Origin: a virus
Lineage: Duplodnaviria > Caudoviricetes
Reading direction: 5' to 3' (one strand)
IMG/VR virus record: IMGVR_UViG_2636415851_000001
Location: 8,418-72,417 of that record
DNA: 64,000 nucleotides
The position numbers and the translations under genes are program-made. Below the pieces are notes generated by a model. It did not search any database. It was given only the letters and a program-made list of their open reading frames with translations, and had not been told where the DNA came from. Below, piece by piece: positions 1 through 64,000 of this stretch (position 1 is the first letter of the stretch; each line of letters begins with the position of its first letter).

Positions 1-347
1 ATCATCGTGCAGATCCACGCATGCACGCCGCCGGCGAAGAAGGTCCGCTCGAAGGCGGCATTGTGGGCGCAGAACAGGTCACCCGGTTCCATGTGCGCCA
101 TCAAAAGCCGGTAGGCCTCGTCCGGTGGCAGCCCGTCCTTCACCATGTCGTCGCTGATGTGGTGGACGGCGCGCGCCTGTGGCGGGATCGGAATGCCGGA
201 ATTGACCAGGTACGATTCGGTGGGACTCACCTCTCCGGTGATGCCGTCGACATCGGTAAAGCCGATCTCCACGATACCAACCGTCTTGCCCTTGGCTTTC
301 TCGTCGGCCTGGTCGGTGGTTTCGAAATCGAGGACGCGGATCTTCAT
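1..347 (-). CDS. DEDD-family 3'-5' exonuclease (ExoX/DnaQ-like), runs off the left edge of the window
   Basis: Own translation of the - strand from ATG at 347: MKIRVLDFETT...IVEIGF...AVHHISDDMV...FCAHNAAFERTFF...WICTM. DxETT (ExoI) and AHNAxFE (ExoII-like) motifs. ATGA overlap with the upstream stop. Absent from the ORF track because it is truncated. Confidence 0.85.
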   Translation of the reverse strand, partial: MKIRVLDFETTDQADEKAKGKTVGIVEIGFTDVDGITGEVSPTESYLVNSGIPIPPQARAVHHISDDMVKDGLPPDEAYRLLMAHMEPGDLFCAHNAAFERTFFAGGVHAWICTM

Positions 348-652
348 GCCGCTACCTTCGGGGCTGCTGCGACCGGCTGAGGGTTTGTGTAGCAGCACAA
401 GGCGTCTCGCGAGGCGTTGACCTCATCCATCGAGAACCGAAGAAAACCCTTGAGCAGGAGCTCGGCCGGGATGTTGCGCGCTGCGATCGCTTCGATCGCG
501 GCCTTCACCTCTGGGTCAGGATGATCGACGCTGAGAGAGAGCCTGTGGACCCCGCCCTCCTTGATGAAACGCTGCACGAGCTCGTGCTTGCGCTCTGCCG
601 ACTGGAGCTCCGCCAACAGCGACATGGCTCCTTCTGAAAATGCACTGGTCAT
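344..652 (-). CDS. hypothetical protein
   Basis: 102 aa ORF in operon order with GAGGA SD; alternative start at 625. Confidence 0.65.
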   Translation of the reverse strand: MTSAFSEGAMSLLAELQSAERKHELVQRFIKEGGVHRLSLSVDHPDPEVKAAIEAIAARNIPAELLLKGFLRFSMDEVNASRDALCCYTNPQPVAAAPKVAA

Positions 653-727
653 GTTCGTTCCTCGTTTGTACTTGTCGATAATGAGGGGTGCGGGCGCCCC
701 GGGGATGAGCGCCGCGCAGATTTTTTT

Positions 728-2002
728 TCAGGACGGGTATTTGCCGATGTTCAGCTTCTCGACCTCGAGGAGCGTCTTCACCTTGTGGACGAAGACCGCG
801 TGGTCGGCCGACCAGGGCTCGCCGGCGGCATCCTTCTTGATCGCCCAATCGGTGGCATCGACGCAGGCCCTCACCAGTGGGTGCAGGTACTCCGGCGTCT
901 GCTCCTTCCACGAAGGGGCGGCTGACTTCAGGACTCCGCGACGGGCGGGGGCGTCGAGCTCGGCATTGAGGGCGATGGCAAGGATCTTCTCGACTGCCTC
1001 GAGCGCCTTGGCCTCGTCTCCCTTGGCAATCATCAAGTCGGGAACCTCAGGAAGAGTGTCCGGCTTGGTTTCGGGCGGCTTCTCGTCCTGCTTCTTGTCT
1101 GCCTGCTTCGGCTCAGAGCTGCCCTGAGGCGAGCGTTCTGGCTGCCGGCGGTCCTTGCCACCGTCTCGACTGTCGTTCCGCTGCTGGCGGGGCTCCTGTA
1201 CTCGGTCCCCGTCGTTCTGGAGGTTCATCCCCATCTGCTGTCGATGCTCGAGGGCCGGTGTGGCGCTGGCGTCGATGACCTCGCCCGTGAAAGGATTGAC
1301 CCGCTCGGTCATCCTTGGCTGGGTGAAGTCGAAGAGCTCGTCCTGGCGCTCCAGGAGTGCGCGGATCTTGTCGTTGTTGACCGCGATGTACTTGGCGCCG
1401 CGACGGAGCACGGCTTTCCGGTACATCTCGTTGGTCCAGTCTCGCCATGCCGGGCTGTTGGGGGCCTTGGATGCCTTGCGCACCCGCTCGAAGTCCTCCA
1501 GCGACATCGTCTCGAGGTGCATGACGTTGCCAGCCTCGTCGCGGAATACCGCATAGCCACCCACGACCGGGCCGCGCTCCTCTGCGGAGGCGAATGGGTT
1601 GGACTTGTGCGACAGCGAGTTCGGATCGGCCTCGTCGAGCACAAACTCGTCGTTCTTGTAGACGAGCTTGCAGTCGATCCTGAAAACACCGCCGAGCTCC
1701 TTCACCCGCTTGATGATGCCGAGCACCATCGGCTGGTACTGCAGCTCCCCCTTGTAGGGGATCATGGCGGCTTCCTTGTTGTCGGGGACAAGGCCGTCGG
1801 CCGCGCACTTGCGGATCTCGCGCCGGATGGAGTCCTCTGAGCACAAGAGGATGTCCGGGTTCTGCTGCACCGCCGTCATGAAGACGGTCCGCAGGCGGTC
1901 GAAGCTCTGGCCGGCTTCCTGCAGAAGGGGCGCGAGATCCGCACGAAGCCCCTCCAGCAGAGGGGCGGGGTTCACGGGGCTAACGGTGATTTGGTTGCTC
2001 AT
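728..2002 (-). CDS. recT: RecT-family single-strand annealing protein
   Basis: DGLVPDNKEAAMIPYKGELQYQPMVLG, VYKNDEF, VVGGYAV and SPAWRDWTNEMYRKAVLRR are typical RecT motifs; adjacent to a RecE-like nuclease. Confidence 0.9.
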   Translation of the reverse strand: MSNQITVSPVNPAPLLEGLRADLAPLLQEAGQSFDRLRTVFMTAVQQNPDILLCSEDSIRREIRKCAADGLVPDNKEAAMIPYKGELQYQPMVLGIIKRVKELGGVFRIDCKLVYKNDEFVLDEADPNSLSHKSNPFASAEERGPVVGGYAVFRDEAGNVMHLETMSLEDFERVRKASKAPNSPAWRDWTNEMYRKAVLRRGAKYIAVNNDKIRALLERQDELFDFTQPRMTERVNPFTGEVIDASATPALEHRQQMGMNLQNDGDRVQEPRQQRNDSRDGGKDRRQPERSPQGSSEPKQADKKQDEKPPETKPDTLPEVPDLMIAKGDEAKALEAVEKILAIALNAELDAPARRGVLKSAAPSWKEQTPEYLHPLVRACVDATDWAIKKDAAGEPWSADHAVFVHKVKTLLEVEKLNIGKYPS

Positions 2003-3113
2003 ACTGGATCCCTCGGTTGTAGGTGGGCATGACTGTGTGGTTGAGCCGCAGCGGCATTTTTGGCGGCGGCGTCCAGAGCTGGTCCGGGCCGAAGAGGGCC
2101 ATGTACGTGCGGTAGGTTTCGAGGGCGTCCGCCACTACGCGCTTGGCGTGGTCGAACATCTTGTCCTCGGTGTCGATCGACAGCGTGATCGGGATCATGG
2201 CGTTGTCCCGGCGCATCATGACCCACACCCAATCCACACCCTCCGAATGGAAGAAGTTCTTGAGGTAGTCCCCGGGAGGGGGGTCGCCGAAGACCATGCC
2301 CTGCTCCAGGAGCGAGCGGGCGGCGAAGTAGCCGTCCATGTAGGTGCCAACCTGCAGGTCGTAGGCCATGTCATAGACCTTGCGGATGGCTGCTTCCTCG
2401 TCGCTGCCGCCCTTGAAGGTGGTGAAGGACTTGAGGTCGACGATCAGCGACTTCACCCTGTTGCCCATGGGGGCGAGCGAGTAGTCGAAGCGGGCCTTGC
2501 GGCGGATGCCGTTCTCGTCCACCCAAATGATGGACATCTCGGCCGCGCCGTTGATCAGAGAGCCGGCCACCATGACGGAAGTAAGCACCGGATCCCGCTG
2601 CATGTTCGCAACGGCGTCCTCTATCTCCTGCACCTGGCGCTCGGTGAGCTCGACGTAGTCCGGGTGCTCGTAATGCCAGCGCGCAAGGATCTCGTCGAAG
2701 AAGGGCGGGCAGTCATCGACCTCCTTGGCGCGCGCCATCAGGTCCGGCTTGTTGCCCGTGACCTTCTGGCCGTGCATGCGAAGGAACTCCTTGATGTCGT
2801 CGACCGTGTTGAGCGCGTCCGGATAATCCTTCGGGCTCGGCGGCTTGGCGTAGCGCTCCTCGAATGCCGCCTTGCCCTCGAGCACGCGGCAGTGCCAGGC
2901 ATGGCCCCATTTCAGGTGCTCGGGCTCCACCTCCTTGACCGGACGCAGCCGGTCGTACTGCCACTTGCATGGCTTGCTCGCGAGATCCTTGATGGAGGTG
3001 GACCCAAGCGCCGTGTCGGCGTGGTAGATGTGCTCGGGTAGATCGAAGTAGATCCCGGGCGGGAGGGTGTAGGTGCCGTCTTCGTTGGCCTTGAAGTCGA
3101 GATAAGTCTTCAC
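1980..3113 (-). CDS. RecE/exonuclease VIII-like PD-(D/E)XK nuclease
   Basis: GIYFDLPEHIYHADTALGSTSIK N-terminus; AEMSI..KARFD..IVDLKS catalytic motif; Y..YDLQ...Y; GTG start. Confidence 0.85.
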   Translation of the reverse strand: MKTYLDFKANEDGTYTLPPGIYFDLPEHIYHADTALGSTSIKDLASKPCKWQYDRLRPVKEVEPEHLKWGHAWHCRVLEGKAAFEERYAKPPSPKDYPDALNTVDDIKEFLRMHGQKVTGNKPDLMARAKEVDDCPPFFDEILARWHYEHPDYVELTERQVQEIEDAVANMQRDPVLTSVMVAGSLINGAAEMSIIWVDENGIRRKARFDYSLAPMGNRVKSLIVDLKSFTTFKGGSDEEAAIRKVYDMAYDLQVGTYMDGYFAARSLLEQGMVFGDPPPGDYLKNFFHSEGVDWVWVMMRRDNAMIPITLSIDTEDKMFDHAKRVVADALETYRTYMALFGPDQLWTPPPKMPLRLNHTVMPTYNRGIQYEQPNHR

Positions 3114-4390
3114 TCCGCCGCCTCCTTGAACGAGGCAACCATGCCGTCCTCAATGACGACGGCGCTCTCGCGGCCGGAGGAGACCGTCTCCACCCACACC
3201 TGAAGGTCACGCTCGTCGGCATATTCCTTCAGCGCGGCCATGGAGTCGGCATCGAGAAGCGAACCGTCGCGAACGCGAATGACGCGCAGCTTCGGGTTCA
3301 TAGCGCCGGCGACAGCGATCGACACGCGCAGCTGCTCTGCATCGCTCGCCTGATTGAAGGGCTGGCCGTTGAGAAGGACGGCGTCCTCGGTGAGCTCGAG
3401 GCCAGGGACGGGGAGATCCGCATCGCGAACGGCCTTGGCAGCTTCCGCCTTGCGCTTCTCCATCGCCTTGGTGAGCGCGTCGCTCTTCTCCTCGGCGGCC
3501 TTCAGCTCGGCCTGCAGGGCTTCCTTCTGCTGTCGGCGATCGACGCGGCGGTTGATCTCCTCGGACTCGGTGATGCGCAGGCGGATAGGCTCGAGATCGA
3601 TCTTCTCGCCGGTCACGACCGCGCCGTCCACCTCGTCGCGGAGCTCTTCGATGTCCTGCTCGAGGGAAACGATTTCACGCTCCAGGGTCTTGATCGTCTC
3701 CCGCTTCGACGAGACGGCCTCCTCGAGTCGCGCGATGCGCTCTTCGAGATTGACGCGGTTACGCGCTGCCGTGTCGATCTTGGCGTTGTGGTCCATCGCC
3801 TGCTGGAGCTCGGCCATCAGCTCGTCAGCGCGGATCCGCTCGGCCGGGGTATCGTCAGGCACGACGATGCTCTCGATACGTGGCTTCAGATCCCGGATGG
3901 TGCGGTTGACGTCGGTGCGCGCATCGAAGTCCGTCTGGTTGGCCTTGTCCGCCGCTGCGAAGTCGTAGCCGGGGACCAGAGCGCGCAGGGCAACGACCTG
4001 TTCGCGTGGCTTCATGCGGGAAAAGGCGAGGGGGTCGAAGGTGAGATCGCCGATGAAGCTGTTCAGCAGCTCCTGCGGGCTACCGAACTTGGCGCCGTCC
4101 TTGTTCTGCACCGTCAGCGTGATGGTGTGGTCGCCGTCATCCTTCACCTTGAATTTCTTGGTGACGATGTACTCGCCGAGATCCAGCTTGATGTAGCCGC
4201 TCTCTGCGCCTTCGCGCACCGGCTTCTTCTGGACCACCTTGTTGATGTCCAGCGCCCACCAGATGGCGTCGAGGATGGAGGTCTTGCCCTGGCCGTTCTT
4301 GCCGGTGATCTCCACCAGGTTGCCGTCGGGGGTAATGTCGACGGCGACCAGCCGCTTAATGTTCTCAGCCGTCAGCTGAACGATTTTCAT
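3110..4390 (-). CDS. SMC/SbcC-like coiled-coil ATPase
   Basis: Likely start MKIVQLTAENIKRL at 4390; Walker A GKNGQGKTS, long coiled coil, C-terminal ASDAEQ / IRVRDGSLLD degenerate signature and Walker B. Confidence 0.85.
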   Translation of the reverse strand: MKIVQLTAENIKRLVAVDITPDGNLVEITGKNGQGKTSILDAIWWALDINKVVQKKPVREGAESGYIKLDLGEYIVTKKFKVKDDGDHTITLTVQNKDGAKFGSPQELLNSFIGDLTFDPLAFSRMKPREQVVALRALVPGYDFAAADKANQTDFDARTDVNRTIRDLKPRIESIVVPDDTPAERIRADELMAELQQAMDHNAKIDTAARNRVNLEERIARLEEAVSSKRETIKTLEREIVSLEQDIEELRDEVDGAVVTGEKIDLEPIRLRITESEEINRRVDRRQQKEALQAELKAAEEKSDALTKAMEKRKAEAAKAVRDADLPVPGLELTEDAVLLNGQPFNQASDAEQLRVSIAVAGAMNPKLRVIRVRDGSLLDADSMAALKEYADERDLQVWVETVSSGRESAVVIEDGMVASFKEAAE

Positions 4391-4614
4391 TGTGTTGCCT
4401 CGTAAGCTCGGATTGCTGCTCTGCCTTCCGCGATGAACTGCTCGCGGGTCTTCTCCGGCAGGCGCCGCCAACGACGGACGCATGCCTCCTCCGGTGTTTC
4501 CGGGATGGGTTTGCCGCTCACGTCGTTGCCCTTGGGCATCAGGTTCCCGAAGCTGTGGCGGATGAATTGCTTGTAGATCGCGAAGCCGGCGGCCTCTTCC
4601 TGCTCCGGGGTCAC
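4387..4614 (-). CDS. hypothetical protein
   Basis: 75 aa ORF overlapping both neighbours by 4 nt. Confidence 0.65.
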   Translation of the reverse strand: MTPEQEEAAGFAIYKQFIRHSFGNLMPKGNDVSGKPIPETPEEACVRRWRRLPEKTREQFIAEGRAAIRAYEATQ

Positions 4615-4781
4615 AGCTGTGCCCCAAGCGCTCTCGCCAGCGTCTGCTGGCCAGCCTGGTGGATCAGGTTGGCCTGTCTTTCGGTCAGTGATTCGCCGCG
4701 GTGCCAGCTACGGATCGCATCGGCCGTCTCTTCCGTGAGGACGACGATCTTGCTCCGGTCGATCTGCTCTTGAGTTTTCAT
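4611..4781 (-). CDS. hypothetical protein, first gene of the leftward recombination operon
   Basis: MKTQEQIDRSK... with GAGGG SD, just downstream of the predicted promoter. Confidence 0.55.
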   Translation of the reverse strand: MKTQEQIDRSKIVVLTEETADAIRSWHRGESLTERQANLIHQAGQQTLARALGAQL

Positions 4782-4802
4782 GATGCCCTCGAAAGTGCGA
4801 AA

Positions 4803-4879
4803 ATTCACGCCGTATTGAAGTAAATGATACGGAATGAATAGATCGTGTCAATACGGGCATGAAAAAATACATGACGCAT
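4803..4879 (-). promoter_or_regulatory. leftward sigma70-type promoter overlapped by repressor operators
   Basis: - strand TTGACA (4851-4846)-N16-TATCAT (4829-4824). Operator-like ATACG-N3-YGWAT copies at 4803-4815 and 4827-4839, imperfect copies at 4851-4863 and 4867-4879. Confidence 0.65.
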
Positions 4880-5461
4880 TGACAGAGGGCGGGTGCGGGG
4901 AGCAGAAATGAAGAAGCCCCGCACCTCTTGGAAGGAGGTCGGGGCTTAGACTGGATGAATGGTTTCGCGGCCTGATCCAGTGCGTGGGAACATACTACAT
5001 CCACGTACTTTTTCAAGCGAAGCGTATCAATTCGATCAGTCTGCAGCATGGATATGACGCGGACCGGTTCGCCCATGCTGTAGGTTCAGAGCAAGAACGG
5101 GATTCGATCTGGCTCAAAGGGTCTCTGGCGGCGAAAGCTGGCAGCCTGCCCTGATCGACGGGGACGTCCCCGAAAAAGAGGCTGATGTGGTGAGGCGGAC
5201 GTGGACGCCGTCACCTGTGGGATAAGCGGTGGTCGGCTCGGTCGGGCAAGATACCCCTTCCACTCCAGGAAGCTCGCCTTTCGTCAAGGCGGGGTTCTTG
5301 GTTTGTGGGCATCACGATGATCTCTCCATCAAGCAAAACAGAAAAATCTTGGGGCTGAAGAGGTAGAGGGAGGAGAGGCAATGATGCTGAAATCCTTGCT
5401 CATACCCCTCATGGTTGAGGTAGACAGGGGCCCGGAAAAAAATCGCGCGCCCCTGCCAAGA

Positions 5462-6160
5462 TCAGACAAGCATTGAGACTTTTGCTTTTATCCGCCCGAC
5501 GATACCGGCCTCGTGGGTCTCGCACTCGTGAGTTGCGTACCGCGGATTGCGGCTGCTGAGGCGGAGCTTCGGCGGCTTGGAGTGCGGGATTGTTTCGACG
5601 ATGCGGATAACGACCCCGATGCCATCATGGACAGCAAAGACACCAGGCGGTGTCGGGAGTACGTCGTCCAGGTCGACGATCGCCCGGTCGCCCGGGTACA
5701 TGGACCCAGGCGCCGTAGGATTGTTCGGGTCGTACATCGAATCCCCGAGTACTTCTAGGACGCGGGCACGCTGCTCCCCTATCCTCAGTCTGTCCTTGAT
5801 GAAAACGTCCGGCATCTCCCAAAACTCCTCCAACTCAAACACATCCAATGAAGCCAGAAAGGCCTTCTTCCCGGCGGAGGACACGGTAGGTTCTTCTTTG
5901 TGGAGATTTACTGAAGAGGGAGAGCGCTCTGCTTCCCCATTTTGAGACGAATCAGCCTCTCCGTAGAGAAGCCACGAAGGTGATACTCCGAACGCATTGG
6001 CATAATCTCTCGCCCTGTCGGCATCGAATGCCCGGCCGCCATTTTCATGCGCTGTGTATGAAACAGGGTTAAACCCAAGCATCCGTGCGGCCACGGAAGC
6101 TGACTTATACCCTGCATTCTTGCGGGCTTCGCGCAGCCGCTTTCCAGGTTCCGACTTCAT
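5462..6160 (-). CDS. CI-like phage repressor (XRE HTH + S24 peptidase)
   Basis: N-terminal RLREARKNAG...YTAHENG...FGVSPSWLLYG HTH; C-terminal VLGDSM...PGDRAIVD...LSSRNPRY...IVGRI S24-like domain; divergent from a cro-like gene. Confidence 0.9.
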   Translation of the reverse strand: MKSEPGKRLREARKNAGYKSASVAARMLGFNPVSYTAHENGGRAFDADRARDYANAFGVSPSWLLYGEADSSQNGEAERSPSSVNLHKEEPTVSSAGKKAFLASLDVFELEEFWEMPDVFIKDRLRIGEQRARVLEVLGDSMYDPNNPTAPGSMYPGDRAIVDLDDVLPTPPGVFAVHDGIGVVIRIVETIPHSKPPKLRLSSRNPRYATHECETHEAGIVGRIKAKVSMLV

Positions 6161-6184
6161 ATCGTACTACTCCTCACAAAATCG

Positions 6185-6247
6185 ATACGTTGCGTATTGA
6201 CATCGATTGCCTTCGCTCCGTATAAATTACATCAAAACGGAGCGAAT
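6185..6247 (+). promoter_or_regulatory. cI/cro intergenic operators and rightward promoter
   Basis: ATACG-TTG-CGTAT (6185-6197), CTTCG-CTC-CGTAT (6211-6223), AAACG-GAG-CGAAT (6235-6247); TTGACA 6197-6202 and TATAAA 6221-6226. Confidence 0.75.
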
Positions 6248-6251
6248 TTAA

Positions 6252-6524
6252 ATGACGTGCAGTGAACCAGTCAATGATGGATTTCAGGTTAAGCTCACCG
6301 GCGATCAGGTGAAATTCATCCGGAACGTGTTGGGTGAGAGCCAGGCGAAGTTCGCCAAGCGGTTTGCGATCTCTTCCGCCACCATGTGGCGTATCGAGGA
6401 CAAGGGTCCGGAGGAGTGCACTGGTCCGGAGATCATCCTTATCGACCAGCTGGCGAAGCGTTACTCAATGCCCGTCCCTGATGTCCTGATGAGGCGCCCC
6501 GACCCTGCAGAAGCCGCTGAATAA
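6252..6524 (+). CDS. Cro-like HTH regulator
   Basis: IRNVLGESQAKFAKRFAISSATMWRIE HTH; divergent from cI. Confidence 0.8.
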   Translation: MTCSEPVNDGFQVKLTGDQVKFIRNVLGESQAKFAKRFAISSATMWRIEDKGPEECTGPEIILIDQLAKRYSMPVPDVLMRRPDPAEAAE

Positions 6525-6538
6525 GGCGGTGGCAGGGG

Positions 6539-6877
6539 ATGGTTAGGGGGAAGCCATTCGAGTGGGACAGGGAGAGCGACAAGGCTCTCCTGGCGATGGT
6601 GAAATCGGGCATGTCGCACCGCTCGATCGCCAAGGAGATGGGCATCAACCATCCCCAGGTATCGCGGCGACTGGCCAAGCTGCGGGAGCAGGAGGCGGAG
6701 AAGTCCGCCACTAACCAGCTCGTCATCGGCAAACATCTCCCATCCTACAAGGCGGCGCGTCGGGGCTTCCACGTCCCGGCTCATCTGGAGCCGCAATACT
6801 TCGAACTCCTGAAGAGCGGAGTCCCGATCGCCGAGGCGTGCCGGCGGCTGGGCATCAACAAGCACGATCCAGTCTGA
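6539..6877 (+). CDS. HTH DNA-binding protein with GcrA-like N-terminus
   Basis: W...D..L..MVKSGMSHRSIAKEMGINHPQVSRR resembles the GcrA-type HTH; a second short HTH-like segment at the C-terminus. Confidence 0.6.
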   Translation: MVRGKPFEWDRESDKALLAMVKSGMSHRSIAKEMGINHPQVSRRLAKLREQEAEKSATNQLVIGKHLPSYKAARRGFHVPAHLEPQYFELLKSGVPIAEACRRLGINKHDPV

Positions 6878-6887
6878 AGAGGTTGAG

Positions 6888-7364
6888 ATGATGAGCAGGG
6901 ACCATAACGAGAAGACGGAGCAGGAGCTCTACGAGGACCAGCAGTTCATGAAGGGGTTCGCAGACCTCAAGAAACTGCAGTCGACCATGGCCGGGACCAA
7001 GGGCGACATGGGTGCAATCTACAAGCGGCTGAAGGATCTCGGCTTCTCCAAGAAGGATGTCGAGTTTGCCTTCACGCTCGAGGACAAGGACGTCGGCCAG
7101 GTGATCGCCGACTTCGAGAACAAGATCCGCATCGCAAAACTGTTCGGCCACCAGCTCGGCCGCCAGATGAGCCTGCTCGACCAGGACCGCACGCCGCAGG
7201 AAGACCGCGCCTACGAAGAAGGCAAGGCCGCCGGCATGCTGCGCAAGAGCGGGAGCAACCCGTACCAGCCCGGCAGCCCCGAGTTCCAGTCGTGGCAGAA
7301 GGGCATGAACGACGGCCACGCCTTCATCAACAAAGACCTCGCCGCCGCAGTCAGCCCGAACTGA
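6888..7364 (+). CDS. hypothetical protein: GapR/DUF2312-like N-terminus plus RMF-like C-terminus
   Basis: GDMGAIYKRLKDLGFSKK resembles the GapR core; AYEEGKAAG..NPY....FQSWQKGMNDG resembles ribosome modulation factor. Confidence 0.5.
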   Translation: MMSRDHNEKTEQELYEDQQFMKGFADLKKLQSTMAGTKGDMGAIYKRLKDLGFSKKDVEFAFTLEDKDVGQVIADFENKIRIAKLFGHQLGRQMSLLDQDRTPQEDRAYEEGKAAGMLRKSGSNPYQPGSPEFQSWQKGMNDGHAFINKDLAAAVSPN

Positions 7365-7417
7365 CCCGGCCAACAGGCAGTCACCCCGGCGAGAATGCCA
7401 CCACAAGGAGAAGTGTA

Positions 7418-7666
7418 ATGCACGACAGTATCGGCAAAACCTACAGGGACAAGATCACTGGATTTCAGGGCGTGGCGACAGGCCACGTCGATTACATCAC
7501 CGGCTGCAACCAGACACTGCTGCAGCCGAAGAGCGCTGATCCTGCCAAGCGCGCAGAGGCGGAGTGGTTCGACGACCAGCGCCTTGAGGAAGTCCCGAAC
7601 GTCAACCGGATCATCCTCAATAACGGGCAGACCCCGGGTTTTGATCGAGAGGCGCCGAAGCGCTGA
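7418..7666 (+). CDS. hypothetical phage protein
   Basis: MHDSIGKTYRDKITGFQGVATG...WFDDQRL after an AAGGAGA SD. Confidence 0.75.
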   Translation: MHDSIGKTYRDKITGFQGVATGHVDYITGCNQTLLQPKSADPAKRAEAEWFDDQRLEEVPNVNRIILNNGQTPGFDREAPKR

Positions 7667-7678
7667 TGGCCATGTGTC

Positions 7679-8062
7679 ATGAGGCACGGGCGGGCCACCC
7701 AATACCAGCAGCGGAAGCTGGAAGCCGCCTTCGCGAAAGCTGATCGCGAGGCGGCGCTGAGGAAGCAGGACGGGCGGTGCAAATACTGCCTCGTCCGCCT
7801 CACCTACAAGAACGTCACCCGGGACCACGTCATAGCCCGAGCGACTGGTGGCCTCGACCACCGCAACAACATCGTCGCCGCCTGCGAGCGCTGCAACAAG
7901 GCCAAGGGGATGATGTCGGTCAAGCTGTTCATGCGTCTGATCACATTCCCACGGCCGGGCGAGGACATCCGCTACCGGATGATCTGGTTCGACCTCCGCA
8001 TCAACAGGGCGCTGATGGAAATGGAAAAGAACGTGTTCAAAGCCGTGGGGATTAAGAGTTGA
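7679..8062 (+). CDS. HNH endonuclease
   Basis: CKYC...TRDHVI...GG....NIVAACERCNKAKG. Confidence 0.9.
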   Translation: MRHGRATQYQQRKLEAAFAKADREAALRKQDGRCKYCLVRLTYKNVTRDHVIARATGGLDHRNNIVAACERCNKAKGMMSVKLFMRLITFPRPGEDIRYRMIWFDLRINRALMEMEKNVFKAVGIKS

Positions 8063-8631
8063 GCGCCTGGTTTTTCGACCCTCTGCTACCTCTGCACTAT
8101 GAGATGCTCGTGATCGACCCGCCGTGGGGGTTCGACCTTTACAGCGATGAGGGCATCGAAAAGTCGGCCCAAGCTCACTACGACCTGATGACCGATGAGC
8201 AGATCCTCGGCCTGCCGGTCGGGCAGCTCGCGTCAATGAACTGCCTCTTATACCTTTGGGCCACGGCCCCGAAGCTCCCCTTCGCTATCGACTGCGTCAA
8301 GGCATGGGGGTTTGAGTACAAGTCCTACATGGTCTGGCGGAAGACCACCGTTAGAGGGAAGGTCCGCGTCGGGACCGGGTACCGCGTGCGCTCGACGGGC
8401 GAAATGGTCGTCGTTGGGACACTCGGAAATCCCAAGCAGTCCTACGTGCCTCACACAGTTTTCGACGGGGTTGCTCGTCAGCACAGCCGCAAGCCTGACG
8501 AGTTCTATACGCTCTGTGACAGGGTAATGCCGCACGCGCGACGTGCAGACGTCTTCACCCGAGAGAGCCGCCCTGGCTGGCACGGCTTCGGCAATGAGGC
8601 GACCAAGTTCGACGCCGAGGTGGCAGCATGA
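8059..8631 (+). CDS. MT-A70 family adenine methyltransferase
   Basis: IDPPW catalytic motif, LYLWAT, AWGFEYK, HSRKP, GW..FGNE. Confidence 0.9.
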   Translation: MSAWFFDPLLPLHYEMLVIDPPWGFDLYSDEGIEKSAQAHYDLMTDEQILGLPVGQLASMNCLLYLWATAPKLPFAIDCVKAWGFEYKSYMVWRKTTVRGKVRVGTGYRVRSTGEMVVVGTLGNPKQSYVPHTVFDGVARQHSRKPDEFYTLCDRVMPHARRADVFTRESRPGWHGFGNEATKFDAEVAA

Positions 8632-9215
8632 GCACAGCGCCCGGCAGCTACTTCGTGTTCGACCCTGGCAGGACTATGGGTTTTGCCTATTGCCTCGCCG
8701 GCGGAGAGAAGATCCGGCACGGCACCTGGCGTTTCAACCAGAAATCTCCGGGCGCCGCCTATGCCGAGTTCATCACCTACCTGAAGCGTACCCTCACAGG
8801 ACTCCCTGATCCTCTGGTCGGGATCGAGCTGATGACCATCGTCGACCACGGCCAGAACGGCAAATCGGCGATCGACGCGCAGCAGGTGATGTTCTCGTCT
8901 GGCTGGCCCACCCATGCGCAAACGCTCTGCCACACTATGGGGCTGCGCGAGCCGGAGCTCATGGCGATCTCGACGTGGCGTTCAAAGACCCACGGCAAAA
9001 TGCGGGTGCCGGATAACATGAAGGCGCTGAAGCAGGCCGAGAAGAGCAAGTGGCTGAAGCTCCAGGCCAAGCTCTACTGCGATAAGAACGGCTGGTCCTA
9101 CAACACGGAGGACGAAGCCGAAGCGCTCTGCATGCTGGACGCGCTGCGCATCATCCACGAGCCCGACTATGCCTTCGATAAGGGCCGGTCGTTCCAGCAG
9201 GAGAGTTTTCTGTGA
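8628..9215 (+). CDS. RuvC-like (RNase H fold) resolvase/nuclease
   Basis: FVFDPGRTMGFA N-terminal motif, GIE, C-terminal EDEAEAL. Confidence 0.65.
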   Translation: MSTAPGSYFVFDPGRTMGFAYCLAGGEKIRHGTWRFNQKSPGAAYAEFITYLKRTLTGLPDPLVGIELMTIVDHGQNGKSAIDAQQVMFSSGWPTHAQTLCHTMGLREPELMAISTWRSKTHGKMRVPDNMKALKQAEKSKWLKLQAKLYCDKNGWSYNTEDEAEALCMLDALRIIHEPDYAFDKGRSFQQESFL

Positions 9216-9538
9216 GCGGGCGGACCCCTTGCATCAACCCGAAGTGCCGACGCACGGCCGATGCGGCGAAGTTTCCCGACGAGATGATCTGCGGCAAGTG
9301 CTTCAAGGCTCTGCCTCAGCAGCTGCGCGAAGATTTCAAGTTTGCGTGGAGGCAGTACCGCAAGTGGGACCGCCGCCGGATGAAAACGACCGACGAGCTC
9401 AAGCTCCAGAAGGTCCACTCGGTCATGGGTATGTGGGGGCGCCGCATCGACGCCACCTGGGTGGAGATCAAGAAGCACCTGACGGCTGACGAGAAGCCCG
9501 AAGGCCTCGACGCCTTCCTCGAGGAGATGGGGCTTTAG
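9212..9538 (+). CDS. hypothetical Zn-binding protein
   Basis: CINPKC...ICGKC; GTGA overlap with the upstream gene. Confidence 0.65.
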   Translation: MSGRTPCINPKCRRTADAAKFPDEMICGKCFKALPQQLREDFKFAWRQYRKWDRRRMKTTDELKLQKVHSVMGMWGRRIDATWVEIKKHLTADEKPEGLDAFLEEMGL

Positions 9539-9539
9539 C

Positions 9540-10643
9540 ATGCGGTTCTCAGACCAGTTCATCAACGACCTGCGGGACAGGATCTCGATCTCGGACGTGG
9601 TGGGCACCCGTGTAACCTGGGACCGGGCGAAGACCAGACCTCAGAAGGGTGATTATTGGGGCTGCTGCCCCTTTCATGGCGAGAGCCGCCCGTCCTTCCA
9701 CTGCGAGGACCGCAAGGGGCGGTACCATTGCTTCGGCTGCGGCCAGTCGGGCGACCACTTCAGGTTCTTCATGGATCTTGATGGCGTCTCGTTCCCCCGG
9801 GCAATCGAGATGGTGGCGTCGCTCGCTGGCGTCGGCCTGCCGGACCGTGAGGAATCGCCCACCGAAAAGCGCGAGCGCATGAAGCGCGAGGCTGACCGAC
9901 AGAGGCGCGACCAGCAGCGCGAGCGTCAGAACCAGCGGGAGCAGGAGCGCAAGGCGGAGACCGTGCGGTCCATCTGGCAGGGCGCGGTGCCGATCGCCGG
10001 CACGCTGGCGGAGGAATACCTGCGGTCCCGTTCGATCGAGATCACGGATTTCCCGGAAGGCACCGAGTGGATGCCGAGCCTTCGGTTTCACCCAGGCCTG
10101 AAGCTAGGGGACGAGCGGTACCCGGCCCTGATCGGCGGGGTGCAGTCCAGGAATCGGAAGCTCACCGCCGTGTGGCGGATCTTCCTGCGTCAGGACGGCA
10201 CGGTCCTGAAGGACGCGGACGGCAAGAAGGTGAAGCTCGGGCTGGGCCCTGCCGTTGGCGGGGCGGTGAGGCTCGGGCCGGTCGGCGAGACCCTGAGGCT
10301 CACCGAAGGCATCGAGACAGGACTTGGCGTTGCGCTGCTGACCAGCAGCAAGGCGTCGGTGTGGGCCACCCTGTCCACCTCAGGAATGATCAACTTCGAA
10401 ATCCCGGAAGGCGTGAAGCGCCTCGAGATCTACGCGGATGGCGATCGCCACCGCCTCAACAAGCGAACCGGCGACCTGATGGATCCGCCGGGCATTGCAG
10501 CGGCGAAGCAACTCCAGGAGCGGGCGAGAAAAGAGGGGGTGGAGGCTGTCCTCTTCCCATCCCCGGAGCCCGACGACTGGCTAGACGTATGGGTACAGAG
10601 AAAGAAAGATGAGCAACGATTCCGCACAGTCCAATATCGGTAA
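9540..10643 (+). CDS. DNA primase (CHC2 zinc finger + Toprim)
   Basis: CCPFHGESRPSF...YHCFGCG; LTEGIETG and IYADGD Toprim motifs. Confidence 0.92.
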   Translation: MRFSDQFINDLRDRISISDVVGTRVTWDRAKTRPQKGDYWGCCPFHGESRPSFHCEDRKGRYHCFGCGQSGDHFRFFMDLDGVSFPRAIEMVASLAGVGLPDREESPTEKRERMKREADRQRRDQQRERQNQREQERKAETVRSIWQGAVPIAGTLAEEYLRSRSIEITDFPEGTEWMPSLRFHPGLKLGDERYPALIGGVQSRNRKLTAVWRIFLRQDGTVLKDADGKKVKLGLGPAVGGAVRLGPVGETLRLTEGIETGLGVALLTSSKASVWATLSTSGMINFEIPEGVKRLEIYADGDRHRLNKRTGDLMDPPGIAAAKQLQERARKEGVEAVLFPSPEPDDWLDVWVQRKKDEQRFRTVQYR

Positions 10644-12021
10644 CAACAAGATCGAGCAGCTGGTGCTCGGCTGCATCCTCCTCAATGAGGAGAACTACTG
10701 GCACGTCAGCGACATCCTCACCATGGATCTCTTCGGATCCGAGGACCACCAGAAGATCTTCGCCATCATCCATGAGCTCGCCTGTGATGGGCGGGCCATC
10801 CGCGTCCCGATCGTCGCCGGCCGCATCGGCAGCCTCAGCGGGGGCAACGACCCGGAGGCATACACATCCATGCTCCTGCATGTGGCCTCCCGCGAGGAGG
10901 GAGGGATCCCGCTGCGCGACTACGCCTTCGAGCTCCGGGCGTCCGCCACGCGCCGAAAGGTGATCGCGCTGGCTGAGAACATGATCAAGTCGGCGGGCAA
11001 TCTCGCCTACGATCCAGACCAGATCGTCGACCGTGCCGCCGAGCGTCTGGCTGACATCTCACGGTCGGCCGCAATCGAATACGAGTCGACCGTCGCTGGC
11101 ACAATCCGGCAGATCTACGAGTCGGCGTCGGCCCCAGGCTCGGGCATGGCGCTGCGTCCATGCCTCATCGGGCTGGAGAAGATGGTCGGCTGCTTCCCGC
11201 AAGGCTCGCTGATCCTGTGGGGCGGGGCGCCGGGATCCGGCAAGACGGCGATGGCCATGCAGCAGATGCTGTTCTCCAGCACTGTGCACCCGACCTCGCT
11301 GTTCGAGCTGGAGATGGACAACAAGTCGCTGGTAGCACGCTCGATCGCCGGGCAGACGGGCGTCTCCATGCGCGACATCCTCCGGGGCTTGGACGAGCAG
11401 CAGATCGACGCGATGGTGGCGGCGCAGAAGCACTTCGCCGACCGCAAGCTGACCATCGTCTCGCCGTCGAAGATGACCATCCAGCAGGTGCGCAGCCGGG
11501 CCTATGCCCACAAGCGCAAGTTCGGCCTCGATCTCCTCTGCGTTGACCACCTGAAGCTGGTCGAGCGGCAGACCAAGACGCGCATGGACCCGGTGGAGAG
11601 GGCCTATGAAAACGCGCGTGACCTGAAGGCGCTGGCCAAGGATCTCGACTGCACCGTCATCGGGCTCTGCCAGTTCACCAAGGCGGCACGCCAGAAGGAG
11701 CAACCGGAACCGGAGATGGAGGATTTCTACGGCGGGTCGCTGGAAGAACACGCCGACATCATGCTCGCCAACTTCAACCGCAACGACTGGCTGAAGCGCA
11801 ACCCGCCCATGACCAACAAGGGGAAGGCGGCCGAGGATTATCAGGCAAAGCTCAGAACGAGCGAAGGCAAGATCGAGGTCTATAAACTGAAGGATCGCTT
11901 CGGCTCGCCGCGCGACCGGCACATCTTCGATTGGGACGGCAAGCTCACCCTCTTCAAGGACCAGATGGCGACGCAGACGTCGTTCCTGCCCGACGAAGAA
12001 TTTGACCCTGCAGATCTGTGA
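10609..12021 (+). CDS. dnaB: DnaB-like replicative helicase
   Basis: EQLVLGCIL N-terminus, GAPGSGKT Walker A, FELEM, CVDHLKL, GSLEEHAD, KDRFG. Confidence 0.92.
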   Translation: MSNDSAQSNIGNNKIEQLVLGCILLNEENYWHVSDILTMDLFGSEDHQKIFAIIHELACDGRAIRVPIVAGRIGSLSGGNDPEAYTSMLLHVASREEGGIPLRDYAFELRASATRRKVIALAENMIKSAGNLAYDPDQIVDRAAERLADISRSAAIEYESTVAGTIRQIYESASAPGSGMALRPCLIGLEKMVGCFPQGSLILWGGAPGSGKTAMAMQQMLFSSTVHPTSLFELEMDNKSLVARSIAGQTGVSMRDILRGLDEQQIDAMVAAQKHFADRKLTIVSPSKMTIQQVRSRAYAHKRKFGLDLLCVDHLKLVERQTKTRMDPVERAYENARDLKALAKDLDCTVIGLCQFTKAARQKEQPEPEMEDFYGGSLEEHADIMLANFNRNDWLKRNPPMTNKGKAAEDYQAKLRTSEGKIEVYKLKDRFGSPRDRHIFDWDGKLTLFKDQMATQTSFLPDEEFDPADL

Positions 12022-12031
12022 GGAGGGGACC

Positions 12032-12412
12032 ATGAACCAGTTCGATTTCGATACGGAGCAGCTCAGATCCGGCGGCTATATCGCAAAGCTGAGAACCGCC
12101 GGCGACGGCGACCTGAAGCCCATCCTGCAGGAAGGGGGGAGACCGATCATCTTCGGCAACGAGGTTGAGGCGCTGCGCTCCCTGCTTACCCACCTCTGCC
12201 GCTACGTTAATGGGCACCTGGTGCGGGACGGCGAGGTGGCAGGGGAAACGAGGAGCGAGGCGGAGGGAATCTTCAAGCCGGTGCTGAGGCAGAAGGGAAA
12301 GTCCAGGGTGATCACCGTGGCATACAAGGGGCAGAGACAGAGATGCGGACCAAGGAAACCAAGCGAGCAGCGAGACGAGTCACCAAACACGCTGACGGAA
12401 CCGTCTACGTAG
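12032..12412 (+). CDS. hypothetical protein
   Basis: MNQFDFD start after GAGGAGGGG SD. Confidence 0.65.
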   Translation: MNQFDFDTEQLRSGGYIAKLRTAGDGDLKPILQEGGRPIIFGNEVEALRSLLTHLCRYVNGHLVRDGEVAGETRSEAEGIFKPVLRQKGKSRVITVAYKGQRQRCGPRKPSEQRDESPNTLTEPST

Positions 12413-12711
12413 CATGGGTGCTGTGGCTGATCGGCATGTCCGAGCCGAAGATTGCGGCAGTGCTGCTGAAGCGGCCGAAGCAGATCTCGGGTATAGTCAC
12501 CCGGTCACCCTTCGCCAATCGCTCGGCCATGACGGACGGGCAGAGGCAAGCGGCACTGGACGAGCTGGCTTCGGTCAGGTTCGGGGAGGACGGCAAGCCG
12601 ATCGACGGCGGGATCCTCGACAAGGTGCCGATGAAGATCATCCCGCTGCAGGGCAAGCAGCGCAAGGCAAGGAGTAGCAACGGTGGCAACCGGACAGGGC
12701 ATTCTCGATAG
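12343..12711 (+). CDS. hypothetical protein
   Basis: 122 aa ORF in operon order. Confidence 0.6.
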   Translation: MRTKETKRAARRVTKHADGTVYVAWVLWLIGMSEPKIAAVLLKRPKQISGIVTRSPFANRSAMTDGQRQAALDELASVRFGEDGKPIDGGILDKVPMKIIPLQGKQRKARSSNGGNRTGHSR

Positions 12712-13498
12712 GCTGAAACGCGCCAAGGCCAGTGCCGATGAGGCGCCGCGGGGCGTCCTGCCGCTCGTGGCCTTCTACGGCAGGGACGAGGAGAGGGAGG
12801 ATATGCGGACCCGGATGTATCAGTCCGTCAGCCGGGTCATGAACGCGCTCGACGTGGGCGACGCGCCGAAGCCGCGGGGCGAGAACAGCCACCACCTGAT
12901 GCTCGACATGAACGACGCCGTCACCTTCCTCAATGCAAGCTCGAGTCCTGTTGAGTATCTGGTGTCGCGCGGCGAGCTCGAGCTTGAGGGTGACGACGCC
13001 GGCATGGGTGGCATGCGCTTCCACACGGCGCTGCGCTTCCGCGATCTCGTCAATGGTGCGCAGGTAAAGGGACTGAAGTCTCCCTCGCTGGAGGGGACGG
13101 GCGGCGGTGGCGGTGTGGCGACCGACATAAGGGGCTACCAGCTGGACTGCATCAACCTGATCGGCAAGATCCGCAAGGGAATGCCGGAGCCGTGGATCTA
13201 CCCGATGATGGAGGCGGTAGTGTTCATGGATGAATGGCTCGATCTCGGGCCGGAGAGGGAGTCCCGCGCCGTGAAGCGCGAGACCCTGGCAAAGCGAAGG
13301 CTGAAGACCCTGCATGCTTTGCATTACGCGCTTGACCGGACGGGGGTCGTGCTCGGCTACATGGCCGAAGACGATTTCATGCAGCGGTGGCCGGACGGGG
13401 TTCCTGCTTTCCCGCCATCAGTTCGTCGTCGTAGTCAGGAGTCCAAGGCTGCAAACCAGCTCGCACTGCTGACATTGCCAGCCTCTCGGCGAGCGTAA
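12683..13498 (+). CDS. hypothetical protein, possible late-gene regulator (Q-like position)
   Basis: Last gene of the replication operon; SPSLEGTGGGGG linker followed by a helical C-terminus. Function inferred from position only. Confidence 0.6.
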   Translation: MATGQGILDRLKRAKASADEAPRGVLPLVAFYGRDEEREDMRTRMYQSVSRVMNALDVGDAPKPRGENSHHLMLDMNDAVTFLNASSSPVEYLVSRGELELEGDDAGMGGMRFHTALRFRDLVNGAQVKGLKSPSLEGTGGGGGVATDIRGYQLDCINLIGKIRKGMPEPWIYPMMEAVVFMDEWLDLGPERESRAVKRETLAKRRLKTLHALHYALDRTGVVLGYMAEDDFMQRWPDGVPAFPPSVRRRSQESKAANQLALLTLPASRRA

Positions 13499-13631
13499 GC
13501 TCACGGCGGCCGGTGAAAGTTTGGCTGGCGGTGGTGGCGCTGTCGATGCCGATCTCGCCGGCCGCCTTGCTGACCTGCTTCTGGTTAAAGCCCATGCGGG
13601 CCACCCAAATGCGGAAGTGGTTGGTGCTCAT
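13377..13631 (-). CDS. small HTH protein
   Basis: MSTNHFRIWVARMGFNQKQVSKAAGEIG HTH-like; AGGAGA SD. Confidence 0.65.
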   Translation of the reverse strand: MSTNHFRIWVARMGFNQKQVSKAAGEIGIDSATTASQTFTGRRELTLAERLAMSAVRAGLQPWTPDYDDELMAGKQEPRPATAA

Positions 13632-14077
13632 GTCTTCTCCTGGCATTGTTCGGTGATGGTCTCGGCGATGCGGAAGTTCTCCTCGCTGTGAGCGATGAGC
13701 CTGGCGGTTACGTGGACGGAGTGCGGGATGTCCTGCTCTCCGTCCAACCATTTCATAACCCGGGCCTGAGGCACCCCCACGATCTCCGCAAAATAGGTGG
13801 GTGTGATGTTGATCTCGTCCAGCAAAACTGCGAGCTCGGCGCCGGTGAGGCGGACGTAGCCACCAGCCTTGCGGGTGTCGACCGTGCGGCTGTCGAAGAG
13901 GCGGATGACCGCGTCCTTGGCAGCGGACTCGGCTGCCGCCTCAGTCGGGAAGAGCTTCACCCCGCCACTATCCCGGACGAGATCCGGGACGAGGCCAGGC
14001 AAGGCGAATTGTGCGGCGAAGCGATCGCCGCGGGGGAGTGCCTTGGCGATAAGGCGGGATGCGGGTTTGTTGCTCAT
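13628..14077 (-). CDS. protein with C-terminal HTH
   Basis: LTGAEL...ITPTYFAEIVGVPQARVMKWLDGEQDIP; start MSNKP after AAGGA SD. Confidence 0.7.
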   Translation of the reverse strand: MSNKPASRLIAKALPRGDRFAAQFALPGLVPDLVRDSGGVKLFPTEAAAESAAKDAVIRLFDSRTVDTRKAGGYVRLTGAELAVLLDEINITPTYFAEIVGVPQARVMKWLDGEQDIPHSVHVTARLIAHSEENFRIAETITEQCQEKT

Positions 14078-14103
14078 GACTTTCCTTGCTTCACTCAACG
14101 GGG

Positions 14104-15660
14104 TTACCACCGCATGCTGTTCTGCTTGCGGCCATCCTTCCAGACTCTGATCATCAGCGTGTTAACGTAAGTGCCGACCTCGGCAAAGGAGCCGGTCGGG
14201 AGGTCTTGCCATTCCGCCTTCATCTTGGCCATCAGCTCGCGGAAGGCGATCGACTTCTTCGTCTCCCGAAACTCCGTGCCCGCCGACATGATGGCGACGA
14301 GGCAACCGTCGGGCTTCAGGAAGTCGAGCGCGTGGACGACATGGTCGATGTCACGCTCCCGGTCGAAGGGCGGGTTCATGACGATGCGGTCATAGAGCCG
14401 GGCCGGATCCGGCTGCACCTTGAGGAAGTCAGCGCAGGTCACCCGCCCGTAGATGCCGGCCGCTTGAAGTTCGTGTGCCAGGTGCGGCTGGACCTCGATA
14501 CAATCGACGAGATTGTCGAAGCGGTACTCGTTCATGTAGCGATCGCGGCCACCCGACCAGTTGTCGAAGGCGGCAGGGGTGGTGATGCAGCGACGGGCGA
14601 GGTTGCCGGTGCCGGCCGACGGCTCGAGGATGCGCAGCTGCGGCTCCTCCTTCTTCCGAAGGAGAGAGATCTTGCTGATCAGATTGTCGGCTGCGGAGTC
14701 AGGCGTCGGGTAGAAGCCGAAGTAGCGGGCCGGCGTCGTCTTGACGTTCTTGAGGGGATCCTCTTCCTTCGTCATGCCGTCGCCGATCACCTCGCCATAG
14801 TGCTCGGCCAGGATCTTGTTGATCTTCTCGACGAGATCCTTGCGGGTGAACCACAGGTGGGCATTGCCGTTCTTGAAGATGCGGATCCGGAAATAGTCTC
14901 CCTCATGCTCGCTCTGGTGCGGCGTGAAGCGGCTCGTTCTTTCCCTGTCGATCTTGGCAACGATGCTGGCATACTTCGCCTTTGCAGGCTTGCCGTCGAG
15001 GACCAGGAATGTGCGCTCAACGTCGTAGAGAAGATCGACCTTGCCGCCGAAGCTCCTGAACCAGCCATCACGATCCACGATGTAATCGAGGATCATGCGA
15101 GAGCCGACCTTGAACCCGTCATGTGAGCGGAACCTTCGGTCCAGCTTCGTGAAGACGTTGACGATGCCGCGGCGGAAGATCATCTCGGCGTCGCCCTGGA
15201 AGCGGTCGAGCGTAGCGTAGATGTTCTCCGGGGTGACAGGCGGCAGCATCCGGTCGATCTCGTCCTGATTGATGATCTCACCGTCCCGACCTCTGCGTTC
15301 GGGAACATACTTCATCTGCGACCGCAGCTCTTTCTTCGCTTGCGCGTCCATCAGCTGCTCGATGCCGGCCATGTCTATGACGTGGGTCCAGACAGTGACG
15401 TCGATCAAGCGGCGAGCAGTGCGTAGGTAGCGATCGCGGTCAGGAAGATTGACCGCGTTGTGGAAATGGCTGATCTCTTCACGGCTGTCCGACCAGTCGC
15501 CGGGCTTGCCAGGTGCAGCGGCTTCCCAAAGCGCGCTGGCTTGGGCGACGGCCTTGGCAGCCTCCTCAATCTTCTCGAAGGCGAGCTCGTAGTGGCGTAT
15601 GGCCTCGTCGCGGAAGGCGCAGACCTGTTCGACGGTGTGGGTGGGGACCAGTGCGTTCAT
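14104..15660 (-). CDS. N6-adenine DNA methyltransferase with DUF4942-like N-terminal domain
   Basis: FYPTP, ILEPSAGTG, IVMNPPF; N-terminal region with FRIRIFKNGNAHLWF. Confidence 0.88.
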   Translation of the reverse strand: MNALVPTHTVEQVCAFRDEAIRHYELAFEKIEEAAKAVAQASALWEAAAPGKPGDWSDSREEISHFHNAVNLPDRDRYLRTARRLIDVTVWTHVIDMAGIEQLMDAQAKKELRSQMKYVPERRGRDGEIINQDEIDRMLPPVTPENIYATLDRFQGDAEMIFRRGIVNVFTKLDRRFRSHDGFKVGSRMILDYIVDRDGWFRSFGGKVDLLYDVERTFLVLDGKPAKAKYASIVAKIDRERTSRFTPHQSEHEGDYFRIRIFKNGNAHLWFTRKDLVEKINKILAEHYGEVIGDGMTKEEDPLKNVKTTPARYFGFYPTPDSAADNLISKISLLRKKEEPQLRILEPSAGTGNLARRCITTPAAFDNWSGGRDRYMNEYRFDNLVDCIEVQPHLAHELQAAGIYGRVTCADFLKVQPDPARLYDRIVMNPPFDRERDIDHVVHALDFLKPDGCLVAIMSAGTEFRETKKSIAFRELMAKMKAEWQDLPTGSFAEVGTYVNTLMIRVWKDGRKQNSMRW

Positions 15661-15692
15661 GATGTTCTCCTTGGTGCCATGGGCGGCGGGTT

Positions 15693-16754
15693 TCAGGCGG
15701 CTTCCTTGCGGGCCTTCTCGTCGAGTAGCCCCGCATAGCGCTCGTGGATGCTGTCGACAGTGAGGTGGTGAGACGTGAAGCCGTAGATCTCGGTGACTTG
15801 ATTTCGGACGGAGGCGAGGATCTCTGCCTCATCATTCGTCAACATGCGGGTGGGCCAGCCCTTGACGTAGAGCATGGGCTTGGTGATCTGCCCTTCGATC
15901 TCCTTGCGCAGCGTGGCTCGATGCTTAGCCAGTTGCAGCGCCTCCCGTTCGTCGGAAGTCAGGAGGTGAGGAGCGACGTCGCCCAGCCAGCGTGACCCCT
16001 GAAATGCAAAGCCACTCTCGGACTCGAGGCGGACCATGCGGCGATAGAGCTCGTGGCTTTCCGGTACTGCCGTGGCAGCCGTGAGGTCGGCGATGTTCGA
16101 CATGATGCAGAAGCGGCAGGACACCCGCGTCATTCCGTGGACGCGGTACGCCGGGTGTGGAGTGAGGCCGGAGCGATCGATCATCCCGAAGACATCGTCG
16201 GTGGTGAGCTCGATGATCGGGCGCCACGTCCAGACCTGGCCGCCGGCATCGCTGTCGGCCACCGACATGCGGGCCCTGGCCGCGCTCTCTTCTCGGCGGA
16301 CGCCGATCACATTGAGGATCTTCTGTCCTTTGAACCTCGATTTCAGATCCGCCATGATGACGTGCGTCTTCAGTTCGGAGGTGCAGAATCGCATGGCCGG
16401 TGTGGACCAGCAGGGGACGAGGGTGACGGTGCTCAACGTCTCGTAGCGCGTCTTGCTCGACAGCCACCGGCTTTCCCAGCGCTCCATCAGGCCACCTGCC
16501 TTACGTCGGACGACAACGAGATCGCATTCGAGGTGGTCGGCCAGCTCTTGGCAGACGCGCAAGCTATCGTCCCACTCGACGGTGCCGAGATCCGCATGGA
16601 CCAGGATGCGCGGCCCCTTATGATCGAGGGCATTCAGGTAGTGGAAGGTGGCGATCGCTGCCGCCTGGCTGTCCTTACCGCCCGACACACCGATGGCGAC
16701 CGGTGCGTTCGAGGCAACGAGGGATACGATGTCGTCGGTGACCGAGACAGTCAT
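15693..16754 (-). CDS. phosphoadenosine phosphosulfate (PAPS) reductase family protein
   Basis: VSGGKDS PP-loop, RFCTSELK, GVRREESAAR, WRPI, HPAY, RVSCRFC. Confidence 0.9.
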   Translation of the reverse strand: MTVSVTDDIVSLVASNAPVAIGVSGGKDSQAAAIATFHYLNALDHKGPRILVHADLGTVEWDDSLRVCQELADHLECDLVVVRRKAGGLMERWESRWLSSKTRYETLSTVTLVPCWSTPAMRFCTSELKTHVIMADLKSRFKGQKILNVIGVRREESAARARMSVADSDAGGQVWTWRPIIELTTDDVFGMIDRSGLTPHPAYRVHGMTRVSCRFCIMSNIADLTAATAVPESHELYRRMVRLESESGFAFQGSRWLGDVAPHLLTSDEREALQLAKHRATLRKEIEGQITKPMLYVKGWPTRMLTNDEAEILASVRNQVTEIYGFTSHHLTVDSIHERYAGLLDEKARKEAA

Positions 16755-16810
16755 GGTGTTCTCCGTGTGCTCATAATTGAGGGGGTGGGGGAGGCGCTTT
16801 TGCGCCGCCC

Positions 16811-18025
16811 TTATTCTTCCTTCAGCTTTGCGACGACAGCGCGCATCTCTTCCATCGCGGCAATCCGCTCCGGGGTATAGGCGAGGGAGGTGACGACCTT
16901 CTCTGCTGCTTCGAGGAGGGCTACGTCACCTGCCTCGATCATGTCGGCCGCTTCCTCAATGTCGGTCGGGAAGTAGTGGCCGGCGGCATCGATCAGGCTG
17001 TGGCGAAGTATCCTCGCGTAGTGACGCAGGCAGTCGACGACGAAGGGGATCTTCACGCCATAGGCCTCGCGGGCAATGCCGGTAGGCGGACCACCCTCCC
17101 TCGATAGGGGTGATGGGTGGCACTGGCACCCGCTGACCGTGCCGGTTGAGCAGGCATCGCAGATGTAAGGCAGATCCACATTCGGCACGGGAGCGCTGGC
17201 GATTGCAGCCACCTTTGCAGCGCAATCGGCGCAGTAAACGGACCCAACGCCACCTGCTTCGAAGCGCTCGGTTGCGGGCTTCTCGCAGCCATCGCTCGCA
17301 CACATATGTGGAACGGGAGGTGGAGTGACGAGCGGCTTGATCGCCTCGATGATTGCGGCGATCGCTTCATGGTCGAGGTGCAGTCTCCCCTTGCCGGCCC
17401 ACCACAGATAGACGCCCTCATGGGGGGCGGTATGTTGCGTGGCCTGCTCCAGTTCGGCGACGAGCTGGCGGACCCAGCCCCGGCTCAAGGAGGATAATCC
17501 AGACCGGAATGATTGGGTTGCTGGGAGAGATGCTTCCAGGACGGCCCTGGCCTCATCGCGGAAGCGCGGCCTGTCATGGACGCTGCTCCATTCATCGCCG
17601 GCCAGCGCAATGGCGCCGGCTTCCACCGCCGCATCCGTGATGGTCGACCCCGACCCGGGGTGAGGGATGTTCGTGGTGACGAGACCGCCGTCCTTCGATG
17701 CGCCGTGAGTGACGACGCGAGCCGGATGGTAGCCGGTGCTGCTCCCGCCTCTCGCAGTGGAAGAAACGTCGTCCTCTTCAGCGTGAGGTTCCACCCGCAC
17801 CCCGACGGCAGGGTTGGGTGCGTTGCCGGACACCACTCGCTCGTGAGGGGTATTGGCATAGACTTCCACGGGCCCGGTGATGGGGATGAGGGGCACGCGA
17901 GAGGCAGCCATCTCGCAGTCCTGAAGGTACCGCTTATGGATCTGATCGTACCAGTACACCGAGGGCTCCTGGCCGTAGGCCTCGACCAGCGACATGAAGG
18001 TGCGCTGACGTGTATCGTCTGTCAT
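16811..18025 (-). CDS. hypothetical mosaic protein
   Basis: 404 aa with several short Cys clusters; AAGGAGA SD. Confidence 0.65.
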   Translation of the reverse strand: MTDDTRQRTFMSLVEAYGQEPSVYWYDQIHKRYLQDCEMAASRVPLIPITGPVEVYANTPHERVVSGNAPNPAVGVRVEPHAEEDDVSSTARGGSSTGYHPARVVTHGASKDGGLVTTNIPHPGSGSTITDAAVEAGAIALAGDEWSSVHDRPRFRDEARAVLEASLPATQSFRSGLSSLSRGWVRQLVAELEQATQHTAPHEGVYLWWAGKGRLHLDHEAIAAIIEAIKPLVTPPPVPHMCASDGCEKPATERFEAGGVGSVYCADCAAKVAAIASAPVPNVDLPYICDACSTGTVSGCQCHPSPLSREGGPPTGIAREAYGVKIPFVVDCLRHYARILRHSLIDAAGHYFPTDIEEAADMIEAGDVALLEAAEKVVTSLAYTPERIAAMEEMRAVVAKLKEE

Positions 18026-18065
18026 TTCAGTGTTCTCCTTGGTTCATGATTGAGGGTGGGGTGGG

Positions 18066-18320
18066 TCAACTTTCGGCGACACCGTCCAGCTTGCGAAAGA
18101 CGCTGCGGATGTCGCTTTCGAGATCGCCGTGCGGATCGTACCACTTGCCGTCGAGGCGGTCGCGGATCCGCTGCAGTGCTTCTGCCGCCTTGTTGACCGG
18201 GATGCCGTAGTGGATGCCGCACTCATGGCACTGCACTGCCACGACGAGGCCACGCGCCCCTCCCGTTGGGGAGCGGCGACGTTCGGCGCACGCATGGCAC
18301 TTCGGTTGATGTGTCATCAC
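18066..18320 (-). CDS. hypothetical Zn-binding protein
   Basis: CHAC...CHEC; AAGGAGA SD. Confidence 0.65.
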   Translation of the reverse strand: MMTHQPKCHACAERRRSPTGGARGLVVAVQCHECGIHYGIPVNKAAEALQRIRDRLDGKWYDPHGDLESDIRSVFRKLDGVAES

Positions 18321-18371
18321 CCGTCTCCTTTGTTGAACATTGCAGGAATGGAAAGGGGCGCCGCAGCGCCC

Positions 18372-18686
18372 CTAGAACAGTAGTTTGTAGAAGCCGTACC
18401 ATGCGGCCAAGCAAAAGAGCCCGGCCCCCACCAGCATCTTGAGGCGTGTGGTAGGGCGCCATGGCCCGCGATGCTTCTTGTCCATAGGCATGTCGTGTCT
18501 CCGAGTTGGGTTGGGCTGCGAAGCGCTGCGCCACCCACCCTGCTCGAAGCCGCACGAGCGGCAAGTCACCTTGTCGACGGACACCCTCCAGCCGATGATG
18601 GAGAGCCCGTTCATGACGACGTCCGAGGACGAGCACTCAGGGCAGCGCACCTCTATCTTAAAGTTGGTTGCGTTAATTATGTCCAT
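18372..18686 (-). CDS. hypothetical Zn-ribbon protein with C-terminal hydrophobic helix
   Basis: CPEC...CRSC; C-terminal MLVGAGLFCLAAWYGFY. Confidence 0.55.
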   Translation of the reverse strand: MDIINATNFKIEVRCPECSSSDVVMNGLSIIGWRVSVDKVTCRSCGFEQGGWRSASQPNPTRRHDMPMDKKHRGPWRPTTRLKMLVGAGLFCLAAWYGFYKLLF

Positions 18687-18691
18687 ACCAG

Positions 18692-19183
18692 CTACCCCTG
18701 CGGGATCGGGGTCGGCGTCTTCTGCCGGCTGACCGGCTTGAAGCGCCCCCTGTTCCGGTAGATGCCATCCGACAGGTTGTCGAGGACGTACCAGCCAGAC
18801 GTAGTGAACACGATGAGGACCATGTGCTTCTGGCCGAGCGCTTTCCCGCGGCCGAGCCTCATCGAGGTGACGGGGATACCGGCTTTCACCAGGCGGTCCA
18901 GCTTGGTGACCGCGAAGTCGTCGCAGTCACCCTGCCGTCCGCCGATGGTCCAGGTGTCCAGCTTCCCATCCGCCACCCACACCATGGAGCCGTTCACAGA
19001 CTTGTTCACCTCCTCCAGCTTGGCGAGGTTGATGTCGGCCTCATGGAGAGGCGCCGTGTAGACTGACGTGTAGTACCAGGCACGCGGTCCAGCGACGGCG
19101 CTGCCGCCGAACGCAAGCCAGGCTGCGATGCCTATCGCTGCGCACCGAACGATGGCGGCGCGTCCATATCTCATGCTGTTCAT
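18692..19183 (-). CDS. transglutaminase-like cysteine peptidase (BTLCP / peptidase C93) with signal peptide
   Basis: GDCDDFAVTK..L...GIP...MRL...HMVL...YVLDNL gives the Cys-His-Asp triad; hydrophobic N-terminus ending SAVA. Confidence 0.85.
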   Translation of the reverse strand: MNSMRYGRAAIVRCAAIGIAAWLAFGGSAVAGPRAWYYTSVYTAPLHEADINLAKLEEVNKSVNGSMVWVADGKLDTWTIGGRQGDCDDFAVTKLDRLVKAGIPVTSMRLGRGKALGQKHMVLIVFTTSGWYVLDNLSDGIYRNRGRFKPVSRQKTPTPIPQG

Positions 19184-19298
19184 GGCGGGTCTCCGAAAGG
19201 TTGGACACCCCCTCAAGGAGAGGGCGCGAGGTAGACAATTATGGCGACCACTGCGATCGCCAGCAATCCCATCCAGAAGTGACGGTCCGGGTTCATGG

Positions 19299-20465
19299 TC
19301 ACACCCTCATCGGCATCAGCACATAGGTGATGCCCTCGAGCGCGCCGTCCTTGATGACCCCGGGTGAGCCGGCATCCTCGAGCTCCATCATTGTGCCGCC
19401 GTCCATCTGCCCGAGGATGTCGAGCAGGTAACCGGCATTGAATCCTACCTCGAGCTCGAAGTCGCAGGAGACGGGGATCTCCGTTGACGCGGTCCCGAAC
19501 TCTGGATCGCGGCAGGTGAGCATGAGGTGGCCGGGTCGGAAGGTGAGCTTCACCGCCTTGCCGCGCTCCGTCATGACGGCCGATGCCTGCTTCAGGGCGT
19601 CGATGAAGGGCGCCGTGTGGATGGACGGGCGGTTCTTGTTCGCCGTCGGCATGACCCGGCGGTAGTCGGGGAAGGTGCCGTCGATCTGCTTGGACTCGAG
19701 CAGTTCGTCCTCGCCGATCGCAAACGAGATGGCGCTGTCCGTCACCCGGATGAGCGTGTCCTCCGGGCAGCCCTTCCGCTTCAGCATGCGCAGCACCTCA
19801 CCGACCGTCTTTCGGGGGATGAGGACGCCCTTGCCCGGCATGGCGCCGGCCCCTGCGGGGACGTCCATCTCGTAGCAGCCGAGACGATGGCCGTCGGTGG
19901 TGACGAAGGTCAGCTTGTCGCGGATCTCGTTGATGTGCATGAAGACGCCGTTCAGGTAGTAGCGGGTCTCCTCCGTCGAGATGGCGAACTCGATCTTGGC
20001 GAGGATGGTGGCGAGCGTTGCCGACGGCAGCACGAAGGCGCAGTTCGACTGCTTCAGCTTCGCGCTGAAGCCGAGCTCGCTGACGAAGTTCTCCTCCTGG
20101 TGCGTCTGCTGCAGGGTGAGGTTGAGCTTGCCGATCGACGCGACAAGGCGGTCACCGTCCAGCACGAAGTTGATGTCGGCCGCATCCTTCACCTTGTCCA
20201 TCACCGCCTTCAGCTTGTGGGCATCGACGAGGGCAACGAAGTCGGACTCGACCTTGCCAGGCACGAAGGTGGTGGTGATCATGTCGCAGTCGGTGCCGGT
20301 GACCAGCGCCCCGTTGCGGGTCGCCTTGATCAGCATGGTCGACAGGATCGGGATCGTGTTGCGCTTGTCGATCACCTTGGTGGCGTTCAGCACGGCCTTC
20401 TTGAAAACCGAATAATCCAGTGATGCCGTCGATACGGTGGCGGCGATGTTCGCAATGGCGTTCAT
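19299..20465 (-). CDS. dnaN: DNA polymerase III beta sliding clamp
   Basis: RNTIPILS, FAISTEETRYYLNGVF, VTTDGHRL, IDGTFPDYRRV, VGFNAGYLLD, YVLMPMRV; start MNAIA at 20465 fits the SD. Confidence 0.95.
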   Translation of the reverse strand: MNAIANIAATVSTASLDYSVFKKAVLNATKVIDKRNTIPILSTMLIKATRNGALVTGTDCDMITTTFVPGKVESDFVALVDAHKLKAVMDKVKDAADINFVLDGDRLVASIGKLNLTLQQTHQEENFVSELGFSAKLKQSNCAFVLPSATLATILAKIEFAISTEETRYYLNGVFMHINEIRDKLTFVTTDGHRLGCYEMDVPAGAGAMPGKGVLIPRKTVGEVLRMLKRKGCPEDTLIRVTDSAISFAIGEDELLESKQIDGTFPDYRRVMPTANKNRPSIHTAPFIDALKQASAVMTERGKAVKLTFRPGHLMLTCRDPEFGTASTEIPVSCDFELEVGFNAGYLLDILGQMDGGTMMELEDAGSPGVIKDGALEGITYVLMPMRV

Positions 20466-20508
20466 GGGTCTCATCTCCTTGGGTCGCATGATTGCGGGGG
20501 TGGTCATG

Positions 20509-20534
20509 AAAAAAAGCCGGGCGCTTGGCCCGGC
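20509..20534 (-). terminator. intrinsic terminator upstream of dnaN
   Basis: - strand GCCGGGC-CAAGC-GCCCGGC followed by 7 T. Confidence 0.8.
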
Positions 20535-20541
20535 CTTTGGT

Positions 20542-20877
20542 TTAGGGGCGGACCCCTAAGTTTCGGAGGCGGTGCTTGTTGGCTGCCTCCATATCGGTGG
20601 CCTGCCGGCAGTAGCCGGAAGGGTTGGACTTGTGCCTCGCCACCTGGTGGAGCCGGCGCCCCTCCATCTCGCGGATGGTTTCCTGCCGTGACCAGCCGAG
20701 CCGCTTGCCTTCCGCCATGATGGCGTCGTTGATGGCGATCGGGTCGGCGGGGTAGCCGGGACATTCCATCGCCGTCACCCTCTGCTGGACGAGGAAGGCG
20801 AAGTCGGCGGTGTCGGCATAGGCTGAAGCCGGCATGGCTGCAGACAGGGCAAGCAGGGCAAGTCCAACGGTACGCAT
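20542..20877 (-). CDS. hypothetical secreted protein
   Basis: Signal peptide MRTVGLALLALSAAMPASAYA; AGGAGA SD. Confidence 0.7.
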   Translation of the reverse strand: MRTVGLALLALSAAMPASAYADTADFAFLVQQRVTAMECPGYPADPIAINDAIMAEGKRLGWSRQETIREMEGRRLHQVARHKSNPSGYCRQATDMEAANKHRLRNLGVRP

Positions 20878-20886
20878 GGAGGTCTC

Positions 20887-21066
20887 CTATGGCGGTGAAT
20901 GTTCAGCCGGATAGGAGAATGCCTCAACCTTCCCGAATTTCAACAGGGCGGAGTTGTGGTCCTTTAGGTGGCGGACGAACTCATCGGCCACTGCCGTGGT
21001 TGCGAGGCCGGGGTTGTCCGCCTGGATGGTCAGCTTGAGCTTGACCTCGACGATGTAGGTACGCAT
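20887..21066 (-). CDS. hypothetical protein
   Basis: MRTYIVEVKLKLTIQA; TGATG coupling to the upstream gene. Confidence 0.6.
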   Translation of the reverse strand: MRTYIVEVKLKLTIQADNPGLATTAVADEFVRHLKDHNSALLKFGKVEAFSYPAEHSPP

Positions 21067-21779
21067 CACGCAGCCCAATCGGACCGGGGCGTGAGGTTGT
21101 ACTTCTCGCCGAGCCACTTGACGAACTCGGCGGGATCCTCGTCCTGCTCCATGGCCTGCGTCACCCGCTCGGCATGGTCCGTGACCAGGTCGCCATAGCC
21201 CCACTGCTTTTCGGCTTCGGCACGGCATGCGGCAATGTAGTCGTCGGGACCGGGGCCCACCTTTTTGAAGTTGCGGCGCATGGGGTCGCTGTTGCGGGAC
21301 CGATCGGCAGCGATCATGGCGACAATGAAGGGTTTCAGGTCCGGGTCATACCGCCCTTTATCGAATTGGTTGTCATTGCAGAGGGCATCCCAATCCAGCT
21401 TGGCACAGATGCTCGGCACGAACTCGAAGTCGTAGGCGCCAATGAAGTCAAAGCCCATGGCCTCCATCAGCTTCCATGCGCGGTCGCAGATGTCGCCAGC
21501 CTGGATGGAAATCATCCGCATGCCGGGGCTGCCGACCCCGTCAAACCAGTCGTCGATGTCCTTGTTGGTAGCCCTCGAGTCCAGCATCCACTCGTAGACG
21601 CAGAGCGCTCCTTCAACCTGGGCGTAGGTGTAGGTGCGGCGGTTGGCGAAGCGCTCGGGCTCCGGCTTGGTCAGGATTACCTCGGCAAAATGCACCAGGG
21701 TGTCGTCGTCGTAGCCAGACTCGTGCTCGGCAACGATCTTCTGGACAAGGTTCAGGAGGGTTTCACGATCGATGGTCAT
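21066..21779 (-). CDS. hypothetical protein
   Basis: 237 aa ORF with SD and upstream hairpin motif. Confidence 0.75.
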   Translation of the reverse strand: MTIDRETLLNLVQKIVAEHESGYDDDTLVHFAEVILTKPEPERFANRRTYTYAQVEGALCVYEWMLDSRATNKDIDDWFDGVGSPGMRMISIQAGDICDRAWKLMEAMGFDFIGAYDFEFVPSICAKLDWDALCNDNQFDKGRYDPDLKPFIVAMIAADRSRNSDPMRRNFKKVGPGPDDYIAACRAEAEKQWGYGDLVTDHAERVTQAMEQDEDPAEFVKWLGEKYNLTPRSDWAA

Positions 21780-21821
21780 GTCTCTTCCTTTCGCATGGGT
21801 GCGGGGTGTTTCAGGGGGCGC

Positions 21822-22082
21822 TTACGGGCGCCCCTTGATGATGCTGTAGGCAGTGGCCTCCGCTACGGCGCGCGGGTCGATGCGGTCGGGCGAGAACGGC
21901 GTCCAGTAATCTTGCGATGCCGGGCGACTCATGGGGTGAACCTCATGCCGGAAGAACAACCGCTTGAGCGGGTCGAATGAAACATAGATCCCCGCGGGGC
22001 GGACGTTTGGCCTGAGAACGAGCTGCCCGTCCTTCCTGACATTCCAATAGTTCAAGTCGAGCTCCAAGGTTGGGTCAGCCAT
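21822..22082 (-). CDS. hypothetical protein
   Basis: MADPTLELDLNYWNVR; overlaps the upstream stop. Confidence 0.55.
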   Translation of the reverse strand: MADPTLELDLNYWNVRKDGQLVLRPNVRPAGIYVSFDPLKRLFFRHEVHPMSRPASQDYWTPFSPDRIDPRAVAEATAYSIIKGRP

Positions 22083-22380
22083 CGGGTGGTAACCGAAGAT
22101 CGCCGTGTTCCGCGAAGTGCTGCAGGTATGGGAGGAGATCCTTAACCATGTCCTGCGTGAGGTGCATCCGCGTGTTGAATACCGTGCCAGGCAGGAAGGG
22201 GTGCTGTGTCCAGCCTCGGTCGGGCAGAAGGATCTTCGGGTCGGCGTCGTCGCAGCCAAGCCAAAGAGACGCCTCGTTGGCGAGTGAGGACTCCTGCAGG
22301 CTACAGGACACGCCGGAGCGATCGACGAACTCAGCGACCACGAAGCCCCGTTGGGTGGTTTTCATCGCGAGAGGCATCAC
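22075..22380 (-). CDS. hypothetical phage protein
   Basis: TQRGF...F.DR.G..CSLQESSLA...LWLG...RMHLT pattern, familiar from small phage proteins. Confidence 0.7.
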   Translation of the reverse strand: MMPLAMKTTQRGFVVAEFVDRSGVSCSLQESSLANEASLWLGCDDADPKILLPDRGWTQHPFLPGTVFNTRMHLTQDMVKDLLPYLQHFAEHGDLRLPPDG

Positions 22381-22856
22381 TGAGTCTCCAGCTTGGTGCG
22401 CAGATCGAGAAGAGAGCTGCCGACTGAAGCCAGCCAGGCTGTCTGCTCCTCCTCAGTGTACCGGTACCAGTCTGCGCCCTCGTCATGCTCCTCGCATTCC
22501 TCGCCGTCCGGCCCGAGCCAGCGCCCTTCATCAATGCAGCCGGGGAGGATCTCCTCGATGACGGAAAGGACCATGGCCTTCTCCGCGCGCAGCCGTTCAA
22601 GCTCTGCCTTCGATCCCGTCGGCAGCAGCTCGGAATCGTCGGCCAGACCGTAGAGGGTGATGGCAGAGGAGATGAAGTCTTCACCTTCGAGCGGGATGTC
22701 CACGCCGTCCAGCATGTCGAGGGTGTCCGGTTTCTCAAGAGACCCCGCGTAGTCCGTAGAGACAGCAAGAGCTGCCTCCTCCTCGGTGTTGGCAGGGGTG
22801 TAGATGGTCATGCAGACCCATACCTCGGTGCCAATCAGTTCGCGTTCGTCATCCAT
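22377..22856 (-). CDS. hypothetical acidic protein
   Basis: Start MDDEREL at 22856 after AGGAGA SD and hairpin motif; D/E-rich. Confidence 0.7.
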   Translation of the reverse strand: MDDERELIGTEVWVCMTIYTPANTEEEAALAVSTDYAGSLEKPDTLDMLDGVDIPLEGEDFISSAITLYGLADDSELLPTGSKAELERLRAEKAMVLSVIEEILPGCIDEGRWLGPDGEECEEHDEGADWYRYTEEEQTAWLASVGSSLLDLRTKLETQ

Positions 22857-22891
22857 GATTGTTCTCCTGCGTGCCATGGTTGGCTGGTGTT

Positions 22892-23209
22892 TTACGAGAG
22901 AGGGAGGCAGCCCCGCGGGGCGGCCGCCATGATGTAGCGGTACTCGTCCGGACTGTTGCGTTTGAGCCAGTCCAAAGCCTCAGCTTCCAGGCCGCCCGGG
23001 TTCTTGTCCGCCTCGTAGCAAACGTGGTCCCAAACAGCGTCGTCGTCGGGAAAGATGCGCGCCTCGTCGTCCTTCTGGAGCTGGTACTCAGCGTTTACGG
23101 AGCCGTCGCAGTGGAAGATAGCCCAGCCGAGAGGCATAGAGCGCTCGTTGATCCTGTCCCGAAGCCTTTCCTGTGCATCTGCTAGAACGAGGTCTCCGAT
23201 GGAGGGCAT
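22892..23209 (-). CDS. hypothetical protein
   Basis: MPSIGDLVLAD start after GGAGGAG. Confidence 0.65.
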   Translation of the reverse strand: MPSIGDLVLADAQERLRDRINERSMPLGWAIFHCDGSVNAEYQLQKDDEARIFPDDDAVWDHVCYEADKNPGGLEAEALDWLKRNSPDEYRYIMAAAPRGCLPLS

Positions 23210-23210
23210 G

Positions 23211-23447
23211 TCACTCCTCCACCTTGGTGAGCTGATCGAAGGTCCATTCCTCGCCGTCCTCGTCGAGGAAGACGAAGCTGCCGCCGCGCTTGACCGGCTT
23301 CTGCTCGTCCCAAATGACGTCGCTGCCGTTGCCGTCGTACTCAACCTCCGTCCCGTCCTCCGATATGGACTCGAGGCCGACGATGCAGGGCACCTTCTCC
23401 AGAATGCAGGTGATCGGCATGCCGTTGGGTGCTTTGAACTTGGGCAT
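23211..23447 (-). CDS. hypothetical acidic protein
   Basis: 78 aa; GGAGG SD. Confidence 0.7.
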   Translation of the reverse strand: MPKFKAPNGMPITCILEKVPCIVGLESISEDGTEVEYDGNGSDVIWDEQKPVKRGGSFVFLDEDGEEWTFDQLTKVEE

Positions 23448-23448
23448 G

Positions 23449-23667
23449 TCACGCGCCCTCCGCTTCGCTATTGTTGCCGTAGATCGAAGCCTCCTCCTCG
23501 ATCTCGAGAACGTCGCCTCGTTGTGTGGTCATGAAGCCGTGGCCTTGGCCGCCAGCCTCAATGAAATTCTCGAGCGAGGTGAGCAGGTTCTCTGCGATCT
23601 TCCGACTGTCTGCATCGGCACTTGCTTCACCCTTAAACCGGAGGGTGATCCAGACTTCCTGGTCCAT
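23449..23667 (-). CDS. hypothetical protein
   Basis: MDQEVWITLRFKG start after AAGGAGA and hairpin motif. Confidence 0.7.
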   Translation of the reverse strand: MDQEVWITLRFKGEASADADSRKIAENLLTSLENFIEAGGQGHGFMTTQRGDVLEIEEEASIYGNNSEAEGA

Positions 23668-23698
23668 GTTGCGTCTCCTTCTTGCCATAGGTGGCGGG

Positions 23699-24871
23699 TT
23701 AGATGCTGATGTTGATGCACTCGCCGAACGGCGGCGATAGCGTGGCGACGTCCTTCGACGAGCGGCCATAGACACCCCACAGCACCGGCATGGGTGGCTC
23801 ATCGCCGAAGTCATAGACTCCCATATCGGTGAGGTAGATGCAGGCTCGAGCGTCTGGGAACTGGTCGGTGATCTTCTCGAAGGTATCCGAGAAGGCCGTG
23901 CCTCCACCGCCGGCGGGGTTGATGGTGAGCTCGTCGCCGTTCTCGAACTGGTCGATGCGGGCAACGGAGGCGTCGGCATAGATCACGGTCAGCTTGTCGA
24001 CCGCGCCTTCCTGATAGGCACCGTTCACCTCTGCGGCGAAGTCCTTCAGGATGTCGTTGTCGATCGAGCCGGATGTGTCGACGGCAATCACGATGTGGCT
24101 GACGCCGTCCGAGATCAGGCCCGGGGTGATGATGCCGTGCGGAATCATCCGACGGTTAGGCTTGTGCCAGGCAAAGTCCCTCGTCATGGACTCGTCGATG
24201 AAGCGCCGCAGCACCGCACGCCAGTCCACCTTGGGAGCAAGCAGCTCGTCTATCAGGCGGGAGAGGGAAGCCGGGAGCTTGCCGGCTTGCGCTGCCTTGG
24301 CAACCATGGCTGCCTGCCGGATCTTCGTCTGCATCTCGGCCTGCAGTTCTGCCTTGGCTGCCTCGTCGTTCTGCGGGCAGCCGTCAACCGTGGTGCCGCA
24401 GCCGCCCCTGTCGCCCTGTCCTTCGCTCGAGTCATCGCCATCGTTCTCGTCGTCGAGCAGACGGTAGATCTCTTCGGCAGACAGGCCGGTGTAGCGCGGG
24501 TCGATCAGGCCGATCTTCGGCATCTTGCCGACGCCGCAGGCAACGAGCTCGCCGTTGATGGCGTAGTCGCATGCGTCGTTGAAGCGGCCGGGCTTGCGGT
24601 GGCCGCGACGGATGTGGTGCTCGAGCGCATTGTGCATGACCTCGTGGGCACGGACGAAGACGACCTCGGGTACCGTCAGATCCTCGACGAACTTCGGGTT
24701 CCACCACAGGCGGCGGCCATCGGTTGCCATCGTGTCGATCTGCGGGTGGTCGGGCTCGACCTCGATCATCTCCAGCTGCGCATTGAGCACGCCGAAGAAT
24801 GGGTGGTCCCACAGAAGCGAGGTCTGCGCGGCGAGCATCTTGTCGGCCGGCGACAGTTTGGGCTGTGCCAT
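23699..24871 (-). CDS. DUF2201-type metallopeptidase + vWA domain protein
   Basis: TMATDG, AHEVMHNALEH (HExxH), N.ACDYAIN; vWA MIDAS VDTSGSI, GGGGTAF, IYLTD; start MAQPK at 24871. Confidence 0.9.
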   Translation of the reverse strand: MAQPKLSPADKMLAAQTSLLWDHPFFGVLNAQLEMIEVEPDHPQIDTMATDGRRLWWNPKFVEDLTVPEVVFVRAHEVMHNALEHHIRRGHRKPGRFNDACDYAINGELVACGVGKMPKIGLIDPRYTGLSAEEIYRLLDDENDGDDSSEGQGDRGGCGTTVDGCPQNDEAAKAELQAEMQTKIRQAAMVAKAAQAGKLPASLSRLIDELLAPKVDWRAVLRRFIDESMTRDFAWHKPNRRMIPHGIITPGLISDGVSHIVIAVDTSGSIDNDILKDFAAEVNGAYQEGAVDKLTVIYADASVARIDQFENGDELTINPAGGGGTAFSDTFEKITDQFPDARACIYLTDMGVYDFGDEPPMPVLWGVYGRSSKDVATLSPPFGECINISI

Positions 24872-24917
24872 TGCGGTTCTCCTTGATTGGGGTGGGGTGA
24901 TGGGGCAGGCCGTCACG

Positions 24918-25253
24918 TTATCGGTAAAGGAAGTCGCCGAAAGGTGAGGCGACCGCCGTCGCGGGTGCCGGATCCGGTAGGGAAGAGCGACTATCAGCCA
25001 GCGATGCGGCGATGCAGCGCGCCACCTCCTCCGGGCCGATAGCACGCTTGGCCAGCTCGATCTGCGCGGGGGTGACCGGCTTCTCCTTCTGCCAGGGGCT
25101 GACCTTGGTGTAGCGGCGCTTGGCCGTGCCGCTGAAGGCACGCTTCCTCGGGTCGTAGGTGATGTCGATCACCTGCAGCGCCGACTTCTTGCGGCGGTCG
25201 GTGACCTCCCATCGGTATTCGCCGCGCTTGCGGACATTGAAGCCGGTGGTCAT
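24918..25253 (-). CDS. hypothetical protein, paralog family member 1
   Basis: MTTGFNV start; IDITYDPRKRAFSG and AIGPEEVARCIAASL motifs. Confidence 0.7.
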   Translation of the reverse strand: MTTGFNVRKRGEYRWEVTDRRKKSALQVIDITYDPRKRAFSGTAKRRYTKVSPWQKEKPVTPAQIELAKRAIGPEEVARCIAASLADSRSSLPDPAPATAVASPFGDFLYR

Positions 25254-25639
25254 GAGGCTTTGATCCTTAATGCCAAGGCCATCGCCTTTGCGATGTCCTC
25301 CGGTGAGAGTTTCGATTTCAGGATGCTGGAGATCGTCCCTTCCATGACGGGGGAGTCGTCGAGCCATGCGTCGGGGTGAACGTCCTCGTTCTTCACCTCC
25401 CGCGGGATGCCGAGTTGGGCGAGACCGGATCGGTTGCGCTTTCCGTCGAGCTCGCCGATGGGGATGTTGCTGGCCGACCACTTGCGCTTGCGAGGGTCGA
25501 AGACCAGCACCCAATGGGCAGTCGTCTTGTCGCCGCGGATGCCGTTGAAGTACCAGCGGAGATCCGTGGTGGATGGAGAGCGCGGGGCTGTCTGCTCCGG
25601 ATGGAACGGGCCAAACACCTTGCGGATGATAGGCATCAT
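25250..25639 (-). CDS. hypothetical protein, paralog family member 2
   Basis: WVLVFDPRKRKWSA and KLSPEDIAKAMALAL motifs. Confidence 0.7.
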   Translation of the reverse strand: MMPIIRKVFGPFHPEQTAPRSPSTTDLRWYFNGIRGDKTTAHWVLVFDPRKRKWSASNIPIGELDGKRNRSGLAQLGIPREVKNEDVHPDAWLDDSPVMEGTISSILKSKLSPEDIAKAMALALRIKAS

Positions 25640-25983
25640 TTCCTCCCGTGGGTGAGGGACAGGGCGACGCAGCGCGCCACCTGTTCCGGGGTGAGTTGGG
25701 ACTTGAGCAAGTCCCTCAGCTTGCCGCTGCCGTTGACCTCACGGCCAAGCCCGAAGAGATCGCCGGGCTGCTGGAGCTTTCTCCATTGGCCCTCGTTCGG
25801 CGCCGCCCCGTTGGAGGCGCCGAACAGTCTCGTATGGGCGTGGTAGATGAGGCTCAACTTGCGAACCTCACCTCCCGTCGTGCGGCCGGCGAAGGTGAAG
25901 ACGATCTTGTCGTCTTTCGCCTTCACCTTGATGGGACCGAGCAGCCACACGATCGACGCGGCTGTCTCCCGTTCCTCAGCCAA
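25636..25983 (-). CDS. hypothetical protein, paralog family member 3
   Basis: LSLIYHAHTRLFGA and QLTPEQVARCVALSL motifs. Confidence 0.7.
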   Translation of the reverse strand: MAEERETAASIVWLLGPIKVKAKDDKIVFTFAGRTTGGEVRKLSLIYHAHTRLFGASNGAAPNEGQWRKLQQPGDLFGLGREVNGSGKLRDLLKSQLTPEQVARCVALSLTHGRK

Positions 25984-27007
25984 TGATCACGTCCTGATTT
26001 TCGGCAGACCAGTTGATGAAGGCCTGCGTGTGGGACAGGCCCGGGTCACGGCGCACCGCATCGACCATGAACATGATGCGGAAGTCGCGCGCCGGCAGCC
26101 GCTTCATGTAGGCGTCGGCATTGGCCAGCGTCCGCTGGTCGACCTTGCGTGCCAGACCTGCGGCGATGGCGAAGCGGGCCGAGACATCCTCCGGCAGCGG
26201 TGCGCTGTTCGGGTTGGCGAGCACCAGGTCGAGCGACGGCAGCCCCTGATAGACACGGACGAAGCCCTCGAACTCTGCCGCTGCACCATCGCCGACGATT
26301 CCGCTGACCAGAGAATAGCGGCGGCTGGTCTTCCTCTCCTTGTCTGCCTGCTCGCTCGGCTTGATGTACTTGAATGCCTCCTCCCATGCCCGGGGCGTCG
26401 GGAAGGCGCGCTGGTCTGGCGTGTCCGGCATCTTGTGGATCAGCTCCGGACGGAAGCGCAGGAAGGCGATGCCGATCGGGTCGACGCCCTTCTTGCTGAA
26501 GTGCATGAGGTGGACGTTGTCGTGGTTCGGGCTGAGGTCCGGATCCACATCGATGTGAGCGAAGCGGTTGGCGAGCGCCGTCGGCATGCGCTGTGCTGCG
26601 GCACGGTCCGACTGGCGGTTACCGGCTGCCACCACACGCCAGCCAGGCGGCAGGGTATAGTCGCCAACCTTGCGATCGAGAACCAGGCCGAACATGGCGG
26701 CCATCATCGAGGGAGGCGCGGCGTTCAACTCGTCGAGGAAGAGGATGCCTTCCTCGCCATCGCGCTCCACCTGCGGGAACTCGTCCGGCACCTTCCACTT
26801 AGTAGTGTCGCCGTGCAGATCCGGCAGACCCATGAGGGCGACCGAGTCACGGGTGGATGCGCGGAAGTCAACCAGTCCCCACTTGCGTTCCTTGGTAATC
26901 TGCGCCGTGGCCTGGGACTTGCCGATGCCGGGCGGTCCCCACAGGAAAGCCGGTGTGTTGCCGTCGAGATAATCCTGAAGGTTCAGAACAGCTGTGCCGA
27001 TGTGCAT
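25976..27007 (-). CDS. MoxR/CobS-like AAA+ ATPase
   Basis: GPPGIGKS Walker A, ILFLDELN Walker B, VVAAGNR sensor 1, ALANRF arginine finger, FPTPRAW. Confidence 0.92.
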   Translation of the reverse strand: MHIGTAVLNLQDYLDGNTPAFLWGPPGIGKSQATAQITKERKWGLVDFRASTRDSVALMGLPDLHGDTTKWKVPDEFPQVERDGEEGILFLDELNAAPPSMMAAMFGLVLDRKVGDYTLPPGWRVVAAGNRQSDRAAAQRMPTALANRFAHIDVDPDLSPNHDNVHLMHFSKKGVDPIGIAFLRFRPELIHKMPDTPDQRAFPTPRAWEEAFKYIKPSEQADKERKTSRRYSLVSGIVGDGAAAEFEGFVRVYQGLPSLDLVLANPNSAPLPEDVSARFAIAAGLARKVDQRTLANADAYMKRLPARDFRIMFMVDAVRRDPGLSHTQAFINWSAENQDVIIG

Positions 27008-27390
27008 GTCTTGTCTCCTTGGTGTGCCATGCGTGGCGGGGTTGGTAGCTGGCCGAGTAGCCGCACCCTTGTGAGGTCGGCGAAGTCGGCAGGGGAAAGC
27101 AACGTCTGCGCTGCAAGAGCGAGCTTGTCCCGGGGGAAGCGGGGAAAAGCGAGGTTCGGATATTCGTCGAAATTGGACGGTATCAGGTAGTCGTTGAAGT
27201 TGCTGGAGTGGGTGGGCACCCGACCGGGATAGACCGGACGGTGACGTGCCTTGACCCGCTTCTCGAAAGTGTCGACGTGCACCTCGTAGCGGTGGGTGAG
27301 GCCGGTCTCTTCCTCGTCAAAGGCGAACCAGAACTTCAGCTTGGTGCCGGTGATCTGCCGGGCGTAGGGACCGTAGAGCGCGCCCTTCAT
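26983..27390 (-). CDS. hypothetical protein, paralog family member 4 (divergent)
   Basis: YEVHVDTFEKRVKA and LLSPADFADLTRVRLL motifs. Confidence 0.6.
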   Translation of the reverse strand: MKGALYGPYARQITGTKLKFWFAFDEEETGLTHRYEVHVDTFEKRVKARHRPVYPGRVPTHSSNFNDYLIPSNFDEYPNLAFPRFPRDKLALAAQTLLSPADFADLTRVRLLGQLPTPPRMAHQGDKTCTSAQLF

Positions 27391-27393
27391 GGG

Positions 27394-27759
27394 TCACGTC
27401 CAGACGATGCGGTCAGGGAAGAGAACGACCGGGCCGGAGATGGCCGGGATGGACTCAGGATCAAGCCCGGGCTCGCGGGTCAGCGCATTGTTGCGGTAGA
27501 TCGCGGTGCCCCTGATGTTGCGGATGTGTCGACCGTTGATGCTCGACGTCTCGCCGACGAACATATCCCTACGGTTGCCCTCAAAGAGCACGGCCACATG
27601 CTCGAAAGGCTCGTCGAAAACTCCGGCCATCGCGCGCTTCAGCGCCTCGTAATTGGAGGACTTGCCGGCGATGGTGACGAGCCGTTCCTCGGTTGCGCCG
27701 AGCACCGGGATGATGAGCATTCGAGTTTGCGGAGGAGGCGGCTGTGTCAGCTTGCCCAT
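27394..27759 (-). CDS. hypothetical protein (DUF3846-like)
   Basis: MGKLTQ start; EHV..L....DMFVGE.....N..GTAIY...ISGPVVLF pattern. Confidence 0.65.
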   Translation of the reverse strand: MGKLTQPPPPQTRMLIIPVLGATEERLVTIAGKSSNYEALKRAMAGVFDEPFEHVAVLFEGNRRDMFVGETSSINGRHIRNIRGTAIYRNNALTREPGLDPESIPAISGPVVLFPDRIVWT

Positions 27760-27797
27760 TTCATTCTCCTGTCGTGCATGATTGCTGGGGTGAAAGT

Positions 27798-28196
27798 TTA
27801 GGGGATGGCGAGGTAGCCGGGGCCGTAGCACTGGCGGCATTCCAGCCTATCGAAATCGTAGCCGCGAGCAGCTGCACGATAGAGCATCATCAGCTGGCCC
27901 TCTCGCTGCCTAGTGCGGCGTAGCCGGCTGTTGATGGTCGGCTTGGCGTCTAGCTCATCGAGCGCGAACGTGCGGCCGCAAGCGTCGCAGCAAGCAGTCT
28001 CGACTATCTCGCACCCGCAAGTGATGCAGCGGTCGCCTCCGTCCATGGCAGTCTCGCCACAGTTTTCGCAGGACCACTCATCCTCGTCATCTTCATCGCC
28101 AAGGATGGGGTGCTCGTCACACTTGGGGTCTTGGACGAACTCGCGACCACGGAAAAAACATCCGCAACTGAGTGTCACGATGGAGGGGGAGGGCAT
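27798..28196 (-). CDS. hypothetical Cys-rich Zn-finger protein
   Basis: CENC, CITC, CDAC, CRQC; start MPSPS after AGGAGA. Confidence 0.7.
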   Translation of the reverse strand: MPSPSIVTLSCGCFFRGREFVQDPKCDEHPILGDEDDEDEWSCENCGETAMDGGDRCITCGCEIVETACCDACGRTFALDELDAKPTINSRLRRTRQREGQLMMLYRAAARGYDFDRLECRQCYGPGYLAIP

Positions 28197-28365
28197 GTCG
28201 TTCTCCTGTGGTGCATGATTGCGAGAGAAAGGGGACGCCACCTGGATGATGAGCGCCCCCCTCGTGTGTGCGGCGGAATAAGGGATTACTTCATGTCGAC
28301 CTCCGTTCGCTGTTGGTCCTCAGGGTGAAACCCTGCCCGGCAGTGCGGGCCAGGCAGGATTGGGA

Positions 28366-29274
28366 TCAGGCGAGGAAGCCGGAGACGGTGTCGAGGATCG
28401 ACTGTGCCTCGGCGGCCACGTCGCGGCGCTTGCCCTCGTCTTCGCGAAGGACGGACGCATCGTATTCGGCCAGCGGTTTCAGCTGCTCGGCCATGGCGGC
28501 GAGCTTCGGGTCGCCGGTGATGTTGAGGGCGGGCAGGATCTTGATCAGGTCGCGGACGTTCTCGACCAGCGAGTCCCGGAAGATGCCCTCGGCCTTGTCG
28601 CCCTTGCCCTTGGCGGGCTTGTAGGCATTCAGCCGTTCGACCATGCGGCCGGCGACGTCGGCGACGCGCTTGTAGACGTCCTGCACGGCGGCGGTGGTCG
28701 CCTTGGTCAGCTGCTCCTCGATGTCGGCGCGGATGATGGATGCTTGCGCCTCGCTCATGTCGACGCGGAAGTCGGAGGAGGAGGGGACCGGCATCACCTT
28801 GCAGTCGAGCGAGAACTTGGCGCGCAGCGTGTCGACGTCCGGGTAATCCTCGTCCTTGAACATGCCATTGAGGCGGACTCGAGCATCATTCACATAGCCC
28901 GGATACTTGGCGAGGAAGTCGTTGACCGCGTCATCGAACTTCACCTTCTGCTGGCGGATCCAGCCCATGTGGGCGAGGTAGGCCTCGGCTGCCATGATGC
29001 GGCTGCCGTTGTCCATCCACGGCAGGGTGCGCGTGAGGAAGTCGGTGCGCGTGGCGCTGACGATCTTGACGATCGGCTCGAGCGCTTCCTTGGGCAGGAG
29101 CAGCTTATTGTAGCGTCCGGCGTCGGCCGCGGCGTTGTGCTGCTGGTTCACCTCGTCGGTGATCTCGCGGTCGAGGCGGCGGCCGGACCATTGCGAGATG
29201 GACAGGCTCACCAGCATTGCCCGGGTGGACAGGGAAGCGGTGGCGGCGGGTGCAATGGGAGTCATAGCGTTCAT
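28366..29274 (-). CDS. DUF3150-like protein (often found with MoxR/vWA genes)
   Basis: MLVSLSISQWSGRRLD...GRYNKLLL...TLPW...YPD...LRAKF; start MNAMTP at 29274. Confidence 0.7.
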   Translation of the reverse strand: MNAMTPIAPAATASLSTRAMLVSLSISQWSGRRLDREITDEVNQQHNAAADAGRYNKLLLPKEALEPIVKIVSATRTDFLTRTLPWMDNGSRIMAAEAYLAHMGWIRQQKVKFDDAVNDFLAKYPGYVNDARVRLNGMFKDEDYPDVDTLRAKFSLDCKVMPVPSSSDFRVDMSEAQASIIRADIEEQLTKATTAAVQDVYKRVADVAGRMVERLNAYKPAKGKGDKAEGIFRDSLVENVRDLIKILPALNITGDPKLAAMAEQLKPLAEYDASVLREDEGKRRDVAAEAQSILDTVSGFLA

Positions 29275-29321
29275 GTCAGTCTCCGTTGGGTGCCATGATT
29301 GGCGGGGTGAAGTCGGTAGAG

Positions 29322-29468
29322 TCAGGCGGGGCGTAGCAGCTCCGCAATCAGGACGGTGATGGCCGCGCCGATGAGGAGGTCGACGTACTCGAGTCCCATG
29401 CGGCGAAGCGCGAGAGCTGCGACACATTCCGCAAGCGCGATGAACAGGATCAGGGGTCTCAGCTTCAT
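29322..29468 (-). CDS. small membrane protein
   Basis: MKLRPLILFIALAEC...LLIGAAITVLIAELL; two hydrophobic segments. Confidence 0.55.
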   Translation of the reverse strand: MKLRPLILFIALAECVAALALRRMGLEYVDLLIGAAITVLIAELLRPA

Positions 29469-29524
29469 AGGGTTTCCTTCTGGATGCGAGGGCGATCCTA
29501 CACGCACGGATGCGTGGGGAGAAG

Positions 29525-29821
29525 TCAGGCAACAAGCGAGGCGCGGGTTGCCCTTGCGATCTCCTCCGGCGGGAGGAGGGATACGAGGAAGTCTACCAGC
29601 TTGTGCGGAAGCGGAACCTCGTGGTCGAAGGACGCCTCGTTATCGTCCGCGCGATAGAGCGTGGCGTAGAAAGTCCGGTGCTGGACGTCGTAGGAAAGCC
29701 GCCACCAACGGCGCATGCCCTTGGGCTTGGAGTCGTAGACGGTCCAGTCGATGTAGGCGTCAGGAGCGAGGTTGTCCGGGGTGATATTGCCAAACAGGTG
29801 GCGGAGGCGGTCCGGGTTCAT
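29525..29821 (-). CDS. hypothetical protein, paralog family member 5
   Basis: WRLSYDVQHRTFYA and LLPPEEIARATRASL motifs. Confidence 0.7.
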   Translation of the reverse strand: MNPDRLRHLFGNITPDNLAPDAYIDWTVYDSKPKGMRRWWRLSYDVQHRTFYATLYRADDNEASFDHEVPLPHKLVDFLVSLLPPEEIARATRASLVA

Positions 29822-30630
29822 CCGACGATCTCCCCTTCCTCGTCGAAGGTGTAGTCGGCGAGGGCTTCGTCGACCGCCTCATTGGACATGAGGTATTCGT
29901 CCTCCTGCCGGAGCTGCTCATAGATCCAGTCCATGAAGGCGCGGAGGGTGGCCTTGACCTCGGATTCAAACTCAAGGCGGAGGAGGCGGTGCTTTACGAG
30001 CATAGCTCTCCATACCATGGCCTGCAGTCCGCTAAAGTCGCGGTCATCGTCGTCGCGATAGACCTCGATGCGAGTGCAGCCTGAGTGGTAGTAGCTGCCG
30101 GAGTGCTCGACGTGCACGGATAGATCCGGGATGAGCCCCAGGCATCGCTCGGAGAAGTCGGCCAGGTCCAGCGCGATCTCGTGCAATTTCGTGTCGAGCG
30201 GGGCGTGCTCCATGACGGCGGTCAGGGAGCCGATAGGATCCTTGACCGGGTACCAGTTGCCCTCGAAGCACGCGCCATCCCCTTGGCAGGAAAAGCCGGA
30301 GAACCAGATCTGCGGACCGCTGATGATGGCACCGCTGGCAAGCGTGTGGTGCTTGCGCTTGATCTGGATGCCCATCATGGCGGCGATGGTGTCGGCGTCT
30401 TCATAGATCGAGTCCCACCAGTCGTAGTCGATGCCCGTGGCGCGATAGTCGTCGCGCGCCTTTTCCTTGGCGCGGTCGGACAGTCCGTCGAAGGAAAACT
30501 CGGTCTGCTCGTCCTCGACGTCGCCCATCTCGGGCACAAGCGCGAGGGCAGGCTGGTTGACGTAGACGGGGGCACCTCCCGCAATGGCGCGGTTGACGGC
30601 GCGGGTGAGTGCTGCGCGTGCGGCGTTCAT
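29818..30630 (-). CDS. conserved phage/plasmid protein (family often labelled antitoxin-like)
   Basis: YDWWDSIYED, IWFSGFSCQGDGACFEG, YYHS, WIYEQL..E.EYL; start MNAARA at 30630. Confidence 0.7.
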   Translation of the reverse strand: MNAARAALTRAVNRAIAGGAPVYVNQPALALVPEMGDVEDEQTEFSFDGLSDRAKEKARDDYRATGIDYDWWDSIYEDADTIAAMMGIQIKRKHHTLASGAIISGPQIWFSGFSCQGDGACFEGNWYPVKDPIGSLTAVMEHAPLDTKLHEIALDLADFSERCLGLIPDLSVHVEHSGSYYHSGCTRIEVYRDDDDRDFSGLQAMVWRAMLVKHRLLRLEFESEVKATLRAFMDWIYEQLRQEDEYLMSNEAVDEALADYTFDEEGEIVG

Positions 30631-30631
30631 G

Positions 30632-30889
30632 TCAGTCTCCCTGAATTGCGAGGGCTTCGTCGCCGAGCTGGTTGTAGAGGGCGTCGATGATGGCGAAGCG
30701 GCTGCGATAGACGGCCAGGTCGCGCTGGTATGCGTCAGGCTCGCCGATGTAGTCGCGGCCATTGGGTGCCGTCTCGCCGAGCGAGGTCATGACGGAGCGA
30801 AGATCCTGCCGGACGGCAATGCGCGCCTCCACGAGGGCGTCGCGGCTGGTGCCGTTGAGGTTGACGATCGGGCGCATGAGGTCAGCCAT
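30632..30889 (-). CDS. hypothetical protein
   Basis: MADLMRPIVNLNGTS...APNGRDY. Confidence 0.65.
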   Translation of the reverse strand: MADLMRPIVNLNGTSRDALVEARIAVRQDLRSVMTSLGETAPNGRDYIGEPDAYQRDLAVYRSRFAIIDALYNQLGDEALAIQGD

Positions 30890-31028
30890 TGCGTGCCTCC
30901 CTGAGGATGCGGAATACCTCGTCGCGAGCTTCAGCGCTGGTGGGCTCGCGGCCAAGGCGTGCGGCCAGCTTGTTCCAGATCGTGTCCGGGTTGTCGTTGC
31001 GGACGGTGACGGTGACAGTGACGGCCAT
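30882..31028 (-). CDS. small hypothetical protein
   Basis: MAVTVTVTVRNDNPDTIWNKLAARLGREPT; TGATG coupling. Confidence 0.65.
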   Translation of the reverse strand: MAVTVTVTVRNDNPDTIWNKLAARLGREPTSAEARDEVFRILREARNG

Positions 31029-31186
31029 CAGCCCATCCTCCGGTTGAGTTCCTCGCGGGCAACCGCGGCGTACTCGTCGCGTCCGGCAATGGTTTCGCGG
31101 CGGATGATCTCGGAAAGCTGCGCGGTGGTCGCGTTGCGGCAGAAAGCGGCGAAGTCGTCGCGGTCTGATTTCGAGGGCGTGGTCAT
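31028..31186 (-). CDS. small hypothetical protein (52 aa, not in the ORF track)
   Basis: MTTPSKSDRDDFAAFCRNATTAQLSEIIRRE...; AAGGAGA SD and hairpin motif upstream. Confidence 0.7.
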   Translation of the reverse strand: MTTPSKSDRDDFAAFCRNATTAQLSEIIRRETIAGRDEYAAVAREELNRRMG

Positions 31187-31347
31187 GGTCTCTCCTTGTG
31201 CATGATTGCGGGAAGGGGTTGCGCGTCCGGGTGCGAGGGCTGGAACGGATCGCGCTATAGGTCCAGCCGGTGGTATTGGTGCGGGGCTTTAGGTTCCCCG
31301 CGCATGGCGGATCTCCGTGCGAGGTGGATCGGGGCGGTGGATTACGG

Positions 31348-31527
31348 CTAGACCCGCGCGGCGGCTTCGAGGACGCGCAGATATTCCGCCCAACGATAGG
31401 CGGCCACCCACATGGCGAGGATGAGCGCGACGATTGCGACGCTCCAGACGAAGCCGGAGTCAAGCAGGTCGGACATGCGCGGCCTCACGATGGGCTCGAC
31501 GCGGATGGTGCGGCGGCGCGGCTTCAC
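31348..31527 (-). CDS. small membrane protein
   Basis: GTG start overlapping the upstream stop; FVWSVAIVALILAMWVAAY transmembrane helix. Confidence 0.55.
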   Translation of the reverse strand: MKPRRRTIRVEPIVRPRMSDLLDSGFVWSVAIVALILAMWVAAYRWAEYLRVLEAAARV

Positions 31528-31715
31528 GGGCGCACCTCGACATGGCCGCCGCCATAGGCGAGCAGCTTTGCGGTCGAGATGGCGCGCTTGCGGCTGGCGA
31601 ATGTGTCCAGCGTCGAGGCAAGGCCGCCGGGCAGCATCACCGCCAAGCACCAGCGATTGCCGGTGCGGCGGCGACGGCGCGCGACCACGTAGGTGTAGGG
31701 GATGGGCTTTTTCAC
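31524..31715 (-). CDS. hypothetical basic protein
   Basis: GTG start after AGGAGA and hairpin motif. Confidence 0.65.
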   Translation of the reverse strand: MKKPIPYTYVVARRRRRTGNRWCLAVMLPGGLASTLDTFASRKRAISTAKLLAYGGGHVEVRP

Positions 31716-31757
31716 GGGGATCTCCTCAGGTTCGCATGATTGCGGGGGTGGTGACGG

Positions 31758-32171
31758 CTACTCGTGCCACGGGCGGCCGGTGCAAGCCTCGATGTTGCCA
31801 TCGGTGGGCAGCAGGTCCGCAAGCGGGCAAGCGGGGACGAGGTCGACGTCGATCGGGGCGATAGCCTGGCACTGCGGGAACTCGTCCTCGTGCAGGCGGT
31901 AGATCTCGCCTTGCTGGCCTTGGCAGCCGATGCCGATCAGGACGGTGTCCGGATAGGCGAGCGCGGGAGAGGGCAGCAGGAGCGCAAGCGCTCCCGCATA
32001 CTGCACGAAGCGGATGGCAGCGCCCGGCACGGTGCGGTGGATCTGGCGAACCGGGCGCTGCCCGACCGGCCGATAGCTCGACGATACGCAGAACGAGAAC
32101 GTCAGGCGGCCGATTTTCAGGAAGCGGATGCCGCCCACCCTCATGGTGGACACGTTGAGGAACCGGATCAA
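31758..32171 (-). CDS. hypothetical protein
   Basis: TTG start after GGAGG; 4-nt overlap with the upstream gene. Confidence 0.55.
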   Translation of the reverse strand: MIRFLNVSTMRVGGIRFLKIGRLTFSFCVSSSYRPVGQRPVRQIHRTVPGAAIRFVQYAGALALLLPSPALAYPDTVLIGIGCQGQQGEIYRLHEDEFPQCQAIAPIDVDLVPACPLADLLPTDGNIEACTGRPWHE

Positions 32172-32356
32172 TGGACTGCCTCCAGAATGCGAGCGCGGGA
32201 TAGGCGAGCGCGGAAGGCGTCGTCACGAAGGATCATAGCCCCCACCTCGTCGCGGAAAGCATCGGCCTGTTCGTCGCGATGCGTCGCGAAATACGGATGG
32301 CGGAACGGTGGTGGTGCGTCCGGGCGAAGGACGGACTCCGGCCTTTGCGGTCTCAT
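32168..32356 (-). CDS. hypothetical protein
   Basis: AAGGAGA SD and hairpin motif. Confidence 0.65.
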   Translation of the reverse strand: MRPQRPESVLRPDAPPPFRHPYFATHRDEQADAFRDEVGAMILRDDAFRARLSRARILEAVH

Positions 32357-32443
32357 TGCAGGTCTCCTTGTGTCGCATAGTTGCGGGTTCCGGCGCGTTG
32401 CCGCGTCAAGGCCAGTGCCTGGCCCTCACGTAGGAACGCGCAA

Positions 32444-32467
32444 AGGTGGGGAACCATGTCCCCACCT
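32444..32467 (-). terminator. strong hairpin, possible weak terminator after the first early gene
   Basis: AGGTGGGGA-N6-TCCCCACCT with only a short T run. Confidence 0.45.
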
Positions 32468-32498
32468 CCGGCGGTCATCTTATGAGCCGCAGATGCTT

Positions 32499-33032
32499 TC
32501 AGGCGGCCTTCTGGATCTCCTCCGTCTTGGCGGCCGGTGCGGCCTTCGGAGCCTTGGCAGGTGCAGCGACGATCGGAGTCTTCGCCAGCGTCAAGGCGCC
32601 CTTGACAGCCTGCAGAACGCGCGGCGAACCGCCATTCTCCTCCAGTTTCTTGACGACGGACTCGAGGTACTTGACCTCGTCGAATGCAGCCGCTGGCTTG
32701 CCCTTCGTGGCCTTTTCGTAGTTCGCCGGTGCGATTTCCATCGCTTGCGCCATGTCGGATTTCTTGCCCTTGGCAAACTCGAAAACGCGCGCCTTGTCGT
32801 CAAACTTGACCTTGCCGAAAGCGGTCGACCACGAAACCAGTCCGCGGCGATAGTTCGCCGGAGTGACAGCGTAAAGCGCGTTCAGGTACTTCGGATCATT
32901 GTGCAGCTCGACATGGTTCAATGCCGAATAGGCCAGCTGGTGCTCCTTTTCCGTGAACGTCGCGGCGGCCTTCACAAAGCCCTTGATTGCGTTGTTGAGC
33001 TTGGAACCGGTGAGAACAACAAACTTGGTCAT
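32499..33032 (-). CDS. hypothetical Lys/Ala-rich protein, first gene of the early region
   Basis: Start MTKFVVLTGSKL at 33032 after GGAGA and hairpin motif. Confidence 0.75.
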   Translation of the reverse strand: MTKFVVLTGSKLNNAIKGFVKAAATFTEKEHQLAYSALNHVELHNDPKYLNALYAVTPANYRRGLVSWSTAFGKVKFDDKARVFEFAKGKKSDMAQAMEIAPANYEKATKGKPAAAFDEVKYLESVVKKLEENGGSPRVLQAVKGALTLAKTPIVAAPAKAPKAAPAAKTEEIQKAA

Positions 33033-33119
33033 GATCTTAATCTCCATCGTTGGCATGATTGCCGGGTTAGTGCCGTTTGCACCTGAAAAGCCAAAAGAGG
33101 CTTTGCAGCTGGAAACGTG

Positions 33120-33150
33120 AAAAGGCCACCAGAGGGAGTCCGGTGGCCTT
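33120..33150 (-). terminator. terminator/attenuator-like hairpin at the end of the early leader
   Basis: - strand AAGGCCACCGGA-CTCCC-TCTGGTGGCCTT followed by TT CACGTTT. Confidence 0.55.
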
Positions 33151-33705
33151 AGAAACTTGTCGAATTTTTCGGTTTTCAATCGCTTGGATTGACCATGCCT
33201 GTATCGGTTGAGGTTTGCAGCACTGAAGCCAATGAGGCTTTGCCGAGTATCTTTCCGCCACCTACGGCATTTTCGCCGCTGTCGTGCTTCTGGCTATTCC
33301 TATGAAGCAAGTCCGTTGCTCCCTCAGTGCATGGTTACATGCTTTGCCAGTTCTCCCACCAACGATTGCCCAACACACTCAACTTTGCAGTCTCGCATTG
33401 GATCGCTTTAGCCGGAACCTTCCCCGATACAGGTGATTTGTTGTCCGCTCCCTGTCGCGCGTCCTTCCCTATGTGCTGCAATCCGGCTTTGTCATGCCGA
33501 ATCACCTCACGGTTGCCCTCTTCGTAACCGCGCTTTCCGTTGCTCCCTTTGCCTCTTCAATCCCTTGTCTCCACACTTGCAAAGCAAGTCACGAAACCAG
33601 TGCACCTAGAAGGCTAGGGCGGAAAACCGTCATCTTGTTTTCAAAGAACCGACGAAACCGACGAAGCCGGAACCGTCCAAAGCCCGAAACATTCGCGTTT
33701 CGTTG
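33120..33705 (-). ncRNA. candidate structured leader / ncRNA (~590 nt)
   Basis: No credible ORF; bounded by a predicted promoter and a terminator-like hairpin; many short inverted repeats. Confidence 0.4.
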
Positions 33706-33710
33706 TGAGC

Positions 33711-33813
33711 AAGATAATACGATACGAATTGAAAACAACCGGAAAAATACAGAAAATACCGTTTGGCCCGTTATCGCATTGAAATTGCAGCAAATAAAAA
33801 ATTCAAATCGTAT
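33711..33813 (-). promoter_or_regulatory. leftward early promoter with operators
   Basis: - strand TTGTTT-N16-TATCTT (33738-33711); operators ATACG-ATA-CGAAT 33717-33729 and ATTCA-AAT-CGTAT 33801-33813; AT-rich upstream sequence. Confidence 0.6.
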
Positions 33814-34402
33814 CGCCTTTGCGTCGTCTCAGCTCATTACAGCTGGCCAAAAACAGGCCAGAAAATCGGGCAAATCGGATAGCCTAATTCGCTGAAAACA
33901 AACGATAAAAGGCGTTTGCTTTTGCCTCTGAGCTTGTCCCCGGCTTAGTGCCTGGCTCAATGCCTGGCTAACTCCCTGCCATGCTGGCCAAACTGGCCAC
34001 CCATTGCCGGAGAAAACCGGTGGCGATTCTCCAGTGCACTCGCCCCAGAACAACCGCCACCAATCCCCGCAAAGGGAGAGAGGGAGAGGAGAGGAGAGAG
34101 GGGAAGGCGTGACAGCTGGCTATTGCGTGGAACAACGGAACGAGTCACACAGCATTCCAGAACGTCGGATTGCGCCTAGACGCCGCGACGCTTCATCCCC
34201 TCACCTGCTCACCTGAAGGCGTGCCGCTTGCGACTGGCCATCCCCGGCTAGACCTTTCGCCACGCCTTGCCGCTGGCCAGCTGGCTACCTGATGGCCATT
34301 GCCACCCATGCCGGACCATGCCGGACAAGGCGTTCCAGCGTCATTCAAAGCGAAAGAGCGTGAAAAGCCTTGCAAATCAAGGCGTTGAGAGGCCCCACGG
34401 GT

Positions 34403-34436
34403 AGGTTCTTCCGGAAGGGGGGCGGCCCACCGCGGG
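34403..34436 (+). other. candidate cos (packaging) site
   Basis: AGGTTCTTCCGG-AAG-GGGGGCGGCCCAC-CGCGGG resembles lambda cosQ/cosN (GGGTCCTTTCCGG...GGGCGGCGACCT-CGCGGG); lies upstream of a lambda-type terminase. Confidence 0.55.
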
Positions 34437-34648
34437 TCGGCGGCAGCGCAGTATTTGAGCGGTTCCGGGCTTTTCATTTCGAGGGTTCGGATTCGCGAAA
34501 AATTCCTGGCGAAGGTGGCGATGCGCGGGGAATGAATTTGCTGAAACCGCGCAACGAAATGGGGTGATCCCACGGGGCGGATAGAAATGATCTTGCGCAG
34601 ATCCCATCGCGCAGGGGCGAACTGTAGAATAATGCTTTCGTTTGAGGG

Positions 34649-35359
34649 GTGGCGAATACGATGCGTATCGTGAAGCGCGGCACCAACCTGTTCCTGGTCC
34701 TGAGGATGAGGGACATGGCAAGGCACCTCAGCAACGATCGCGGGCGCACTGAGCTGCACCGTGGTGTGATCGACGCCGGTCGCCGGATGAAGACGATCAA
34801 CCAGAAGACGGTCCAGCGGCAGATGGCGCTGAAGCCAGGCAACTACGGCAGCTATGTCGTCGCCGGCACGAGGGGCATCCCCCGCAAGAAGACACTCAGC
34901 TACGAGATCTTCGGCGTCAAAGGCGGCGCGAAGATCGAGCAGTATAAGGGGCTCATGTCGGTGAAGAGCAGCGGTCGTGCTGCCCGCCGCATGAACGCCG
35001 GCCGCGTAACTTCTGACCGAGGGACAGTGAGGTCGGGAGTGTGGAACAACCCGCGCGTCTTCAAACGGTCGTTCGCGACCGGGACCGGGTTTTTCGCGAT
35101 GCGGCCACCGAGCGCCGGGACGTCAAGTCGCGCTCCGAAAGCGCTGTGGACTTATGGCTCGAAGCCTGGGCAGCCCCGAGGGGCAGACGGGCGCTTCGCT
35201 CCTTCGGGAACGAGGTACGGCAAAGTCCGCCGGCTGTTCGGTCCTTCCCTGATGAAGGAGATCCCGAAGGATGATTCCTTGGATGTCTTCCTGAGACACG
35301 GCCCGGCGTTGCTCGAGCGGCACGTCGGCAAAAGGCTCACCAAGCTGATGAGGTTCTGA
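34649..35359 (+). CDS. basic virion-morphogenesis protein (gpZ-like), first late gene
   Basis: Arg/Lys-rich with RRLFGPSL near the C-terminus, upstream of terS; start 34649 (GTG) or 34661. Confidence 0.65.
   Translation: MANTMRIVKRGTNLFLVLRMRDMARHLSNDRGRTELHRGVIDAGRRMKTINQKTVQRQMALKPGNYGSYVVAGTRGIPRKKTLSYEIFGVKGGAKIEQYKGLMSVKSSGRAARRMNAGRVTSDRGTVRSGVWNNPRVFKRSFATGTGFFAMRPPSAGTSSRAPKALWTYGSKPGQPRGADGRFAPSGTRYGKVRRLFGPSLMKEIPKDDSLDVFLRHGPALLERHVGKRLTKLMRF
34656..34668. promoter_or_regulatory. perfect operator palindrome at the start of the late operon
   Basis: ATACG-ATG-CGTAT, same arms as the 6185-6197 operator. Confidence 0.6.
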
Positions 35360-35360
35360 C

Positions 35361-35966
35361 ATGGCACCCCGGACGGAAAAGACGGCGCCGCCGAAAAAGT
35401 CGTCCACCCGCAAGCCGGCACCGAAGAAGCCGGTGGCCGAAAAGAAGCCGAAGGCTGAGAAGCCCCGCGACGATCTCGCTGGCGTGGTGATGTCGACGCA
35501 GGGCATGGCCGCCGTTCTCGGGGTCACCCCGCGATGGCTTCAATCGCTCGTGAAAGACGGAACCATCCCATCGCTGGGCAGAGGGCGGTTCGATCCGACC
35601 GCTGTGTTCCAGGCCTATGCCGCCTTCCTCAAGGAGGGCGTCACGAAGAAGACGGGCAACGAAAGCCTGGACGAGCTCCGCAAGGAAAAGGCCCTGACCG
35701 AGCGCCTCAACCGCGAGCGGAAGGACCGAACGCTGATCGAGCTCGACGAGGCTCTAGGCGTCATCGACGAGGTGACCGGTATGTTCGTTGCGTCCCTCAA
35801 CGGACTTCCGGCGCAGATCACGGGAGTGCCGCGGGAGCGGCAAAGGTTGAATGACATCTTCGATAGTGAGAGGCTCCGGCTCGCGGATCGTTTCGCCAAA
35901 AAGCGGGAAGCTCTTCGCTCGGGTAGAGAAGATCCTGACGCCGAGGCCGAGGACGACGCCGATTGA
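35361..35966 (+). CDS. terminase small subunit (Nu1-like)
   Basis: Winged HTH MAAVLGVTPRWLQSLVKDG...GRFD followed by a coiled coil; precedes terL. Confidence 0.85.
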   Translation: MAPRTEKTAPPKKSSTRKPAPKKPVAEKKPKAEKPRDDLAGVVMSTQGMAAVLGVTPRWLQSLVKDGTIPSLGRGRFDPTAVFQAYAAFLKEGVTKKTGNESLDELRKEKALTERLNRERKDRTLIELDEALGVIDEVTGMFVASLNGLPAQITGVPRERQRLNDIFDSERLRLADRFAKKREALRSGREDPDAEAEDDAD

Positions 35967-37920
35967 GTGGGCGAAAGCCGAGCGAGTTTATCCCGAAACA
36001 GCTGGCCATCCTGGTCCGCGCAACCCCTACAAGACGCCGTACATGGTGCCCTTCACGATGGCCGTGCATGGGCGCACCCACAAGCGCGTCGTCATGGTGG
36101 TGTCCGCGCAGTCAGGGAAATCGGAGTCCTTCCTCGACATCATCGGGGAACGGCTCGACACCGCACCGGTACCGACGCTCTATGTCGGGCCGTCGAAGCG
36201 GTTCATCACCGAGCAATGGGAGCCTCGCATCGACGAGCTCCTGACGACGACTGTCCTCGCCGATCGCATGGCCGCCAAGAGCCGGCAGACAAAGACGCGC
36301 AAGCTGGTCAACGGCGTGCCGCTTCGTCTGGCGCACGGCGGCTCCACCGGTGCCATGAAATCGGATCCGTTCGGCCTCGCGCTGACGGACGAGGCGGACG
36401 AGCTCATGAAGGAGCTGAAGGGCCAGGGTAACCCGGTCGGCCTGATCGACGCCCGCGGCGATACCTACGCGGATTTCGTGCACGCCATCACGTCAACGCC
36501 AAGTGAGGGGGCGACTGAGGTGGAGACGGATCCAGAGAGCGGCCTTGAGTTTTGGGCCGACAGCGACCCGGACGAGATCAAGTCGACCATCTGGCGGCTC
36601 TGGCTCACCGGCACCAGGTACCATTGGGCATGGCCGTGCCCACATTGCGGGACGTTCTTCATCCCGCGGTTTGCCTGCCTTGGGTGGGACAAGCCGAAAG
36701 ACGGCAAGGGGAGGGAGCTGCCATCCACCCCGATCATGGCAAAGAACACTGCGCACCTCATCTGTCCTGAAGGGTGCATCATCTACGAGCACGAAGCATC
36801 GCCCGACGGCGAGACGCTGACGAAGGAGTGGATGAACAACCGCGGCGTCTACGTCGCTCCCGGCCAGTCGATCGACCCCGATGGGACGGTCAACGGTCCT
36901 CCGCCTGAAGCAACCACCCTCAGCTATTGGGTGTCCGGCCTGTGCTCACCCTTCGTTTCGTGGGGTGAGAGAGCGCAGCGCTACGTCGAAGCTGTCCGGT
37001 CCGGCAACCCCGGTGACATCCAGACGGTGAAGAACCAGGGCTTCGGCGAGCTCTACACTCCCGGCGGCGGCAACGCTCCGGACTGGACGGAAGTCGAGAA
37101 GTGCGCAGACGACTACCAGATGGGCGATGTCCCTGAAGGTGCTCGTATCCTGACGCTCACCTGTGACGTCCAGAAGGACAGGCTGGTCTACACCATCCGC
37201 GGGTGGGGCGCCGGCGGCACCTCTTGGCTTGTCGAAGCGGCCGAGATCTACGGACCGACCGAGGAGCAGGAGGTGTGGGATACGCTCGCCAACGTGGTGA
37301 CGGATACCTACGACGGCATCCCGATCCGCCTAGCGCTGATCGACTCCGGCTTCCGCCCTGGCAAGAAGTTCGTGGTTCCGGAGCACCGGGTCTATGCCTT
37401 CGCGCGCCGGTTCCCGAACCTAGTCCGGGCGACCAAGGGCGCGTCAACCAGCATGCGCAAGCCGATCGTGGCCAACATGATCGACGTGCTCATCAACGGC
37501 AAGACGTACAAGAAGGGCCTCGAGCTGCTGCGGCTCGACACGGACTATTTCAAGTCGTGGGTGCAGCAGAAGATCCGGTGGGAGAAGGACGCCCCCGGCG
37601 CATGGTTCGTGCCGGAAGACGTTACCGAGGACTACTGCAAGCAGGTCGTTTCCGAAGTCCGGATCAAGTCGCCCGGCGGCAAGGTCAAGTGGGTAGCCAA
37701 GTCCAAGCTCAACCACTTCCTCGACTGTGAGGCCATGCAGGCTGCCGCTGCGATGATCCTCAACCTGGCAAAGCTGCGAGACGGTCCACCGGCAACGCGC
37801 CGGGCGGCCAGACCTGAAACCCCGCAACAGACCGATCCAGAGACGCCGCCGCGCCAGCCACCTCCAAAGAGGGGCGAACGCTCCGGCCTGTGGGGCGGTA
37901 AGAGAGAGAGCATCTGGTAA
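35851..37920 (+). CDS. terminase large subunit (lambda gpA family)
   Basis: TPYM, SAQSGKSE Walker A, LTDEAD Walker B, STP, PCPHCG, CDVQKDR, IDSG, NHFLDC. Confidence 0.95.
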   Translation: MTSSIVRGSGSRIVSPKSGKLFARVEKILTPRPRTTPIEWAKAERVYPETAGHPGPRNPYKTPYMVPFTMAVHGRTHKRVVMVVSAQSGKSESFLDIIGERLDTAPVPTLYVGPSKRFITEQWEPRIDELLTTTVLADRMAAKSRQTKTRKLVNGVPLRLAHGGSTGAMKSDPFGLALTDEADELMKELKGQGNPVGLIDARGDTYADFVHAITSTPSEGATEVETDPESGLEFWADSDPDEIKSTIWRLWLTGTRYHWAWPCPHCGTFFIPRFACLGWDKPKDGKGRELPSTPIMAKNTAHLICPEGCIIYEHEASPDGETLTKEWMNNRGVYVAPGQSIDPDGTVNGPPPEATTLSYWVSGLCSPFVSWGERAQRYVEAVRSGNPGDIQTVKNQGFGELYTPGGGNAPDWTEVEKCADDYQMGDVPEGARILTLTCDVQKDRLVYTIRGWGAGGTSWLVEAAEIYGPTEEQEVWDTLANVVTDTYDGIPIRLALIDSGFRPGKKFVVPEHRVYAFARRFPNLVRATKGASTSMRKPIVANMIDVLINGKTYKKGLELLRLDTDYFKSWVQQKIRWEKDAPGAWFVPEDVTEDYCKQVVSEVRIKSPGGKVKWVAKSKLNHFLDCEAMQAAAAMILNLAKLRDGPPATRRAARPETPQQTDPETPPRQPPPKRGERSGLWGGKRESIW

Positions 37921-38150
37921 TGGCCGAGATCGTCATCGAAACGCTGACCCTTGAGGAGAAGGTATCGCTCCTCAAGGACTTGAAGGAGGCCTACTTCTCA
38001 GGCGCGTCTCGTGTCCGGTTCCGGGAACGGGACGTCACCTACCGCTCTGCCGTCGAGATGAAGAAGATCATCGACCAGCTGGAGGGCAGCATTGTCATCC
38101 GGCCGAAAAGGCGGGTCATCCTTACGACGTTCGGTGGGGGGTACCGCTGA
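37920..38150 (+). CDS. head-tail joining protein (lambda gpW-like)
   Basis: SGASRVRFRERDVTYRS; between terL and portal. Confidence 0.85.
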   Translation: MAEIVIETLTLEEKVSLLKDLKEAYFSGASRVRFRERDVTYRSAVEMKKIIDQLEGSIVIRPKRRVILTTFGGGYR

Positions 38151-39736
38151 TGGCAAATCTTATCGACAGGGCCGTCGGTTACTTCAGCCCGAAGCGTGGC
38201 GCAGAGCGCGCCGCGCATCGTCGCCGGATGGAGATCCTACAAGGAGGGACACGCGGGTATGAAGGTGCATCGGTCGGCCGGCTTGCTGCGAACTGGTACT
38301 CTCAGGCGACTAGCGCGGACGCTGAAATCGGCCGTAGCGGCAAGACCCTTCGGAACCGATCGCGCGATGCTGTCCGCAATAATCCGCTCGCGAAGAAGAT
38401 CGTAAATGTCCACGCCAACCACATGGTCGGCTTCGGCATCACGCCTCGAGCCAAAGTCACTGGAGACAATGCTGACGGTGACAAGGCAAAGAAAGTCAAT
38501 GATCTCTTTGATGAATGGATCAAGGTCGCCTTCGTAGGCATGCAGACCGACTTCTATGGCGGCTGTAAGATCATGGCGAAGATGATGGTGCAGGACGGCG
38601 AGGTCTACGCCAGAAAGCGCCTTCGTCGACCTGAGGACGGGCTGCCGGTACCCCTCCAGATCGAGCTCCTCAATGCGGATCAATGCGATTGGGGGAAGGT
38701 CGGTGCAGTCGGGACCAACCCCGGCAACAAGGTCATCCAGGGCGTCGAGTTCGATGCGATCGGGCGTCGTCGCGGTTATTGGATGTTCCCCTACAACCCG
38801 TCGTCAAGCGTGTTCATGGTGGGTCCCTATGGCAGCAAGTTCGTGCCGGCCGAAGAAATCATTCACCTGTACGAGGCGGACGAGAACCAAGTGCACGGTG
38901 TGCCTTGGATGCACTCAGTCCTCACCGACCTCAAGGATCTGAAAGACTACATTCTGGCGGAGAACATCCGAAAGAAAGTCGAGTCCTGCATGGTGGGAAT
39001 GGTGATTCCCGGTGAGGACGAGAACCCCCTCGAGGATCCGAACGTCGGGCTGGAGGAGCCATCTCTACCGGTAGGCGAACGAAACCCTAAAGGCGCGTTG
39101 GTCACCGACGTCTATGGCTATCCGTTCGAGAGGATGGAGCCTGGGATGTTCGGCGTCCTGCACGGCGGCAAGGACATCAAGTTCAACACTCCGGCGATCT
39201 CGGCGGGGATAGAGGCCTACATCCGGACACGCCACCGCGACATCGCGGCCGGCGCGCTTCTGCCCTACGAGTTGCTGACAGGTGACTACAGCCAGGCGAA
39301 TTTCGCCTCCGGCAAGCTGGGGCTTCTGGAGTACAAGGGCTTCGTCGAGGGGATGCAGTGGCACACGCTGATCCCGAACTTCAATGTGATCTACTCCTGG
39401 TTTGTCGATACGGCAAAGGACGCCGGCAAGATCCCCCGCGATTGGGAGGTCAAGGCCGAGTGGACCCCGCCGGAGTTCGAGAGCATCACCCGCCTCGACG
39501 ACGCTCGCGCCGACCTTCTGGAAATGCGGATGGGCAAACGCACGCCGCAGGAAGTCATCGCGAGGACGGGCCGAAACCCGAGAACGGTTCTGGCCGAGTT
39601 CGACGAGTGGTTCACCGAAGTCGACAAGACGAAAAGCAAACTGATCTTCGACAGCGATCCCCGAAAGGTGTCCATCAACGGACAGCTGCAGGGCCCCTCT
39701 GCCGAAGGGAAGGAAAACGGAGAGGGCAATGCCTGA
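38150..39736 (+). CDS. portal protein (lambda family)
   Basis: YEGAS.GR, LRNRSRDAVRNNP, QGVEFDAIGRR.GYW, PYELLTGDYSQANFAS. Confidence 0.95.
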   Translation: MANLIDRAVGYFSPKRGAERAAHRRRMEILQGGTRGYEGASVGRLAANWYSQATSADAEIGRSGKTLRNRSRDAVRNNPLAKKIVNVHANHMVGFGITPRAKVTGDNADGDKAKKVNDLFDEWIKVAFVGMQTDFYGGCKIMAKMMVQDGEVYARKRLRRPEDGLPVPLQIELLNADQCDWGKVGAVGTNPGNKVIQGVEFDAIGRRRGYWMFPYNPSSSVFMVGPYGSKFVPAEEIIHLYEADENQVHGVPWMHSVLTDLKDLKDYILAENIRKKVESCMVGMVIPGEDENPLEDPNVGLEEPSLPVGERNPKGALVTDVYGYPFERMEPGMFGVLHGGKDIKFNTPAISAGIEAYIRTRHRDIAAGALLPYELLTGDYSQANFASGKLGLLEYKGFVEGMQWHTLIPNFNVIYSWFVDTAKDAGKIPRDWEVKAEWTPPEFESITRLDDARADLLEMRMGKRTPQEVIARTGRNPRTVLAEFDEWFTEVDKTKSKLIFDSDPRKVSINGQLQGPSAEGKENGEGNA

Positions 39737-41942
39737 GGCTATCCGAAAGGCTCTTGAGAAAGAGATCCGGATCCCGATGACGCTGAGAAGCGAGGTCGAG
39801 GTGCGGGCCGGTACTCTGGACGAGGACGACCGCTCGGTCGAAGTCTGCTGGACGACCGGCGCAGCAGTGAAGCGGTACTCCTATGATGAGGGGTACTACA
39901 TGGAAGAGCTCGTCGTGGACAAGAAGGCGATCCGCACGGACCGCTTCAACGCCATGTCTCTCCTCGACACCCATGAACGCTGGTCCATGGACTCGAGGTT
40001 GGGCACCGTTGTGCCAGGCACTCTCCGCATCGAAGGGGGGAAGGGGTACGCCCGCATCCGCTTTTCAAAGAAGCAGCGAGCCGAGGAGATCCTGCAGGAT
40101 CTGAGGGACGGGCACCCGCTCCCGATCTCGGTTGGCTACAAGATCCACCGGTACGAGAAAACCGAAGGGGCGGACGGAAAGCTGCCGACCCTGAGGGCAG
40201 TCGATTGGGAACCCATGGAGTTTTCCGCGGTCCCGATACCGGCAGATTCCGGAGCAACGTCACGGTCCGAGCCCAAGGGCGACGACATTCAAACCGTCCT
40301 GGTCCGGCAGGAAGCACCCAACGCAGCCGCGGCTGCAACAGACGAGGAACGACCGATGAATAAGCGCGATGCCGCGAAGACGTACAAGGGTGAACAGCTC
40401 GACGCTCTGGCCCTTGGTGTAGGCCTCTCCCGCAATGCGAACGAGACGGACGAAGCTCTGAGCAAGCGTCTTCTGGCTTTGTTCGATCAGCAGGACGAGC
40501 AGGCCCGCAAGGACGAGGAAGATGCGAAGAAGCGTGCCGATGCTGAGGACGCCGCTCGCCGCGCAGCTGACGACGAAGAAGCCCGGACCCGCGCGGCCGG
40601 CAACGGCTCGCAGCAGCAGGCCGCAGGCCTCAATGAGGCTGACGCGGCTCGCATCGCCCGTGCAGCCGTTGAAGCAGACCGGAAGCGTCAGAACGAGATC
40701 AAGGAATTGGCCCGTTCGGCTGGGATCAAGGACGATGACGAGACGGTCCGCAGGGCGATTGACGACAACATGAGCGTCGAAGACTTCCGGCGTGCGGCCT
40801 TCGACATCATGATCGCCCGCCAGAACCAGTCGCCGACCTTCCCGCATGTGGAGACTCGCGGAATGCAGGACGCCCAGGAAACCACCCGCAACATGGTGGC
40901 CAATGCAATCCTGCATCGCTCCGGCATCGTCGACAATCTAGAAGACGGCGCGCGTGAATGGCGTTCGATGGGCACCATGGACATTGTCAAGGAACTCCTG
41001 CGCATGCGCGGCGAGAGCACCCGTGGCAACATCCATGACGTGGCATCCCGCGCTCTGCACAGCACCAGTGACTTCCCGATCATTCTCGGGGACATCACCC
41101 GCCAGACCCTGCTGAATGCCTACGGTCGGTACGAGAACACGTTCCAGCTCTTCGCGACCCAGCAGCTCCTGTCGGACTTCCGTGAAACGAAGGTGCTCGA
41201 CATCGGTTCGGCTCCGGACCTGAAGCTGAAGAACGAGCACGGCGAGTTCGTTGCCGGCACCGTTCGCGAGTCGGAAGAGGGCATGAAGCTCCAGTCGTAT
41301 GGTCGCAAGATCGGGTTTACCCGTGAGATGCTGATCAACGACCAGCTGAACGCCTTCATGCAGATCGTCGCGAATTGGGGTCTGAAAGCAGCGAAGCTCG
41401 AAGGCGACGTCGTATGGGGCGCCATCATCGACAACGCCAAGCTGAAGGACGGCAAGGGCCTGTTCCATGCCGACCACAAGAACCTCGCCGCCGCCGGCTC
41501 TACGCTCGACATGGACGCCCTCAAGGCAGCTCGCCTTGCGTTCCGTCAGCAGAAGGATCTCGATGGCGAGTCCATCAATGTCACGCCGAAGTATCTCTTC
41601 ACCGGCGCTGACCTTGAGATCGCGGCTCAGACGCTGATCACCGGCATCACCGTGCCGACACAGATCGGCGATGTCGTGCCGCAGGCGATCCGCTCCCTGG
41701 TCCCGGTCTACGAGCATCGCCTCGACAAGATCACGCTTGCAGCGTGGTTCCTGTTCGCAGACGCCGCATCGACCATGGGCCGCGGCATCCACTACCTGCA
41801 CCTGCTCGGCGCGGAAACCCCGCGGACTAACGAGCGCATCGGCTTCGACGTCGAAGGTGTCGAGTACACGATCGCCCATGATTTCGGCGTCGGCCTGACT
41901 GACTACCGGTTCGCCTACAAGAACCCGGGCATCGCCAAGTAA
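39729..41942 (+). CDS. prohead protease-major capsid protein fusion
   Basis: N-terminal LLDTH, ISVGY, WEPMEFSAVPIPAD protease; scaffold-like linker; capsid HSTSDFP, GEF..GT, YGRK, LFHADHKNL. Confidence 0.92.
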   Translation: MPEAIRKALEKEIRIPMTLRSEVEVRAGTLDEDDRSVEVCWTTGAAVKRYSYDEGYYMEELVVDKKAIRTDRFNAMSLLDTHERWSMDSRLGTVVPGTLRIEGGKGYARIRFSKKQRAEEILQDLRDGHPLPISVGYKIHRYEKTEGADGKLPTLRAVDWEPMEFSAVPIPADSGATSRSEPKGDDIQTVLVRQEAPNAAAAATDEERPMNKRDAAKTYKGEQLDALALGVGLSRNANETDEALSKRLLALFDQQDEQARKDEEDAKKRADAEDAARRAADDEEARTRAAGNGSQQQAAGLNEADAARIARAAVEADRKRQNEIKELARSAGIKDDDETVRRAIDDNMSVEDFRRAAFDIMIARQNQSPTFPHVETRGMQDAQETTRNMVANAILHRSGIVDNLEDGAREWRSMGTMDIVKELLRMRGESTRGNIHDVASRALHSTSDFPIILGDITRQTLLNAYGRYENTFQLFATQQLLSDFRETKVLDIGSAPDLKLKNEHGEFVAGTVRESEEGMKLQSYGRKIGFTREMLINDQLNAFMQIVANWGLKAAKLEGDVVWGAIIDNAKLKDGKGLFHADHKNLAAAGSTLDMDALKAARLAFRQQKDLDGESINVTPKYLFTGADLEIAAQTLITGITVPTQIGDVVPQAIRSLVPVYEHRLDKITLAAWFLFADAASTMGRGIHYLHLLGAETPRTNERIGFDVEGVEYTIAHDFGVGLTDYRFAYKNPGIAK

Positions 41943-41968
41943 GCCCAGGCTGAAGGCCCAACCCCACC

Positions 41969-41995
41969 AAGCGCCGGCTAACCACCGGCGCTTTT
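41969..41995 (+). terminator. intrinsic terminator after the capsid gene
   Basis: AAGCGCCGG-N7-CCGGCGCTTTT. Confidence 0.7.
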
Positions 41996-42022
41996 CAATT
42001 CGCGAAAAACGGGAGATCCCCA

Positions 42023-42352
42023 ATGCGCAATTTCATTCAGCCGGGCAAGGTTCTGACCGCGGTCGCCCCCTCCGGCGGCGTTGTCAGTGGCCAGCTCGTA
42101 CAGGTTGGCCTCATCATCGGCGTGGCCGCCACGAGCGCTGCCGAAGGCGAGCAGTATGAGCTCGCGCTCGGCGAGGTCTACGAACTGCCGAAGGTCTCGG
42201 CTCAGGCGTGGACGATGGGTGCCGCCATCTACATGGATGCGACCGGCATCGCCACAACTGTTGCAACGGACAATACCAAGATCGGCGTCGCCGCTGCAGC
42301 CGCAGCCAACCCGTCGGGCTCTGGCCTGGTCCGTCTCAACGACAACTTCTAA
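42023..42352 (+). CDS. DUF2190 capsid decoration/cement protein
   Basis: MRNFIQPG..LT..AP.GGV.SG...GVA...G.VYELPK...VRLN. Confidence 0.85.
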   Translation: MRNFIQPGKVLTAVAPSGGVVSGQLVQVGLIIGVAATSAAEGEQYELALGEVYELPKVSAQAWTMGAAIYMDATGIATTVATDNTKIGVAAAAAANPSGSGLVRLNDNF

Positions 42353-42407
42353 CCGACTGTCGGCGGCCTGAAACACGGCTGCCGCAATCCCACAAGGAAC
42401 CACGCCA

Positions 42408-42641
42408 ATGACGACCAAGTACCGCGCCAAGATCGACACCATGATCGACGGCAAGCCGGTCCGTGAAGGCGCCGAGGTCAATGGCCTCTCCGAGGACAAG
42501 GCGAAGGGCTACCTGAAGGCCGGCCTGATCGAGGAAGACAAGCCTGCCGCCAAGGACAAGGACACCGAGAAGACCGACAAGGTTTTCGAGGACGCCGCCA
42601 AGCGCATCGACACAACGTCGGACAAGCGAACCGAGAAGTAA
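42408..42641 (+). CDS. hypothetical head-associated protein
   Basis: 77 aa with AAGGA SD. Confidence 0.7.
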   Translation: MTTKYRAKIDTMIDGKPVREGAEVNGLSEDKAKGYLKAGLIEEDKPAAKDKDTEKTDKVFEDAAKRIDTTSDKRTEK

Positions 42642-42653
42642 GGGTTCAATCCT

Positions 42654-43118
42654 ATGGCAATTTTCGACCGCCTTGACCGTCTGACGAGCAGGGCGGTCGA
42701 TACCGTCAACGCGATCCCGTTCACGTTCACCCCGATGAAGGGGACGCCGAACGGACGACCCGGGCCGGATCCTGACAGGGTGGCGCTGCCGCTTACAGTC
42801 GTGGTTGGCGGCGCTGAGGTTCCCGGCCCGATGCCGAGAGGGATCTTTGACTATGTCTCCACCGAGTACGGTATCCAGCTGGGTGTCCGAAAGTCCTACC
42901 GTGAAGCGAACGACCTCCGTGCGCTCCAGATTGGACGAGACCCGCAGCTGTCGATCGACCGGAAATACTGGCCGAGTGCAGATTGGGAGCCGAAGCAGGG
43001 CGACCTGATCTCCTTCCCGCTCAATCCCGACCTCCCTGAGTTTCAGGTGAGCTCGTCTCAACGCGATGGGCTGTCCCGGATGGTCCTGATGCTGATCACC
43101 ATAGGAGCGCAGGCATGA
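42654..43118 (+). CDS. putative head closure / head-tail joining protein
   Basis: Position; PKQGD...FQV....RDG C-terminal pattern. Confidence 0.65.
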   Translation: MAIFDRLDRLTSRAVDTVNAIPFTFTPMKGTPNGRPGPDPDRVALPLTVVVGGAEVPGPMPRGIFDYVSTEYGIQLGVRKSYREANDLRALQIGRDPQLSIDRKYWPSADWEPKQGDLISFPLNPDLPEFQVSSSQRDGLSRMVLMLITIGAQA

Positions 43119-43873
43119 GCTTGTACCGCCTCGTTTCGCGGCTCGCTGTCGTGTCCGCTCTCAACAATTACATGGCGGCGCCATGGCCCACGCTGGCCGG
43201 GCCCAACATCTTCGACTCCAAGATCGAGCCGGTCGAGGACATGGCGAAGGACCGGGCGTTCCCGTGCTGCGTCGTCTACACCGACTACGACAAGGACCAC
43301 TGGAGCAAGGCGCCCGCCGGCCACAAGTCGCGGATGATGACCGTGACGCTCGAGCTCCTGATCGTGCAGACGGCGCAGGACCAGTCCACCGCGGATCCCT
43401 ACAAGCTGGAATGCCCCTTCACCGACAGCGAGATCGAGACGTCGCTCGACATCTTCGAGACGCAGATCTTCCGCGCGCTGGGCGAGGGGACAGAGGCCTC
43501 CGACGCCTTCAACTACATCTGCCCGGGTGTCGAGAACGTCATCAGCCGGCGCGGCGCATCGATCGAAGGCGGCCAGCGGCTGGCTGCGCGCCAGATCACG
43601 CTGGAAATGAAGACGATACGGGAGAACATCCAAGGCACCATCCCGCCGCAGATCGCCGCTTTCCTCGACAGGGCCGAGCAGCATCCGGACTATGCCGACC
43701 GGATCATCGACATCCGGGCAGCAATGACCTCACCGGCCACCAAGACGCCGAACGAGCGCTACATGCAGGCCTTCGGCTACAGCCGCGATACATCGGCGAG
43801 GCTCGGGCGCCCGGTAGGGCCGCAGGTGATGCTGCCGGCAAACCTGACGTTCACGCTCAACACGGGAGGGTGA
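43115..43873 (+). CDS. putative tail terminator/neck protein
   Basis: Position; TLAGPNIFDS...PCCVVYTD pattern. Confidence 0.65.
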   Translation: MSLYRLVSRLAVVSALNNYMAAPWPTLAGPNIFDSKIEPVEDMAKDRAFPCCVVYTDYDKDHWSKAPAGHKSRMMTVTLELLIVQTAQDQSTADPYKLECPFTDSEIETSLDIFETQIFRALGEGTEASDAFNYICPGVENVISRRGASIEGGQRLAARQITLEMKTIRENIQGTIPPQIAAFLDRAEQHPDYADRIIDIRAAMTSPATKTPNERYMQAFGYSRDTSARLGRPVGPQVMLPANLTFTLNTGG

Positions 43874-43874
43874 C

Positions 43875-44468
43875 ATGACCTCCCGTGCAATGGCCGCATT
43901 CAATCGGCTGATCGAGCGGATACGGCGACTCGAGCAGGTGGTGTCCCGCCAGCAGACGCGGCTCAACAACGTCTTCCGCGAAGGGAGCGTCGTCGAGGTC
44001 GACCACGAGACCGGCCGCGCGATCGTCAACGCCCACGGTGTTCTGTCTCCCCTGGTGCCGTCCCTGCAGCAGGCGGGCGAGGTCAACCGGTGGACGCCGC
44101 TGTCGGTTGGCCAGCGAGTGGTGCTGTGTTGCCCGGGCGGCGACATCAGCCGCTCGTTCATCATGCCAGGCGGCTACACGGACGACGTCAAGCAGCCGCA
44201 CGACAAGGGTGCCGAGGAGCGCACGTCGATCGGTGAAGCCGTGATCACTCACACGGGTGAAGGCTTCTTCTTCTCGGTCGGCGGGGCCACCCTGAAATTC
44301 ACTAAAGAGGGTCTCTTCGTGGACGTCGACGGCGTCTCCTACAAGGTGACCGGCAACGGCGTCGAGCAGTTCGGCGGCGTGAAGGAACATGACGGCCTCA
44401 ACGTGGGAAGCACCCACGTCCATGGCGGCGTGGTCCCGGGGGGGGCAGACACCGTCGGGCCGCACTAG
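43875..44468 (+). CDS. baseplate central spike (P2 gpV-like)
   Basis: G.VVEVD...WTPLSVGQRV....PGGD OB-fold; C-terminal THVHGGV metal-binding tip. Confidence 0.9.
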   Translation: MTSRAMAAFNRLIERIRRLEQVVSRQQTRLNNVFREGSVVEVDHETGRAIVNAHGVLSPLVPSLQQAGEVNRWTPLSVGQRVVLCCPGGDISRSFIMPGGYTDDVKQPHDKGAEERTSIGEAVITHTGEGFFFSVGGATLKFTKEGLFVDVDGVSYKVTGNGVEQFGGVKEHDGLNVGSTHVHGGVVPGGADTVGPH

Positions 44469-44480
44469 AGGTAAATCGAA

Positions 44481-44831
44481 ATGGCAGATCTCTCCCGCAA
44501 ACTGCGGAGACCGACGACGAACCACCTGATGTTCTGGTGCCCCGGTTGTGACGGCGCGCACCAGATACGGGTGGGGGAAGGCGATGGCCCCGGATGGTCC
44601 TGGAACGGAGACCCTGAAAGGCCGACCTTCCGACCTTCGATACTGGTGCAGGGCCACGAACCCCTGACCGACGAGGAACACGAAGCGATCATGAGCGGGA
44701 AGGTCAACGGCGTGCAAACCCGCCGGATCGTCTGCCACTCGTTCGTCACCGACGGGAAGATCCAGTTCCTCAACGACTGCACCCACGAGCTCGCCGGCCA
44801 GACCGTGGATCTGCCGGACTTCGAGTCCTGA
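44481..44831 (+). CDS. DUF6527-like Cys/His protein
   Basis: FWCPGC...H...WSWNGD...PTFRPSIL...CHSFVTDGKIQFL.DCTH.LAGQTV.LP. Confidence 0.7.
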   Translation: MADLSRKLRRPTTNHLMFWCPGCDGAHQIRVGEGDGPGWSWNGDPERPTFRPSILVQGHEPLTDEEHEAIMSGKVNGVQTRRIVCHSFVTDGKIQFLNDCTHELAGQTVDLPDFES

Positions 44832-44851
44832 AGCCACGAAAGGAAACCACC

Positions 44852-45082
44852 ATGAAGAAGTCTTACGTCGCCAATGTCACCGGCTGGATCAACGGGGCCC
44901 ACCGCATCAAGGGCCGGTCAGTCGGCGAGCTGACCGACGACGAGGCCAAGTACCTCGTTCAGTCCGGGCAGATCATCGAGAAGGAGGCCGCCGAGAAGGC
45001 GAAGGCCGAACGGAAGGCGGAGCCTGACCCGGCAACGCTCGACATGAAGACCGGCAACGGGAAGGTGGAAAGGACTCGCTGA
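44852..45082 (+). CDS. hypothetical protein
   Basis: 76 aa with AAGGA SD. Confidence 0.65.
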   Translation: MKKSYVANVTGWINGAHRIKGRSVGELTDDEAKYLVQSGQIIEKEAAEKAKAERKAEPDPATLDMKTGNGKVERTR

Positions 45083-45504
45083 TGACGAGGGTAGGCCTAG
45101 ACAAGCAGACAGGCCGCCCTCTTCTCGGATGGGCGCACTGCGTCCAGAGCATTTCCACCATCATCTCCACCGAGCTCAATGAGCGCGTCCAGCGCCGTGG
45201 GTTCGGTGGGCGCCTCATGCGCCTGATCGACAGGCCGCAGAACGAAGAGACCATCATCGACATCTACGTCAGCGTGGCCGAGGCGCTTGAGCCGCGGAAG
45301 GTGGAAGGCCGCGAGTACGGCGAGCCCGGCTTCGTTCTCCTGAGGACCAGCCTCGACGCTGGTACGCCAGGTCGCCTCCTCCTTCTGGTCAGCGGGGTGT
45401 TCTTCGAGAACGGCCACCTGGGCGACTACAGCAACCCGAAGCTGACGGAGGTCGCCTTCGCTATCACGGAGAATGATGGGCAGATCGCTCTCGCTCCAAC
45501 ATAA
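45082..45504 (+). CDS. baseplate wedge protein (P2 gpW/gp25-like)
   Basis: GLDKQTG..L.GWAH..QSI..I.ST...ERV.RR.FG..L..LID.P. Confidence 0.88.
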   Translation: MTRVGLDKQTGRPLLGWAHCVQSISTIISTELNERVQRRGFGGRLMRLIDRPQNEETIIDIYVSVAEALEPRKVEGREYGEPGFVLLRTSLDAGTPGRLLLLVSGVFFENGHLGDYSNPKLTEVAFAITENDGQIALAPT

Positions 45505-45522
45505 CCCTGAAAGGAACGAGCG

Positions 45523-46410
45523 TTGGCAAACTCAACCATCGACCTCTCGACGCTCCCCCCGCCAAGGTCGATCGAGGAGCTCGACTATGAGGTTTACGTC
45601 GCCAGGGCGACGGTCGAGTTCAAGGCGGTATGGGCGGCGGTCAAGCTGGCCAACCCTGAAATAGATCTGCCGGACTACAATCTCGAGCTCCTCGAGACTG
45701 ACCCGTTCATGATCATCAACGAGAGTGAGAGCGCGCGCGAAACAAAGCTGCGCGCCCGCATCAATGAAGCGCTGAGGGCGACGCTTCTCGCCTTCGCCAC
45801 GGGCGCAGATCTCGACAATCTCGGCGCCTTCTATGACGTCCTGAGGTTGGTGGGCGAAAGGGACGACAGGTTCGTCGCCAGAATCATCCTCGCAATTCAG
45901 GGGCGCTCAACCGGCGGTACCGAGCCTCGCTACAAGTACGTGGCCATGACGGCTGATACGAGGGTGAAGGACGCGATCGTCTACACCGTCGGTCGCAGCC
46001 CGCTGATCCATGTCGCAATCTTCTCGACGGACCCGGGCGGCGTGGCGTCGCCGGAGCTCGTGTCGATTGTGGACGCGGCCCTGCAGGATCCGGCGGTGAA
46101 GATGGTGAACGACACCATCGTTGTGGCGTCGGCCGTGCAGACGACAGTCAACCTTGAGGCGGACATCTGGCTCCTCCCTGACGCATCGGACGCAGTCAGG
46201 AATGCAGCGGCGGAGAACCTACGGGCTCAGTGGGCGCTGCATCAGTCGCTAGGCAAGGATCTCACGCAAAGCTGGTGGACGTCCAAGCTGATGATCGGAG
46301 GCGTCCACAAGGTCGTGCCGATCTCGCCCGTCGGTGACGTCGTGGCGCCGCCATCCGAGGCAATCGCGATCGGCACGATAACACTCAACAACAGAGGACG
46401 GGCTTTCTGA
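45523..46410 (+). CDS. baseplate J-like protein
   Basis: IDLSTLPPP..IEELDYE, LLAFATGADLDNLGA, STGG....Y. Confidence 0.92.
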   Translation: MANSTIDLSTLPPPRSIEELDYEVYVARATVEFKAVWAAVKLANPEIDLPDYNLELLETDPFMIINESESARETKLRARINEALRATLLAFATGADLDNLGAFYDVLRLVGERDDRFVARIILAIQGRSTGGTEPRYKYVAMTADTRVKDAIVYTVGRSPLIHVAIFSTDPGGVASPELVSIVDAALQDPAVKMVNDTIVVASAVQTTVNLEADIWLLPDASDAVRNAAAENLRAQWALHQSLGKDLTQSWWTSKLMIGGVHKVVPISPVGDVVAPPSEAIAIGTITLNNRGRAF

Positions 46411-47684
46411 TGGCATCGCTGCTTCCGGCCAACGCAGGCCTTTTCGAGAAATCGTCGGAAGCAGCATTTTCGGTGCGTTGGGATGCTCTCTCTGCCGGCG
46501 CTGACGCAGTCAGGACGGCGAAGGTAAACCCGCCGCCCTCCGTCCTTCCGTATCTCGTTTACGAGTACGGCCTTGGGGAACTGACGCCATACATCCCGAA
46601 CGCCTATGAGCTCGTGGTGGGGAGGCGCGGGATAGACTGGCAGCGCATCCGCGGGACGCCGGCTTCAGTCTACCAGGGCCTTGGGTGGCTTGGGTACACG
46701 GCCACCCTCGAGGACGCATGGCACGGGCGGGCCTACTGGAACAGCACCCAGCTTCGGTTCGGCAGCCTGCCACTTAACGACTTCCCGGACCTCGAGCGGA
46801 TTGAGGGCGTCACTCGGCTGTCTCTCCCTAAGAGATCTCAGCTTCGCCGGGGCGTCTACCAGTACGATGTGACTGCAGCAGAGGCCGATAGCACGAGGCT
46901 GGATGAGTGCATGCTCGATTTCGAGAGCGGCATCTCAGTCACGCCGGCCGGGACGCTGTGGTCCTTCGGCCGCGTTACTGAGATCGAGCATGCACTATCG
47001 CAGATCGAAGGGACCGCCATCGGGAACTGGATCGACGAGCCGGAGGAGGAAGGCCTCAAGTGGGTGCTGATGCAGTATCCGTGGCTGACAGCCACCTTCC
47101 CATGGGCGGACACCCCGACCAATCAGCGGCGCATCCTGATGGCGGCATGGTTCGTCAACCGGACCCTCTACGTGACGTTCCGTGATGAGGACGGGGAGGT
47201 TATCGGCCACCGCCGATGCCGCGCAGTCCGCCCGGTGAACAAGCGGGCTTTGGGCAGGTACTCGGTGGGCGACCAGAACTACGACGCCGTTACCGACGGT
47301 CGCATGGTCTATATCGACGCCATGACAGATTTCGGCGACGCGGAAGACGTCGTGGCGGCGTCTGTCGAGATCACGGTAGGGGCGAGCCGGGCACCTGGTG
47401 TCAAGCCGGGCAAGCTCTGGCTCGAACCTGACGAGCTCGTTGGCGGCCACGCCATAGCGCTAAAAGAAGTGGAGATCCCTCTGCGGCGCACCGTCAGGGA
47501 CCACATCAAGTTCGTCCTCGACTTCGACTCGAAGAACCTTCCGACACTCAGCTTCCACCGGACGCAGAACAGCCAGTACCTGCCGCTCCTCGCGGAGGTC
47601 ATGGAGCTGGTCCCGACGCCGAAGCTGTCCTTCAACACGGTGGCGAACATACAGCTGCTGCCTCTTCTAGGAGACGACTCCTGA
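46410..47684 (+). CDS. tail protein (P2 gpI-like)
   Basis: SLLPANA..FE, P..VLPYL..EYG, RIRGTP. Confidence 0.85.
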   Translation: MASLLPANAGLFEKSSEAAFSVRWDALSAGADAVRTAKVNPPPSVLPYLVYEYGLGELTPYIPNAYELVVGRRGIDWQRIRGTPASVYQGLGWLGYTATLEDAWHGRAYWNSTQLRFGSLPLNDFPDLERIEGVTRLSLPKRSQLRRGVYQYDVTAAEADSTRLDECMLDFESGISVTPAGTLWSFGRVTEIEHALSQIEGTAIGNWIDEPEEEGLKWVLMQYPWLTATFPWADTPTNQRRILMAAWFVNRTLYVTFRDEDGEVIGHRRCRAVRPVNKRALGRYSVGDQNYDAVTDGRMVYIDAMTDFGDAEDVVAASVEITVGASRAPGVKPGKLWLEPDELVGGHAIALKEVEIPLRRTVRDHIKFVLDFDSKNLPTLSFHRTQNSQYLPLLAEVMELVPTPKLSFNTVANIQLLPLLGDDS

Positions 47685-48094
47685 TGCCTACCTTTCAGAT
47701 CTTGGACGCTGATCTTGTAAAGCAGCCATTCACCCCCAACCCGGACCCCGCCAAGGGTGAAAAGCAGGACTTGGCCAACGAGCTCCTCGCCGATGTTCTT
47801 GAGGCCTTGCTGAAGAAGGTTGGCACCCGCGCATACGGCGCTGCATCAAGCATGCCCGTGAGCGACACCACCGTTCTCAGCTCGCCCATCATCGCCGGCG
47901 AGGTTCTGCTTCACGCATCTGAGAAGATGTACGTCGCAGCGGTGGCCGAGACGGGCACGCCGACGATCACGGACGAGACGGGGATCCCGCTCGAGGCCGG
48001 CGAGAAATTCCACATGCAGATCACCACCGGCCAGCGGATCGCAGCGATCCGTGACCTTGTCGACGGCGTGCTGCACATCGCTCCAGTCCTCTAA
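47684..48094 (+). CDS. hypothetical tail-associated protein
   Basis: 136 aa between gpI and the tailspike. Confidence 0.65.
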   Translation: MPTFQILDADLVKQPFTPNPDPAKGEKQDLANELLADVLEALLKKVGTRAYGAASSMPVSDTTVLSSPIIAGEVLLHASEKMYVAAVAETGTPTITDETGIPLEAGEKFHMQITTGQRIAAIRDLVDGVLHIAPVL

Positions 48095-48106
48095 CCGGAG
48101 GCACCC

Positions 48107-48247
48107 ATGCTTGGAATTGGAATTACCGGGGCGGTCGGCCGGATAGGCAGCACCGTCAAGACGGCAGGCGTGCCTGCTTTTCTCACCAAGGCCGACGGCT
48201 CGCCGATCACCAAGGCCGACAATAGCTACATCCTGAAGGGAGCCTGA
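48107..48247 (+). CDS. small hypothetical protein (46 aa, not in the ORF track)
   Basis: GGAGG SD; MLGIGITGAVGRIG...LTKADGSPITKADNSYILKGA. Confidence 0.6.
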   Translation: MLGIGITGAVGRIGSTVKTAGVPAFLTKADGSPITKADNSYILKGA

Positions 48248-48248
48248 C

Positions 48249-50165
48249 ATGGCCGCAAATCACGGACCACTGGCTGCCTACCTCGAAGACATGATGGCCG
48301 GCAACGAGACGGTCACAGGGGAAGCGCACGCCGTCCTTTCCGCCTTGAGGCGGTCCGTCGGCATTCTTGCCTCGCCGTCCTTCGCCAACCTGGGTGTGCT
48401 GTTTTCCTATGGCGTCGCCCCTGGGCGGCTGCCCGTCGGCCCCGGCGATGTGGTGGAAGTCCCGCGCCTTGGCGCATCCTACGACGTGGTCGCCCCTGAT
48501 GCGACGGAGTTCGACCTGGACTTCACCAGCTCCGGCGGCGTGAAGCTCAATGTCCGGCGGCGCGATGGCGCCTACTATGCCGTCGACTTCGGGGCAGCCG
48601 GCGACCTGTCGGCGGACGATCTGATCCCCGTTCAGAAGGCCGTTTACAAGGGCGGGCTGGTCCGCCTGCATCAGCACTACCTATCGGGAGGTGTGAAGTA
48701 CCGGACCAAGACCACGATCGAAGGGTACGGGTACGACAACAGTTTCCTGAGTCTCGACCCGGCCGTCAACGACGACGTCCTCTCTTCCGAGGGCACGGGG
48801 CTGGAGGATGTCACACTCCGCCGCTTCGGCATCACCGGAAACTATGTGAATGACGAGCCGATCAAGGGCCACCATGGCCTGATCGCCCATGACATTGCCG
48901 GCCTCACGATCGAGGGGATCGGCATCAAGGACACCAAGGAGTTCGCGGCACTCATTTGGGGCTGCCGGGACTTCATGATCACCGAGAACCGGGTCAGAAC
49001 AGAGGGCATCAACAGAGACGGCTTCAAGCTGCTCTCATCCCGCGGCGGCACCTTCACCGGGAACGACATCGAGTCCGGCGATGACTGCGTCTCGGTGTCC
49101 GGTGAGGCTGATTTCGCCGGCAACGTCGTCATCGGCATGAACCGCCTTCGGAGCACTTACGCCCGGTGCGTCTACGTCAACACAACGCAGGCGGTGCCTG
49201 GCCCTGTCGGCAAGACGACCGTCATCGGCAACATCTGTGACCATTCCGATACGACCGCAATCGTCGTCGAGATCTACGACGGTCCCGAGAGGATCGGCGA
49301 GGTCATGGTCACGAAGAACCAGATTTCCGGCTTCGGCAAGAGGGTAAACAACCCCAACGGCCGGCTGGAAGCTGTCCGCGTGACCGGCAAGGTCGGCCAC
49401 CTGATCAAGAAGGTCATGGTGGACGAGAACATGATCACGCTGGACGGCGCTCCGACCGACCAGGTCGCCAAGCTGGTCAATGTGACCCTCGCCGAAGATG
49501 TTTCAGTCTGCCGGAATACGATCGAGCTCGACCAGGAAGTGCTGCCCGAAAGCGCAGGCATCCAGATCGGCAGCGAAAACGAGCCGGTTTACGACTTCGC
49601 GGCGGACGGCAACCGGATCAACATGAAGGGGCATGGCTCCTACGGGATGAACATCTCCCGCGCCAGCGACGGAACGACCAACGACAACAAGATCAAGGGC
49701 GCGCCGATCGCCATCCGCGGCATTGGCGACGCCACCAACCCGTGCACGGATGTATCGGCTCGCCGGAACAAGATCACCGACCCGTATGGCGTGATGCAGA
49801 AGGCCATCGCAACGCTGAATAACTCCAGCGATTGGACGGCAGAAGGCAACGACATCAAGAACGCCGCCATCGCGAAGAACATCGACTTGGTCGGCACGGG
49901 CAACAGGATCCGAGGCAACAAGGGCTTTGCCACGTCGAACAGGGGGACGTTCGTCATCCCCGCTGCGGCGAACGTGCAGACCATCTCGCACTTCCTGCAG
50001 ATCACCCCGCCGGTCGGCAGCATCAAGATCACGCCGATCACGAGTCTCGGGGCCGCCTCCAAGTGGCGGATCCCCCGCGCCGAGGTGACCGGCGGCACAT
50101 TCAAGGTCTACCTCGACGTCAACCCTGGCGTCGATGTCAGCTTTGAGTGGGAGATCACGGACTGA
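48249..50165 (+). CDS. tailspike / parallel beta-helix depolymerase
   Basis: VDFGAAGD...DD....QKA pectate-lyase-like entry, NRDG, SGDDCVS, repeated I.GN rungs. Confidence 0.85.
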   Translation: MAANHGPLAAYLEDMMAGNETVTGEAHAVLSALRRSVGILASPSFANLGVLFSYGVAPGRLPVGPGDVVEVPRLGASYDVVAPDATEFDLDFTSSGGVKLNVRRRDGAYYAVDFGAAGDLSADDLIPVQKAVYKGGLVRLHQHYLSGGVKYRTKTTIEGYGYDNSFLSLDPAVNDDVLSSEGTGLEDVTLRRFGITGNYVNDEPIKGHHGLIAHDIAGLTIEGIGIKDTKEFAALIWGCRDFMITENRVRTEGINRDGFKLLSSRGGTFTGNDIESGDDCVSVSGEADFAGNVVIGMNRLRSTYARCVYVNTTQAVPGPVGKTTVIGNICDHSDTTAIVVEIYDGPERIGEVMVTKNQISGFGKRVNNPNGRLEAVRVTGKVGHLIKKVMVDENMITLDGAPTDQVAKLVNVTLAEDVSVCRNTIELDQEVLPESAGIQIGSENEPVYDFAADGNRINMKGHGSYGMNISRASDGTTNDNKIKGAPIAIRGIGDATNPCTDVSARRNKITDPYGVMQKAIATLNNSSDWTAEGNDIKNAAIAKNIDLVGTGNRIRGNKGFATSNRGTFVIPAAANVQTISHFLQITPPVGSIKITPITSLGAASKWRIPRAEVTGGTFKVYLDVNPGVDVSFEWEITD

Positions 50166-50219
50166 AATCACAGCGTCGCCTGACCCGGGGCGGCGCTCAT
50201 CCCATCCTGAGAGGTTCTC

Positions 50220-53200
50220 ATGTACGAGCACGAAAGCGGCTTGCCACTCGCCTATGACCGCGCCACCGGCAAACAGGAACTGCAGGGCGTCGTCTTCCAT
50301 GGCGAGCGCCGCTTCATCCAAGGGGCGGAGCTCAACGACCTCCAGACAATCCAGCGGGAACGCTCGGCCCGGGTGGGGCGCCTGATCGCCAGCGACGGCG
50401 ACAGGATCGAACGAGCCGATGGCTTTGTAGACGTTGCCGCCGGTACGGTCACGCTGACCTCCGGCAAGATCTACGTCAACGGCGACGTCTTCCCTGTCGA
50501 GGAAGCGGTCCTTTCGTCGGTCCCGATGGTCGGCCGCGTCGAGATCGGCGTTCGGCTCACCAAAAGCTACGTCACTCACGAAGACGATCCGTCTCTTCTC
50601 GGCCTGGTGCAGGGCTCTCTCGCTGAGGGGGAGCCGGGCGCGGCGCGGGAAGTGGGCTCGATCGCATGGGCCCTCGAAGGGGATGAGGGCGAAGGCCAGT
50701 TCTATGCGGTGTATGTCCTTCAGGACGGCACCATCCTCGACCAGACCGGACCGTCAATGCTCGAGCCGGTCATGCAGCAGCTGGCAATCTACGACCGACC
50801 GAACGGCAACTACATCGTGACCGGCAACAGGGTGACCGCCCTGGGGGCGAACGGTGGAAAGCAGCTGTTCGCGATCGAGGAGGGCGAGGCCAACATCAAC
50901 GGTTTCAAGCGCACCCGGTACGCAGCGCTCCGGTACGAAGAGGAAGAGGTGTGGGAAGAGGGGGCAATCCCCGGAGAGACCCATGTCTATCCCGGCGGGG
51001 CGAGCTACACCTTCAGCGTCGACTTCGCCCCCATCGGCGTCATCAACTCGATCCTCCTGACGAAGGAGAAGACGGTCACGGTGACTCGAGGAGCGATCGC
51101 GCACGGCGCTGATGCTCTCCCGGACACAAGCGTTATTGCGATTCTGTCGGTTACGCAGGGGGCTACGACTTTCGACGCGGTGACCAGCTGGAACCGGGTC
51201 AATAACTCGGTTGATTGGGCACCGGGTGGCCCGGAGCCGGTCAGCGGTTCGACGTACACGGTTACCTACCGGTACCGGGACGCGGTTGCCCCGACGTCGG
51301 CCACGGACTCTGAGATCACCGTCGCGAATGGGGCGACAGGCGGAGACATCATCGTCTCCTATACGCAGAAGCTGCCCCGGATCGACCGCATCGGCCTTCG
51401 GCAGGATGGCGCCCCGATCTACATCAAGGGCATACCTGCGCGGTCGAACCCGAAAGAGCCAACGGTACCGGCTGATGTTCTGGCGCTGTGCCAGGTCATC
51501 AATAACTGGATGTCGACCCCGATCGTCATCAATGACGGCGTGCGGTCCCTGCCGTATGCGGAGATGTGGCGGTACTTCAACCGCATCATCGACATCGACA
51601 GGCTCGTGCAGCTCGAGCGGCTGAAAAGCGGCATCGACGCCAAGGAGCCTGTCGCCAAGAAGGGGATGTTCGTCGACCCGTTCATAGACGACACCTATCG
51701 GGATCAGGGGCAGATGCAGTCCGGCGCCATCGGCAATGGCATGCTTCAGCTTTCGATCACGCCGACCTTCTACATGGCGCCGCTTGCGGATCCGGTCATG
51801 CTCGACTGGACGGAAGAGGTCATCGTCAGCCAGGAGCTGAAGACCGCGTGTGAGAAGATCAATCCGTATGCGAACTTCATCCCCTTGCCGGGGACCATGA
51901 AGCTCTCGCCTGCGGCAGACTTCTGGACGGAGAGCCGCACCGATTGGACATCGGCGCAAACGCTCGAGTTCAACCGAGGCACCCGCACCGACGGCGGCCC
52001 GCTGCAGACGTCGACGACGGAGACGCAGCTGGTCGATCAAAGGTCGGAACTCCTCCAGTTCCTGCGGCAGATCGAAGTGGACTTCACCATCTCCGGTTTT
52101 GGAGCGGGTGAGATCCTCGAGACGCTGACGTTCGACGGGATCGACGTGAAGCCGGCAGGGACGCAGACAGCCGATGCGAACGGCGTCATCGCCGGGACGT
52201 TCACGATCCCTGAGAACGTCACTGCGGGGAGCAAGGTCGTTCGTGCCATCGGCGAAGGGGAGACAGAGGCGACAGCCATGTTCACCGGACAGGGGACGAT
52301 CGCCATCGACGTCATGCGTCGTGTCACGACGATCAACAACTGGACGGCGCCGCGCGTCGAGCGCTTCGTCGAGCAGTGGGGCAACAACAACAACCAGTCT
52401 GACGGTGTCGGCGGGAACTCCGATCCGCAGGCTCAGATGTTCGCCGTTCCCGAGATGCGCCAGGTCGTGGGGGTTGACTTCCACATCTGCCACGTCGGCG
52501 ATGAAGGGAACCACTTGCTGGTCGACCAAGTGTCCATCAGCAACGGTTACCCGACGCTGGAGATCTTCGCTGAAGCTCTGGTTCCTATGGCTGGCGTCGC
52601 GGCCGGTACGTGGTTGGAAGCCCGGTACACTCTGCCGGTAACTTCCGCCCCGGACCGCAGGCACGCCTTCGTCATCAAGACCGACGACAGCGACCACTCG
52701 GTATCGCTCGCGGCGCTGGGTGGTTTCGACGCCGACCAGCAGAAGAGGGTGACGTCGCATCCCTATGTGACCGGCCCGCGCTTCTCCTCAGTCAATGCGG
52801 AGACGTGGACGGCGCACCAGGATGAGGCGCTTGCCTTCCGGATCGTTGCGGCACGCTATCCCGTCACCACCAAGACCGTCGATCTCGGCACCTACGATCT
52901 CGTCGACTGCTCTGACCTTCAGGTCCGCGCGGCTGTCGAATTGCCGGGTGCCGGCTGCAGCGTCGTCTTCGAGGTCGAGAGGCCGAACGGGACGATCTAT
53001 CGTCTGCTTCCGTTCCAGATCCTCCAGTTGACGGAGTACCTGACGGAGACGGTGGAGCTGCGGGCAGTCCTGACGGGCACCTCGAAGCTCTCTCCCATCC
53101 TCTACGCTCCTGTAGAGTTGGTGGCCGGGGAGATATCGACGGGCCTTACCTACATCACCCGGGCCTTCAGCCTGGGGACGGCGGTGAGGATTGCGGCCTA

Positions 53201-53435
53201 CTACAAGGCGTACCTGCCGGGCGGCGCCACGGTGACCATGGACTACTCGATCGACGATGGTCCGTGGGTGACGTTGCCTCTCGATGAAACAGAAGCGCTT
53301 GCGTTCCCCCTTTGGGTGGAGCGGAAGCATGAAGAGACGGGCCTTACCGGCACCACCGCTCGCTTGAGGATCACAGGCACCGGGGGACCGGCTGCCCGGC
53401 TGATCGTCGGCGATCTCGGCGCCGGTATTTTCTAA
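50220..53435 (+). CDS. large baseplate/tail protein (DUF4815-like)
   Basis: RFIQGAELNDLQ N-terminal motif; KGMFVDPF.DD..RD; DPQAQMF. Confidence 0.8.
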   Translation: MYEHESGLPLAYDRATGKQELQGVVFHGERRFIQGAELNDLQTIQRERSARVGRLIASDGDRIERADGFVDVAAGTVTLTSGKIYVNGDVFPVEEAVLSSVPMVGRVEIGVRLTKSYVTHEDDPSLLGLVQGSLAEGEPGAAREVGSIAWALEGDEGEGQFYAVYVLQDGTILDQTGPSMLEPVMQQLAIYDRPNGNYIVTGNRVTALGANGGKQLFAIEEGEANINGFKRTRYAALRYEEEEVWEEGAIPGETHVYPGGASYTFSVDFAPIGVINSILLTKEKTVTVTRGAIAHGADALPDTSVIAILSVTQGATTFDAVTSWNRVNNSVDWAPGGPEPVSGSTYTVTYRYRDAVAPTSATDSEITVANGATGGDIIVSYTQKLPRIDRIGLRQDGAPIYIKGIPARSNPKEPTVPADVLALCQVINNWMSTPIVINDGVRSLPYAEMWRYFNRIIDIDRLVQLERLKSGIDAKEPVAKKGMFVDPFIDDTYRDQGQMQSGAIGNGMLQLSITPTFYMAPLADPVMLDWTEEVIVSQELKTACEKINPYANFIPLPGTMKLSPAADFWTESRTDWTSAQTLEFNRGTRTDGGPLQTSTTETQLVDQRSELLQFLRQIEVDFTISGFGAGEILETLTFDGIDVKPAGTQTADANGVIAGTFTIPENVTAGSKVVRAIGEGETEATAMFTGQGTIAIDVMRRVTTINNWTAPRVERFVEQWGNNNNQSDGVGGNSDPQAQMFAVPEMRQVVGVDFHICHVGDEGNHLLVDQVSISNGYPTLEIFAEALVPMAGVAAGTWLEARYTLPVTSAPDRRHAFVIKTDDSDHSVSLAALGGFDADQQKRVTSHPYVTGPRFSSVNAETWTAHQDEALAFRIVAARYPVTTKTVDLGTYDLVDCSDLQVRAAVELPGAGCSVVFEVERPNGTIYRLLPFQILQLTEYLTETVELRAVLTGTSKLSPILYAPVELVAGEISTGLTYITRAFSLGTAVRIAAYYKAYLPGGATVTMDYSIDDGPWVTLPLDETEALAFPLWVERKHEETGLTGTTARLRITGTGGPAARLIVGDLGAGIF

Positions 53436-53444
53436 GGTAGGAAG

Positions 53445-54410
53445 ATGGCGAACACCCAGCATTTCAACATTCCGAAGCCGGACACCTCGGCTGATGTGGA
53501 CGATGAGTTCTACCGGCTCATGGACGCATTGGATGTGGTCGACGCCATCCTCTTCACCCTCCAAACAGCCCTGGGTGGGAAAGCTAGTTCCACCCACGGG
53601 CATGGCATCCCGGACATCACTGGCCTCGAGCAGGCCTTGGCAGACAAGATGCCGAAGGACAAGCCGTTCTCGCTCGACGACCTTCAGGACGTGGAGGGGG
53701 CTGGAGACGCGGCCCTGAACTACGTCCTGGTCAAAGGGGTGGATGGCCGGTGGAGGCCGTCGTCAGCGGCGGCTGCTATCGGCAACCACCAGCATGGCGT
53801 AGGTGACATAACCGGGCTGGCGGCCCAGCTCAGTTCGATCGTCTCGAGCCTGAGGGACGGCGTTGGCTCGTCGCTCGACACGCTGAAGAAGATAGCGGCG
53901 GCGATCAACAACGACCCGAACTTCGCCGCAACGAACACAGCGGCCATGAATGGGAAGGTGTCGAAAGCTGGCGACGAGATGACGGGGAACCTGCTCATCT
54001 CCAAAGTCAACCCGATGGTCCGCCTCCATCATCCCAACGTCAAGGTGGGTGAGCTGTACGTCGATGCTAATGGCCGCCTGATCTACCGGGACCAGGGCGG
54101 GCAGGTGCACTTCTACATCGACACAGGCGGCGGGATATGGACCCAGCAGTTGGGTCACCTGAGTGACCGGATCGAGAACCGTGCGCTCGCGTGGGCAAAC
54201 GACCGGGTTGCGAACTTGGCTTTCCGAAAGACGGGTCATTTCAGCGTCACCCTTGGCAGCGGCACGCATGTATATCGCTACAGCGGGATTGTTATGGACG
54301 GGGTTACGACCGCTGGCGGGACAGCCAACCCATGGGAGCTTAGCCACATCCACTGTGCGTACCTTCAGGCCTATGACCCGGTTCGGGGCTGGGTTGCATT
54401 TAGCGGATGA
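53445..54410 (+). CDS. tail fibre protein
   Basis: HGHGIPDITGL / HQHGVGDITGL repeats, LDTLKKIAAAINNDPNFA, KAGDEMTGNL. Confidence 0.88.
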   Translation: MANTQHFNIPKPDTSADVDDEFYRLMDALDVVDAILFTLQTALGGKASSTHGHGIPDITGLEQALADKMPKDKPFSLDDLQDVEGAGDAALNYVLVKGVDGRWRPSSAAAAIGNHQHGVGDITGLAAQLSSIVSSLRDGVGSSLDTLKKIAAAINNDPNFAATNTAAMNGKVSKAGDEMTGNLLISKVNPMVRLHHPNVKVGELYVDANGRLIYRDQGGQVHFYIDTGGGIWTQQLGHLSDRIENRALAWANDRVANLAFRKTGHFSVTLGSGTHVYRYSGIVMDGVTTAGGTANPWELSHIHCAYLQAYDPVRGWVAFSG

Positions 54411-54994
54411 TGGGGATTGCGATGAAGATCAAAAGTTACGGACATTTCACGCCCTATCAGGGCGACGTCGCGGCCTACGCATTCTTCAGGAATGAGCACG
54501 GCCATGACTGGTACGATCTGCAAAGGGGAAAGGTAGCCGGCATCGGCAAGCTGGTGGAGCTAGGGCCAAAGGGGGCCTTTGTTAAGTCGCCTCATGCGGT
54601 CTGGCTCGTGGTCGACCCGGAGGGCAGAGTTATCAATGTCGAAGTTGATCCCTCTAGGATCGTTCCTCGCGATAAGACCGTGCTCGGCATCGATGGGGCC
54701 TCACCGGGCGACTTCTCTGCCGGCATGATCTTCCAGGGCGGACAAATCCTACCTGCTCCTCCTGCTCCTCCGGCTCCCTATTACATCAACAAGGAAACTC
54801 CTTGGATGAGGATGACGGACGAGGAAGCGGAAGCGGTCGACGTGGCATACAACGCGGCCAGCGTCAGGTTCCGCCAGTCCTACAACTCAGCAGTCTCACT
54901 CAGGCCGGACACGGCGCTGTGGGATGAATGGAGGACGATCCTCGTCGGCGTCCTTGGGGAGCCGCGAACCGACCAGCTGCTCGAGAGAGAGTAA
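54407..54994 (+). CDS. tail fibre assembly chaperone
   Basis: F.NEHG.DWYDLQ motif; follows the fibre gene. Confidence 0.75.
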   Translation: MMGIAMKIKSYGHFTPYQGDVAAYAFFRNEHGHDWYDLQRGKVAGIGKLVELGPKGAFVKSPHAVWLVVDPEGRVINVEVDPSRIVPRDKTVLGIDGASPGDFSAGMIFQGGQILPAPPAPPAPYYINKETPWMRMTDEEAEAVDVAYNAASVRFRQSYNSAVSLRPDTALWDEWRTILVGVLGEPRTDQLLERE

Positions 54995-55005
54995 CCCGAA
55001 CACAG

Positions 55006-55031
55006 AACCCGCCCACTGAGGCGGGTTTTTT
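55006..55031 (+). terminator. intrinsic terminator
   Basis: AACCCGCC-CACTGA-GGCGGGTT-TTTT. Confidence 0.8.
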
Positions 55032-55092
55032 CATGCCCGCCGCAAGCGGTTTTCAACACCCCGCGTCTGCGGGCTCAAGAGAGGAACTGAAC

Positions 55093-56562
55093 ATGGCCGA
55101 CATCTTTCTGCACGGCGTGGAGACCATCGAGCGCAACAACGGACCCCGCCCGGTGGAGACGATCGACACGGGCATCATCGCCCTCATCGGCACGGCGCCG
55201 GACGCCAGCGACACGCTCTGGCCGATTAACCAGGTTGTTCCGGTGTATGGCAGCAACGGCCCGGTGACCGGGCTTGGCGAGACTGGCACGCTGCTCGATG
55301 CGATCGAAGGGATCTTCGACCAGGCGGGCCGTGTCTCTCAGACCGTGCTCGTCGTCCGCGTCGAGGAAGGCGAGGACATTTGGGAAACCATCAGCAACAT
55401 CGTCGGCAACTCGGCCACCCTGACCGGCATGCACGCGCTGCGCGCCGCCAAGGCTGACCACGGCCTGACGCCGAAGCTGATCGTCGCGCCTGGCTTTACC
55501 TCGCAGCGGCCGGCGGACGGCGTCGCGTCCATCGCAGTCGGTGGGTCTGGAGGCGACGGCTACACCAGCGTCCCGACGGTGACGATCACCGGCGACGGTA
55601 GCGGCGCTGAGGCGGAAGCGGTCATCAACAGCGAGACCGGAAAGGTGACGGAGATCGTCATCACCAAGCCCGGCTTCGGCTACACCGTCGCACCGACGGT
55701 CACCCTGACCGGTGGCGGCGCGACGACGCAAGCGACAGCAACGGCGACTCTCGGCAGCGTGGCCAACCCGGTCACCGTCGAGGCGCTGTCTCTGGCCCGC
55801 AAGTTCCGCGCCGGCGTGATCAAAGACGCCCCAGCGACAAGCACGTCCGCCGCCATCTCTGATCGCGGGGACTACGACACCGACCGCCTCCTGATCGTCG
55901 AGCCGATGGCGAAGGTCTTCAAGGATGGCGCTGCGGTGGCGCAGCCGGCATCTGCTCGAGTCGCCGGCCTTCAGGCGCGGGTCGACTACAGCGAGGGCTT
56001 TTGGGTCTCGCCGTCGAACCATGTCATCGAAGGCATCGTTGGCGCATCGCGGCCGATCGAGCACTCGATCATGGACCCGTCCGCGGAGTCGCAGCTCCTT
56101 AACCGGAATGCGGTGGCGGCCATCGTCCGCGCTCCGTCCGGCGGCTTCAAGCTGTGGGGCAACCGGGTTCCTTCGTCGGATCCGCTCGCGCAGTTCTGGT
56201 CCGTCCGCCGCGCGCACGACACGATCATCGACTCCATCGAACGGGCATCCGAACCGTTCATCGACAAGCCCTTCAGCGTGCAGGTGCTGGTCGACATTGC
56301 GGAGACGGTGAACTCGGCGCTGCGCCGCTGGGCAGCCCTGGGCGCCACCCTTGGCGGCCGGGTGTGGCTGGATCCCGGCCTCAACACGAAGGAGACGTGG
56401 GCCTCCGGGCACCTCTACATCTCCTACGATGCTGAGGCGCCGGCTCCGATCGAGCACATCACCTTCATGTTCTCGCGGAACACTGGCTACTACGAGACCC
56501 TGTCTCAGAACGCCATCCGCGAGATCTCCCGCATCGCCGGCACGTCTCTGACCGCCGCCTGA
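55093..56562 (+). CDS. tail sheath protein (P2 FI-like)
   Basis: Start MADIFLHGVETIE; IGTAPDA, PKLIVAPG, GFWVSPSN, GFKLWGNR. Confidence 0.95.
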   Translation: MADIFLHGVETIERNNGPRPVETIDTGIIALIGTAPDASDTLWPINQVVPVYGSNGPVTGLGETGTLLDAIEGIFDQAGRVSQTVLVVRVEEGEDIWETISNIVGNSATLTGMHALRAAKADHGLTPKLIVAPGFTSQRPADGVASIAVGGSGGDGYTSVPTVTITGDGSGAEAEAVINSETGKVTEIVITKPGFGYTVAPTVTLTGGGATTQATATATLGSVANPVTVEALSLARKFRAGVIKDAPATSTSAAISDRGDYDTDRLLIVEPMAKVFKDGAAVAQPASARVAGLQARVDYSEGFWVSPSNHVIEGIVGASRPIEHSIMDPSAESQLLNRNAVAAIVRAPSGGFKLWGNRVPSSDPLAQFWSVRRAHDTIIDSIERASEPFIDKPFSVQVLVDIAETVNSALRRWAALGATLGGRVWLDPGLNTKETWASGHLYISYDAEAPAPIEHITFMFSRNTGYYETLSQNAIREISRIAGTSLTAA

Positions 56563-56589
56563 TCCTCAAGCCCATAAGGAGAGATTTCC

Positions 56590-57105
56590 ATGCGGCACAT
56601 TCTGCAGGGCTTCACCATGTACGTAGACGGCGTCGACTTCGGTATCGACACCGAGGAGGTGGAGCTCCCCATCCCGACCCCCATGACGCAGGAGTACCGT
56701 GGGGGCGGTCAGGATCTCGGCGCAACGCTGCCCATGGCGGCGATCGAAGCGCTCGAGATCACCGTGAAGATGGCCGGCCACAACGTCGAGGTCATGAAGA
56801 AGATGGCCCTGGCACCTGGCCAGACCACCCGCATCACCTTCCGCGGTGCTGTCATGCGTGAGCAGGACGGCGGCATCGCGGCTCACGTCTGCATTGTCGA
56901 GGGCGCCATCAACGGCGGCACCCGCGACCGGTGGCAGAGGGGTGAGAAGTCCGGCATCGAGTTCGTCGTCAATGGCGTGAAGTATTTCCGCTACGAGGCC
57001 GACACCGATGTCATCCACGAACTCCAGGTCTGGCCGCCGAAGCGCATCGTCAACGGCGTCAACCAGCTCTCGGAAGTCAACGCAGCGCTCGGCTACGCAA
57101 GCTGA
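56590..57105 (+). CDS. tail tube protein (P2 FII-like)
   Basis: EYRGGG, ITFRGA, W.RGEK, RIVNGVNQL...NAALG. Confidence 0.92.
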   Translation: MRHILQGFTMYVDGVDFGIDTEEVELPIPTPMTQEYRGGGQDLGATLPMAAIEALEITVKMAGHNVEVMKKMALAPGQTTRITFRGAVMREQDGGIAAHVCIVEGAINGGTRDRWQRGEKSGIEFVVNGVKYFRYEADTDVIHELQVWPPKRIVNGVNQLSEVNAALGYAS

Positions 57106-57129
57106 GGCTAACCCCAACAGGAGTGTGAA

Positions 57130-57597
57130 ATGAACACGGTCGTAGGACGCACCAAGGCCTTGTCGGCTGAGGAGCTCGCGAGGGTGGAAGCTCGCCAGAC
57201 ACAGCAGGCTGAGGCGGAAGCATCCGCCCCAGCTGCACCGAAATTCGCGAGCAAGCAGGAGCGCACCCGGGAGGTGCCCCTCGAATGGCCGCTCGAGTAC
57301 GACGGCAAGACCTGGGACAAAATCACGGTGCGCCGTGCGGTAGGCCCGGACTTCAAGGCGATCGCGCAGCTCGGTGGCACGAAGGACGAGGACGTCGGCC
57401 TCGCCCGAATCCTTTCCGATGCACCGGAAGCAATCATCCGCGCGCTCGACGGCGATGACTATGCCACCCTCATGGAAGCCATCCGGGATTTTCTTCCACG
57501 GAAGTTGCGGGCGGGGGACGAGCCGACTTCCGAGAATGGGACGAGTACGCAGCAGTCGTCGCCCACGTCCTCCACTTCGGATACCGCGACCTCCTAG
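57130..57597 (+). CDS. tail assembly chaperone (gpE-like)
   Basis: VPLEWPLEYDG.....ITVRR...D...LDGDDY; between tube and tape measure genes. Confidence 0.85.
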   Translation: MNTVVGRTKALSAEELARVEARQTQQAEAEASAPAAPKFASKQERTREVPLEWPLEYDGKTWDKITVRRAVGPDFKAIAQLGGTKDEDVGLARILSDAPEAIIRALDGDDYATLMEAIRDFLPRKLRAGDEPTSENGTSTQQSSPTSSTSDTATS

Positions 57598-57725
57598 AGA
57601 TGGAGTTCTTTGAGCTGGTCAACGTCTGGTACCCGAGGGCCGTGCAGATCTTCGAGATCACGCAACAGACCAGCATCGAAAACCTGAAGAGGATCCTGAC
57701 CGGTGGCGGCAAGCAGACAAGCTAA
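57486..57725 (+). CDS. -1 frameshift extension of the tail chaperone (gpE+E'-like)
   Basis: G-GAT-TTT at 57486-57492; -1 frame open to TAA 57723-57725, encoding YAAVVAHVLHFGYRDLLEMEFFELVNVWYPRA. Confidence 0.75.
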   Translation, partial: GFSSTEVAGGGRADFREWDEYAAVVAHVLHFGYRDLLEMEFFELVNVWYPRAVQIFEITQQTSIENLKRILTGGGKQTS

Positions 57726-60189
57726 ACTCGTCCTTACCCTCGTCGACCAGGTATCCGGTCCCGCGAGGGGCATCGTTGGCGCTCTCAGGGGCGTCGATAA
57801 TGCCATCAAGACAGCCGGGACCGTAGCTATGGCGCCAGCGCGCGCCGTGGCTGCAGCGGGCCGGTCCCTGCGTCGCAACGCTGGTGACATGACAGTTGCC
57901 AGCGCTGCGATGACCATCGGCCTTACCAAGGCAGGACGCGCCATCTACGACATGGAAGACGTCCTCAACGAAATCGAAGGTCGCCGCTTTGGCAAGCGCG
58001 ATCTGTTCAACTTGGCAGACGGTACCGAGATGACCCGCAAGGCGTTCCGCCAGTCGGTCACGGATCTCGTCACCACAATCGACAAGGAGTCGCCGCGCAA
58101 CGCAGGCGAGATCGCCAAGGCCTATAACCAGCTGGTGCAGGCCGGTATGACGCACGAACAGGTGCACGGGATTCTGCCGACCTCCGTCGACTTCGCCATT
58201 GCCGGCAACTACGACACCGAAGAAGCGGCCGACAAGCTGACCAACGTCATGACCTCCATGCAGATGCCGATGGCGACGCTGGAGCAGGCGCAGGAAAGCG
58301 CCAAGCGGGCGGCCGACACGATCGCCTATGCCGCGAACATCACGAACTCCAACGTCGAGCAGATGACGGAGGCGTTCAAGTACGCCGCTCCGTCGGCAGC
58401 CGCGCTGGGAATCGACATCGAGCAGCTGGCGTCCATGTTCGTCATCCAGGCTCGCCGGGGTATCAAGGCATCTGAAGCCGGCGTCTCGATCCGTGCGATG
58501 TTTACCCGCATGGTGCGGCCGACGAAGATGGCGGCGGCAGCGCTGGCCAACTACAACATCGATCTCGCCGACTACCTCGAGCGATCCAAGGAAATCTCCT
58601 CAGGCGACGTCGTCAACGCCCTGCAGGTGGGTGGCCTCGATGCTCGAGGCGCTACGGCCGAGATCGACAAGATCCTCGCCACCAGCGAGAGCACGGCAGT
58701 CAAGGTCCGGCAGATCACCGAAGCTATCACCAAGTCGGTGGGCGACAACAGCACCATGTCTGCCGAGGTGATCTCGGAAGCGGTGCGCGAAGTCATGTAT
58801 TCCTTCGGGGAAAACCTCGACGTCGAGCGGCTGATCGAGGACATGCAGAAGGCAAACATCGCGGTCTCGGATTTCTTCAAGATCTTCGACGTTCGCCAAG
58901 GCGCCCGAACGCTGTCCCTGTTCTCGGATGATCTCGGTCGCTGGATCGATAACATCCGGCAGAACGCCGGCGGCTTCAGCGAAGCGATGAGCGACGTCCG
59001 AATGCAGGGCGTCGTCGGCGCCGTTGCTCGTATGGACTCCGCCTTGTTCGGTGTCCTTCGGGCAGCCGCCGACTCCGGAGTGCTGGACACGGTTACGAAT
59101 GGGCTTGAGAAGTTTGCCGCGGCGCTCAACAACCTCGCCAAGGTCAACCCTGAAGCTCTCGAGATCGGCACCTATGCCGTCATGGCTACGGCTGCGCTGG
59201 CGCCCCTTGGCTTCGCGCTGTCGGGGATCGCGACCGTCGCTGCGCTGGTGGTCAACCCGCTGGCGTGGGTGGCCGGTGGCCTTGCGTACCTGGCCTACCT
59301 CAACTTCGACAACCTGATGATATGGGCGAAGAACTTCGGCCCGGCTCTTCAGGAATCGTTGGGGCCGCGGACGCTGAATGCGATCGAGAAAGCCAAGGAG
59401 CTGCTCGGAAGCATCTTCAAGACCCACGAGTTCGATGCGGCTGCCGCTGGTAAGGCGCACGGGGAGGGCTTCGCCGCCTTCATCGAGAGCGAAGTCGTGG
59501 CGATGGAGCACAACATACAGCAGTTCCAGGATCTCTGGAGCCGCATGAAGGGCGGGTGGTTCAACTTCGAGGAATGGTGGAACGGTCTCGTGACCGACTT
59601 CCATACCGGACTCGACCGCTTCATCGCCGAGAGCAAGGACGGCTTCGTCCGCATGAAGAACGACCTCATCGCTGAGGGGCAGCAGCTTTACGATGCTGGC
59701 CTCCAGATGATCCAGTCTTTGTGGGACGGCGCCGTCGCCAAGTTCGAGGAGTTCATGGGCTGGGTGCGAGGCATCCCTGGCAGGATACGGGCCGCCATCG
59801 GCAGCATCACCATCGATAATGCGATCAACTTCGTGACCGGTGGGAATGAGCCGGTGGCGGTGCCGAACATTCAGGGCAGCAACGACAACGGCATTGATGG
59901 GGCTCGAGCCAAGGGTGGGCCAGTCAAGAAGGGGCTGACGTACCTGGTCGGCGAGGAAGGGCCGGAGCCCTTCACACCTACGCAGGACGGGCACATCACG
60001 TCCAACAGGGATTGGCAGTCGGGACGGAGCGGAGGCGGAAGCAGCCGCGTCATTCAGATGACCAACCACTTCCACCTCAAGGGTGGGGCTACGAAGGACG
60101 ACGCCAAGACCATCATCGACGAGCTCGATCGTCTTCTCGGCAGGGCAGAGCAGACCGCCTTTGGCGGCATGAAGTATGGAGAAACGTGA
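57703..60189 (+). CDS. tape measure protein
   Basis: AN.TNSNVEQM.EAFKYAAP.AAALG...GIKASEAG core; C-terminal GARA.GGPV..G..YLVGEEGPE. Confidence 0.93.
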   Translation: MAASRQAKLVLTLVDQVSGPARGIVGALRGVDNAIKTAGTVAMAPARAVAAAGRSLRRNAGDMTVASAAMTIGLTKAGRAIYDMEDVLNEIEGRRFGKRDLFNLADGTEMTRKAFRQSVTDLVTTIDKESPRNAGEIAKAYNQLVQAGMTHEQVHGILPTSVDFAIAGNYDTEEAADKLTNVMTSMQMPMATLEQAQESAKRAADTIAYAANITNSNVEQMTEAFKYAAPSAAALGIDIEQLASMFVIQARRGIKASEAGVSIRAMFTRMVRPTKMAAAALANYNIDLADYLERSKEISSGDVVNALQVGGLDARGATAEIDKILATSESTAVKVRQITEAITKSVGDNSTMSAEVISEAVREVMYSFGENLDVERLIEDMQKANIAVSDFFKIFDVRQGARTLSLFSDDLGRWIDNIRQNAGGFSEAMSDVRMQGVVGAVARMDSALFGVLRAAADSGVLDTVTNGLEKFAAALNNLAKVNPEALEIGTYAVMATAALAPLGFALSGIATVAALVVNPLAWVAGGLAYLAYLNFDNLMIWAKNFGPALQESLGPRTLNAIEKAKELLGSIFKTHEFDAAAAGKAHGEGFAAFIESEVVAMEHNIQQFQDLWSRMKGGWFNFEEWWNGLVTDFHTGLDRFIAESKDGFVRMKNDLIAEGQQLYDAGLQMIQSLWDGAVAKFEEFMGWVRGIPGRIRAAIGSITIDNAINFVTGGNEPVAVPNIQGSNDNGIDGARAKGGPVKKGLTYLVGEEGPEPFTPTQDGHITSNRDWQSGRSGGGSSRVIQMTNHFHLKGGATKDDAKTIIDELDRLLGRAEQTAFGGMKYGET

Positions 60190-60656
60190 TGTTGATGGCA
60201 TGGGGACCGTACCGGTTCACGGTACCGAATTATTCGGTCGAGACGATCCGGCGGTCCGTCCAGCCACGGGTGGAGCCGCAGCCGGTTATCGGGGCGACTC
60301 CTCCTCTCCACAAGCTCGGCCCGGGCAATGAGGTGATCAACCTCGAGTCCACCTTCCACCCCCATCACTTCAACAAGCGCGGCCTGACCCAGCTGGCAGC
60401 GGTGAGACAGGCGGTCAACGCGCTGACGCCGCTGCCACTGGTTCACATCAACGGGAACGGCATGAACATCTTCGGGATGTGGACGGCCATCTCGATCGAC
60501 GACGAGGAGACGATCTTCGACACCCACGGCACGCCGTGCATGGTCGTCGCCAACCTGTCGCTTATGCGTGAAGACCCATCGCCGGCTCGGTCGCTCGCCA
60601 TCCAGGCGGCGGTCGCCGGCATCAACTTCAGTCTGTCATTGAGGCTTGGTTTCTGA
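60189..60656 (+). CDS. tail protein (P2 gpU-like)
   Basis: MLMAWGPYRF...LGPG.E.I.L...G...GMW. Confidence 0.85.
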   Translation: MLMAWGPYRFTVPNYSVETIRRSVQPRVEPQPVIGATPPLHKLGPGNEVINLESTFHPHHFNKRGLTQLAAVRQAVNALTPLPLVHINGNGMNIFGMWTAISIDDEETIFDTHGTPCMVVANLSLMREDPSPARSLAIQAAVAGINFSLSLRLGF

Positions 60657-61663
60657 TGCCCACTCCCGTCTTCTACATCAAAGCTGACGGGAAGGACGTC
60701 ACCGACAATCTCCGTGGCGTCGGCATCACGATGACGATCACTGACAGCGAAGGCCTGTCGGCCGACACGCTGCAGCTGGAGATCGACGACATCGACGGCA
60801 GCGTCGAAGCACCGCGCACCGGCGTCGTGCTCAACCCTATCGGCGGTTACGAGGGGAACCTCAGGGATTTCGGTCTCTTCATCGTCGACAGCGTCACCTA
60901 CACCGGCTGGCCGCAGAAGATCTCGGTCGATGCCAAGTCTGTAGCGGCGAAGTCCCTCGCCAAGCAGCGCGAGCCGAAGGCGTACCCGAAGAAGGACTTC
61001 CCCACCTACGGCGACATCTTTCAGGAGGTGGCCTCGAGCATTGGTCTCACCCTCAAGATGGACAGCAAGCTGAAGGCGATCGAAAACCAGTATGAGGCGC
61101 AGGCCGAAGAAGACGGCCTTGAGTTCCTGACCCGCATCAGCGGAAAGATCAACGCCTCCGTCACCGTCAAGGCCATGAACCTGGTGGTGGCGATCAAGGG
61201 GGCAGGGCGAAGCGCCAGCGGCGCGCAACTCGATCGCATCAGGGTGGCCAAGGGGTACAATCTCCTCGACTACAGCGTGACCGAGAGGGACGAGCCGAAG
61301 CACAGCGAGGTGGAGGCCACCTATTACGACCGCGACAAGAACGAGCGCGCATCTGTCTCTGTCTCCACCGGACTCGAGGGGCCGAAGTTCCTGATCCGGA
61401 GCGCCTTCCAGAACGAGGCGGAAGCCAAGGAGGCAGCGGAGTCGCAGGCGAAGGAGCTCACCCGAATGCAAGGGGAGGCGACCTTCACCATAGACGGAGA
61501 TCCGTTCGCGATGGCTGAGGCATGGGCCGACGTCACCGGATGCCGCACGCGGGTGGATGGGGAGTGGCGCATCCGGACCGTGACGCACAACTTCAGCTCC
61601 GGATCCCCGTACACCAACACGCTCCAGTGCGGCACAACCTCAGAGGAGGGCGGAGACGAATGA
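60656..61663 (+). CDS. baseplate hub / late control protein (P2 gpD-like)
   Basis: ITDSEG..ADTL...IDD, FG.F.VD.V, Q.EE..L.FLTR, VDGEW.I..V.H. Confidence 0.9.
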   Translation: MPTPVFYIKADGKDVTDNLRGVGITMTITDSEGLSADTLQLEIDDIDGSVEAPRTGVVLNPIGGYEGNLRDFGLFIVDSVTYTGWPQKISVDAKSVAAKSLAKQREPKAYPKKDFPTYGDIFQEVASSIGLTLKMDSKLKAIENQYEAQAEEDGLEFLTRISGKINASVTVKAMNLVVAIKGAGRSASGAQLDRIRVAKGYNLLDYSVTERDEPKHSEVEATYYDRDKNERASVSVSTGLEGPKFLIRSAFQNEAEAKEAAESQAKELTRMQGEATFTIDGDPFAMAEAWADVTGCRTRVDGEWRIRTVTHNFSSGSPYTNTLQCGTTSEEGGDE

Positions 61664-61905
61664 AGGACCGGTTCCTCACGGCTGCGGATGGGTCGACGAT
61701 CTACGTGACCATGGACGGCGACACTGTCGACGCTGTCGCCTACGCCAGGTTCGGCGTTCACGCCAAGCACACCGAAGAGATCTACGAGTTGAACCCTCAC
61801 CTCGTCCTTCTCGATGTTGTCCTGCCCGCCGGCGTAACCATCAAGTTGCCGGCCGCTACCGTACAAGCACCTCAGCCCAGGCCGACACGTCAGCTTTGGG
61901 AATGA
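61660..61905 (+). CDS. tail protein X (LysM-like, P2 gpX)
   Basis: T.DGDTVD.VAY..FG...IYELNP.L....LPAG..IKLP...LWE. Confidence 0.9.
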   Translation: MKDRFLTAADGSTIYVTMDGDTVDAVAYARFGVHAKHTEEIYELNPHLVLLDVVLPAGVTIKLPAATVQAPQPRPTRQLWE

Positions 61906-61974
61906 GCGGTCACGAGCGACCGTGATCTGCTGCCCGCCCTCCTTCCACCCAGGGCGGGCAGCGACCCTGTCATT

Positions 61975-62009
61975 AAGCCCCGTGCCTCACCGCCGGGGCT
62001 TTTTCTTTT
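61975..62009 (+). terminator. intrinsic terminator before the lysis genes
   Basis: AAGCCCCG-N11-CGGGGCTT-TTTCTTTT, preceded by a 12-bp hairpin at 61929-61962. Confidence 0.75.
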
Positions 62010-62021
62010 CAAAGGTGAACT

Positions 62022-62783
62022 ATGGCAACGCTTCTCAAGCTCGGCTCGAAGGGCAAGGCAGTCGAGGAGGTGCAGACGCTCCTCAACAAGACCCCGGCCA
62101 AGCCGAAGTTGACGGTCGACGGTGATTTCGGCGGCAAGACGGACAAGGCAGTCAGGCACTTCCAGGAGAAGAGCGGTCTGGTTGTCGACGGAAAGGTCGG
62201 GCCTCAGACGCTCGCCGCCCTGAAGCAGACCGTGGCACCGCTGAAGCCAGGCAGGCCGGAGCCAGCGAAGGGGGCGATCGTCTCCCCGGTACCAGAGACG
62301 GGGCCCACCTCTGTCTCGCCAGCGCCGCCGCCGAACGCCAAGAGCGTGAGGATCCTCGACACGTCCCGCGTTATCGAGGAAGTCATCGTCCACTGCACGG
62401 CCACGCCGGAGGGGAAAGACTTCACGGTCGACGACGTCCGGGCATGGCACAAGCAGCGCGGATGGTCGGACATCGGCTATCACTTTCTGGTCTACCGGGA
62501 CGGACGGGTCATAGCCGGCAGACCCATCGGCCAGGTCGGCGCCCATGTCAGCGGCCGGAATACCGGCACCGTCGGCATCGCTTACATCGGTGGGCTCGCG
62601 GCCGACGGCCAGAAGGCAAAGGACACGCGCACCGACGCGCAGCGATCCTCCCTGCTGTGGCTCACCATGCAGCTCGCAGCCAAGTTCCCGGTCCGCAAGG
62701 TCAGCGGGCACAATGAGTACGCATCCAAGGCATGCCCCTCGTTCGATGTCCGCAAGGACCAGCTTTCGACGCTGGCTCGCTGA
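62022..62783 (+). CDS. endolysin: peptidoglycan-binding domain + N-acetylmuramoyl-L-alanine amidase
   Basis: LKLGSKG..V..VQ..L...VDGDFG..T..AV..FQ...GL.VDG.VGP.T; IVHCTAT, GWSDIGYH, GAH, GHNE, KACPSF. Confidence 0.95.
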   Translation: MATLLKLGSKGKAVEEVQTLLNKTPAKPKLTVDGDFGGKTDKAVRHFQEKSGLVVDGKVGPQTLAALKQTVAPLKPGRPEPAKGAIVSPVPETGPTSVSPAPPPNAKSVRILDTSRVIEEVIVHCTATPEGKDFTVDDVRAWHKQRGWSDIGYHFLVYRDGRVIAGRPIGQVGAHVSGRNTGTVGIAYIGGLAADGQKAKDTRTDAQRSSLLWLTMQLAAKFPVRKVSGHNEYASKACPSFDVRKDQLSTLAR

Positions 62784-62806
62784 CTCAGCTCAAAAGGAAC
62801 ACCGAC

Positions 62807-63124
62807 ATGAAAAACCTCGCACTGGTGGCGACGGCGGCGCTTGCGCTGTCCGCTTGCACCACACTGGATGGCTCGTTGGAAAACAACGTGGCCACCACCT
62901 GCCGGATCTCCCAAGCCACCTACGCCGCCTTCGTGGTTGCCTCCGTGGCGGGAGAGTGGTCGCCCCGCACCGTCGCCAAGGTCGAGGTTGCCTACGGCGC
63001 CCTCGCTGCGGTGTGCAACGACCCCGACGGTGTGAAGGCTGAGGATCTCCCGCTGATCGTCGCCAACGCCTACGCCGACTTCATCCAGGCCACGAGAAGC
63101 GCTCGGGCCGCAGCAAGGAACTGA
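62807..63124 (+). CDS. lipoprotein (possible o-spanin)
   Basis: MKNLALVATAALALSAC lipobox; in the lysis cassette. Confidence 0.7.
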   Translation: MKNLALVATAALALSACTTLDGSLENNVATTCRISQATYAAFVVASVAGEWSPRTVAKVEVAYGALAAVCNDPDGVKAEDLPLIVANAYADFIQATRSARAAARN

Positions 63125-63128
63125 GACC

Positions 63129-63626
63129 ATGCGTCACCCCCTTCATATCGCCGTTCTCTGCATCGTGCTGTCTCTCGCTGCCTTCGTGGCGTGGCCGGCA
63201 TTCTCTCAGGTCGTTGACGCGGAGCCTGTCATCTCCCCGTCCTCGGTCTGGTACGACATCTGGACCATCGTGCAGCCCGTCATTGTCCTGCTCATCTCGA
63301 CAGTGGGGCCGGTTCTCGTCGCCTGGCTGAGTGCCCGGCTCATCGCGCTGTTGAAGGTGAGCGACGAAAACCAGAAGGCTGCGCTTGAGGCGAAGCTGCG
63401 GGATGCCTTGCATCAGTCGGCAGCGAACGCCCTGAAGTACGCTCTGGTAAGGGCGGGTCTCCCGGCAGGGGCGCATGTCGCCGGCGCGGTTATTGATGAG
63501 GCCATGCGCTACGTCGAGGAGAAGAACCCCGACGCGCTGGACAAGCTCGGCGTCCACTCCGAAGCGCTGCGCGAAATCATCATGAGTAAGGTTCCGGATC
63601 TCCTCGGAACACAGGCGATAAGGTAG
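63129..63626 (+). CDS. membrane protein, putative holin
   Basis: Two hydrophobic segments, then LRDALH....NAL...EAMRYV....PDAL.KLG, resembling LL-H-type holin tails. Confidence 0.6.
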   Translation: MRHPLHIAVLCIVLSLAAFVAWPAFSQVVDAEPVISPSSVWYDIWTIVQPVIVLLISTVGPVLVAWLSARLIALLKVSDENQKAALEAKLRDALHQSAANALKYALVRAGLPAGAHVAGAVIDEAMRYVEEKNPDALDKLGVHSEALREIIMSKVPDLLGTQAIR

Positions 63627-63661
63627 GCTGAGGGCAGCCTCCAGCGGTAAGGAGCTAACCG

Positions 63662-64000
63662 ATGGATGAGACGTCTGTCCTCCATGCAACAAAGACCCTG
63701 GTCGACTATGACCCTCTCCTCGGTTCCCTGCTGGTGCTGGCATTGGCGGGGATCGTCGCCCTGTTCCTGTGGGCGAAGTCTCTTCTGAAGCAGTTGACGC
63801 AGTCTCAGGCCAACCACCTCGAGGACGTGCGCAAGTACGCCGACGAGGGGGCCTCGACCCGGGCAATCGTCAGCGCCAACACTGAGCAGATCCGATCAAC
63901 CGGGGAGCATGTGGCGAAGATGTTCGAGCTCGCTAGAACCCACCACGAAACGACGTCGAGGCTGTTCGACTTCGTCAAGGAGAGGATGCGTCACCAATGA
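63662..64000 (+). CDS. single-TM membrane protein of the lysis region
   Basis: LLGSLLVLALAGIVALFLW followed by a helical tail. Confidence 0.65.
   Translation: MDETSVLHATKTLVDYDPLLGSLLVLALAGIVALFLWAKSLLKQLTQSQANHLEDVRKYADEGASTRAIVSANTEQIRSTGEHVAKMFELARTHHETTSRLFDFVKERMRHQ

Follow-up and report, generated by a model that had tools for sequence, protein, structure and literature searches.

In cluster A mycobacteriophages, repressor bound at stoperators blocks elongation, and phage phiC31 has conserved inverted repeats. One report describes Aca2 as binding 5'-UTR hairpins and stopping ribosome binding, and also reports RNA motifs between the genes of anti-defence operons (PMC13551039). In phage T4, according to another report, RegB cleaves GGAG in early-gene intergenic regions, with strong sites reading GG*AGRAYARAA (PMC3014915).

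The 64-kb window (the whole stretch of DNA that was analysed) belongs to a temperate phage of root-associated bacteria and contains fifteen mini-hairpins, all on the minus strand and each ahead of a gene start, which were all located where a first-pass annotation had placed them. Each hairpin is part of a bipartite tag composed of a hairpin block and an SD block. In the 5' block, CCC leads into a hairpin of 3-4 bp, (N)NCR-NNNA-UGN(N), which is followed by one unpaired A, while the 3' block is a near-invariant GGAGA, 4-7 nt past the hairpin block and 6-9 nt ahead of the start codon; the conserved block measures 35-40 nt. The shared layout described earlier, from C-rich tract through NNCA/G-NNNA-TGNN, A/C spacer and SD to start codon, was recovered in 14 of 15 copies, the exception being the copy at 28212-28223, which has TCTCTC in place of the C-tract. 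As first read, all 15 window copies have an MNYA loop; an A-U pair closes 14 of them and a G-U pair one. The features are listed below, with scores from covariance model R1, which was built from the 15 window copies and scanned with filters off.

33634-33650, minus strand: boxA-like GGTTCTTTGAAAACAAG in the operon leader, with a GC hairpin ahead of it; this 12-mer occurs once in the genome
33120-33148, minus strand: hairpin resembling a terminator, GGCCACC..GGTGGCC TTTT, some 55 nt upstream of copy 1
33030-33067, minus strand: copy 1, CCC-GGCA-ATCA-TGCC-A..GGAGA..ATG, hairpin 33052-33063, 32.0 bits, heading the first operon gene (177 aa, 32499-33032)
32354-32389, minus strand: copy 2, CGCA-ACTA-TGCG, hairpin 32374-32385, 29.8 bits, before a 62-aa ORF (32168-32356)
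31713-31748, minus strand: copy 3, CGCA-ATCA-TGCG, hairpin 31733-31744, 34.4 bits, before a 63-aa ORF (31524-31715) with a GTG start
31184-31214, minus strand: copy 4, (C)GCA-ATCA-TGC-A, 3-bp stem, hairpin 31199-31210, 31.1 bits, before a 52-aa ORF (31028-31186)
29272-29307, minus strand: copy 5, GCCA-ATCA-TGGC, hairpin 29292-29303, 35.3 bits, before a DUF3150-like gene (28366-29274)
28194-28227, minus strand: copy 6, (C)GCA-ATCA-TGC-A, hairpin 28212-28223, 32.9 bits, before a 132-aa gene (27798-28196)
27757-27790, minus strand: copy 7, (A)GCA-ATCA-TGC-A, hairpin 27775-27786, 34.9 bits, before a 121-aa gene (27394-27759)
27005-27041, minus strand: copy 8, GCCA-CGCA-TGGC, hairpin 27026-27037, 30.6 bits, before a MoxR-type AAA gene (25976-27007) and lying in the 3'-terminal part of the preceding ORF (26983-27390)
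24872-24903, minus strand: degenerate remnant before a VWA-metallopeptidase gene, 10.4 bits; C-tract, CAATCA and, immediately after, AGGAGA, with the 3' arm absent
23665-23699, minus strand: copy 9, GCCA-CCTA-TGGC, hairpin 23684-23695, 31.3 bits, before a 72-aa gene (23449-23667)
22854-22888, minus strand: copy 10, GCCA-ACCA-TGGC, hairpin 22873-22884, 32.3 bits, before a 159-aa gene (22377-22856)
21777-21807, minus strand: copy 11, CGCA-CCCA-TGCG, hairpin 21792-21803, 30.4 bits, before a 237-aa gene (21066-21779)
20516-20534, minus strand: intrinsic-terminator-like hairpin with a T7 run that stops some 12 nt short of copy 12
20463-20500, minus strand: copy 12, CGCA-ATCA-TGCG, hairpin 20485-20496, 38.6 bits, before phage dnaN (19299-20465)
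18023-18058, minus strand: copy 13, (C)TCA-ATCA-TGA(A), hairpin 18043-18054, 30.8 bits, before a 404-aa gene (16811-18025)
16752-16785, minus strand: copy 14, CTCA-ATTA-TGAG, hairpin 16770-16781, 35.1 bits, before a PAPS-reductase-like gene (15693-16754)
15658-15691, minus strand: copy 15, GCCG-CCCA-TGGC, G.U closing pair, hairpin 15676-15687, 33.6 bits, before a DUF4942 gene (14104-15660)
7384-7420, plus strand: weak extra copy, CCCC-GGCG-AGAA-TGCC-A..AAGGAGA..ATG, 16.2 bits, before an 82-aa ORF (7418-7666), with an RMF-like gene (6888-7364) just upstream

Model R1 separates the tag sharply from other sequence, giving the 15 copies 29.8-38.6 bits; the next match in the window is the weak plus-strand copy (7378-7415, 16.2 bits), and the remainder reach at most 11 bits. 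Elsewhere in the 4.58-Mb genome, a single further match exceeds 20 bits (21.9 bits, C1:1347522-1347559, minus strand), and it adjoins the prophage integrase within the same prophage. The loose core CCNNCRNNNATGNNM is enriched in the window (28 occurrences vs 12.0 +/- 3.5 in shuffles). Among 150 other genomes of the same family, three have matches at E<=1e-4, clustered 4, 2 and 1, and no Rfam family matches the tag, in line with the original suggestion of an undescribed motif.

The claim that stem sequence changes while pairing is kept proved correct. In the window, pair 12-21 is GC in eight copies, CG in five and UA in two (15/15 paired), and pair 11-22 is GC in six, CG in five and unpaired in four; 93.3% of cells are paired vs 69.7 +/- 4.1 in shuffles, a level reached by 0 of 500 shuffles, and slid registers give 13-33%. 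In 92 copies from relatives, retrieved with a model that rewards pairing, pair 12-21 is GC in 62, CG in 27 and UA in three (92/92 paired), pair 11-22 is CG in 33, GC in 32, UA in seven and other in 19, and again 0 of 500 shuffles match the pairing level; a regex without a pairing requirement found Watson-Crick pairs at the covarying position in 105 of 112. Orthologous sites exchange entire stems (GCCA/TGGC, CGCA/TGCG, CTCA/TGAG, TGCA/TGCA). Because about 90% of copies use just four stem types and copies exchange through recombination, independent compensatory events are far fewer than copies. No G.U intermediates were seen at the two covarying pairs, in either the window or the relatives' copies.

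This covariation upholds the view that a single-stranded structure, not a dsDNA half-site, is under selection, and it bears on the proposal that the tags form an operator array at which a prophage repressor blocks elongation, as at cluster A mycobacteriophage stoperators or the phiC31 inverted repeats. Many copies lying in short gaps, their single orientation to transcription, the temperate phage, the 12-bp near-palindrome and the precedent of stoperators, mentioned in PMC3203893, would suit such an array. However, a homodimer tolerating G or C per half-site predicts mixed sites, of which there are none (0 in 92/92 and 15/15); moreover, the flanks (CCC vs A) and the loop are asymmetric, the SD distance is fixed and the late operon has no copies. 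An operator array is thus very improbable.

All 82 matches in nine loci are in gene-strand orientation. The 5' closing base (n=78) is A in 67, G in 10 and C in one, opposite an invariant U, and because A or G fills this position in 77 of 78, the evidence tilts toward the sense strand and, hence, mRNA. Wobble pairs had been reported on both strands, but the outer C.A 'pair' is explained by a stem of 3 bp with the conserved A after it, and the disappearance of this supposed antisense wobble tilts the case further toward RNA. The link to ribosome-binding sites was borne out: the hairpin end lies 4-7 nt from GGAG in 85 of 89 copies (sd 1.05), while its distance to the start codon has an sd of 1.81. 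An A follows GGAG in 79 of 84 tagged genes vs 115 of 328 untagged genes; it would face C in what we take to be the 16S tail. Judging from its frames relative to the true start (32/35/38), the hairpin AUG is not a start codon. Farther upstream, no information was detected beyond position -5, which argues against a two-block promoter.

Could the host 30S subunit alone read the A/C-rich leader, a platform-docking hairpin and GGAGA, so that the tag would give strong, upstream-independent initiation with no phage factor? The G-poor spacer (G 3%), the strong SD at fixed spacing, the fact that most cistrons beginning after a gap are tagged and none that overlap their neighbour by 1-4 nt, and the failure to find a binder are all compatible with such a cis-only enhancer. 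It is nonetheless improbable, as it leaves unexplained why host genes do not use the tag, why these phages lack it in their replication, recombination and late operons, and what keeps the loop A/UG and the A behind GGAG invariant. Furthermore, breaking the 3' arm of the stem leaves predicted SD accessibility unchanged (0.45 intact vs 0.43). The stem itself is weak (mean MFE -2.57 kcal/mol, median formation probability 0.62).

At least ten related Rhizobiales proviruses, from Ensifer, Rhizobium, Ancylobacter and Peteryoungia, carry 4-17 copies each (whole records at E<=0.01: G001 15, G002 13, G003 15, G004 7, G005 4; at E<=0.001: G156 12, G157 17, G158 13, G159 12, G160 8). The tags precede the same orthologous genes with swapped stems: DUF4942 9/9, AAA 9/9, DUF3150-like 9/9, the 177-aa first operon gene 7/7, and dnaN 8/8 by eye or 7/8 by a stricter script; VWA-metallopeptidase orthologues keep the full tag in 3/9. 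None precedes terminase (0/8), head (0/8), portal (0/7), sheath (0/7), DnaB (0/9) or RecT (0/7) genes. The earlier statement that replication and late operons lack copies therefore stands for the late operon but is a little too strong for the replication side, where five relatives have strong copies in the position of the weak plus-strand copy, beside their RMF-like gene. This distribution supports a single regulon of non-structural genes.

In the window, the tagged region is one leftward accessory operon of about 19 kb, with MoxR/VWA/DUF3150-like genes, dnaN, DUF4942 methylase-like and PAPS-reductase-like genes and many small ORFs. Because a boxA-like leader occurs in 5/7 records examined, the window's own included, and a terminator-like hairpin precedes copy 1, the operon is probably made as a single antiterminated transcript. 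Hairpins resembling the latter occupy the same place in G001, G003, G004 and G158 (GC-rich stems, T runs of 3-4). Copies 1 and 12 each have a strong terminator directly upstream, an arrangement that would suit a restart signal as well.

A transcription-level signal might be a compact restart promoter used with a phage factor, or an ops/nut-like element, in which the nascent RNA or the non-template strand forms a pause or antitermination-loading signal. Both terminators, the same terminator-tag-dnaN order in G003 (with T-rich tracts before dnaN in G157/G158) and the operon's clear requirement for antitermination point in this direction, as does a weak Atlas lead (score 0.91) linking a 231-aa core protein with DUF6456/GafA-like clusters, 12% of whose members have the domain. 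Pfam did not confirm DUF6456 in any of eight orthologues at E<=0.1, and about 60 prophage proteins compared with Pfam yielded no RNA-binding, RNase, RNA polymerase, sigma or NusG family above threshold. Nor is there a conserved upstream block; a T run lies within 40 nt upstream in just 12 of 105 copies, spacing is locked to the SD, a closing G.U would turn into a C.A mismatch if formed on the template strand, and 14 of 50 copies are contained in the 3'-terminal part of an upstream ORF. Such a signal is unlikely, and nut and hairpin-promoter alternatives are disfavoured.

Tag copies coincide with junctions of cassette gain and loss. In DNA contigs of a relative of about 95% identity, the 437-nt unit separating copies 6 and 7 is precisely absent (27756->28194), the entire copy 4 cassette (31028-31220) is swapped for other sequence, and replaced segments have their joints at 18082, 21809, 29288 and 31220, no more than about 30 nt from a hairpin in each case. 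With RecT and a PDDEXK exonuclease encoded by the prophage, the blocks could be recombination linkers that promote cassette exchange between phages, any regulation being secondary or nil. That idea fails on stem covariation and the invariant loop A/UG because recombination needs identity, not base pairing; phage gene boundaries are generally mosaic joints, so the coincidence is partly trivial, and the probability of this explanation is slight indeed.

The search for a reader bears on the remaining rival, in which an endoribonuclease, from either phage or host, cleaves at or beside the tag (at the C-tract or, like T4 RegB, at GGAGA), leaving monocistronic mRNAs with a protective 5' hairpin or early mRNAs inactivated at the SD. 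The tag occupies intercistronic gaps of about 30-80 nt, as RegB sites lie between early genes, its GGAGA is near-invariant, and a weak hairpin would become 5'-proximal upon C-tract cleavage. However, RegB works without an upstream hairpin, and the protein scans turned up no RegB, RelE, YoeB or other RNase family. C-rich tracts are also poor RNase E sites. Thirty protein scans with PHROGs and NCBIfam, many of them repeating proteins already covered, likewise gave no RNA-binding or RNase candidate, and the 177-aa product has no PDB structural neighbour at E below 1. Processing is fairly unlikely, and the first-pass interpretation is supported in its structure, ribosome-binding-site link and regulon, although not by a candidate reader family.

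The sense-strand orientation, R-U closing pair, tight SD spacing, lack of upstream conservation, weak stem (about -2.6 kcal/mol) and conserved boxA-like leader with internal terminators together favour a bipartite mRNA signal, specific to this phage lineage, placed at translation-initiation regions and read by a trans-acting factor; we give this reading about even probability. Because the stem lacks the stability to act thermodynamically and leaves the SD unmasked, it is most likely a docking site, preserved by compensating changes, whose candidate reader would probably be a phage protein. From a position 4-7 nt ahead of the SD, on the side of the ribosome platform, the bound factor could act as a common switch for the translation (or mRNA survival) of every tagged cistron. 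By analogy, we would favour repression over activation, either for lysogen silencing or for shut-off after the early phase. As a side effect, the 35-40 nt blocks would serve as homology patches where cassettes come and go.

The tag thus looks like an undescribed shared mRNA control signal. Its suggested likeness to the MS2 coat-protein operator holds for the loop alone, and membership of that family was rejected, as the tag lacks a bulged A, about 20 nt separate it from the start codon and no coat-protein homologue was found; it is likewise not a member of the nut or N4 families. Among described elements, the nearest counterpart is the SAS/ESAS of cluster K mycobacteriophages, which has no known function, and the best mechanistic precedent is the action of Aca2 on 5'-UTR hairpins.

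The tag that precedes fifteen genes of the leftward operon in this prophage is a real, conserved, phage-specific and start-associated element of RNA type. All fifteen hairpins that the first-pass annotation had described between 15676 and 33063 were recovered on the minus strand, in position and in the context reported for them, and their alignment is ungapped. Against the covariance model that was built from them (R1), the copies reach 29.8-38.6 bits, a match by construction, while with filters off the next-best match in the window reaches 16.2 bits and the remainder 11 bits or less. Across the whole genome, the single further match above 20 bits (21.9 bits) lies before a 75-aa ORF adjoining the integrase of the same prophage. 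The weight of the R1 scores is the gap that separates the copies from the rest of the genome, not the scores themselves. Rfam 15, in which an already described motif would remove the novelty of the tag, gave no match at the gathering score in the whole window and none at E<=1 in 14000-34700.

The anatomy of the tag was drawn from 105 non-redundant copies. The 5' block reads C/A, C, C, C, its final two C being present in 101/105 copies, the stem-loop has the form (N)N-C-R / N-N-N-A / U-G-N(N), and an unpaired A follows the hairpin in 74 of the 82 copies with a 4-bp stem. Between the hairpin and the Shine-Dalgarno (SD) site lies a spacer rich in A and C (G 3%), with GGAG 4-7 nt past the hairpin in 85/89 copies and the start codon 5-11 nt further. 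The tag alignment holds no conserved sequence upstream of position -5 and, thus, no upstream promoter block. The AUG of the hairpin is located 16-26 nt upstream of the true start, and its use as a start codon or uORF was rejected from its frames relative to that start (32/35/38) and from the 33/105 copies in which it runs more than 17 codons out of frame. A further hairpin at 29470-29500 (minus strand), CGCA-TCCG-TGCG, which is without the loop A and the C-tract and precedes a doubtful 48-aa ORF (29322-29468), may be a decayed copy.

The prophage resides in a 4.58-Mb genome of 62% GC, where the window corresponds to G000:C1:1354406-1418405, and its plus-strand late genes are of the contractile-tailed phage type (large terminase, portal, head-protease fusion, sheath and tape measure). 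Other features are as follows, L115 being a second coordinate handle on the same prophage.

7 kb left of the window: integrase
0.3-13.5 kb: RecT/exonuclease operon and DnaB/primase operon
8059-8631, plus strand: MT-A70 gene
14-33 kb, minus strand: leftward accessory gene block (the operon)
14104-16754, minus strand: DUF4942 gene and adjoining PAPS-reductase-like gene
33634-33650, minus strand: boxA-like word GGTTCTTTGAAAACAAG in the operon leader, with a GC hairpin just upstream at about 33651-33690
L115:14935-17286, minus strand: 783-aa C5 methylase gene

The 14-33 kb block contains DUF4942, PAPS-reductase-like, dnaN homologue, MoxR-type AAA, VWA-metallopeptidase and DUF3150-like genes, along with many small ORFs that belong to no family. 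The DUF3150-like, AAA and VWA genes form a trio (23699-29274, minus strand) accompanied by several small paralogous ORFs (25250-25857), and this trio is found in 9/9 tag-bearing records, including four reached via the motif alone; relatives of its ATPase are annotated as N4 gp24-like. Methylase-type genes on this one prophage include the MT-A70 gene, the C5 methylase gene and the DUF4942 gene, the last from what we take to be a methylase-associated family. Megablast of 20000-32000 against a phage collection revealed no close isolated phage, and tblastn of the AAA protein against phages gave a best identity of 34%, with matches that include N4 gp24-like ATPases.

Relatives were reached by two routes. 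A search with the AAA protein (gene at 25976-27007) retrieved nine viral contigs, with identities of 61-76%, as well as four Rhizobiales genomes (Ensifer, Rhizobium, Ancylobacter and Peteryoungia), and in nine loci, two of which overlap one another, R1 gave 82 matches, every one of them on the gene strand. A 15-mer taken from the window and matched exactly led to four more proviruses with 12-17 copies each; its scan of viral contigs returned 59 stretches, of which nine were omitted as belonging to records already covered, and covariance model matches occurred at 7 of the 50 loci scanned, the other 43 being chance occurrences. Whole-record copy counts were 15, 13, 15, 7 and 4 in one set of tag-bearing records (G001-G005) and 12, 17, 13, 12 and 8 in another (G156-G160). 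Among 150 other genomes of the host's family, three had matches at E<=1e-4, in clusters of 4, 2 and 1.

The stem sequence was originally said to vary with pairing kept, and this was borne out: the variable position is paired in 15/15 window copies and 92/92 copies from relatives, by three pair types. In the window, the second stem pair is GC in eight copies, CG in five and UA in two, the outer pair is GC in six, CG in five and unpaired in four, and the inner pairs are C-G in 15/15 and A-U in 14 with one G-U. Paired cells amount to 93.3%, compared to 69.7 +/- 4.1 after shuffling (0/500 shuffles reach the observed value) and 13-33% in slid registers. Among relatives' copies (n=92, the window's own left out), the variable pair is GC in 62, CG in 27 and UA in 3, and the outer pair CG in 33, GC in 32, UA in 7 and other in 19. 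These 92 copies were picked by a pairing-aware model; with a regular expression that does not demand pairing, the variable position is still paired in 105/112. Stems differ between orthologous sites, those ahead of the AAA gene being one example (GCCG/TGGC, CGCA/TGCG, GCCA/TGGC and CCCA/TGGA). Because about 90% of copies belong to four stem types and copies recombine, independent compensatory events must be far fewer than copies.

The covariation bears on which molecule is read. If the tag were a duplex operator, a homodimer reading its half-sites independently would be expected to leave mixed arms, yet the arms covary and mixed arms were never seen, which makes this explanation highly improbable. 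The earlier suggestion of wobble pairs on both strands did not survive: 20 copies seem to have a C.A 'pair' at the outer position, but their next base is C, not A, and their spacer is 1.7 nt shorter, so that they are 3-bp stems followed by the conserved A, and the antisense wobble is gone. When the closing position was left free, its 5' base was A in 67, G in 10 and C in 1 of 78 copies, opposite an invariant U, and an R-U closing pair is possible on the sense strand only. Pairing in trans with an antisense RNA is disfavored because the stem covaries. An antisense mirror copy was also rejected, as opposite-strand matches to the model in the window score 16.2 bits or less, the best of them (16.2 bits) being the sense copy of a plus-strand gene.

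The tag is also tied to the SD. An A follows GGAG in 79/84 tagged genes versus 115/328 untagged genes of the same nine records, and because this A would presumably face a C in the usual 16S tail, it appears to be kept for a reason besides SD pairing. The tag occupies a position where the 30S platform presumably receives structured mRNA elements. Conserved positions unable to pair with 16S rRNA were likewise noted for SAS, a start-associated repeat of mycobacteriophages (PMC3203893). The predicted stem is weak, with a mean MFE of -2.57 kcal/mol and a median forming probability of 0.62. A role of the hairpin in masking or unmasking the SD was rejected, predicted SD accessibility being 0.45 with the stem and 0.43 with the stem broken. 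An enhancer acting in cis only is considered very unlikely.

Tagging follows gene family across the nine records.

Table. Gene families across nine records, given as records in which the family is tagged / records with the family.
DUF4942: 9/9
AAA: 9/9
DUF3150-like: 9/9
dnaN: 7/8
First operon gene (p177): 7/7
VWA: 3/9
Terminase: 0/8
Head: 0/8
Portal: 0/7
Sheath: 0/7
Tape measure: 0/7
DnaB: 0/9
Primase: 0/7
RecT: 0/7

Within the operon, a tag is found in most gaps of 31-76 nt and in none of the places where genes overlap by 1-4 nt, and in 14/50 copies it lies inside the 3' end of the upstream ORF. The initial impression that replication and late operons are free of copies holds for the late families and for DnaB, primase and RecT, but goes a little too far for the replication-side module, where a recurrent extra-operon copy precedes the small gene directly downstream of an RMF-like gene in the window and five relatives. 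The window version (7378-7415) is weak, at 16.2 bits.

Tags coincide with the gain and loss of cassettes. In a ~95% relative, represented by soil metagenome contigs that are probably DNA, precisely the 437-nt unit separating copies 6 and 7 is missing (27756->28194), and at four more places (18082, 21809, 29288 and 31220) a replacement or skip joint has its end no more than about 30 nt from a hairpin. Whole-cassette changes in this relative were observed at 27756-28194, 16909-18082, 21809-22072, 31028-31220 and 24892-25635, several with ends at or beside tags. These joints are what a recombination linker would predict, but such a linker leaves the covariation unexplained; it is, therefore, treated as extremely improbable as the function of the tag, and the cassette-boundary role as a by-product.

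The operon is probably transcribed as a single long RNA by way of antitermination. The boxA-like leader word presumably resembles rrn boxA, and the leader hairpin and GGTTCTTTGAAAACAAG are kept in 5/7 records examined, the window's own included, one of these five reading GGCTCTTTGAAAA. A terminator-like hairpin lies directly ahead of the first tag and a strong terminator ahead of the dnaN tag, and the boxA-like leader suggests Nus-type processive antitermination of a 19-kb operon with internal terminators. In the host, simple patterns run over the 700 nt ahead of each of the three 16S genes turned up no boxA-like word. Although terminators precede some tags, a T run occurs within 40 nt upstream in 12/105 copies only, and a transcription-level signal at the tag itself appears quite unlikely. 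The operon strand also holds, some 1 kb ahead of its first gene, a pyrimidine tract with four UCUCC repeats (34071-34112, minus strand), which is complementary to the invariant GGAGA and might act as a rut site or as an anti-SD RNA. Similar tracts occur 0.83-1.7 kb upstream in 6/7 records, the window's included, four of them with at least one UCUCC; the whole host genome has only five tracts of this kind.

With its weak covarying hairpin, its unpaired bases that do not vary and its constant spacing from the SD, the tag has the look of a protein-binding operator, and we assign an about even chance to its being an mRNA operator read in trans. A site for RNA processing or stability would also be read as RNA and is judged unlikely. 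A Pfam scan of about 60 proteins found no RNA polymerase, sigma, NusG, RNase or RNA-binding families. The product of the first operon gene, p177 (32499-33032, minus strand), gained no support as the binder: Pfam, PHROGs and NCBIfam were uninformative and its Atlas neighbors are viral hypotheticals. Its AF2 model (pLDDT 73), predicted to be helical with a small hairpin of strands, has no PDB neighbor at E below 1, and the protein bears a Lys/Ala/Pro-rich C-terminal tail of histone-H1 type. The RMF-like protein (6888-7364, plus strand) is a core protein of 158 aa whose C-terminal part resembles Pfam RMF; 6/6 orthologues match PF04957, all below the cut-off (best E 3.6e-6), NCBIfam and PDB sequence searches gave no RMF support, and its AF2 model (pLDDT 50) was too poor for structure search. 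A 231-aa protein with a poly-Gly linker and basic tail (12803-13498, plus strand) is present in 9/9 records; its candidacy as a GafA/DUF6456-like factor is a weak Atlas lead, to clusters of which a part carries DUF6456 (the GafA family of GTA activators), and drew no support from Pfam, which matched 0/8 orthologues at E<=0.1.

A bolder version of the operator reading, which we regard as quite improbable, is that the tag is an address label of a phage translation code, in which a phage factor at the 30S platform/anti-SD helix would read the hairpin together with the non-pairing A of GGAGA. One candidate reader would be the conserved RMF-like protein, whose downstream neighbor is tagged in the window (weakly) and five relatives. 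Tagged accessory and counter-defense cistrons might then be translated or silenced as a block, apart from host mRNAs. In a variant, the upstream CU-rich tract (3-4 UCUCC repeats) would be transcribed and titrate GGAGA sites.

The tag family presents a start-associated repeat puzzle in genetically tractable alpha-proteobacteria, and it offers a clearer handle than SAS/ESAS: a minimal covarying hairpin with ~10 informative positions, locked to GGAGA, in at least ten proviruses. If the operator reading is true, the tag defines a posttranscriptional regulon of those accessory genes with the highest likelihood of being toxic or counter-defensive, including the MoxR/VWA module, methylase-like and PAPS-reductase-like enzymes, the sliding clamp and many small ORFs. 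It could serve as a compact, portable control part, and because it marks cassette boundaries, it aids the reading of phage mosaicism and the annotation of start codons of small ORFs.

No description of the motif came up in word searches of open-access text, so that, as far as this literature was searched, the tag is undescribed; its mechanism we infer. The tag resembles the MS2-type operator in being a small hairpin with an ANYA-like tetraloop, most commonly AUCA or AUUA, and an AUG in its 3' arm. The MS2-type operator carries, on the 5' side of its stem, a bulged A that lies two pairs beneath the ANYA loop, and it encloses the start codon of the repressed gene. The likeness drawn in the first-pass annotation stands in part: loop position 1 is A and position 3 is Y in about 75/112 copies (the first base is C in 22), but the tag has no bulge and its hairpin excludes the start. 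Pfam found no Leviviricetes coat-protein homologue among 60 proteins scanned, and the tag phage, unlike MS2, is a dsDNA temperate phage.

Two other proposed identities are disfavored on anatomy. In lambda nut sites, present once or twice per genome and served by an N-like protein, boxA is followed by a boxB hairpin with a 5-bp stem and a GNRA-like pentaloop. The tag has 4-nt NNNA loops, 3-4 bp stems, no boxA beside the copies and at least 15 copies; the boxA-like element is present once, separately, in the operon leader. N4 hairpin promoters, used by the virion RNA polymerase, have 5-7 bp stems and 3-nt loops on the template strand, where the G.U closing pair of the tag would be a C.A mismatch; no RNA polymerase family and no non-structural protein longer than 783 aa was found here.

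T4 early mRNAs are controlled by RegA together with RegB. They provide a looser parallel, that of a class of early cistrons marked at the initiation region, and RegB targets GGAG plus a purine in intergenic regions of early genes (PMC3014915); the T4 sites lack the covarying upstream hairpin seen here. No RegA or RegB homologue was found among the prophage proteins scanned. In cluster A mycobacteriophages, the stoperators (mentioned in PMC3203893) resemble the tag in that a temperate phage has many of them, all oriented, in its short intergenic gaps. They are asymmetric duplex sites of 13 bp with no pairing constraint, located in both genome arms and not locked to the SD, whereas the arms of the tag covary.

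The best mechanistic precedent is provided by the Aca2/Aca1 5'-UTR hairpins of anti-CRISPR operons, which are likewise short conserved hairpins by the ribosome-binding site of phage early/counter-defense operons, serve a phage-encoded regulator that binds them and keeps the ribosome off, and are also reported between adjacent operon genes (PMC13551039). They differ in sequence and structure and number one to a few per locus versus at least 15 here. The Aca2-type regulator is an HTH autoregulator from the same operon, and it binds promoter DNA as well as the 5'-UTR hairpin. A Pfam scan of the operon proteins found no Aca-like HTH gene in or beside the operon; a 112-aa HTH protein at 6539-6877, outside it, is not among the families present in at least 6/9 records.

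The closest described phenomenon is SAS/ESAS of cluster K mycobacteriophages, start-associated repeats described in 2011 (PMC3203893) whose functional role still needed experimental verification as of 2025 (PMC12699233); it is of the same kind but another family. SAS/ESAS, with 11-19 copies per temperate phage genome, is similar to the tag in copy number, and both are confined to the non-structural half, in one orientation and before the same gene families in relatives, and are missing from the host genome. Both lie a few nucleotides before starts and combine an SD core with flanking positions unable to pair with 16S rRNA. SAS is a 13-bp sequence, GGGATAGGAGCCC, located 3-7 bp from the start with at most two mismatches, in contrast to CCC-hairpin-A-N(3-6)-GGAGA here, and the host phylum differs. 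ESAS, an inverted repeat of 17 bp, departs from its consensus in ways that lend no support to pairing in RNA, and those who described it preferred DNA binding (PMC3203893), whereas the tag has a covarying 3-4 bp stem and, unlike SAS/ESAS as described there, carries its upstream module in every copy.
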